From Mizuhopecten yessoensis (Eukaryota): DNA of 64,000 bases. The stretch covers positions 207,226-271,225 of the forward strand of contig NW_018479992.1 of assembly GCF_002113885.1 (NCBI RefSeq), given 5' to 3'. The notes under the pieces are model-generated. The model saw nothing but the letters and a program-made list of their open reading frames with translations, did no database searches and was not told where the DNA came from. Both the position numbers and the translations under genes were made by a program. Below, one piece after another: positions 1 through 64,000 of this stretch. Positions within the stretch are counted from its first letter, which is position 1. Each line of letters starts with the position of its first letter.

Positions 1-496
1 AAAACGCAGCAAGATTCGTACTAAAAAAGCCCCTCAACTACATCAAACCTGACAGCACTACACAGATGATAAAGGACCTCAGATGGAATACATTGTAACA
101 CAGACGCAAGATAACGGACATCATATTTATGCACAAGATTCTACACCACCACATAGCAGTACCAACCAACTACCATCCTACCTACTCCACCGTCACAACA
201 ACAAGGAACAGCCACCCCTACAAACTCTATACTCCGCATATGGCAACCAACGTATACAGACATTCTTTTATCCCCCGCACCATCACAACATGGAACCTCC
301 TGCCACCCAGCGTCGCCAGCATCGAGGACCTGGACGCCTTAAAGGCGGCAGTCAGGGGAGAGGTGAAATAGACTTTTCCGATTGTATATAGTTTTAACCG
401 CACAAAGGCTCCACACTGCACGGATGTACATAGTCACCTTTGACGTGATGACCATACATGGTTTTTGTCGAGTAAAACATTGAAGTTGAAGTTGAA
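1..496 (+). mobile_element. Decayed 3' end of a non-LTR retrotransposon (CR1/L2-group LINE ORF2 C-terminus and tail), antisense within CCDC25 intron 4
   Basis: Frame from nt 3 reads NAARFVLKK...STTQMIKDLRWNTL*HRRK...YRHSFIPRTITTWNLLP, matching the typical LINE ORF2 post-RT motifs (RAARFV, L.W.TL..RR, SF.PRT...WN.LP). In-frame TAA at 96-98. Short (TTGAAG)n-type tail at ~480-496. Confidence 0.8.
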
Positions 497-681
497 ATAG
501 GTTTTTGACTTTTTACAGATGTATTTCTCTTTGGATTAATATGCTTTTTATATAAGAATATGTTTTAGTGCCTTTAGTTCTTGAAATATGTATTTTTTAT
601 GTGCGATAGGTTTTTGACTTTTTACAGATGTATATCTCTTTGGATTAATATGCTTTTTATATAAGAATATGTTTTAGTGCC
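497..681. repeat. 76-bp direct duplication (497-572 and 606-681)
   Basis: Two near-identical copies of ataggtttttgactttttacagatgta...gttttagtgcc directly after the LINE tail. Confidence 0.85.
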
Positions 682-1611
682 AAATATTGCTTTTAAATAC
701 TTGCTGTTCTTTAATATCTATATTACCTATACTTGTTATAGGTAATGTATTTCATAGTATTTATGTTTGAATGTTAGGTAAATAAATAAATGATCAGTAA
801 CATATTATATAGTCTCAAGTTATCTACTTTTATGAGTTTGACTACAGCGATTACCTGTAATTAAGGCTATTGTTCTGCACTCAACACTAGTCTCACCTGG
901 CCAACATGAAAATCTTACCTGTAGGTAACAAAAATACCAAATGTTGGCTAGGTGAGAAGACACCGTAATCATATTGTGGAGCAAGGCAAAGTGCTGCAGG
1001 CAATTTATACTCCCTCCACCTCCTGACAAACTGTGATGCCAAAAATGTACAAAGGGATGTAGCTCTGTACATATCATATGGCACAAATACTGAATTCATC
1101 ATAAGTCAATCTGCCATCCAAGGAGGTACTTGCACACAAAATTTGGCATTATAGGTGACAGAGAGTAGAGAATACCTGAGTGCATTCGACAGAGTGATGC
1201 ACTGACTGACAGACAGACAGACCGACTGGAAACCTAGAGTGCCCTTTGGTAGTGCAGATGAGGACTGATAACTACCAAAGTAATACACTGTAGTCAATGT
1301 TGTAATGTTTTACTACAGCAGATTGGAGAATGGTACAAGTGTATGTTTGATATACTGTCAGAACTCCTGGTTTATTGTTAGTATAATGTACATGGTAAGG
1401 TACACATTCACAGCCTCCAAAGATGATACTTATAGGGGAACTCTGAAGTACACAGGAGCACATATGTTTACACAAGTGTGAGGTTTACATGACATTTACA
1501 GAATAAAGTCTTACATGTAAGCTAAGGACCCACAACCGTATGGGTGTGTGTGAGGTTCACATGATACTTACCAGGTCCATGATACACGCAAGCTGAGAAC
1601 ACATACACATA

Positions 1612-1949
1612 TATGGAGTCTGAGGTACACACAATATTTACAGGATGGAGTCTGAGGTACATGTGATATTTACAGGATGGAGTATGGGGTACACATGATA
1701 TTTACAGGATATAGTCTGAGGTACACATGATACTTAGAGGATGGAGTCTGAGGTACACATGATACTTACAGGATATAGTCTGAGGTACACATATTACTTA
1801 CAGGATGGAGTCTGAGGTACACATGATAATTACAGGATGGAGTCTGAGGTACACATGATACTTACAGGATGGAGTCTGAGGTACACTTGATATTTACAGG
1901 ATGGAGTCTCAGATAAATATACTTACAGTATGGAGTCTGAGGTACACGT
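1612..1949 (-). repeat. ~32-bp minisatellite derived from the CCDC25 exon 4 end and its splice donor
   Basis: About 10 copies of (minus strand) GTGTACCTCAGACTCCATCCT|gtaagtatcat, versus the true exon end GTGTACCTCAGACTCCATACT|gtaagt at 1927. Confidence 0.9.
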
Positions 1950-4880
1950 GAGCAGATGACACCTTGTCTACATGGAACCTGCAAATATCAATTTTACACC
2001 AATAATACAAAACTGATACAGTATTCATTGATGTGAAAGCTTGACTACATCTTTTTTTTAAAAGTATTTTCATTCCTTTAGTAGGAACATCTCTTGACTT
2101 TCAATCGGACAATCCAGATTGAGCTGATTATTATACTTGATTGACAGCTTGTTCAATGGACACTTACCACACATCCTCTGGAAACCCCCACTTGATGAGA
2201 TCTTCATCTAAAAAAAAGATTATTTTTTTATTCAAGTGTGTTTGATGTGTATGTTTAGAGTAAGATCTAAATTATAATAATATGCACACTGCAGTAATTT
2301 GTCTGCCCATTTTAGTGTTTGTTCAGGTAAATCTTTTATTTGAACACTGTTTGCGGTGGTAAAAAATATGTTTCAAATGTAGAAAAAAAGATAATTACAG
2401 AAAATATGTGCAAGATAAAGGGTATTCAATAGTTACCCAATGAGTATATAGAGGTTATCACATGACCATTTCCATATCATACTTTGTCGGGATGGGGGGC
2501 TTGGTGGTCCCCTTGCCCCACACATATTATTTTTTACAACATTTGTTATTCCTTAATGAATTCACTCTGTGCAAGGAGTAGCTACACCCCTGACAGATGG
2601 ATATAAAATGTGGAAATTACCAGCTTGAGGTGTGATCTTTTCTGTAAAGTGTTGAACCGGACGTCAAACACATATGGCCTATGCCAGGCAGATATGGTGT
2701 GTGTCGGGCAGATATGTATTGGTCCGTGATATTGCCAATGTACAGTGCTATGCTAGCAGTATCACAAATGCAAACAACCCATATCACAGACAAGTATATG
2801 ACAATACACATATATGTTACAACTTCACAAGTATACCAGAATATTTCTGTAGCGACCTTCAGAAAATCTGAAACACTAATGAAATATCCAAGATACATGA
2901 TGTAATAATTGAACAGCAAATTAATTTGAAACCATCAAATTTTCTTTTACCCCCATATTCCACTTCATCTTTACAGAGAGTATTCCTCTTTATTTCTGCA
3001 GATCAATGTCTAAATACATGTACACCTGTATACAGAGGCAGAGTTTCACCAATTGATACATTTGGCATTACCATAGTGGACTACCATGTAACCATAAAAT
3101 GAACTACAAAGTGCAAAGTGTGTGAAACAAAGGGAGCATATTGGTAGCATGTATGATTACATACATACATGTATGTATCACATATCAATACTGAAATGAA
3201 CGAATTGGTACAAAATGATTTTGTCCGAAGATATAAAAGTATATCACGAAATGTTTAAACCTGATCGGATCAGCTTTACTTACTTTCATGTTTGTCCAGT
3301 CCCATGTACAGCAAGTAACTAGGGGATACAACTAAAACAAAGAATAAATAATATCAAAGACATATTGCCTCATAAATATTTTCAATTTTAGAACAGGCAA
3401 TTTGGCAATGTAGAGTATTGTCAAACCTTGTTATCTGTCATACTTTCCCAATAGTTACATAAAGGGTTGGTATGTTATTATTTGTCTCGAGGAAATAATC
3501 TGAGGAATGATTACCATGGTAACATGAGACAATAACACAGGTGGCAAATAAAACAAATGGCATTATATTTTCTTTTGTTTATAGTAAGCTTTGCTTTCAG
3601 ACGTACAAGGTATGTTTTTTAGACCATCACCACTTCCATAGGTTTATGATTTTCACTGGTTGATATGGTTAACTTTATTTAACACAAATCATGAAACAAG
3701 TTTTATATGTATCAACTTATATTAATCACTCTTTTTGGTATGAATGAATTTGCATAGAGGTTATGTATTGATGTGGAAGGAAACTGAAAAAAAGAACCCT
3801 CGTGTGATTGGTCAGGTGACCAAAATCCTTTTCACTTCCTATAAATATAAGGTGATCATACAATGACCATCATTGGTGAAATGCGAGTTCAGGTATCCAA
3901 TCACAGGTTGCAATTAAACTTTACTGGTCATGAGCCATAACAACAAAATTGTTTCATTTCTTCATCGACTTCGTTCGTGTTGGACAGGTTGGGCAGGATG
4001 ACACATATGGGAAATAACCCTTCATTTGGGTAACAGTTACTGTTCTGAGAACACTTTTATTACTGAAATGGGAAATAAAGCGAAATGAAAACACATGAAA
4101 ATTAAAGTCCTTTTAAACATTATGAACAAAAAAGGGTGTCATTCTATCAATATAATCTAAATTTTGGTGAAAATGACAAATTGTACATCACCTCCATTGC
4201 TTATAATGTGTTGAAGAGTAGCTACATCTATAAATAGCACACAGAAAGAAATCATGCTCACCTGTCACATTTGCACACGATGATCCCAATGACTACACAA
4301 TGAAGTTAGTGGAGAACAAAAACAGTGATATAGTTTGTCATTTTCACAAAAAGTTAGACATCAGAATTGTGCTTTTTTGTGCACAAATGTAATTCAGTGT
4401 TATTTATTGGATTTTGTTGAAAAAAATAACGCTGGTTTTCGCTCCTAGTGTTTAAAAGAACTTTGTGTATGTTTATTTCACATTTTCCCCGTTCCAGTAA
4501 TAACTGAAACTGAAATGAGTAACTGTTACCTCAAATGCAGGATTATTATCCATATGCGCCGTTGTGGCGATTTTCACTGTAGGCGCTATATCATTATGTT
4601 GATAAAACTTCGATCTCCAGTACGGTCCCTGTCTCGAATTAAATGGGGATCTACTTAACACATCATAAAATGAGTATACATTATGTGTATAAATGTACTC
4701 TAGTTTGTCTCCCATATAATCAGTGATGATCACCCGCGTTACTTTTTTCCAACATCAAAAAACACTAAGCGCTGTCAATGTGATCGGTATTTTATCTGAA
4801 ATACATTTTTACATGGGAATACCACCGAAGGTAATATAAAATAGCACCGATTTACCTTTGCTTGTGAAGTAAAACACCAT
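1927..4880 (-). CDS. CCDC25: Coiled-coil domain-containing protein 25, coding exons 1-4 (3' part not found in the window)
   Basis: Exons 4856-4880, 3284-3331, 2168-2207 and 1927-1978, all GT-AG with matching phases, splice to [55 protein letters not shown]. This is recognisable as the conserved CCDC25 N-terminus (MVFYFTS...[38 protein letters not shown]). Confidence 0.95.
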
Positions 4881-7800
4881 ATTTTATGTTTCACAACTCA
4901 ATCCACATGTAGTTTCCTTCTACGGAAGTGGACACTTTATTTTACTCGAAATACAAAAGAGCATGTAAGGGGAGGTAATTCAAATATATAATCGCGTTTA
5001 TATCCACCACGGAATTAGATTAGATGCTATATATGTAATTATAAGTCCGTGTATCTACGTACGAGTTGTATCAATACTCCTAACGGGAAATGTAAGAATT
5101 ATAAAAAAAACAGGAAGCTTTTTGCCATCTGGAGCAATTTAAGAAAGCAACCAACCTTTTTCATTTAATCAAATCATTGTACATAAATCGGGATACTTTT
5201 TAGATAAATGTCAATGTTCTTTATGCCATACCATCAGTTCAAAAAATGTTTGTTCATTTTTCATAAACAAGCCTTGATACTATCCACTTTTCATTTCTAT
5301 CACAATTTAACATTTTGGGCGCGTGGTTCTATAAAAAGAACGCGAAATACCTTTTGTTTGCTCAAAAACATAAAATAATTGTGAAATGCACTAATGTAAC
5401 GGTTCCTGGCTTGGAGCATGTATATTTTATAGTTAAAGTGTCAGGGTTTGACATTTTTTATGCCGAATTATCTCCATTAATTGTCTATGGTATATTAAAA
5501 TGATTGGATGGATCTTAACAGCAGTAGACCAATTACGAGAAATTCCAAATTCTAGGGTATAAGGCGTTACTTAACATTTCAATAGTCCTAGGCCAGGATT
5601 TTATGAACGGGAGGCGTAATTACGGTTGCCCTGGTAGAGGGTCCATGGGGAAGCTCAAAAGCTCCTGGATTTCAACAATTTAGCATCAAATTATGAAGTA
5701 GCCATATTCAATACAATATTAGCAGATTACGATAGTTTTTTGTGTTTTTTTTAAAGGGCGTACGCCCATTACGCCCTCACCTGGACCCGCCCCTCGCCAT
5801 ATTTCGACAGGAAATATGCATAGTTGAAATATTTTAGAGTCAACAAGGGTTTTGATTACATTTCTTCTCCAAACTAGCATTAGTTTTGATAAAACAGACC
5901 TTCGAAAATGATATCCAAATAAATAGTGTCGCCCGGCACGTAAATCAGGAAAGTCTTTTAATTGTTTTAGGTAAGAATACTTTTAAATTATCAATGTAAC
6001 GATAATCAGCAGCCAATAAAGCTTAATACAATTTAATTGTCATGAAAAGTATTATCAAATGAAAACTGTATACATAAAAGTACTTCAATTCTTTGCATTG
6101 AATGACAGTTTCTTGGGCCGTTTTCCCACAAGTGTCCTGTTATGGGTACTGTCCCGATTTTGGTACAGTGACGGTAGCATTAAAAATGTTCAATAAAAAG
6201 ATCATAGTACAGGAAAAATATGGAACGATTGAAAAGTATTGCCGAGCGGAACGAGTCAATTTTTTTCCTCAGTAATTTGCAAGCGTGTATGGTTTTCAAA
6301 CCTTTTTTTAGATGCCCCAATAATGTGGAACCCCTACTGCTTATTAGACTGCATGCGGGATAATATATCTACTAGTATAATTTTGTAAATAAATACCCCG
6401 TGCATGTTTTGGTGTCTCGACAAGGCTGACCGAAATGCCGAATAGCTTTTTTGCTAGATGCTACCGTGACCATTTTAAACCACTCATGTCCATAGTGTTA
6501 AAGAATGCCTTAGTTTTTCGAAAAGAAGGTCAGTATGACTATTCAGTAAATGTTCGTTTATTGCTAATTTGCGAAATGTTACTAATGGTATAACCCACCG
6601 AGTTATTATTGTTTATCTTTTATCGAATTTTGTTAATCAAATATTATGTTTAACTCATTGGGGTTTCTTCTAATCTTAACTGTAACTGTTTTTGTGCCTG
6701 TTATATTCTTAACTTACTTTGGATGAAATAAAGATATGAATGAATCGTATTTGCAAGCAAGGACCCGTCATATTGCGAGACTTTTTCGTATACCCACCGC
6801 AATATATTTTCCCTGCTAATATAAGACTACTTCATTAATTGTAAATGGGTGGAATGATCGAAGACATTGACCGGAGCGTAGAAATAAAATGGCGTCTTTT
6901 GACAGGTTTCGTCTTCTCTCTTTGCTTTGGGTGGTTTTCGCCTATTCGTGCATTTTTGTCTTTTCGTTATTTCGTTTTGTCGCTTTGCGTCTTTTTGCGC
7001 GCGACGTTATTATAGGGCTAATAGTTATATTAGTAGTGACCTACATATTTGTCTTCCCTCCACTGTATGTACAATTTGCCGTTCTAGCTCGAGCGAATTT
7101 AGAGAAACATAGACATATACGAAACTAGAGGGTGGATCGCTCTTTATATTGCATGTCTTTACTGTAAACTACAAATGTAGATATGTGATATCAGGAGTGA
7201 AACCCATATATATGGAAGCTGTTGTGAGGATGAATGAAATGTGAAGTGTAAATAAATGACAATAAAGCTAAACCAGCGAAAGGGTGGTTAAGTTTAACAA
7301 TTAAATAGTAATTACATGTATCACTAATTACACATAAACGATTCTGAGAGATTCAATGACACTTATTGCAATTACTTGTGGTCAGAACCCACCAGGTAGG
7401 CTATTGTACTGATCGGATTACGTAATAAGATTAACATGGAATTATATAATTCTGAAGTAATTTCCAATGAATTATCATGTTTCGTCTTGAAAAGGCATAA
7501 TTATACATTTCCACTTGCATATGCAAGACTTATCTAAAATGGCACGATTAAAGAATATTCAAAAGACTCAGAATTAAGATTAACGATTAGTCGAATCCCA
7601 TTGACGTGTCTTATAACCTATGAAAAAAAGTCAACGAGCTGTATATAACGTAATATGACACACAGCCAAGTGATTACGAGTCAATTGAAGTGTCGTTAAA
7701 ACTACCGTGTGGCCCTTTATGATCTTATATGGAATCGAGGGTTTGTTGATATAGATATTCCTTTATATTTTCGATAGTAAAGTGTCTGTCTCGTCAGCGC

Positions 7801-7899
7801 AAACAAGATTCATGGAACAGCCTAACTTCACCAAAATGTTTGATTCTAATGGGATTCTCATCTGAATCGAGGACGGAGGAGAAGCTGCTGATCACAACC

Positions 7900-10800
7900 G
7901 AATGTTGTGTTTAATGGACCGTTAAGACTGTCGTGTGATCCTGTACGACCGAATAATGTGTAGATTGACCGTTAAGACTGCCGTGTGGTCCTATAGACCG
8001 AATACAGTGTAGATGGACCATTAAGACTGTCGTGTGGTCCTATAGACCGAATATTGTGTTGATGAACCGTTAAGACTGTCGTGTAGTCCTATAGACCGAA
8101 TATTGTGTTGATGGACCGTTAAGACATGAACGACCGATTATTGTGTTGATGTCGTGTGGTCCTATACGACCGAATATTGTGATTTATGGACCGTTTAACT
8201 GTCGTGTGGTCCTGTACGACCGAATATTGTGTTGATGGACCGTTTAACTGTCGTGTAGATGGACCGTTAAGACTGTCGTGTGGTCCTATACGACCAAATA
8301 TAGTGTAGATGGACCGTTAAGACTGTCGTGTGGTCCTATACGACCGAAAATTGTATTGATGGACCGTTAAGACTGTCGTGTGGTCCTATACGACCGAATA
8401 TTGTGTTGATGGACCGTTAAGACTGTCGTGTGGTCCTGTACGACCAAATATTGTGTAGATGGACCATTAAAACTGTCGTGTGGTCCTGTACGACCGAATA
8501 TTGTGTTGATGGACCATTAACACTGTCGTGTGGTCCTATACGACCGAATATTGTGTTGATGGACCGTTAACACTGTCGTGTGGTCCTATACGACCGAATA
8601 TTGTTATTAATGGACCGTTAAGACTGTCGTGTGGTCCTATACGACCGAATATTGTGTTGATGGACTGTTATCACTGTCGTGTGGTCCTATACGACCAAAT
8701 ATAGTGTAGATGGGCCATTAACACTGTCGTGTGGTTCTATACGACCGAATATTGTGTTGATGGACCGTTAAGACTGTCGTGTGGTCCTATACGAGCGAAT
8801 ATTGTATTGATGGACCGTTAAGACTGTCGTGTGGTCCTATACGACCGAATATTGTATTGATGGACCGTTAAGACCGCGTGTGGTCCTATACGACCGAATA
8901 TTGTGTTTAGTGGACCGTTAAGACTCTCGTGTGGTCCTATACGACCGAATATTGTATTGATGGTCCGTTAAGACTGTTGTGTGGTCCTATACGACCGAAT
9001 ATTGTGATTAATGGACCGTTAAGACTGTCGTGTGGTCCTGTACGACCGAATATAGTGTAGATGGACCATTAACACTGTCGTGTGGTCCTATACGACCGAA
9101 TATTGTGATTAATGGACCGTTAAGACTATCGTCTGGTCCTGTACGACCAAATATAGTGTAGATGGACCATTAACACTGTCGGGTGGTCCCGTACAACCGA
9201 ATGTAGTGTTTAATGGTCCGTTAAGACTGTCGTCTGGTCCTGTACGACCGAATAGTGTATAGATGGACCATTAACACTGTCGTGTGGTCCTGTACGACCG
9301 AATATTGTGTTTAATGGACCGTTAAGATTGTCGTCTGGTCCTGTACGACCAAATATAGTGTGGATGGACCATTAACACTGTCGTGTGGTCCTGTACGACC
9401 GAATATTGTGTTGATGGTCCGTTAAGACTGTCGTATGGTCCTATACGACCGAATATTGTGATTAATGGACCATTAACACTGTCTTGTGGTTCTGTACGAC
9501 CAAATATAGTGTAGATGGACCAGTAACACTGTCGGGTGGTCCCGTACAACCGAATAGTATGTTGATGGACTGTTAGCACTGTCTTTGGCCCTATATGATG
9601 TATCACATCGCGCTGATGGATCATTGACATTTCAATGTAGTCCTATATATTGTAACATTATTTTGCGTTGATAGACCGTTAACCTATCTTATGACCCTAT
9701 ATAACACGACCAAATATAGTGTAGATAGACCAGTAACACGGTCGGGTGGTCCCGTACAACCGAATAGTATGTTGATGGACTGTTAGCACTGGCTTTGGCC
9801 CTATATGATGTATCACATCGCGCTGATGGATCATTGACCTATCAATGTAGTCCTATATATTGTAAAATTATTTTGCGTTGATAAACCGTTAACCTATCGT
9901 ATGGCCCTATATAATATTATTTTTCGTTGATAGACCGTTAATCTATCGTATGACCCAATATGATATTGTTTTGCGCTGATAGACAGTTAACCTATCGTGT
10001 GACCCAATATGATATTGTTTTGCGCTGATAGACAGTTAACCTATCGTGTGACCCTATATAACATTATCTTGCGTTGATAGACCGTTTACCTATCGTATGA
10101 CCCTAGATAACATTATTTTGCGTTCATAGACCGTTACCCTATCGTATGCCCCTATATGATATTATTTTGCGCTGATAGACCGTTAACAAGACTGTCGTGT
10201 GGGCCTATACGACCAAATATAGGGTAGATGGACCGTTAAGACTGTCGTGAGGTCCTATACGACCGAATATTGAGTTTAGTGGACCGTTAAGACTCTCGTG
10301 TGGTCCTATACGACCAAATATAGTGTAGATAGACCAGTAACACGGTCGGGTGGTCCCGTACAACCGCATAGTATGTTGATGGACTGTTAGCACTGGCTTT
10401 GGCCCTATATGATGTATCACATCGCTCTGATGGATCATTGACAGTTCAATGTAGTCCTATATATTGTAACATTATTTTGCGTTGACAGAGTTAAGACTCT
10501 CGTGTGGTCCTATACGACCAAATATAGGGTAGATGGACCGTTAAGACTGTCGGGTGGTCCTATACGACCAAATATAGGGTAGATGGACCGTTAAGACTGT
10601 CGGGTGGTCCTATACGACCACATATAGTGTAGCTGGGCCATTAACACTGTCGTGTGGTCCTATAGGACCGAATATTGTGTTAATGGACTGTTATCACTGT
10701 CGTGTGGTCCTGTACGACCGAATATAGTGTAGATGGACCAGTAACACTGTCGGGTGGTACCGAACAACCGAATAGGATGTTGATGGACTGTTAGCACTGT

Positions 10801-11700
10801 CTTTGGCCCTATATGATGTATCACATCGCGCTGATGGATCATTGACCTATCAATGTAGTCCTATATATTGTGACCTTATTTTGCGTTGATAGGCCGTTAA
10901 CCTATCGTATTATAGACCGAATACAGTGTAGATGGAGCATTAAGACTGTCGTGTGGTTCTATACGACCGAATATTGAGTTTAGTGGACCGTTAAGACTCT
11001 CGTGTGGTCCTATACGAGCGAATATTGTATTGATGGACCGTTAAGACTTTCGTGTGGTCCTATACGACCACATATAGTGTAGCTGGGCCATTAACACTGT
11101 CGTGTAGTTCTATACGACCGAATATTGTTATTAATGGACCGTTAAGACTGTCGGGTGGTCCTATACGACCAAATATAGTGTAGATGGGCCATTAACACTG
11201 TCGTGTAGTTCTATACGACCGAATATTGTGTTGATGAACCGTTAAGACTGTCGTGAGGTCCTATACGACCGAATATTGTGATTAATGGACCGTTAAGACT
11301 GTCGTCTGGTCCTGTACGACCGAATATTGTGTTGATGAACCGTTAAGACTGTCGTGTAGTCCTATAGACCGAATATTGTGTTGATGAACCGTTAAGACTG
11401 TCGTCTGGTCCTGTACGACCGAATATAGTGTAGATGGACCATTAAGACTGTCGTGTGGGCCTATTCGACCAAATATAGTGTAGATAGACCAGTAACACGG
11501 TCGGGTGGTCCCGTACCACCGAATGTAGTGTTTAATGTTCCGTTAAGACTGTCGTCTGGTCCTGTACGACCGAATATTGTGATTTATGGACCGTTTAACT
11601 GTCGTGTGGTCCTGTACGACCGAATATTGTGTTGATGGACCGTTAACCTATCGTATGACCCTATATGACATTACATACTGATGGACTGTTTAGGTGTGGT
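7900..11700. repeat. ~50-bp minisatellite array with variant sub-arrays and higher-order blocks
   Basis: Unit gatggaccgttaagactgtcgtgtggtcctatacgaccgaatattgtgtt repeated dozens of times. Variant sub-array at ~9870-10190. A ~170-bp block recurs at ~9500, ~9710, ~10315 and ~10720. Confidence 0.95.
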
Positions 11701-12939
11701 CCTGCATCCTTATGATATTTTATATCGTTATGTTGGATCATAGGACTATTGTGTGGCCCTATTAACAAGTTTATATAGAGTTAAATGAATTGTGTGGCCC
11801 TATTTAACTTGTATTAGTTTTACAGTATGCCAGACTCAAGCTCAATACAACGTAAAAATTGTGTCTGGACATGACTGAGTCGGAGATGAACAGTGTTATG
11901 TGAAAAGGGAGAAAGTGTTGATGTCACACGAATTCTGATAAGTTTCTGCTGAGGACTACTACAACCAGTATTTTCATATTATTGAAGTGAAATATAATAT
12001 TGAAGACACGAGTACGTATGTCTTATAGAAAATGTTTTTATTACAAAAATAAAATTTCATTAAAAATACAATAAAAGACATTTTAAAACACGAATTGTCA
12101 ACTTATTTCAGAAACATTATTTGATTAAATGTAATAAGAAGTTAAATATGAAGTAGATATATATAATTTCCGTTTATCACCGGTAGTTACACAAAGAACA
12201 GAAACATATTGGGGTGGGATTGACTCCCGAGGGAGGGTCAGACTCCCGGGTTAGAGAGAGGCAGCATCCCAACTCTTAATGTGTCTAGGACAGACGCAGT
12301 CCAGCTGCGTCACGCTGGAGACAATGCCATCTGTTACATATTTTTTCATCTGTCAGGCCAAGACAAAACTATGTGTGTTTCAGGTATTAAAATTTTCAAA
12401 TTTTCCAATTCACTTCCACTCATTACAGTAACTATATAAAACTGTCAAGAGCGTAGTCAGGCTCCCCGAACACGAAAAAGTTATTTTAATGAGCGACTGA
12501 GCTTTGCCTTGATAATAAATTTGGGATATAATGCTCTAGGCTCGACAGGAAAATCTTGGATAGGTCGGGATACCTGAAACACACATTTGTTTGGTCCGAT
12601 GTAATTAACTGCACCAAGTCAATTTCCTGGAGATCAAGTTCTTGCCAACTTTCTATTGCAGCTGCTGGATCATGTTTTAGGTTCACCTGAAACAAGAGTC
12701 GACTGAAACGGGATCGTCAATTAAACGTTCCACGCGCACAAGGTGAAATGATTTGTCTCATTGCTTGTTTTGATTTTGAATTGTACTAAGTTTGTCACGA
12801 ACCTGCGTGGCATCAACAAGGTAAACAATTCAAGTTTTAAAGACACGTTTACCCTGTTGCAAAGGAACCGACAAAATATTGGTATTTAGTCAGTGCAAGT
12901 CAATTTTAGACATTACATTACACTTATATAAAACACGCG

Positions 12940-13359
12940 TTACGTTGGTCGCCAACCAGCTTTGATTCTCTCTAACTTTTTTAGGTGTAGAGGGTTTAGG
13001 GAGAATGGTTCCTTGGTGAGATCAGTTTCGGACAACGTGGACAGGAAGTCTCCGTCCAGTTTTTCCTTCTCGCACAGTTTAGCGAGATCGGGAAGACCAC
13101 ATTGATGCAGACATTCCGTCAGATTCACAACGGAGAACGACTTGAACTCGGTCGGTTTCCCTGGGATTTCCGGCAGGGATTTGGAATTAGGTCTTACAGT
13201 ACCAACAGGCTTTGGTTTGGAACTCTTGTCTTTCCCTATGGACGACATATCCGGGATTTTATCCATTGCCATCGTTGGTCGCTCCACGGGTTCCGTGGCC
13301 AGTTCAGACAAGCTGGTTCTTGATCCCTCTTGCTTTTTCTTTCTTCCTCCAGTGAAAAA
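12940..13359 (-). CDS. Terminal SAM-domain exon of CABIT-SAM paralogue 1
   Basis: Acceptor tctatttttag at 13360, phase 0. Encodes ...FSVVNLTECLHQCGLPDLAKLCEKEKLDGDFLSTLSETDLTKEPFSLNPLHLKKLERIKAGWRPT*. Confidence 0.85.
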   Translation of the reverse strand, partial: FFTGGRKKKQEGSRTSLSELATEPVERPTMAMDKIPDMSSIGKDKSSKPKPVGTVRPNSKSLPEIPGKPTEFKSFSVVNLTECLHQCGLPDLAKLCEKEKLDGDFLSTLSETDLTKEPFSLNPLHLKKLERIKAGWRPT

Positions 13360-16300
13360 CTAAAAATAGAAGTACCCATCATTAATTTATTTCTTACTAT
13401 CCTGATGTTTTTCTGAATCCCTAACAGTGATGAGGTTGATTCCTATGTTTGAATAATATAACCAACGAACGGACTGTATTTCGTACTAACTATGACCCGG
13501 AACCGGAAACAGAATCGTTATAATAAAGTATAGTTTATGCATGTACATTTATTGTCCTTGTGGTGAAATACGATTATTTGTTTTCTACGCCTCGTGAAAC
13601 ATGATTTATCTCCGGAAAACAAAGTACGATGTTTTTGTACTACAAGGGCAATCAAATTTTATGACTGTATTTTTTATACCGAAATACATGTAGAATAAAG
13701 GCACAACAGTGAAGATGATCGGGCTTCTGCACCATTGTTCGTTACCGCTCTGAACTCATGTGATATGCCGTTTACTGCACACGTTCTGATTTAAAGAAAT
13801 GTGACATGGAAACTCGAGTGCGTGAGGGGAACATTATATTTGTTTCCCCGTCACATGATCAGTAAAAATATTATATATATGAGGTATAAATGATATCTCA
13901 ATTTACACGCGTTTATTTAGAAGCTAATTTAGTTTGTAATATTTGAAAAAAAAACGGTGAGCTTATATGATACCTACTTTAAAACCACCTTTCTTCTTTT
14001 TATCTTTGTCTTTATCCTTGTCCTTCTTTTTCGTATCTGAAAAACAAACACATTTGTGTAGCGGCCCTTTAGATTCTGATAATATTAGTAGACGAACATA
14101 TATTCAGTATCATCTTAAAAACCCCATTAAGGTTTTGGTTTTTAACTTGTACTTTTTATGTGAAACATGATTTGTTACATAAGTAAATGCTATTATTCGA
14201 GATAGCTCCGTATGTTTTGCCCTCTTCATTTGTCTCCTAGAACAGAAAGTCCATTTTATCTTATAGACCAAAGAAACATCTCCCTGCGACTTATTTCACT
14301 CAACTAGAAAACTTCTCCGTGTGTCGCATACAATACGGGTTTTCCTGTCTGCGTGGCTTATACGAGAAGAAGACCTCGCCAAATGTCTTATAGAACAAAG
14401 AGTCCTGAAAAAAACGAGTATTCTCTATATGTCTTGTACAACATGAAGATGACACACTCGATGCGATTAATCCTTACCTTTGTCTTCTTGAATGTCCAAT
14501 TCGTCGTATATATCTTCACCTGTAAACAGGTACCAACATTAAAATCAAGAAACTTGTTTTTTTTTTTGCGCTGGCAAAATCATATACAATATTTGAATTC
14601 GGTATATCCCAATGTCCATAAGTAGATGTAAATGTTTAGATACGTTTAATAAGTGTAAGACACTTAGTCACCAATGCACCTCTAGACCGTGTATATAGAT
14701 AACAGTTCCCGGTAGTTACAAATAAAAAGAATACAGAAACGGAAAAACCCCACCGGGACCAAACTCCATATTCACTGTATCAGTTTAAAGGCATTGTAAC
14801 CGGCTTCGTATTACATTGGTTTGCACGAACACAACGTTAAACTGGACGATTACAATAACAGTAAGTGTATGGTGCGCGACTTACTCTGTAACACTGCGTA
14901 GGGTCCATCGGCGCTATGTCGTAAGCTTTCGTACTCGCTGGCTTGTCCTGTTGGAGAAAAGTCGGACAGTGTCTCAAATAAAAATCATACACAAAAAAGA
15001 TAACAATCACTTTTTGTGGAAATAGAAAACTTGGATTATTTTCTAGCCCAACTATATCCGCTTGAAACAAAGCCTACTATTACCGTCTAGAAATATAGGG
15101 ACCTGACCTTAGCTAAGGTGTTTCGAGTAATTTTACACGTTTTAGGGGTTTATATCAATTATCATCATCGGGGGGTATTTTTACCTTAAATTGATCTAAG
15201 CCCCTAAAACGTGTAAAATTACTCGAAACACTTAAGTTTGATTAGGTCAAAAATAGCTGTAACTGATTCTCAGGCCTCTGTGTCTAGAAGGGGGGCCCCG
15301 ACCAGAACGTCAGTTTCCCACTCATAGGGTTTAGGAATTTGAACTCCGAACCAAAGTTTTACCTAGGTCATTGCTCCAAATTTTTCATCCTGAAAAAAAT
15401 TCGATTGTTTTTTTCTCCCACCTCGTATGTTGGGTTACGGTAAAAACTGACACCGATATTGCGAACAATGTAATAATTGTAGATTTCCTTGATAACATAC
15501 AAACTGGGGACCCATCTGTATTTTGGTGGTAGCTATTTTTCCTCTGATTAAAAATCATGTCACACGTCACTTTAAGTTTGTGTTACGTCAGTGACGTTGC
15601 ATTGCAGAACACCAGCTGACAAGACACATTTTAACGAGAAAATTCACTAATACACTTCTTAGTTATCACTATCAGATCAAGAATTACGCGTAATTATATG
15701 TGTCGCCTGTCCCGCTTTGTCAATATAATAAGCATTTGACATAGTTCATAAGGAAACGGACCTAAACGCAAAATCATAACATTGATTTTTTTTAAAGTCC
15801 AGAAATTTGAGGTTTTTACCCAAAAAATACAGAAATCGTAGAAATGCTAGTAAAGAGAGTAATGCATTCAGCTAAACATCCCATGATACACCTATGACCC
15901 AAGTTTGGTTGCGCTAGCATTTATACTTTGTCAGAAACAGCCTAATATGAAAGAGCTAAACGCAAAACCTTAGCGTTGAGGTTTTTTTTAAGTCCAGAAA
16001 TTTGAGGTTTTTACCCAAAAAATACAGAAATCGTTGAAATGCTAGTAAAGAGTGTAATGCATTCAGCTCCACTACCCATGCTTCATCTATGATCGAGGTT
16101 TTGTTGGTGTAGCTTTGTCAGAAACAGAGCTAAACGCAAAACCTTAACATAGTTGACGCCGCCGTCGCCGTCGAAAAAGCAACGCCTATGTGTCTTTCCG
16201 ACATCCGTCGTAGGCGACACAAAAATGTTATTATGGAACTTCTGTCACCGTGCAGATTAAAGGGACACGTCGCATTATTTCTTCTGCTATAATAGCATGT

Positions 16301-19300
16301 GGCATGTTCATGTGAGATAAGCTTTACCCGTCTAAGTACATGTATAACTAGTGAGTTAATTAACTTGATACAAAAGAAAACCTACCTTGTGCATCGGACT
16401 TTTTAGAGAGTTCGAATTTGGTATTTTTAATAGGTTCCTCATAGGCATCTGTTTCGAGTGGAGTTGGCACCAGGGGGCGTCCCGATATGTTTGTCCGATC
16501 TGTAATAATATAACCATTATATACACTTCCGGTATACCCATACCTCGGTGGTCCTGACTTGCAATGGAGACTAAGTTATGATAATCGCCAGGATGACCTG
16601 TAACATTCCGTCAGGTATACTCATCCCTCTCATTCATAGAACGTGCCTACGAGTCCCTACGCCACGCACGAATGAATGTGGACCTATCCGAATGGCTATC
16701 CTTCGTAAATAAGCTCACACGCACATCGGCACTCGAACCAACAACACTAAGTGATCAGTACTCTTTATACCATGCGTACAAGCAGCCTTTAGTAATGCAC
16801 GCATGGACATGACACATAACAATACATGTACCATACGTACCCACAACCTGTAGTGATACATGTACCATACGTACCAACAATCCTGAGTAATACATGTACC
16901 TTACGTATACGTACCCACACAACCCTTGGTTATACATATTAGATACGTAGCCACAACCCTTAGTTATATAGATACGATACGTACCCACAACCCTTATTGA
17001 TACATATACCATACGTATCCATATCCATAACCTTTAGTAATACATGTACCATGCGTACCTATAACCCATAGTTATACATGTACCATGCGTACCTATAACC
17101 CATAGTTATACATGTACCTTATACCTGTACCATACGTACCCACACAACCCTGATTAATAAATTAAATGTACCATACGTACCTACAACCTTAGTTATACAT
17201 GTACCTTACGTACCTATAACCATTAGTTATTCATGTACCTTATACATGAACCTTACGTACCCACACAACCCTTAGTAATACATTTACCATACGTACCCAC
17301 ACAACCCTGATTAATAAATTAAATGTACCATACGTACCTACAACCTTAGTTATACATGTACCTTACGTACCTATAACCATTAGTTATTCATGTACCTTAT
17401 ACATGATCCTTACGTACCCACACAACCCTTAGTAATACATTTACCATTAGTTATACATGTACCTTACGTACCTATAACCATTAGTTATTCTTGTTCCTTA
17501 TACATGATCCTTACGTACCCACACAACCCTTAGTAATCCATTTACCATACGTTCCCCCGCAACCCTGAGGTATACATGTACCATACGTCCCCACAACCCT
17601 TAGTAATACATTTACTATACGTACCCACACAACCCTGAGTTATCCATGTGCCTTCCGTACCCACAACCCTTAGTAATACACTTACAATACGTACCCACAC
17701 AACCCTGAGTTATACATGGACCTTACGTACCCACAACCCTTAGTAATACACTTACAATACGTACCCACACAACCCTGAGTTGTACATGTACCATACGTAG
17801 CCACAACCCTTAGTAATACATTTACATTACGTACCCACACAACCCTGATTTATACATGTGCCTTACGTACCTACAACCCTTAGTTATACATGTACCTTAT
17901 ACATGTACCATACGTACCTATAACCCAAAGTAATACATGTACCATCCGTCCCCACACAACCCTGAGTTATACATGGACCTTACGTACCCACAACCCTTAG
18001 TAATCCATGTACATTATACATGTACCATACGTCCCCACAACCCTTAGTAATACATTTACTATACGTACCCACACAACCCTGAGTTATCCATGTGCCTTCC
18101 GTACCCACAACCCTTAGTAATACACTTACAATACGTACCCACACAACCCTGAGTTATACACGTACCAAACGAACCCACAACCTTAGTAATACATCAACCC
18201 TTAGTAATACATTTACAATACGTACACAATACATGTACCATACGTACCCACACAACCCTTAGCGGTACACGTACCATACGTATCCACAACCCTAAGGTAC
18301 CTTATACATGTACCATACGTACCTATAACCCATAGTAATACATTTACAATACGTACACAATACATGTACCATACGTACCCACAACCATTAGTAATACATT
18401 TACAATACGTACCCCCACAACCCTGAGTTATACATGTACCTTACGTATCCACAACCCTTAGTAATACATGTACATTATACATGTACCATACGTGCCCACA
18501 ACCCTTAGTAATACATTTACATTACGTACCCACACAACCCTGATTTATACATGTGCCTTACGTACCTACAACCCTTAGTTATACATGTTCCTTATACATG
18601 TACCATACGTACCTATAACCCAAAGTAATACATGTACCATCCGTCCCCACACAACCCTGAGTTATACATGTACCAAACGAACCCACGACCTTAGTAATAC
18701 ATGTACCTTACGTTTTATGGGATACACACATGTATGCTTATGTAATTTGTGTAATCTAGCTCATTATTTATCTAACTGTTGTATAGCTAAAATGTAATAC
18801 CTGGGCTGACCATGCTGGTAGGGCTCTCCCCCACCGCTGGAAAGCTCGGGTCATCGTTCATTTAGAGCTGTTTCTGTGATAATAGTGGATTTAAAATGTA
18901 CATGAAAAACTTTCTTACCAATTTACAATTTATAGAACTATTTTATCATTGTTGTAAATAACGTACATTTTTTAATATGCTTGACCATATGGTAGACGAG
19001 TCTTTGACTCAATATGTAGTTTAAATAAAGACTATTATTAGTATTACCTTTTACGTACCTATAACCCATAGTTATACATGAACCTTATACCTGTACCATA
19101 CGTACCCACACAACCCTGATTTATACATGTACCTTACGTACATACAACCCTTAGTTATACATGTACCTTATACATGTACCATACGGACCTATAACCCATA
19201 GTAATACATTTACAATACGTACCCCCACAACCCTGAGTTATACATGTACCTTACGTAGCCACAACCCTTAGTAATACATTTACCATACATACCCACACAA

Positions 19301-22300
19301 CCCTGAGGTATACATGTACCATACGTACCCACAACCATTAGTAATACATTTACAATACGTACACACACAACCCTGAGTTATACATGTAACTTACGTACCC
19401 ACAACCCTTAGTAATCCATGTACATTATACATGTACCATACGTCCCCACAACCCTTAGTAATACATTTACATTACGTACCCACACAACCCTGATTTATAC
19501 ATGTGCCTTACGTACCTACAACCCTTAGTTATACATGTACCTTATACATGTACCATACGTACCTATAACCCAAAGTAATACATGTACCATCCGTCCCCAC
19601 ACAACCCTGAGTTATACATGTCCCTTACGTACCCACAACCCTTAGTAATACACTTACAATACGTACCCACACAACCCTGATTTATACATGTCCCTTACGT
19701 ACCTACAACCCTTAGTTATACATGTACCTTATACATGTACCATACGTACCTATAACCCAAAGTAATACATGTACCATCCGTCCCCACACAACCCTGAGTT
19801 ATACATGTTCCTTACGTACCCACAACCCTTAGTAATACATTTACCATACGTACCCACACAACCCTGAGTTATACATGTACCAAACGAACCCACAACCTTA
19901 GTAATACATGTACCTTACGTTTTATGGGATACACACATGTATGCTTATGTAATTTGTGTAATCTAGCACATTATTTATCTAACTGTTGTATAGTTAAAAT
20001 GTAATACCTGGGCTGACCATGCTGGTAGGGCTCTCCCCCACCGCTGGAAAGCTCGGGTCATCGTTCATTTAGAGCTGTTTCTGTGATAATAGTGGATTTA
20101 AAATGTACATGAAAAACTTTCTTACCAATTTACAATTTATAGAACTATTTTATCATTGTTGTAAATAACGTACATTTTTTAATATGCTTGACCATATGGT
20201 AGACGAGTCTTTGACTCAATATGTAGTTTAAATAAAGACTATTATTAGTATTACCTTTTACGTACCTATAACCCATAGTTATACATGTAACATACGTACC
20301 CACAACCCTGAGTAATGACATGAACCGTACGTCACCACAACCCTGAGTAATACATGTACCATGCGTACCTATAATCCATAGTTATACATGTACGTCCCCA
20401 CAACCCTGAGTAATTATATGAACCTTACGTCCCCACAATCCTGAGTAATACATGTACCATGTGTACATACAACCCATAGTTATATATGTGACATACGTAC
20501 CTATAACCCATAGTTATACATGTAACATACGTACCCACAACCCTGAGTAATAACATGGACCTTACGTACCCACACACCCCTTAGTGATACATGAATCTTA
20601 CGTACCCACAACCCTTAGTAATACATGTAACATATGTACCAACATCCCTTAGTGACACATGTACCATACGTACCCACACAACCCTTAGCGGTACACGTAC
20701 CATACGTATCCACAACCCTTAGTGATACACGTACCATACGCAACCACAACCCTGAGTAATACATGTACCATACGTACCCACACAACCCTTAGTGGTACAC
20801 GTACCATAAGTATCCACAACCCTTAGTGATACACGTACCATACGTATCCACAACCCTTAGTGATACACGTACCATACGTCCCCACACAACCCTTAGTGAT
20901 ACACGTACCATACGTATCCACAACCCTAAGGGATACACGTACCATACGTCCCAACAACCCTGAGTAATACATGTACCATACGTACCCACACAACCCTTTG
21001 TGGTACACGTACCATACGTATACACAACCCTTAGTGATACACGTACCATACGCACCCACAACCCTGAGTAATACATGTATCATTCGTACACACACAACCC
21101 TTAGTGATACACCTACCATACGAAATCGGATCCCATATATAGTATATAAACAGAGTGTCTAGTATTTAAAGTTTAGATATGTTTCATCTCTCAATTTATT
21201 CAAGTTGGGTATTTATTTCTCGGGATATGAGTTCTTATGTTACTCTACATCATAAAGAAATGCCAACACATGTAAGTGTAATAAATGTCTCGTTCAACGT
21301 TAAATAACACTTTGAAGAAAATGAACACAGTAATTATGGTACAAAATGGACCGTACCCACATTCCCGTCACTGTAGGTATCTATATGTATATCATCACCC
21401 AGTGACTGCTTGATTGAATATACATCTTTCAGTTTTTTATCACCCAGTGACTGCTTAACTACAGAAAAAGACTACGTACGTTTGGCATGACTTCACATAA
21501 AGAATCTGTACAAATATGTTCATGCATTTAGATGTATACAACTGTACATGGATGTGGTATGGGATGTTTAAAATGTCTTTGTTAAACTATAGATCATATA
21601 TAGTTGTACGGATACAGTATACTGGGTTTGAGTTTAATATCAAGATGTTGATGAAGGGATCCAGAAACAGGTCATTATTTATCAAACTGTATGCTGAATA
21701 AAGTCTTTACATAAACACAGGCACCCGTACTCATAATGAACTGTTTATCTGACACAAACACAACAGTTTTATATCATACACTGTACCTGCGGTCTGGCTG
21801 TCGTATTGATCGAGTGATATTTCAGTGAAATATGACCATGTGTTTCCCTTGGTTATCTATTCATTATTCAGTTATCTAACTGTTTTGTAAACATGACAGA
21901 GCAGTGGAACATATTTAGAGAACATTAGACGCATGCTAGTAACACAGGTTATATACAGTAATAGCGAGGAAATACATATCTAATTACCTGGTTATATACA
22001 GTAATAGCGGGGCTATACATATCTAATTACCTGGTCATATACAGTAATAGCGGGGATATACATATCTCATTACCTGGTTATATACAGTAATAGCGGGGGT
22101 ATACATATCTAATTACCTGGTTATATACCGTAATAGCGGGGATATACATATCTAATTACATGGTTATATACAGTAATAGCGGGGATATACATGTCTAATT
22201 ACCTGGTTATATACAGTAATAGTGGGGATATACATATCTAATTACCTGGTTATATACAGTAATAGCGGGGATATACATATCTAATTACCTGGTTATACAC

Positions 22301-24704
22301 AGTAATAGTGGGGAAATACATATCTAATTACCTGGTTATATACAGTAATAGCGGGGATATACATATCTAATTATACATATAATTACCTGGTTATATACAG
22401 TAATAGCGGGGATATACATATCTAATTACTTGGTTATATACAGTAATAGTGGGGATATGCATATCTAATTACCTGGTTATATACAGTAATAGCGGGGATA
22501 TATATATCTCATTACCTGGTTATATACAGTAATAGCGGGGATATACATATCTAATTACCTGGTTATATACAGTAATATCGGGGATATACAGATCTAATTA
22601 TATATATAATTACCTGGTTATATACAGTAATAGCGGGGATATACATATCTAGTTACCTGGTTATATACAGTAATAGTGGGGATATACATAGCTAATTACC
22701 TGGTTATATACAGTAATAGCGGGCATATACCTATCTAATTACATGGTTATATACAGTAATAGCGGGGATATACATATCTAATTACCTGGTTATATACAGT
22801 AATAGCGGAGATATACATATCTAAATACCTGGTCATATACAGTAATAGCGGGGATATACATATCTAATTACCTGGTTATATTAACATAAATACGTCCTAA
22901 TAATTATTGTCATGTGTTGCTCACCTGTCGAGGGCGTTGGCTTGCGGGGGACGTTCCTCACCGGTACATCCGGCGCAGGGGGCGGGGATGGGGAGGGTGT
23001 TGAAGGGGCGATGTGAAGGTCATCCGTCTGTATAGACAGCCAGGAAGGGGGACTTGACCTGCCTGAACAATGTTTAGAAAATCAGTATAAAAGTTGTCTC
23101 AGTTAGAAGATATCATCGTGATTCCAATAATTACGAAACAATTTTGTATAAAAATCGACTATATAATTGGATCATACATCTATACAAATTATATGTCAAT
23201 ACCTGGCTCGTCAATCAATTCAAACTGTCACAGCTGTCTTGTGTAATTCCACTTCATGCAATGACATTGTACTTATAACAGGTACTGGTCATTCAAGTTA
23301 ACGCAGATTTATTTCAATGTCTTTAGTGGTAGAACATGCCAGGATAATTATCCAATGTCAAAGAAAAAGAAAAGTCCGCTTGAGTGTCCACTATATTTTA
23401 AATACAGTTTGTAAAATTTAAAGGCGCCATTATTATTAATATTAGCCATACCAGAGGACAGACTTACCAGAACTTCCGCTACTGGGTCTTGGCGATTCTT
23501 TTGATTTTGTTTTGTTTTTGTCTTTGTCCTTTTTGTCCTTCTTTGCGTTTTTGTCTTTCGGAGATTTTGGGCCGTCATCCTTGGTTGGGGATTTGGCACC
23601 AGGAAGAGACAACTGAATCGGAGATGTCGGTGTTTTGGACCTGGGGGACAGTTTTCGTTCGTCCCTGTCCGGGGGGAGAGGTGGTGGCGTGGCCGCGGGA
23701 GAGGGGACAGGATCCTGTTTGATTGGGGATGGTTTGACGGTAATCCATGTATTGTCTTTCTGTATGTGTATGTTAACTTTACTCGTCAAGTCGACATAAA
23801 AACTTTCCTGAATCAGTGTTCTGTCCACTGTCTGGGGGAACAGTTTAGCCATTGTCGATTTATACGTTTTGTCGTTTTTGTCTGCAGTGACTTTGACCTT
23901 TACATCATTAACAGCAGCACTGGCTTGGAGAGGAAATAATGCCAGCGTGGGCTGGACCTTCTTTTTAGCAGTTCCGGGTCCACATGTGGGTGACACTGAC
24001 GGTCTCAGAAGACCCACAATGACCTCATGGTTTGAAACCCGACTCAGCTTCAATGTGTCACCGATGACGTCACACTTCTCCCCATTCAGGTCAGTTTTGG
24101 CTACCGTTTGAAACTGCGGGTCAAGAAATCGGACAGTTTGCGGTAAATGTAATCTGTCGACGACTTCCTGTAATGTATACGTCGTGTCGTCTGACAGCAA
24201 CCGGAACCTGATTTTATCCTTGGTGGTGAGGACGATTGTCTTATCATTGAACTTACAGTAAAGGTTTGCCGTTCCTATTGCCTTATCCAGTTCGAGCTGG
24301 GCTCCGGTCGGTACCGCCAGAGGTTTGCCGCTGCCATCCCCCGTTGAGGAGAAGCCATCCTCAACCTTTACATACCGCGGGAAGTCCTCTATCAGGTCCT
24401 TCAGCGTCGTGTATATCTTGGTTCCCGCATCCTCGCGAGCTATCCTCACCTTCCCCGCGTATCCCAGGGGTATGAATATTTCGTCCGATTTACCCGTACT
24501 ATCGGAACGTTTGGACACAAAACATGCCGCTACCTTTTTAATGGCTATTCCGAAGTCGAGCTTTAACAAATAACCCTCCGAAAAGTCGGCGTGTGTACAT
24601 CCATTCACAACCTTAACCATACACGGTAGTCCCAGCTTGTTCACGGCTTCTTTGGCCGAGACCTGACCGTCCGTCCACACTATAGCAGAGTCTAAGTCCG
24701 CCAT
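12940..24704 (-). CDS. CABIT-domain / proline-rich / SAM-domain adaptor, GAREM/THEMIS-like paralogue 1 (~669 aa)
   Basis: Exons 23468-24704 (CABIT + PPPLPP + Lys-rich), 22925-23062 (Pro-rich), [optional 16544-16597], 16386-16499 (AYEEP), 14478-14519 (IYDEL), 13978-14036 (poly-K/D) and 12940-13359 (SAM ending GWRPT*). All GT-AG and phase-consistent. CABIT hallmarks: W..., LPCMVKV..G, IPLGYAG, FPRYV, LYC, YTLQEVV..LPQTV. The GWRP SAM end matches GAREM. Confidence 0.85.
15118..15231. repeat. Perfect 31-bp inverted repeat with a 52-bp spacer (foldback/MITE-like)
   Basis: 15118-15148 gtgtttcgagtaattttacacgttttagggg is the exact reverse complement of 15201-15231. Confidence 0.85.
15675..16226 (+). 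mobile_element. Non-autonomous Helitron/Helentron(HINE)-like element with internal ~180-bp tandem subrepeats
   Basis: Subterminal inverted motif tgtgtcgcct (~15699) / aggcgacaca (~16212), terminal A-run, gacgccgccgtcgccg tract, and internal repeats starting ctaaacgcaaaa at ~15762, ~15956 and ~16130. The family assignment is from architecture only. Confidence 0.55.
16800..21122. repeat. ~34-36-bp minisatellite in an intron of paralogue 1, interrupted twice by the same ~330-bp insert
   Basis: Unit tacatgtaccatacgtacccac(ac)aacccttagtaa. Inserts at ~18712-19045 and ~19919-20252. Confidence 0.95.
21945..22880. repeat. ~43-bp minisatellite
   Basis: About 21 copies of taattacctggttatatacagtaatagcggggatatacatatc. 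Confidence 0.95.
23468..24704 (-). CDS. CABIT-domain first coding exon of paralogue 1
   Basis: 1237-nt open exon from ATG 24704 to the donor G|gtaagt at 23468/23467. The ORF-track tail (KSVLWYG) is intronic. Confidence 0.88.
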
Positions 24705-27598
24705 TATTGAACGCTTCCACTTTTACCATGGGTATAAGGACAATTCCCTGAAGAATGTGCGTGTCTGGGTATACGTATACACTGTACGTACACCACTTGT
24801 AAACGCTAGATCTGTAATGCCCCAGTGCCCGTCCCTACTCTCGACAAACAAAGCCCAGGCAAGAACGGGTTTTAAAACATGTTCGTTCAAGCATGGCCCA
24901 TACAGGTAAGATAAATTTCCATAATTGTGTTGTATACACAAAGCTCGCAGTCGATTCACCGGTAATCCCGTTCACAAATATTAGTCCTATTAACCCGGAT
25001 CGGCTAATTAGCATAACGGGTCAGATCATTGACCAATGGTCAGGCCGCGTGTATACGAAAACGTGCCAATTAATTACATGCTATTGTACCTGGAAATTCT
25101 CCCTTAAAGGCTGAGCACTTCTCAGACACTTCATGTCGTCTGCTTTCTGGTCCTTTTTGTAATTATGCATATATTACCCAACAACGCTTTCTTGTGTGTG
25201 TGTGTTAATTGACTATTTTACGTAACTTTGCAATACCTATAGCCCAATAAACTGCATATACATGTATACGATTTTGGGTTTTGTTACAGGTGGTTTAATT
25301 TATAACCCCGCGATTATGACACATTCTGCACTGTGCGATAATGTCAGGTCTTGCTAATCGAATGAAAAAAACACCAAACAACATAATGAATTAAAAGAAT
25401 TCCGTCCATATCAAGAGAACATCATTATCAGTAAGTACAGATTTAATTACATATACCTGTATATTGCGACTTAATTTCTGCAGAATCGTCCAAAACACTT
25501 CCCCGGACACGCGATCATGGTCTAATTACCATAGCCAGGCATAGACCTTGGGGGGAAATGTGCAGTCTTGACACGTTTTACATGTAGTTCTCTATTATAA
25601 ACGTAATACCATCCCCTCAGGGTCATTATAGAGTCGACTGGTACCGGCCGTCTACACGAAAATCTCTTAATATAATTTAATGCCTTTTAGTATTACTACA
25701 AACAAAGTACAGCCCCAGGCATAAAACAGAAATTGGAACATCAGTATTTTCCAAATCAATTCGGGGTTGATGTTGAGTTATTCTAAATGAAGGCTATCAC
25801 GTGCACGTGTATAAACCTCTTGATCTTTTGAACATTTTAAGTATATATCTCGATCCGTAGTTATGAACATCTGCATGCTCAAAAATGCAAGCTCAAGCAA
25901 ACAATCTGGTAACTTGTCGCACGATTAAAAAGTCGAGTGTTAACATTGAAAAAAAATCTCAGCATTTGATCTCTCCAATATTCTTTCATATTATTTGAGT
26001 TTGAACATGAGAACAGTTTCATGAAACAGGCTCATGTGTACGAAACCTTACTTTGGATTACTTTTCGGAAATGTATGCTTCGCTACGAAAGTTCTTTAAT
26101 AAAATCTAAAAATTTAATAATGTCTAAATAAATAAATGATAAAAGAAATATACAAAATTTGATATAGCGCACTACCTAGGTAGAAAAACCAGCTCTTAAA
26201 CGTTTTAATAAGTAAATATTGAATGTTTTAACAGGTGAAGTTGCACCTGTCAAATATTCCAAGATTAAGATACACGTGTCAACCTTTTTCAAATGCTAAT
26301 CTTGACGTGTTCATCGTATCAAATGTTTTATGCCTATGGTTGTTTATGTAACTTTAACGCAATACGTATTAAAAGTGGAAGAATATTTCAGATTTTATCT
26401 CATAAATGTGTAAAGTATTTAATATTTTTCCGACCTGCCATCTTGAACGTCCTATTGTATATCGGAAAAAAATCTTATTGACAATGTGTTTTTAATTTCC
26501 CTCTTTTTCGTGACAATTTTTACCTAAAAATCTTAAAGGAAACTGACTTCTATGGAATAAGCATGTATAATGTGAATTTTTGTTAAGTATAAACAATGTT
26601 AACAATTCAAAAACAAAAACAGGTGTTATACAACAGTGCTTAATTATGAAGAGTGAAAATAGCTTTTTACTAAGAACTGCGAATGTGTGAAATAGCTTAC
26701 CGGAAAATGTAGTGTTTGCTAATAATTTAAACTGTTTTAAAAATGAACTTGATAAAAAAAACCTAGGAAAACATTGACCTAATATATAACTTCAAAGCTT
26801 ATTTATAGACAGGTATGTCGTTACAAACTAATGACTTTCATTATGTTTTGAGTCTGGTGTAGAGGACACGAAATCCTGTACCAGAAATCCTTCACTAAAT
26901 TAAAAAAGATATATATATATTAGCCCACATCATTATCTCACGTCGCTTGTTCGTTGGTATGTTTATTACTTCTGTACCAAACAAAACGACAGCTACTGGA
27001 GGGACGAGGGAAGCTTTAGAGCCCCTGCATTATGTCCACAGTTAGAATGGTATGTCACTTACACAGGAGCTAGCGTCTGTAAACAATATTACCACTTCCT
27101 GGTCACGTTTACAAGCAGACCGACACAACTTTAATGTTTGGAAAACATTTAATTTGATAAAAATTCTCAATTCTTTATTTTCCTTTACTCGTCTGCAAGT
27201 GTACACACCGTGACACATATATAGAAAGAGATTGTCAGTGTGCACATGTGTGGCTTTTGTACGGGGAATTCCCAGTATCAAGGAAGTTGATTAACTAGGA
27301 CGTATACACATGTGGCAAAGTGTTCACAGTACAAGATATCTAGTTACAAGTTAATATACAACCGTATATCAAGAAGTGTTAATCGTATAATGGAATGTCA
27401 ATAATGACGAAATGCAAGAATGATCTGTTAAATTTCGATACCTACATATATTATACCTACATTATCACCACTTGTAAGCTAAATATAGATCTAATACGTC
27501 ACTTGAAATTGTGCATGAGCGATAACATATACTTTATAACTAAATTTATGTTTCTCACCTGATATAGTCACAATGATGAAAATGATATTAAAGGATAG

Positions 27599-27740
27599 TT
27601 CCCGAATTTTCTAGACGTATATGGTACTACGTACGTTCTGTCACCTGAAACCTATTGATAGTTACATGTACGTTCTATAGTTACTAGCCGTCCCTGGACG
27701 TTTCTCGCGTTTTCTCCAGTAACCGTCGTTAGTATATAAG
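27599..27740 (+). promoter_or_regulatory. Heat-shock promoter of sHSP copy 1: HSE and TATA box
   Basis: TTCccGAAttTTCtaGAC at 27599-27616 (alternating nGAAn units) and TATATAAG at 27733-27740, ~185 bp upstream of the ATG. Confidence 0.75.
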
Positions 27741-27923
27741 GCGTTACACTGACCACTGAGAGTCATACTAGGTTTTGAGACTAATGAAAACACATAAAGG
27801 ATCATCTACACAAGATTTACAATACCAGTCTAAACGGACCAATACCTGATATATGCCTAATATACACTGGGTTACCATTGCAATATTGATTCTAGCTGAC
27901 AGGGGAGATAAACCACTGATAAA

Positions 27924-29012
27924 ATGTTCACACTGAGAGCTGCTCCTCATCACTATCCGGACTTTTGCTGGGGTCGACGACCATCAACTTGCAGACAGAC
28001 ATTCACCCCAAGACAAATGCCTCGGTATACCTACCCCTGGGACAGCTGCCTTTTTCAAGACTGGACGGACACCATGCTTCTACCCCTCTTTGAGTCTATG
28101 ATGAACCTTAAATCTGACAAACAGTATGGACAACACAAACGTCCTAAGGCCAAGAACTGGGTACGCAAACTGAATCTTAGAGGATATGGACCAGATGACG
28201 TCACGATCACCACCAAGGCGGGGTGTGTCCTCATCAAAGCCCGTCGCATAGAAGGGGAGGGGGACTGTTCTGACGTTTACGAGAGTAACAGATCCGTGAC
28301 TATACCGGAAGGGGTCGACGTCTGCTCCATGAAAAGTCACTTCTCATCAGATGGGGTTCTTACTATCATAGCAAATGTCACAATCGAGGACGAAAATAAG
28401 GAGTCTCTGGAGGTGCCTGTGGAGATCGTGAAGGAAAAACAAAAGTCCCTACCAGCTCAGGACGGAAAAGGGGACTCAAAAGGAGACACACAGAATAGCG
28501 ACGCCTTTGTGTATCCCGAGAGCGTTGGAAGCTTTATTGGGAAAGAGGACTTTGAGGTTGTTGAGCCTGAAAGGACAAATACCGACGGTGACCTTAACCT
28601 TCGGGGAACTGATCTCACAATTGACTTCGACCAATCTCTAACTGAAAATGGAGATGCAGGTCTGTGTCCTAATGAAGAACTTGAGATCCACCACGAGGAT
28701 GTGGAGACACATGTCGAGGAGGCGGTGGAGAAGTGTGAGGAGGATGGGAAGAGTGTAATCGACGAGACACAGAAGGCGTTCAAACTCTCCTTCAACAAAG
28801 ACCAGCTCGCCGGCGATGACGTCAAAGTGCTAGTCAAGGATAACTGTTTACTGGTCAAGTCCCAGAGTAAGACGTGTGAGGATGGGGTATCGCGATCAGT
28901 GTATTACGCCACACAACACACGTTACCAGACGACATTGACGTCAGCAAACTCTCGTGCTCAAAGAGATCTGACGGAGAGTTTCTTGTCACAGCTCCATAT
29001 ATAAGGAGTTAG
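27924..29012 (+). CDS. Intronless small heat-shock protein with two alpha-crystallin (HSP20) domains and an acidic linker (p40/major egg antigen-like), 362 aa
   Basis: ACD1: LNLRGYGPDDVTI...VLIKA...RSVTIPEGVD..SMKSHFSSDGVLTIIA. ACD2: FKLSF...AGDDVKVLVKDNCLLVK...TLPDDIDVSKLSCSKRSDGEFLVTAP. HSE/TATA promoter upstream. Confidence 0.9.
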   Translation: MFTLRAAPHHYPDFCWGRRPSTCRQTFTPRQMPRYTYPWDSCLFQDWTDTMLLPLFESMMNLKSDKQYGQHKRPKAKNWVRKLNLRGYGPDDVTITTKAGCVLIKARRIEGEGDCSDVYESNRSVTIPEGVDVCSMKSHFSSDGVLTIIANVTIEDENKESLEVPVEIVKEKQKSLPAQDGKGDSKGDTQNSDAFVYPESVGSFIGKEDFEVVEPERTNTDGDLNLRGTDLTIDFDQSLTENGDAGLCPNEELEIHHEDVETHVEEAVEKCEEDGKSVIDETQKAFKLSFNKDQLAGDDVKVLVKDNCLLVKSQSKTCEDGVSRSVYYATQHTLPDDIDVSKLSCSKRSDGEFLVTAPYIRS

Positions 29013-31778
29013 GCTTCGTGATGAACCAAATCCAAAGAGACAAGTACACACCTCCATGTGTATGATAAACTTTGAAAGATGTTCACAGCATAATTAATGA
29101 ATAGAGGAGAGTGATAATAACATGTGATTCTTAGATTCTATCTTGTGTTTTTTGAAAAGAATTTGTAATTAAAGGCGGATAAGCGTAATTTTTGTATGGA
29201 ATTATATTATTTTTGGTGTGTCTTACTTGCCATTGGTTAAACAATTTCTGTGTGAAAGGAAATCCGCTTGAACTGTAGTTTGGGATAATATGATGAGAAT
29301 ATTTAATTTTTGTATTTTAATCAAACATTGATTATTAACAGAACAGGCTTACATAAAACCTTTGTATGCAATAGATTTTTTTAATATGATACAAGTTTTC
29401 TTCGGAAAAACCCTTGTTTTTTTCTTCGCTTAAAAATATTACTGACATAGTATAATGGGACACATATATATTTATTTAAATGAGTTAATTGAATTAGGCA
29501 TTTGTAAAAGGTTGTGCAATATGTAACTTTCATAAACCTATAGGTATCGTGCGCTTGGTAATGAATTGAATTGAAATTGTATCGAATGATTAAGTTTTGT
29601 CTAAATGTAGTATACAATATTTGTTTTTAAAGTTTCCTAATATTTACATGACTCTGCATGCTGTTTCAAGTGAAAAGTAATTGTTTTCTGTCGAATGATA
29701 GACTGATCGTTGATATTCATTATAACATTGTAACTTCGTTAATCATTGCAGTTTGTTTCTGTTATAAAGCCATATATTATACTATTGAGTATTAGTCCTT
29801 GTTTGTGTTATAACAACACAGTCAATAAAAAAATAAATTTTTTTAATAATGCCTTCGTTTTGATATCTATTATAAAAGTATTCTGTGTACGCTAAGACAA
29901 TACATATACTTGTCACACGATGATGTGGTGGATGTATATTTCTCCCACAGCCACTTCAGGTTTCCTCACTCCCGACTCGTAGGATAAACCTGCTAAGAGT
30001 TGGTAAACAGTTTTGTTTACACACTAGTGGGAAACACCCTGGACGGGATTTCATTTGTCAATCTACCAATTATGCCGTCAGAAAACAGTGCATTGTGACT
30101 TCATTTTCCCTTGTGACGTCATAGTACAGCAACTGATTCCCAGCTCGGAAACAGGAACAATGTATTCCCAAGAAAAAACACACATGGGTTAAATGATAAT
30201 TTTTGAACGTTTTGGGAAAAAAGCTCTAGTTAGATAAACCTCGTGTCTTTACATTCTTAGAACGTTTACCAACTCGAGTTAAATGTAAACACGATAACCA
30301 ACCATCAATCGTTGGGGAACCTCTATTTGTCATACGATGCTGTCACGAACGTATACTTTAAATCATTCGTTTTCTCATCCTGGGATTACATAGACAGTTA
30401 AACTTTACTAGGAACATCTCCTAACCTTTTTCACATATGGAACAGTTGTCACTATTCATGACAAGTGATAAACACTTGGATGCGGTCGGCAAATCTTTCA
30501 CGTGAATTTCACCTGAAACGAGCTTATACATGAAATTCATTTATTCAACACTTTTTGGTTAGTGCCTGATATGATTACATCTAACATCATAGGATCAGTT
30601 CAAGCTCCCAATCATATTAGAAATATCTAAACCTTTTGTCACATTGTCTCTGCTTGTTTAAATTGACTTTAACGTATCGTCCGATATCTGCTACATACCC
30701 CCAAGAACGGATCTTTATCCATTTGCACTCACCATGTTAAACGATAACAGACAAACAAAATATTTGAAATTTTACATGGAATAATCCTGCATTAAGTCAA
30801 GTAATGTTTATCAGTAAATATGATATATATATAAAGAACAAATATGGTTGCATTTGTTATACGTTATAAACTATTACCACACGTCTATGTCTCACGTGGC
30901 GGATATAGCTCGCATTTTGGTTTACACACAAACTATTTCTGACATACAAAACGACGGTTACTGTAGGGATGCTGGAAGCTCCAGCGCGTCTACGCTTCCA
31001 GTAGGTGGTATGTTGTCATATATCACAGTAATGTACACTTAATCAATAGTTAATGTCAAGTCACCAAAATAAAGTCTTTATTCTCTTTTCAAGTGATAAT
31101 TGTGGCATAAATGTTTACATTGTAATGGGAGCCCATTGTATCTAGGACGATTATTTACTAGAGTATGTCCAGATGTGACAAAATATTCAATATAAAATAT
31201 GTATCCTTATACGTAAATAGATAAAACATAACCGTATATCAAAAAATGTCAGTCGTATAAATGGACTGTCACCATGATGACGAAATACAAGAATAGCCTG
31301 GTATACAGAATACCTACATTATCACTACATGTTAGCTAAATATAGATCTTATACGTCACTTGAAATTGTACATGAGCGATAACATATACTTATAACTAAA
31401 TTTATGTTTCTCACCTGGTATAGCCACAATGATGAAATGATATTAATGGTTAGTTCCCGAATTATCTAGACGTATATGGTACTACGTACGTTCTGTCACC
31501 TGAAACCTATTTATAGTAACATGTACGTTCTATAATTACTAGCCGTCCCTGGAAGTTTCTCGCGTTTTCTCCAGTAACCGTCGTTAGTATATAAGGCGTT
31601 ACACTGACCACTGAGAGTCATACTAGATTTTGAGACTAATGCAAACACATAAAGGATCATCTACACAAGATTTACAATACCAGTCTTAACGGACCAATAC
31701 CTGATATATACCTAATATACACTGGGTTACCATTGCAATATTGATTCTAGCTGACAGGGGAGATAAACCCCTGATAAA

Positions 31779-32867
31779 ATGTTCACACTGAGAGCTGCTC
31801 CTCATCACTACCCGGACTTTTGCTGGGGTCGACGACCATCAACTTGTAGGCAGACCTTCACCCCAAGTCAAATGCCTCTGCACACGTACCCCGGGGACAG
31901 CCGACTGTTACAAGACTTGACGGACACCATGCTACTCCCCCTATTTGAGTCTATGATGAACCTGAAATCTGAAAAACAGTATGGACAACACAAACGTCAC
32001 AAGGCCAAGAACTGGGTACACAAACTGAATCTTAGTGGATATGAAGCAGATGACGTCACGATTACCACCGATGCGGGGTGTGTCCTCGTCAAAGCCCGTC
32101 GCATAGAAGGGGAGGGGGACTGTTCTGACGTTTACGAGAGTAACAGATCTGTGACTATACCGGAAGGAGTCGACGTCTGCTCCATGAAAAGTCACTTCTC
32201 ATCAGATGGTGTTCTTACTATCATAGCAAATGTCATAATCAAGGACGAAAATAAGGAGTCTCTGGAGGTGCCTGTGGAGATCGTGAAGGACAAACAAAAG
32301 TCCCTACCAGCCCAGGACGGAAAGGGGGACTCAAAAAGAGACACACAGAATAGCGACGCCTTTGTGTATCCCGAGAGCGTTGGAAGCTTTATTGGGAAAG
32401 AGGACTTTGAGGTTGTTGAGCCTGAAAGGACAAATACCGACGGTGACCTTAACCCTCGGGGAACTGATCTCACAATTGACTTCGACCAATCTCTAACTGA
32501 AAATTGAGATGCAGGTCTGAGTCCTAATGAAGAACTTGAGATCCACCACGAGGATGTGGAGACACATGTCGAGGAGGCGGTGGAGAAGTGTGAGGAGGAT
32601 GGGAAGAGTGTAATCGACGAGACACAGAAGGCGTTCAAACTGTCCTTCAACAAAGACCAGCTCGCCGGCGATGACGTCAAAGTGCTAGTCAAGGATAACT
32701 GTTTACTGGTCAAGTCCCAGAGTAAGACGTGTGAGGGTGGGGTATCGCGATCAGTGTATTACGCCACACAACACACGTTACCAGACGACATTGACGTCAG
32801 CAAACTCTCGTGCTCAAAGACATCTGACGGAGAGTTTCTTGTCACAGCTCCATATATAAGGAGTTAG
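31779..32867 (+). pseudogene. sHSP copy 2 with nonsense codon GGA>TGA at 32505-32507 (possible 242-aa single-ACD product)
   Basis: Colinear with copy 1. The reading frame continues intact after the stop to the normal TAG at 32867. Confidence 0.8.
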
Positions 32868-35637
32868 GCTTCGTGATGAAACCAAATCCAAAGAGACAAG
32901 TACACACCTCCATGTGTATGATAAACGTTGAAAGATGTTCACAGCTTAATTAATGAATAGAGGAGAGTGATAATAACATGTGATTCTTAGGTTCTATCAT
33001 GTGTTTTGAAAAGAATTTGTAATTGAAGGCGGATAAGCGTAATTTTTGTATGGAATTATATTATTTTTAGTGTGTCTTACTTGCCATTGGTTAAACAATT
33101 TCTGTGTGAAAGGAAATCCGCTTGAACTGTATTTTGGGATAATATGATGAGAATATTTAATTTTTGTATTTTAATCAAACATTGATTATTAACAGAACAG
33201 GCTTACATAAAACCTTTGTATGCAATAGATTTTTTTAATATGATACAAGTTTTCTTCGGAAAAACCCTTGTTTTTTTCTTCGCTTAAAAATATTACTGAC
33301 ATAGTATAATGGGACACATATATATTTATTTAAATGAGTTAATTGAATTAGGCATTTGTAAAAGGTTGTGCAATATGTAACTTTCATAAACCTATAGGTA
33401 TCGTGCGCTTGGTAATGAACTGAATTGAAATTGTATCGAATGATTAAGTTTTGTCTAAATGTAGTATACAATATTTGTTTTTTTTAGAGTTTCCTAATAT
33501 TTACATGACTCTGAATGTTGTTTCAAGTGAAAAGTAAATGTTTTCTGTCGAATGATAGACTGATCGTTGATATTCATTATAACATTGTAACTTCATTAAT
33601 CATTGCAGTTTGTTTCTGTTATAAAGTCATATATTACACTATTGTGTATTAGTCCTTGTTTGTGTTATAACAACACAGTCAATAAAAAATCAAAAAATCT
33701 TAATAATGCCTTCGTTTTGATATCTATTATAAAAGTATTCTGTGTACGCTAAGACAATACATATACTTGTCACACGATGATGTGGTGGATGTATATTTCT
33801 CCCACAGCCACTACAGGTTTCCTCACTCCCGACTCAAAGGATAAACCTGCTAGGAGTTGGTAAACAGTTTTGGTTACACACTAGTTGGTAACACCCTGGA
33901 CGGGATTTCATTTGTCAATCTTCTAATTATGCCGTCAAGGAACATTGCATTGTGACTTCATCTTCCCTTGTGACGTCATAGCACAGCAATTGTTTCCCAG
34001 ATCGGAAACAGGAACAATGTATTCCCAAGAAAAACCACACATTGGTTAATGGATAAATTTTGAATGTTTTACGAGAAAAACTCTAGTTAGATAAACCTCG
34101 TGTCTTCATATTCTTAAAACGTTTACCAACTCGAGTTAAATGTAAACATGATAACCAGCCACCAATCGTTGGGGAACCTCTATTTGTCATACGATGCTGT
34201 CACGAACGTATACTTTAAATCATTCGTTTTCTCATCTTGGGATTACGTAGGCAGTTAAACTTTACTAGGAACAGTTCCTAACCTTTTTCACATATGGAAC
34301 AGTTGTCACTATTCATGACAAGTGATAAACATTTGGATGCGGTCGGCAAATCTTTCACGTGAATTTCACCTGAAACGAGCTTATATATGAAATTCATTTA
34401 AATAACACTTTTTGGTTAGTGCCTGATATGATTTACATCTAACATCATAGGATCAGTTCAAGCTCCCAATCTTATCAGAAATATCTAAACCTTTTGTCAC
34501 ATTGTCTCTGCTTGTTTAAATTGACTTTAACGTTTCGTCCGATATCTGCTACATAACCCCCAGAACGTATCTTTATCCATTTGCACTCACCATGTAAAAC
34601 GATAACAGACAAACAAAATATTTGAAATTTTACATGGAATAATCCTGCACTTAGTAAATTAATGTTTATCAGTAAATATGATATATATATAAAGAACAAA
34701 TATGGTTGCATTTGTTATACGTTATAAACTATTACCACACGTCTATATCTCACGTGGCGGATATAGCTCGCATTTTGGTTTACACACAAACTATTTCTGA
34801 CACACAAAACGACGGTTACTGTAGGGATACTGGAAGCTCCAGCGCGTCTACGTTTCCAGTAGGTGGTATGTTGTCATATATCACATTAATGTACACTTAA
34901 TCAATAGTTAATGTCAAGTCACCAAAATAAAGTCTTTATTCTCTTTTCAAGTGATAATTGTGGCATAAATGTTTACATTGTAATGGGAGCCCATTGTATC
35001 TAGGACGATTATTTACTAGAGTATGTCCAGATGTGACAAAATATTCAATATAAAATATGTATCCTTATACGTAAATAGATAAAACATAACCGTATATCAA
35101 GAAGTGTCAATCGTATAAATGGACTGTCACCATGATGACGAAATACAAGAATAGCCCGGTATACAGAATACCTACATTATCACTACATGTTAGCTAAATA
35201 TAGATCTTATACGTCACTTGAAATTGTGCGTGAGCGATAACATATACTTTATAACTAAATTTATGTTTCTCACCTGGTATAGCCACAATGATGAAAATGG
35301 TATTAAAGGATAGTTCCCGAATCATCTAGACGTATATGGTACTACGTACGTTCTGTCACCTGAAACCTATTTATAGTAACATGTATGTTCTATAGTTACT
35401 AGCCGTCCCTGGAAGTTTCTCGCGTTTTCTCAGTAACCGTCGTTAGTATATAAGGCGTTACACTGATCACTGAGAGTCATACTAGGTTTTGAGACTAATG
35501 CAAACACATAAAGGATCAACTACACAAGATTTACAATACCAGTCTAAACGGACCAATACCTGATATATCCCTAATATACACTGGGTTACCATTGCAATAT
35601 TGATTCTAGCTGACAGGGGAGATAAACCACTGATAAA

Positions 35638-36714
35638 ATGTTCACACTGAGAGCTGCTCCTCATCACTATCCGGACTTTTGCTGGGGTCGACGACCATCA
35701 ACTTGCAGACAGACATTCACCCCAAGGCAAATGCCTCGGTAAACCTACCCCGGGGACAGCCGCCTGTTACAAGACTTGACGGACACCATGCTACTCCCCC
35801 TATTTGAGTCTTTGATGAACCTGAAATCTGAAAAACAGTATGGACAACACAAACGTCACAAGGCCAAGAACTGGGTACACAAACTGAATCTTAGTAGATA
35901 TGGACCAGATGACGTCACGATTACCACCGATGCAGGGTGTGTCCTCGTCAAAGCCCGTCGCATAGAAGGGGAGGGGGACTGTTCTGACGTTTACGAGAGT
36001 AACAGATCCGTGACTATACCGGAAGGAGTCGACGTCTGCTCCATGAAAAGTCACTTCTCATCAGATGGGGTTCTTACTATCATAGCAAATGTCACAATCA
36101 AGGACGAAAATAAGGAGTCTCTGGAGGTGCCTGTGGAGATCGTGAAGGACAAACAAAAGTCCCTACCAGCCCAGGACGGAAAGGGGGACTCCAAAGGAGA
36201 CACACAGAATAGCGACGCCTTTGTGTATCCCGAGAGCGTTGGAAGCTTTATTGGGAAAGAGGACTTTGAGGTTGTTGAGCCTGAAAGGACAAATACCGAC
36301 GGTGACCTTAACCCTCGGGGAACTGATCTCACAATTGACTTCGACCAATCTCTAACCGAAAATGGAGATGCAGGTTTGAGTCCTTATGAAGAACTTGAGA
36401 TCGACCACGATGATGTCGAGGAGGCAGTGGAGAAGTGTGAGGAGGATGGGAAGAGTGTAATCGACGAGACACAGAAGGCGTTCAAACTGTCCTTCAACAA
36501 AGACCAGCTCGCCGGCGATGACGTCAAAGTGCTAGTCAAGGATAACTGTTTACTGGTCAAGTCCCAGAGTAAGACGTGTGAGGGTGGGGTATCGCGATCA
36601 GTGTATTACGCCACACAACACACGTTACCAGACGACATTGACGTCAGCAAACTCTCGTGCTCAAAGAGATCTGACGGAGAGTTTCTTGTCACAGCTCCAT
36701 ATATAAGGAGTTAG
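35638..36714 (+). pseudogene. sHSP copy 3 with early nonsense TAT>TAA at 35740-35742; downstream ATG 35788 could give a 308-aa double-ACD protein
   Basis: ATG at 35638 is homologous to copy 1, with a stop at codon 35. accATG at 35788 is in frame to TAG 36714. There is a 12-nt in-frame deletion in the acidic linker. Confidence 0.75.
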
Positions 36715-39459
36715 GCTTCGTGATGAAACCAAATCCAAAGAGACAAGTACACACCTCCATGTGTATGATAAACTTTGAAAGATGTTCACAGCTTAATTAA
36801 TGAATAGAGGAGAGTGATAATAGCATGTGATTCTTAGATTCTATCTTGTGTTTTTAAAAGAATTTGTAATTGAAGGCGGAAAAGCGTAATTTTTGTATGG
36901 AATTACATTATTTTTGGTGTGTCTTACTTGCCATTGGTTAAACAATTTCTGTGTGAAAGGAAATCCGCTTGAACTGTATTTTGGGAAAATATGATGAGAA
37001 TATTTAATTTTTGTATTTTAATCAAACATTGATTATTAACAGAACAGGCTTACATAAAACCTTTGTATGCAATAGCTTTCTTTTAATACGATACAAGTTT
37101 TCTTCGGAGAAACCCTTGGATTTTTCTTCGCTTAAAAATATTACTGACATAGTATAATGGGACACATATATATTTATTTAAATGAGTTAATTGAATTAGG
37201 CTTTTGTAAAAGGTTGTGCAATATGTAACTGTCATAAACCTATAGGTATCGTGCGCTTGGTAATGAATTGAATTGAAATTGTATCGAATGATTTAGTTTT
37301 GTCTAAATGTAGTATACAATATTTGTTTTTTAAAGTTTCCTAATATTTACATGACTCTGCATGTTGTTTCAAGTGAAAAGTAATTGTTTTCTGTCGAATG
37401 ATAGACTGATCGTTGATATTCATTATAACATTGTAACTTCATTAATCATTGCAGTTTGTTTCTGTTATAAAGTCATATATTACACTATTGTGTATTAGTC
37501 CTTGTTTGTGTTATAACAACACAGTCAATAAAAAATCAAAAAATCTTAATAATGCCTTCGTTTTGATATCTATTATAAAAGTATTCTGTGTACGCTAAGA
37601 CAATACATATACTTGTCACACGATGATGTGGTGGATGTATATTTCTCCCACAGCCACTTCAGGTTTCCTCACTCCCGACTCGTAGGATAAACCTGCTAGG
37701 AGTTGGTAAACAGTTTTGGTTACACACTAGTGGGTAACACCCTGGACGGGATTTCATTTGTCAATCTACTAATTATGCCGTCAGAAAACAGTGCATTGTG
37801 ACTTCATCTTCCCTTGTGACGTCATAGCAGAAACAGGAACAATGTATTCCCAAGAAAAACCACACATGGGTTAATGGATAAATTTGAACGTTTTAGGAGA
37901 AAAACTCTAGTTAGATAAACCTCGTGTCTTCATATTCTTAAAACGTTTACCAACTCGAGTTAAATGTAAACATGATAACCAACCATCAATCGTTGGGGAA
38001 CCTCTATTTGTCATACGATGCTGTCACGAACGTATACTTTAAATCATTCGTTTTCTCATCCTGGGATTACGTAGGCAGTTTAACTTTTCTAGGAAAATTT
38101 CCTAACCTTTTTCACATATGGAACAATTGTCACGATTCATGACAAGTGATAAACATTTGGATGCGGTCGGCAAATCTTTCACGTGAATTTCACCTGAAAC
38201 GAGCTTATATATGAAATTCATTTATGTAACACTATTTGGTTAGTGCCTGCTATGATTTACATCTAACATCATAGGATCAGTTCAAGCTTCCAATCATATC
38301 AGAAATATCTAAACCTTTAGTCACATTGTCTCTGCTTGTTTAAATTGACTTCAACGTTTCGTCCGATATCTGCTACATACCCCCCAGAACGTATCTTTAT
38401 CCATTTGCACTCACCATGTAAAACGATAACAGACAAACAAAATATTTGAAATTTTACATGGACTAATCCTGCATTAAGTAAATTAATGTTTATCAGTAAA
38501 TATGATATGCATATAAAGAACAAATATGGTTGCATTTGTTATACGTTTAAACTATTACCACACGTCTATATCTCACGTGGCGGATATAGCTCGCATTTTG
38601 GTTTATACACAAACTATTTCTGACACACAAAACGACGGTTACTGTAGGGATACTGGAAGCTCCAGCGCCTCTACGTTTCCAGTAGGTGGTATGTTGTCAT
38701 ATATCACAGTAATGTACACTTAATCAATAGTTAATGTCACGTCACCAAAATAAAGTCTTTATTCTCTTTTCAAGTGATAATTGTGGCATAAATGTTTACA
38801 TTGTAATGGGAACCCATTGTATCTAGGACGATTATTTACTAGAGTATGTCCAGATGTGACAAAATATTCAATATAAAATATGTATCCTTATACGTAAATA
38901 GATAAAACATAACCGTATATCAAAAAATGTCAATCGTATAAATGGACTGTCACCATGATGACGAAATACAAGAATAGCCCGGTATACAGAATACCTACAT
39001 TATCACTACATGTTAGCTAAATATAGATCTTATACGTCACTTGAAATTGTACATGAGCGATAACATATACTTATAACTAAATTTATGTTTCTCACCTGGT
39101 ATAGCCACAATGATGAAATGATATTAATGGTTAGTTCCCGAATTATCTAGACGTATATGGTACTACGTACGTTCTGTCACCTGAAACCTATTTATAGTAA
39201 CATGTACGTTCTATAATTACTAGCCGTCCCTGGAAGTTTCTCGCGTTTTCTCCAGTAACCGTCGTTAGTATATAAGGCGTTACACTGACCACTGAGAGTC
39301 ATACTAGATTTTGAGACTAATGCAAACACATAAAGGATCATCTACACAAGATTTACAATACCAGTCTTAACGGACCAATACCTGATATATACCTAATATA
39401 CACTGGGTTACCATTGCAATATTGATTCTAGCTGACAGGGGAGATAAACCCCTGATAAA

Positions 39460-40548
39460 ATGTTCACACTGAGAGCTGCTCCTCATCACTACCCGGACTT
39501 TTGCTGGGGTCGACGACCATCAACTTGTAGGCAGACCTTCACCCCAAGTCAAATGCCTCTGCACACGTACCCCGGGGACAGCCGACTGTTACAAGACTTG
39601 ACGGACACCATGCTACTCCCCCTATTTGAGTCTATGATGAACCTGAAATCTGAAAAACAGTATGGACAACACAAACGTCACAAGGCCAAGAACTGGGTAC
39701 ACAAACTGAATCTTAGTGGATATGAAGCAGATGACGTCACGATTACCACCGATGCGGGGTGTGTCCTCGTCAAAGCCCGTCGCATAGAAGGGGAGGGGGA
39801 CTGTTCTGACGTTTACGAGAGTAACAGATCTGTGACTATACCGGAAGGAGTCGACGTCTGCTCCATGAAAAGTCACTTCTCATCAGATGGTGTTCTTACT
39901 ATCATAGCAAATGTCATAATCAAGGACGAAAATAAGGAGTCTCTGGAGGTGCCTGTGGAGATCGTGAAGGACAAACAAAAGTCCCTACCAGCCCAGGACG
40001 GAAAGAGGGACTCAAAAAGAGACACACAGAATAGCGACGCCTTTGTATATCCCGAGAGCGTTGGAAGCTTTATTGGGAAAGAGGACTTTGAGGTTGTTGA
40101 GCCTGAAAGGACAAATACCGACGGTGACCTTAACCCTCGGGGAACTGATCTCACAATTGACTTCGACCAATCTCTAACTGAAAATTGAGATGCAGGTCTG
40201 AATCCTAATGAAGAACTTTAGATCCACCACGAGGATGTGGAGGCACATGTCGAGGAGGAAGTGGAGAAGTGTGAGGAGGATGGGAAGAGTGTAATCGACG
40301 AGACACAGAAAGCGTTCAAACTCTCCTTCAACAAAGACCAGCTCGCCGGCGATGACGTCAAAGTGCTAGTCAAGGATAACTGTTTACTGGTCAAGTCCCA
40401 GAGTAAGACGTGTGAGGGTGGGGTATCGCGATCAGTGTATTACGCCACACAACACACGTTACCAGACGACATTGACGTCAGCAAACTCTCGTGCTCAAAG
40501 AGATCTGACGGAGAGTTTCTTGTCACAGCTCCATATATAAGGAGTTAG
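39460..40548 (+). pseudogene. sHSP copy 4 with the same GGA>TGA nonsense (40186-40188) as copy 2
   Basis: Near-identical to copy 2 up to the stop. The frame continues to TAG 40548. Confidence 0.8.
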
Positions 40549-53007: not shown

Positions 53008-56000
53008 CTGCATAAAAATAATTATATATAAAGATAATAACACAAAACATCAATTAAAGTACACGGTAAATATAAAGAAAGAAAAAGACAAAGGTGTTCT
53101 CCCTAGATGTTTATCGGGGGATGTGTTTATTTTGAAACAAGCACTGCGTTTAGACAACAACAAAATACAAAAAAATGATGACGTCATGATACACTATGAC
53201 GTCATTATACAACCTATCGGCAAAATCACACCAAACAATGCAAGGCAAAATTTGTGAACCAACAGACAACAGACAAAACACAAAAAAGGACCATCTCGGA
53301 TTATTAACTCAAAATAATCATACATTCTTGTGCAATAGATAAATTGCAGGTAACTTCTACATATGACGCTACATCAGATACTATATGAAGAGAGTCAAAA
53401 TAGTAAATGTTGAACAGTATATTTAAAACAAAACTTAAATTGTTCAAACAGCACAAATAGTTATTCAAAATGAATAAATAAGTAAATAATAAAAATAACG
53501 AATGAATGTGATATCTTTGATGCTTTACTAATGTCTGTAACTTTAGGGAGTTAGATATATCTTGGATGTATTTTGTTGTTGTACATTTCAAATAAATCCG
53601 TCAGTTTATCATGCAAATTGTCACCAATAAAGAGGCTGATGTGGAACTCTTCTGGAAAGGGAATACATGCTACAGTAAGATAGCATATAATTAACATTAA
53701 TAAAACATCCTCTCACCACTTTGGTTGCTGTTTTGGTGGTGGTCTCCCTTAGTCGCACCTCACTTTTGCCCTTTTCCTTGTCTGCATCTAGAACATGCAA
53801 CCGTTACACTTTAAAAATCTCTCTTGAAAGGTGTTCCAACAAAGGGAGCATTCAACAATACTGTTCTCATTCTATTTTTTATGGAATTAGTGAATAATTT
53901 AAACAAACTGGTTTCGACATTTAAACGGTATGAGTGTAATATAACATTTTAGACTTAAGGGTTATTCTATTAATAGACAGTGCGTTACCTGTAAGACGTA
54001 ATACTTCTTCTATGAATAGACAGTTTATTTCATGTAAGACGTTAGACTTGTTCTATAAATAGGCAGTATATTACCTGTAAGACGTAAGACTTGTTCTATA
54101 AATAGACAGTGTATTACCTGTAAGACGTAAGACTTGTTCTATAAAAAGGCCTCTGCTTCAATGATATCCAGATAGTTACATTTACCTTCTAGACATAAGG
54201 GCTCTGCTTCAATGATATCCAGATAGTTATATTTACCCTCTAGCCCTTAGGGCTCTGCTTCAATGATATCCAGATAGTAATATTTACCTGCTAGACATAA
54301 GGGCTCTGCTTCAATGTTATCCAGATAGTTATATTAACCATCTAGACATAAGGGCTCTGCTTCAATGATATCCAGATAGTTACATTTACCTTCTAGACAT
54401 AAGGCCTCTGCTTCAATGATATCCAGATAGTTATATTTACCATCTAGACATAAGGCCTCTGCTTCAATAATATTCAGATAGCTATATTTATCTTCTAGAC
54501 ATAAGAGCTCTGCTTCAATGATATCCAGGTAGTTACATTTACCTTCTAGACATAAGGGCTCTGCTTCACTGATATCCAGATAGTTATATTTACCCTCTAG
54601 CCCTTAGGGCTCTGCTTCAATGATATCCAGATAGGTATATTTACCTGCTAGACATAAGGGCTCTGCTTCAATGATATCCAGATAGTTATATTTACCATCT
54701 AGACATAAGGGCTCTGCTTCAATGATATCCAGATAGTTATATTAACCTTCTAGTCATAATGGCTCTGCTTCAATTTTATCCAGATAGTTATATTTACCAT
54801 CTAGACATATGGGCTCTTCTTCAATGATATCCAGATAGTTACATTTACTTTCTAGACATAAGGGCTCTGCTTCAATGATATCCAGATAGTTATATTTACC
54901 TTCTAGACAAAAGGCCTCTGCTTCAATGATATCCAGATAGTTATATTTACCATCTAGACATAAAGGTTCTGCTTCAATGATATCCAGATAGTTATATTTA
55001 CTATCTAGACATAAGGGCTCTGCTTCAATGATATCCAGATAGTTATATTTACCATCTAGCCATAAGACCTCTGCTTCAATGATATCCAGATAGTTATATT
55101 TACCTTCTAGATATAAGGCCTCTGCTTCAATGATATCCAGATAGTTACATTTACCTTTTAGACATAATGGCTCTGCTTCAATGGTATCCAGATATTTATA
55201 TTTATCTTCTAGCCCTCAGGGCTCTGCTTCAATGATATCCAGATAGTTATATTTACCTTCTAGACATAAGGGCTCTGCTTCAATGATATCCAGATAGTTA
55301 TATTTACCATCTAGACACAAGGGCTCTTCTTCAATGATATCCATATAGTTACATTTACCTTCTAGACACAAGGCCTCTGCTTCAATGATATCCAGATAGT
55401 TATATTTACCATCTAGACATAAGGCCTCTGCTTCAATAATATTCAGATAGTTATATTTACCTTCTAGACATAATAGCTCTGCTTCAATGATATCCAGATA
55501 GTTACATTTACCTTCTAGTCATAATGGCTCTGCTTCAATTTTATCCAGATAGTTATATTTACCATCTAGACATATGGGCTCTTCTTCCATGATATCCAGA
55601 TAGTTACATTTACCTTCTAGACATAAGGCCTCTGCTTCGATGATATCCAGATAGTTATATTTACCATCTAGACATAAGGCCTCTGCTTCAATAATATTCA
55701 GATTGTTATATTTACCTTCTAGACACGAGGGCTCTGCTTCAATGAATCCAGATAGTTATATTTACCTTCTAGACATAAGGCCTCTGCTTCAATGATATCC
55801 AGATAGTTATATTTACTATCTAGACATAAGGGCTCTGCTTCAATGATATCCAGATTGTTATATTTACCTTCTAGACATAAGGCCTCTGCTTCAATGATAT
55901 CCAGATAGCTATATTTACCTTTTAGACATAAGGGCTCTGCTTCAATGATATCCAGATAGTTATATTTTCCTTGTAGACAAAAGGGCTCTGCTTCAATGAT

Positions 56001-59000
56001 ATCCAGATAGTTATATTTACCTTGTAGACAAAAGGGCTCTGCTTCAATGATATCCAGATAGTTATATTTACCTTCTAGACATAGGGGCTCTGCTTCATTG
56101 ATATCCAGATAGTTATATTTACTTTCTAGACATAAGGGCTCTGCTTCAATGATATCCAGATAGTTATATTTACCTTGTAGACAAAAGGGCTCTGCTTCAA
56201 TGATATCCAGATAGTTATATTTACCTTCTAGACATAAGGCCTGTGCTTCAATGATTTCCAGATAGTTATATTTACCTTCTAGACATAGGGGCTCTTCTTC
56301 AATGATATCCAGATAGTTATATTTACCATCTAGACATAAGGGCTCTGCTTCAATGATAGCCAGATAGTTATATTTACCTTCTAGACTTAAGGGCTCTGCT
56401 TCAATGATATCCAGATAGTTATATTTACCTTCTAGACATAAGGGCTCTGCTTCAAAGACTCTAAGATAGTCTTCCTCTTCGTCTTCGTCCTTATTCTCTG
56501 TACAATAAATAACATTACCTTTATTTTCTTATTATTGTTACAGATAATGTTGGAAACATGAGACCTTTTATTAACAAAGAACTACCATTTCTCCCACAAG
56601 TTTCCTCCTGCCCAACTCATTGGATAAACCTGCTACATGTATTATTATTTCATTTTTCCTTAAATTCGAAGAGTTAAAAGACTATATATACAAGTTTATA
56701 AATTGTCAAATCGTAATTAAATAGACTCGTTCACAAAAATAACATGAAACATAAAAAAGAAATTGCTTGTTTATGATCAAAATATTTAGGGTAATATATG
56801 CTTAGTTATACGTGCGTTTAATTACTATTTGTTTGTGATACGATTTCATCATTAAAAATAAAATTGGCATAACACAGTTTTCATAACCTAATTCACATAA
56901 CTTGTAAAGGAGGATCCCTCCAAGAAGTATTTGAATTGTAATGTAGTCTGACAAAGAGTGCAATTAAACAATTAGCTCTATTTCAAACTTATTACTAATA
57001 AGACACCAAAGATCGTCTCTAAAGTATCAGCTTTTGTATCATGAAGGACGACGTGTGTTGTAATGTCAGTGTGTAAAATACTACAGAAATGACATAACTC
57101 AATAAGATTGGTAGATCGTATGTCGACACACAACCTTACCTCATTATTGATCCTGCTCAAGTGTTCGAGAAACCTCGACGCTGATTTCTATAAAATATGT
57201 GGACAACTTTAATATAATTTATCTTGTCTAAGTCGAAACGAATAATTTGATAATGATGTGGTGGATATGAGTGTTATATCCTATCAGTGGGAAATACTTG
57301 TACTTAGGACCGTTACATATGTCCGTATCATATTTGTATTATCGAAAAAGGTCTGAAATCAAGAGGATCTGTCATTATCGACTAACCGACACCGCCCCTT
57401 TCTCAGAGTACATAGCTACTAAAGATTCTAGTGTTTCTATTTGTTCTATCGAAACATCAATCGACCTGGAGGTTACGGGAATGTAACCGAAAAAGCATAA
57501 AGGTATTTACTATTTGGTACCTGGACCTCAAGCCCTTTATCTCTGTGGCTATCAACAGCGATTTCTTGTACTCTTAAATTGTATTTAAACAGTACACAGA
57601 CGCCGCCTCTAATGTAACATCTATGGAAGAAAGGATATAATTCTTGAACAAGTTTAACTGTTCATGAATAACCCGAGTTCTTAAAGGAAAAAAAAAAAAA
57701 AAACACACAGAAATATTGCAATCCCGTACAAAATGTCAAGATATACCGAAAATATCAATGACATAGGGCATTCCAGACCTAAAACCTTCAATGTTCCAAC
57801 ACATGAATTTGAAATTAAAGTTGGTAATTGTTCTCGAGTTGTTTCTGAGAAAGCATTATGCTACGACTCGCGTCCATGAACACCATTTGGCCAAGACGAG
57901 GGATTTTCGATACGTTTTGTGATGACATCATCGTCTATTACATTCGTGTAGTCCAATCAAGGATATCACTTACTACACTAACTCCGTGAACGCAGTGTTT
58001 GGTCGTCTAGAGAACGCATTTCAACTGGTTTTTGAAACCTTCGTCGTTGAATTTCTGGACGATTCCTTCATAGTCTGATATCTTAATCAAGGTTTCGTCA
58101 ACTCGTCATTTGGTATTCTGAGCTAATTTTAACGCTTCCGACAGATATTGTAATTAATTTCCTGTAGTTTCTCTCTAGTCATCCAGTTCTGCAGATTGTA
58201 CATTTTCTTTCTCAAGTTAATTTATTTTACTCTGCATAGACTTTACCTCTTCAGAGTGTTTCTTTGCTCTTTCTCTTACGGTTTCTTTGTCCGTTTGTAC
58301 GGTGTTCAGTTGTGTATTCACATTTCAAGGTCGGTAGACAGAGATTTTTAGTTGGTTTTCAAGAGTTGTGTATATCTGTCTGTATGGACACAACAATTCC
58401 ATGTAGAGCTGTCATACCAGGTACTTTCTCTACAGCAGCAGGTATTTTCAGTGTTTTCTTCCCGTGGACACGACCTCACTGAATTCTTCTGTACATTATC
58501 CAACAACAACTCGAAGGAGAAGAACCAGATAGACAAGATAGTTGTATGAGATATAAATCGTATATATGCTATTATAATGAAGAGTTAAACTATTACAAGA
58601 CGACATACGACCTGTTAGACATTATAATACTCCTTCAAACCAAGAGGTATAGGATTGGAAATCCCAAAGAATGGTTTTCAAATTGAATACAACCTTTCCC
58701 TATTATAGATCCATGGGGATTCATTCCAATCACCAGAAATAGCACAGAAACGATAAAACGTCTGTATTAGACATAAGGGATGTACTAGTATTACACGGTA
58801 CGTTTACCTTCTAAACATAAAAGATGTACTTTTATAAAATGATATATATTTACTTTTTAGATATAAGAGCTTTACTATATTACACGGTATACTTACCTTC
58901 TACATATACATGCTGTACTGGTATATTAACCTTCTAGACATAAGGGCTGTACAAGTATTACACGGTATATTAACCTTCTACATATACATGCTGTACTGGT

Positions 59001-61680
59001 ATATTTACCTTCTAGACATAAGAGCTGTATTAGTATCACACGGTATATTTACCTTCTCGATATAAGAGCTGTATTAGTATTACACGGTATATTTACCTTC
59101 TCGATATAAGAGCTGTATTAGTATTACACGGTATATATACCTTTTAGACATAAGAGCTCTGCTTCGTCTATTTCCAGATAGTCTCCCTGTGTTTCTTCGT
59201 CCTTTTTCACTGTACGAAGGAAACAATTTTCTAATTAGTTACGGATTATGATGAAAAGCTAAAAAACGCTTCTTTTAATAGCGAACTACCAATTCTCCCA
59301 CAACCACAAAATGTTTCCTCAAGCCCCACTCATTAGATAATCTTGCTAAGAGTTACCTTTTAGAGCTATACCAGTAAATCACGGTATATTTACCTTCTAG
59401 ACTTAAGGACTGTACAAGTATTACACAGTGCATTTACCTTCTTAACATAAAAGATGAAAAGCCTCAGGTTTTACCAAATTTGAAAACCCCTCGGGAAGAA
59501 TTTCTCTATTCTACACCCCTGAGTATGAAAGAGTCTTATATAGTATATCATGGTATATATTACATTTTATACATAAGAGCTGTAATAGTATTACATGGTA
59601 TATATTTACCTGCTAGACATAAGAGCTATACCAGAATTACACAGTATATATTTACCTTCTCGATATAAGAGCTGTACTAGTAAAGCACGGTATATTTACC
59701 TTCTATACATAAGAGCTGTACTAGTATTACACGGTATATTAACCTTCTCGATATAAGAGCTGTATTAGTATTACTTGGTATATATTTACCTTCTAGACAT
59801 ACGAGCTCTGCTTCGTCTTTTTCCAGATAGTCTCCCTTTTTTTCTTCGTCCTTTTTCACTGTACGATGGAAAAATTTCCTAATTAGTTACGGATTATGAT
59901 GAAAACCTGAAAATATTTTTGTTGATAATGAACTACTATTTCTCCCACAACCACAAAATGTTTCCTCATCCCCAACTCATTGGATAATCTTGAAAAAAGT
60001 TGGTAAGCATTTTGAGTACCAACTGGAGGGTAACATTAATCAACAATGCTTAACGACGTCATTTCCCATTCCGACATCATAGTTCATTGGCATTGTTTCC
60101 GCGATCGGAAACAGGAATAATGCCCAAAGAGAAACATAGGGTTTTCTAGATATACTATGTGAACGTTGGGGGAGAACAATACCATTTTTAAACTAAGTCT
60201 TGTTGGTTAATTTAAATGATAAAAGACACTTTGTAAACATCATGTCTTTATACAAAATGAAAATTGACTAACTGGAGTTAGATAGTCATGTATCCCTCGT
60301 ACGGGTACCTTGATATACAGATGTACATATCCTTTTACAATAAAAATCAACGATTGATTTCTTGATGCTTAGGAAAGAAAAGCAGGCTGTATAACATAAT
60401 GTGTATTGGTTTGTGTATTATTGAAAACGGAATTCATTTTGAGGAAACATGAAGTCTGAGTATCTTTGAGCAAACAAGACAGGATTTGTTTAAAACACTG
60501 ATTTTTATTTAAATGTGAATAGGTGAAAAAAAGTAGGGTAATGTTTTGGAGACTGATCATTGTTGAATACAAAAAGCGACAAATATGTAGTCAACTAGAA
60601 TTATTGATTACCTTTCGTTCTGGGTGGTCTTGGAGGAACGAACTCTATTTCGTCATAATGAACAAATGTAGCTTTCGGTGTCTTTAGAAAGTCCACATAT
60701 ATTGTCCCATCAATGTTTTCTTCACTGATAATATTCATCTGTGAGAAGTTCCTCGCCAATACTAGCTCGTATTGATCGTCATCCTCTACGTCCAGTGGTA
60801 CCCTCACCTCGATCTCTCTGGCTGTCGGACTGTCCAGTGGAATAATGATAAGAGTTCTTTGACATAAACTTTGGGTCTTTAGCTCCTCCTGCTCTGGAGG
60901 TTTGTAGTGACCAATGATTGTTTTCTGCTCTATAAGTTTCTTAATTTTCACGGTGCCCTCAAATATTCTTGAATGCTCAACCGCCTCTTGTATGTTGGTC
61001 GTTACTAGTTTTGGACCGCTTTCCTTCATGAATGTGACGTACTGGGGCAGAGGGAACCTTTTGGCGACCTCTTCCAGAGTGTAATAAGTTTTGTCTGGTA
61101 ACAAGAAAAAACTACATGTGTCATCAAGGTCAAACACCAGTTTTATCCTATTCGTGCTATTTTGGAGATCGTCATCTATCATGTAACACACTAGGCCCTC
61201 GTCGGGAATTTTTCTGTCGACTTCAATAATCGATTTACTTTGAACGCTAATATTGTTTTTTGATACAAAGGAATCTACAACTTTCACGTATCTCGGGAGA
61301 TCTTTCAGCACTTCACTGATGTTGTGGTAGATCTTTGTGCCGGACTCTGGGTGGACTATTTGGACCACACCCTTGTACCGTAGAGGGATGGTAAAGTCCA
61401 CTGTTTTCTCGGCGTACCCATGCTCGTCCTCACGAATTACGCTTGACATCCTGTTTCGGCCTCTGTAGTCCACACAGCACGCCACTACTTTCGGTATCGA
61501 TTTCACCGAGTCAAATTTTAGGAGATCATCTTGAGAAAAACTCTCTGAATCATTGTCACTGCAGATGCCCTCTTCCACCTTGACCAATAAGGGTAAATCG
61601 AATTCCTCCTCGTTTATAATCTCTGCAATGCTATAGGTCTTATCCGACCATTGCACTGTAGGTGATCCACCCGCCGCCAT
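52705..61680 (-). CDS. CABIT / tyrosine-motif / SAM adaptor, GAREM/THEMIS-like paralogue 3 (~549 aa with all three 69-nt exons)
   Basis: Exons 60612-61680 (CABIT, ends PPRPPRTK), 59790-59858, 59141-59209, 56429-56497 (three homologous 69-nt DYL exons), 53717-53787 and 52705-53007 (SAM ending KGWLPQ*). All GT-AG and phase-consistent (1,1,1,1,0). Confidence 0.85.
53972..54148. repeat. ~43-bp short tandem repeat (~4 copies)
   Basis: ttacctgtaagacgtaagacttgttctataaatagacagtgta repeated. Confidence 0.8.
54150..56428 (-). repeat. 51-bp minisatellite (~45 copies) made of an exon 3' end plus splice donor
   Basis: Minus-strand unit GTAAATATAACTATCTGGATATCATTGAAGCAGAGCCCTTATGTCTAGAAG, directly continuing from exon 56429-56497. 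Confidence 0.95.
57730..58560 (-). mobile_element. Decayed LINE fragment (stop-riddled coiled-coil ORF1-like region and start of an APE endonuclease)
   Basis: Minus strand reads ...ETVRERAKKHSEEVKSMQSKIN*LEKENV..., then SWPNGV..., then NFKFMCWNIEGFRSG, an endonuclease-like 'xxWNxxG' start motif. Confidence 0.5.
58760..59789 (-). repeat. ~44-bp minisatellites trailing the 59141 and 59790 exons, containing exon end and donor
   Basis: Minus-strand unit gtaaatataccgtgtaatactaatacAGCTCTTATGTCTAGAAG at ~58760-59140 and ~59350-59789. Confidence 0.8.
60612..61680 (-). CDS. CABIT-domain first coding exon of paralogue 3
   Basis: ATG at 61680 (gctATGg; MAAGGSPTVQWSD, homologous to paralogue 2 MEAGRSPSLTWSD) to the donor G|gtaatc at 60612/60611. 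The ORF-track start at 61731 is not an ATG. Confidence 0.88.
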
Positions 61681-62339
61681 AGCCAATACTAACCCGGATG
61701 TATAAATTATATTGTTTTCATGTAAGCACACACATTAAGCGAACAGATTTATTTACAACTATTCTTAAGTTATCATGCATAGGTGATCGTATGGCTTTTG
61801 CTAAGGAAAATGACATAATGTGGGTAGAAAGTATAGCGGACCTTGCTCCAAAAAACTAAAATTATGATATTTCTATAGTTTTGTGTATCATAACCCTACA
61901 ATTACATGAAATCAAAGAAAGTATTTCGGTTCAAGTCCAAGATATTTAACTAGCCTCATTTCCGAAGTCTGTGTCTGATGTGTGTGTGTATGTCGGGAAC
62001 GTTCTTTTGTATGTGTTCTAACTATTTAAATGAATCATGACGCAATCTCGAGGTGTCGGTGCACACGCACTCACATGTTTACGGTAGACTAAACCTCACA
62101 GTGTTAAAACGTATCATCTTACCGTTCTGAAGGATTCGTACAAAGGACTGTTTGTGTTCTAAAGTGCTACAGCCCTTGGAATCATAAATACTTAACGTAT
62201 TTCATAAACCAACTCATGAACCAACTCGTAAACACACGAAGTTAAATCCTATGTCTAAGTCAGTGCAACAACACCATGAAAGAAAATGAGTAGATACTAT
62301 AGAAAAAGGAAAACATAATGACACTGTAACCGAAACTGT

Positions 62340-63310
62340 GGGCATCTGTATGTCTCCTGACACCACACGTGGCGCCCGTTAACTCGGCATGATGTCTTCA
62401 GTGTCACCATTTATGGCGCCCGTTCTCTCGGCATGATGTCTCCTATAACTAAATGTATCACACGTCAACTTGTCGTGATGTCTCCTGTCACCACATTTGG
62501 CGACCGTTAACTCGGCACGATGCCTCCTGTCACAACATGTGGCGCCCGTTAACTCGGCAGGATGTCTCCTGACCCCACACGTGGCGCCCGTTAACTCGGC
62601 ATGATGTCTTCAGTGTCACCATTTATGGCGCCCGTTAACTCGGCATGATGTCTCCTGACCCCACACGTGGCGCCCGTTAACTCGGCATGATGTCTTCAGT
62701 GTCACCATTTATGGCGCCCGTTATCTCGGCATGATGTCTCCTATAACTAAATGTAGCACACGTCAACTTGTCGTGATGTCTCCTGTCACCACATTTGGCG
62801 ACCGTTAACTCGGCACGATGCCTCCTGTCACAACATGTGGCGCCCGTTAACTCGGCACGATGCCTCCTGTCACAACATGTGGCGCCCACTAACTCGGCAT
62901 GATGTCTCCTGTCACCATAGATGGCGCCCGTTATCTCGACATGATGTCTCCTATAACTAAATGTAGCACATGTCAACTTGTCGTGATGTCTCCTGTCACA
63001 ACATGTGGCGCCCGTTAACTCGGCACGATGTCTCCTGTCACCACATGTGGCGCCCGTTAACTCGGCAAGATGTCTCCTGTTACCACATGTGATGCCCGTA
63101 AATCCGGCAGGATGTCTCATGTCACCACATGTTGCGCCCGTTAACTCGGTACGATGTTTCCTGTCACCACATGTGGCGCCCGTTAACTCGGGACAATGTC
63201 TCACGTCACAACATGTGGCGCCCGTTAACTCGGCATGGTGTCTCCTGTCAACAAGTGTAGCACCCGTCACCTTTCATGATGTCACATGTCACCAAATGTG
63301 GCGCCCCTTG
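62340..63310. repeat. 42-bp GC-rich minisatellite upstream of paralogue 3
   Basis: About 23 copies of catgtggcgcccgttaactcggcacgatgtctcctgtcacca. Confidence 0.92.
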
Positions 63311-63919
63311 ATTAGTCTTGATGTCTCCCTTCAACTCATTTGGCACCCGTGAACTCGTCATGACTTTTCTGTCTAATTGCGGAATTTTTCGATAAATAGC
63401 GACGTTGAATTATTTTATTTTAAAGTAAATAACAGTTTTTTTTATTTTTGTTTTGAACACAAAAATGTTTCATAATTATATCTGTTTTAGGAGAAAATGT
63501 CACGGTGTTAGTTGTCGTAGCATTTTTTTCTCTACAAAATCTGGAATCCACATTATCTTCGAAATGATGATCAACGTAAATATTCTGTTGGTCCTAAAAT
63601 TTAAATTGTATGAAAAATTGCAATAACTTGTTAATTTATATTGCATACATGCGTATACATACGTGTCACGGTCACGGGGTTTTAATTGTGATATCTGAAC
63701 ATATCTAAAAATTGTTTGGATGTGTTAATTACAAACTGTCTATATATAACAACATCAAATAACAATAATTGTATATGGTTAATTTTACATAATAATTATC
63801 TCCCCCTAATAGGTCTACAACCATATCATGATTCGAGGTTCAGAAGCAGAAGACGCTTACCCTCCCGGACCACATGGTCATATTCTCCTTGAACTTTGTT
63901 GATATTTTGCCCTAGTTTT

Positions 63920-64000
63920 ATCAATCAATCAATCAATCAACTTTATTGCATTTTACATCCAATTTACAAGGATCGAGCTGCAAATATCAAACAAACATTG
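63920..64000 (-). mobile_element. Probable 3' tail of a LINE extending beyond the window
   Basis: Minus strand reads caataaag followed by (ttga)n, a typical CR1/L2-type tail. Confidence 0.45.

Follow-up and report, generated by a model that had tools for sequence, protein, structure and literature searches.

A tandem array of putative GAREM/THEMIS-type adaptor genes in the scallop Mizuhopecten yessoensis, with middle regions that probably diverged by exon duplication and loss

Three co-oriented genes in the window (the whole stretch of 64,000 nucleotides that was analysed) form a tandem array, and sequence comparison supports reading them as GAREM/THEMIS-type adaptors with the layout of GAREM i.e. 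CABIT domain, proline-rich sequence (PRS) and SAM domain. We put a probability of about 0.7 on the reading that all three encode cytosolic scaffolds of GAREM layout acting behind tyrosine kinases, with middles that derive from one ancestor via exon duplication and loss. The array is real but is mostly an ordinary gene-family expansion, as its layout is already known and the family is wide. The original prediction, made from the sequence alone, had proposed a cluster of GAREM/THEMIS-like CABIT-SAM adaptors, and the CABIT-PRS-SAM layout in a tandem array agrees with this.

Results

The CABIT domains and the proline-rich sequence

RefSeq proteins of Mizuhopecten yessoensis matched all three genes, which lie on the minus strand (as do all features below unless noted), and the motifs named in the original prediction were all found where it had placed them. 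The Pfam CABIT profile (PF12736, curated cut-off 24 bits) was detected in the large first exon of each gene, scoring 38.9 bits in paralogue 1 (23468..24704; fitted to a 690-aa RefSeq protein, pLDDT 88.6), 46.6 bits in paralogue 2 (47997..49059; present in a spliced contig) and 35.4 bits in paralogue 3 (60612..61680; RefSeq fit and predicted model). Each protein contained one matched stretch, at the N-terminus, and therefore a single CABIT. The core Cys of the LYC/LVC motif is C150, C165 and C165 in paralogues 1, 2 and 3, respectively. In a family profile the LvC was in register with the Cys of both THEMIS CABIT1 and CABIT2, and this profile matched THEMIS with an E-value of 6.7e-21, with the core Cys and the PRS aligned; the expected single-exon CABIT with a core Cys was thus recovered in every gene. 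Among aligned relatives the Cys was kept in 82 of 115, although the orthologues of paralogue 3 from Pecten and Argopecten lacked it in that column. The CABITs of paralogues 2 and 3 were 61% identical and that of paralogue 1 was 32% identical to them, which bears out the closer relationship expected of the former pair. Behind the CABIT, in the same exon, paralogues 2 and 3 carry PPRPLR and PPRPPR (both PxRPxR), and paralogue 1 carries PLPPDR and a Lys-rich linker; a motif search did not find PxRPx[KR] in paralogue 1.

Fold comparison of the predicted models identified an SH3-like head around the core Cys (residues 92-171 and 119-194, Z up to 6.9), a match to the head only and not to the whole CABIT; such a head is described for THEMIS CABIT2 in bioRxiv 2024.10.01.616165. 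Foldseek gave no match for either model at E 0.001, wide fold searches had no THEMIS chain among the matches listed, and neither a single-sequence PDB search nor Rfam gave a match. No 19-residue window exceeded a hydropathy of 1.55, indicating that the proteins have no membrane segment.

Relatives and age of the array

The CABIT family is broad (505 clusters), and two Atlas clusters (150 and 86 members) consist largely of proteins from Mollusca. According to automatic annotation, the nearest named relatives are from oyster, pearl oyster, mussel, freshwater mussel and limpet, and vertebrate GAREM was not among the 13 named of the 20 relatives looked up. The array is common to other scallops and comprises at least five lineages; the expansion predates Mizuhopecten yessoensis. 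In a tree built without vertebrate GAREM or THEMIS, lineages 3 and 4 were retained across scallop genera. Full-length proteins of Pecten, Argopecten and Ylistrum were considered as orthologues of paralogue 3 and rejected, since the tree groups them with paralogue 4. A SAM-like end was present on 59 of the 76 CABIT matches of at least 500 aa.

The SAM domain and its splicing

The predicted terminal SAM exon held up by profile and predicted fold but not by Pfam: unlike the CABITs, none of the three last exons reached the SAM cut-off of 23 bits, and the best score, 15.5 bits for SAM_1, was seen only in the last coding exon of paralogue 1 (12940..13359; SAM-like domain aa 618-690). Profile searches nevertheless matched solved SAM domains, in particular 2DKZ (LOC64762), which we take to be GAREM1 and which was the best solved match of the SAM profile, with E-values of 1.4e-6 and 7.7e-17 (next SAM 5.7e-8). 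The last coding exon of paralogue 3 (52705..53007) encodes a conserved helix (aa 455-466) and a SAM domain (aa 476-546) whose predicted model matched SAM domains with Z 9.0 and rmsd 2.5 over 66 aligned positions. SAM pLDDT in the predicted models was 93-98.

Joining of the SAM exons to the CABIT exons was confirmed by spliced contigs for paralogue 2, whereas for paralogues 1 and 3 it is given by RefSeq models only. In paralogue 2 one contig (X3) spans all three joints, including 43556/45717, and X2, from a second study, has a matching loose end at the SAM joint. In this assembly a stop codon at 45771-45769 interrupts the frame before the SAM exon (43315..43556, entered in phase 1) is reached, and the RefSeq model ends there; the stop is found in this assembly only, and the position is a Gln codon in all four runs. 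Paralogue 2 is not SAM-less, and the public gene model is corrected to a full frame of 542 codons.

Divergence of the middle regions

As predicted, most middle exons are of phase 1-1 (9 of the 11 internal coding exons, in exon models that agree with the RefSeq proteins at every letter). In paralogue 1, all fitted to RefSeq, these are a Pro/Ser-rich exon of 138 nt (22925..23062), a 114-nt exon with YEEP (YxxP; 16386..16499), a 63-nt exon in which a motif search found the ITAM-like YESL-x7-YAVL (14885..14947) and a 42-nt exon with IYDEL (14478..14519); a 59-nt poly-Lys exon of phase 1-0 (13978..14036) follows. Paralogue 2 has a 168-nt exon 2 with PPPLPPKK and YSN (47206..47373; phase 1-1, in a spliced contig and the RefSeq fit) and a 156-nt exon 3 (45717..45872; phase 1-1) that is a diverged duplicate of it, the duplicate unit being 230 bp at 66% identity. 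In paralogue 3 the predicted DYL repeats proved to be three duplicate acidic-DY exons of 69 nt, i.e. copy 1 (59790..59858; phase 1-1, missing from RefSeq isoform X2), copy 2 (59141..59209; 64 of 69 letters as in copy 1) and copy 3 (56429..56497; 52 of 69 letters as in each other copy), in units of 650 bp with introns (83% and 78%), ahead of a 71-nt exon 5 of phase 1-0 (53717..53787; RefSeq fit). The 51-bp minisatellite of 45 copies behind the third of these (54146..56455, unstranded), however, is intronic and is built from the end of copy 3 and its donor site. Its variant codons (8 synonymous, 34 missense and 4 stop, against 32:110:11 possible) indicated no coding constraint, and it was rejected as a coding extension. 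A candidate 54-nt exon in paralogue 1 (16597-16544, DYHNL) was also rejected, its acceptor being weaker than those of 6 chance pseudo-exons in 10 kb.

The middles had been attributed to symmetric-exon shuffling of unrelated modules, and this was not supported: only 4 of 66 middle-exon pairs were related, all of them within-gene duplicates (z <3 in the other 62), and tandem duplicates account for 5 of the 11 internal exons. The middle of paralogue 3 aligned in order to that of its sister, the gene-4 lineage (31.7 bits, matched by 0 of 300 shuffles), and was therefore inherited and not imported; an oyster middle likewise aligned in order to the gene-4 lineage (19.1 bits, 0 of 300 shuffles). The middle of paralogue 1 gave no alignment to the gene-4 lineage, all 300 shuffles scoring equally. 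Against the ancestral middle, paralogue 2 exon 2 gave a weak, low-complexity match of 6.1 bits and exon 3 gave none; this paralogue also lacks the conserved helix, of which there is a possible intronic trace (1% of intronic frames score equally). Paralogues 1 and 3 both have a 1-0 exon ahead of a phase-0 SAM exon, and one ancestral phase-1 intron combined with duplication would produce an identical phase pattern. The likely history is that the three middles started from a single ancestor with several motifs and came to differ as phase 1-1 exons were duplicated in tandem or lost.

Putative docking motifs and the ITAM-like exon

Acidic-Tyr, PxRPx[KR] and helix motifs occurred in 18, 10 and 7 of 33 full-length relatives, compared with 1.2, 0.8 and 0.0 expected. 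The motif sets differ between the scallop genes: YxxP and three YxxL, two of them at ITAM spacing, in paralogue 1; PxxPxK and one YxN in paralogue 2; and one ancestral acidic-Tyr site present three times, one copy being skippable, in paralogue 3. Across four scallop species all four Tyr of the paralogue 1 middle were invariant, as was the Pro of YEEP, compared with 12 of 73 positions overall. The pattern YxxL/I-x6-8-YxxL/I was present in three of the four scallop orthologues, the fourth having 9 residues and a Val; the residue three before the first Tyr is Glu in three of the four and Ala in Mizuhopecten yessoensis, which has Glu at -1. Shuffling gave a chance of ∼0.001 per protein for a motif that was noticed post hoc. 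The strict pattern is rare, occurring in 3 of 150 representatives, one of which is the paralogue-1 cluster.

Variation and a likely antisense RNA in paralogue 2

Exon 3 of paralogue 2 has a 9%-divergent haplotype with pN 0.095 and pS 0.087. Positive selection was not supported, as pN equals pS, and conversion from exon 2 was rejected because, of 14 letters, 4 matched exon 2, 6 the reference and 4 neither. One run (X1) contained spliced plus-strand RNA over paralogue 2 with two GT-AG introns (46938..47304 and 47382..47704, plus strand), which is likely to be antisense to this gene; the skips in X1 are these introns and not deletions. The 13 reads from raw RNA run X21 and the 15 from X24 fell within repeats and at the 3' end, and none covered the coding exons of paralogue 2.

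Discussion

Like the scallop genes, GAREM1 and GAREM2 (FAM59A/B) have one N-terminal CABIT of ∼340 residues, a proline-rich region, Tyr motifs in the middle and a C-terminal SAM; PMC4082722 describes GAREM as one CABIT, a PRR and a SAM. The IYDEL of paralogue 1 resembles the LPpYEEL of GAREM1 given in PMC8086153. Unlike GAREM1/2, the scallop genes are arranged in tandem, with five or more lineages, have modular and partly duplicated middles and, in paralogue 1, include an ITAM-like pair. They share with THEMIS, THEMIS2 and THEMIS3 a CABIT with a core Cys and, in paralogues 2 and 3, a PxRPx[KR] directly behind it; however, THEMIS has two CABITs and no SAM whereas the scallop proteins have one CABIT and a SAM, so they are not THEMIS proper.

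By analogy with these proteins, a Grb2/SH2 scaffold role downstream of tyrosine kinases is likely. In paralogues 2 and 3 the PxRPxR that closely follows the CABIT would, as in THEMIS and GAREM, bind the C-terminal SH3 of Grb2, for which PxRPxK is a ligand reported in PMC13381594, and the adaptor-Grb2 complex would be brought to a phosphorylated receptor. Phosphorylation of the middle tyrosines would create docking sites for SH2 proteins, the SAM would serve for oligomerisation, and each paralogue would keep its own docking set.

Assembly of the middles from exons of unrelated genes would fit the prevalence of phase 1-1 exons, the lack of likeness between genes in the exon comparison and the absence of an alignable ancestor for the middle of paralogue 1. 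We nonetheless consider it highly improbable, as nearly half of the internal exons are within-gene duplicates, the middle of paralogue 3 was inherited in order, a 1-0 exon precedes the phase-0 SAM exon in both paralogue 1 and paralogue 3, and duplication around an ancestral phase-1 intron explains the phases equally well. A further alternative, in which selection is relaxed on paralogues 2 and 3 as superfluous tandem copies and their middles drift with little meaning, is also decidedly unlikely. The equal pN and pS of the exon 3 haplotypes, the assembly stop, the lost helix with its possible intronic trace, the likely antisense RNA and the several relatives modelled without a SAM speak for it; but all four runs read through the stop position, sense-spliced contigs come from two studies, lineages 3 and 4 persist across scallop genera and the SAM domains are predicted with high pLDDT.

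The family also offers a different role. Drosophila Serrano (Sano) is described in PMC2776533 as an invertebrate THEMIS-family member that is cytoplasmic and binds Dishevelled; it works with planar-polarity proteins, and its likeness to the scallop genes is by family description and not by sequence. A corresponding role in epithelial polarity and tube shape via Dishevelled, instead of receptor-kinase or immune signalling, is improbable given that the scallop layout is that of GAREM and that the conserved Tyr motifs and Grb2-type PRS favour phosphotyrosine signalling. The GAREM-layout scaffold behind tyrosine kinases thus remains our preferred reading.

An ITAM-spaced YxxL pair suits a tandem-SH2 enzyme of Syk or SHP type. 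Oysters have an ITAM receptor, CgIgR, and a two-SH2 kinase, CgSyk, according to PMC6994640, and this module and paralogue 1 share the YxxL-x6-8-YxxL spacing; the oyster ITAM, however, is on a receptor tail, whereas paralogue 1 lacks any membrane segment. It is conceivable, though unlikely, that the soluble, GAREM-type paralogue 1 acquired a functional ITAM with its 63-nt exon and recruits scallop Syk, which would couple a CABIT protein to an immunoreceptor-style kinase in a mollusc, separately from what THEMIS does in T cells, and that the other genes of the array form a set of rapidly changing connections, adjusted through the number of Tyr-exon copies, through divergent alleles of an exon and through silencing of paralogue 2 by an antisense RNA.

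The function of the CABIT domain is still debated and, to our knowledge, work on it to date has been confined to mammalian THEMIS and GAREM. With a lone CABIT and natural variation in docking motifs, the scallop proteins offer simple constructs for the CABIT's share in Grb2 and phosphatase binding and, if the ITAM-like exon works, they would provide an invertebrate link between CABIT adaptors and Syk.

Three GAREM-type genes in the window

The three large minus-strand open reading frames have 100% matches among the RefSeq proteins of Mizuhopecten yessoensis, and the genes have therefore already been annotated automatically: paralogue 1 (12940-24704; 690 aa, labelled zonadhesin-like), paralogue 2 (43315-49059; LOC110442008, 444 aa) and paralogue 3 (52705-61680; LOC110442013, 549 and 526 aa). 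Paralogue 4 (LOC110442011, 382 aa) is located outside the window. We found no published work on these genes, as neither the three LOC identifiers nor the GenBank tag occurred in the main texts searched, and no mollusc CABIT publication was among the matches listed by a literature search that covered mainly open-access journals.

All of the motifs in the original prediction were found where they had been placed, and its CABIT assignment held, with all three large exons passing the Pfam cut-off. A deep family profile of 115 relatives matched human THEMIS (E 6.7e-21); in the alignment, LvC of the profile falls on the Cys of each of the two THEMIS CABIT domains, and the profile's proline motif on THEMIS PPRPPK. 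All three genes have the core Cys, as do 82 of the 115 profile rows; the paralogue 3 orthologues of Pecten and Argopecten lack it in that column. In the predicted structures an SH3-like head surrounds this Cys in both CABIT models; THEMIS CABIT2 has been described with a comparable head (bioRxiv 10.1101/2024.10.01.616165).

The terminal SAM domains that had been proposed were recovered by profile match and predicted fold, but not by Pfam: the last exons missed the Pfam SAM cut-off (weak match in 1/3 in a first test and 4/9 in a wider one) and the full-length window proteins gave no Pfam SAM match. A nine-sequence SAM profile had as its best match 2DKZ (LOC64762), which we take to be GAREM1 (E 1.4e-6; next SAM 0.032), and the deep profile matched 2DKZ with E 7.7e-17. 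The SAM region of the paralogue 3 model was predicted with pLDDT 93-98 and superimposed on SAM domains with Z 9.0 and rmsd 2.5 (66 aligned). Paralogues 1-3 are real genes of the GAREM type.

A short conserved helix motif lies ahead of the SAM domain in the window (52958-53007, minus strand) and in relatives; seven of the 33 full-length relatives contain it (0.0 expected), and a helix is predicted at 455-466 of the paralogue 3 model. The Potamilus protein P0122 has a C-terminal SAM of the same subtype and no CABIT match.

Gene models and transcripts

Exon models, fitted to the RefSeq proteins, gave 7, 4 and 6 coding exons in paralogues 1, 2 and 3, with GT-AG introns throughout and phase 1-1 in nine of the 11 internal exons. 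The predicted joining of CABIT to SAM exons was seen for paralogue 2: a 2,395-nt contig of sequencing run X3 joins 49060-47997, 47373-47206, 45872-45717 and 43556 onward, and run X2, from a separate study, has identical exon ends. Runs X1-X3 are presumed to be RNA, which the spliced joints support. The corresponding joins of paralogues 1 and 3 rest on RefSeq models. A complete 593-aa CABIT-SAM relative is encoded by two Logan contigs (1,819 and 2,058 nt). The RefSeq isoforms of paralogue 3 are distinguished by single short blocks, and so are those of relatives in Pecten and Argopecten, a pattern that fits with skippable symmetric exons.

The public model of paralogue 2 ends at an in-frame stop (45771-45769). 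All four runs covering exon 3 (45717-45872), including both haplotypes of run X17, have a Gln codon at this position, which makes the stop either an assembly error or a rare allele represented in this assembly; the full frame has 542 codons and extends into the SAM domain.

Exon 3 also occurs in a divergent form. X1 and one X17 haplotype carry as many as 14 differences from the reference over its 156 letters, compared with 54 over the 2,964 letters of four flanking intron pieces (Fisher p 4e-6, the exon having been picked post hoc). Within 45787-45868 X1 has 13 differences in 82 letters, 11 of them common to one X17 haplotype. The residue is altered in 10 of the 13 changed codons of the exon, and pN equals pS between the haplotypes. 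This divergence may reflect either an old allele or an extra copy that has not been seen. The X1 haplotype also has an insertion of >255 letters at 43572-43575, just upstream of the acceptor of the paralogue 2 SAM exon.

X1 contained no sense joints of paralogue 2. It showed two GT-AG introns on the plus strand and, over the paralogue 2 introns, a contig depth of up to 265. A spliced antisense RNA over paralogue 2 (42700-49280, plus strand) is therefore likely in this one run, whose contigs give no direct strand.

Age of the array and origin of the middles

In a tree of 33 CABIT regions, hand-picked from 178 proteins, paralogues 1 and 4 each group with Pecten, Ylistrum and Argopecten orthologues (100/98 and 100/97) and paralogue 3 with those of Pecten and Argopecten (97/95). 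Paralogue 2 falls inside the 2-3-4 clade without placement within it, Ylistrum and Argopecten form a fifth lineage, and a single origin of all scallop copies appears in only 44% of bootstrap trees. Neighbouring locus numbers and contig records, rather than DNA, suggest that the array is syntenic among scallops. The wider family comprises 505 clusters; the 13 named among 20 looked up are from molluscs, a brachiopod, echinoderms and a soft coral.

Four tandem intronless small heat-shock genes (27924-40548, plus strand), each with two Hsp20 domains, lie between paralogues 1 and 2. They are 95-99% identical, and in this assembly the frame is intact in copy 1 alone. Long tandem arrays (50, 34-36, 43, 26 and 42 bp) occupy 7897-11646, 16821-22881, 51156-52135 and 62350-63363, the 42-bp array containing an open frame of 198 aa that matched nothing in Pfam.

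Symmetric-exon shuffling had been proposed for the middles, i.e. the regions between CABIT and SAM exons. Among 66 pairs of 12 middle exons (11 real and one candidate; 300 shuffles), four were related (z 15-26; 0/300 shuffles), each inside one gene, and the other 62 had no similarity (z < 3). The three acidic-Tyr DY exons of paralogue 3 lie in duplicated units that contain intron DNA (516/621 letters identical; third unit ~78%), and two exons of paralogue 2 share a duplicated unit (142/216 letters). Residues 403-476 of paralogue 3 align in order with paralogue-4 lineage middles (31.7 bits); an oyster middle also aligns (19.1 bits), and the pearl-oyster alignment was not significant (14/300). 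The paralogue-4 lineage middle opens with a PPPLPPKK-type block resembling paralogue 2 exon 2 (6.1 bits, low complexity). The within-gene duplicates and the in-order alignment of the paralogue 3 middle lead us to replace shuffling with duplication and loss. The simplest reading of these sequences is that an ancestral middle would have had a proline block, acidic Tyr and helix ahead of SAM. Paralogue 3 would have retained and then triplicated the acidic Tyr; paralogue 2 would have retained and doubled the proline block, losing the helix, of which its intron holds a possible trace, through a new acceptor. The paralogue 1 middle does not align to the proposed ancestor, and may therefore have arisen by exon import.

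Every DY exon is followed by its own minisatellite, made from the 3' end of the exon and the donor site (54146-56455, 58845-59158, 59541-59807). GTAAAT is retained in most 51-bp units, so that these may provide alternative donors, though unselected ones.

Docking motifs and proposed function

GAREM combines a single CABIT with a proline-rich region and a SAM domain (PMC4082722); the proline region binds Grb2, and there is a SHP-type site, LPpYEEL (PMC8086153). In THEMIS, PxRPxK binds Grb2 SH3C with help from the CABIT domains (PMC13381594; PMC3931654); its place is taken by PxRPxR in paralogues 2 and 3 and by PxxPxR in paralogue 1. By analogy, the scallop proteins would be scaffolds that travel with Grb2 to phosphorylated receptors, each presenting its own set of tyrosine sites. 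Serrano, of the same family, is put to a different use (PMC2776533).

Across four species all four Tyr and three of the four +3 residues of the paralogue 1 middle are invariant, compared with 12/73 positions overall. One 63-nt exon (exon 4, 14885-14947) encodes an ITAM-like YxxL-x7/8-YxxL pair in three of the four species (chance ~0.001 each by shuffling, for a motif picked post hoc in non-independent species). Oyster possesses an ITAM receptor and Syk (PMC6994640); besides Syk, a tandem SH2 of the SHP2 type would also be a suitable partner for this pair. The main points of interest are this ITAM-like exon, the corrected paralogue 2 gene model and the likely antisense RNA.
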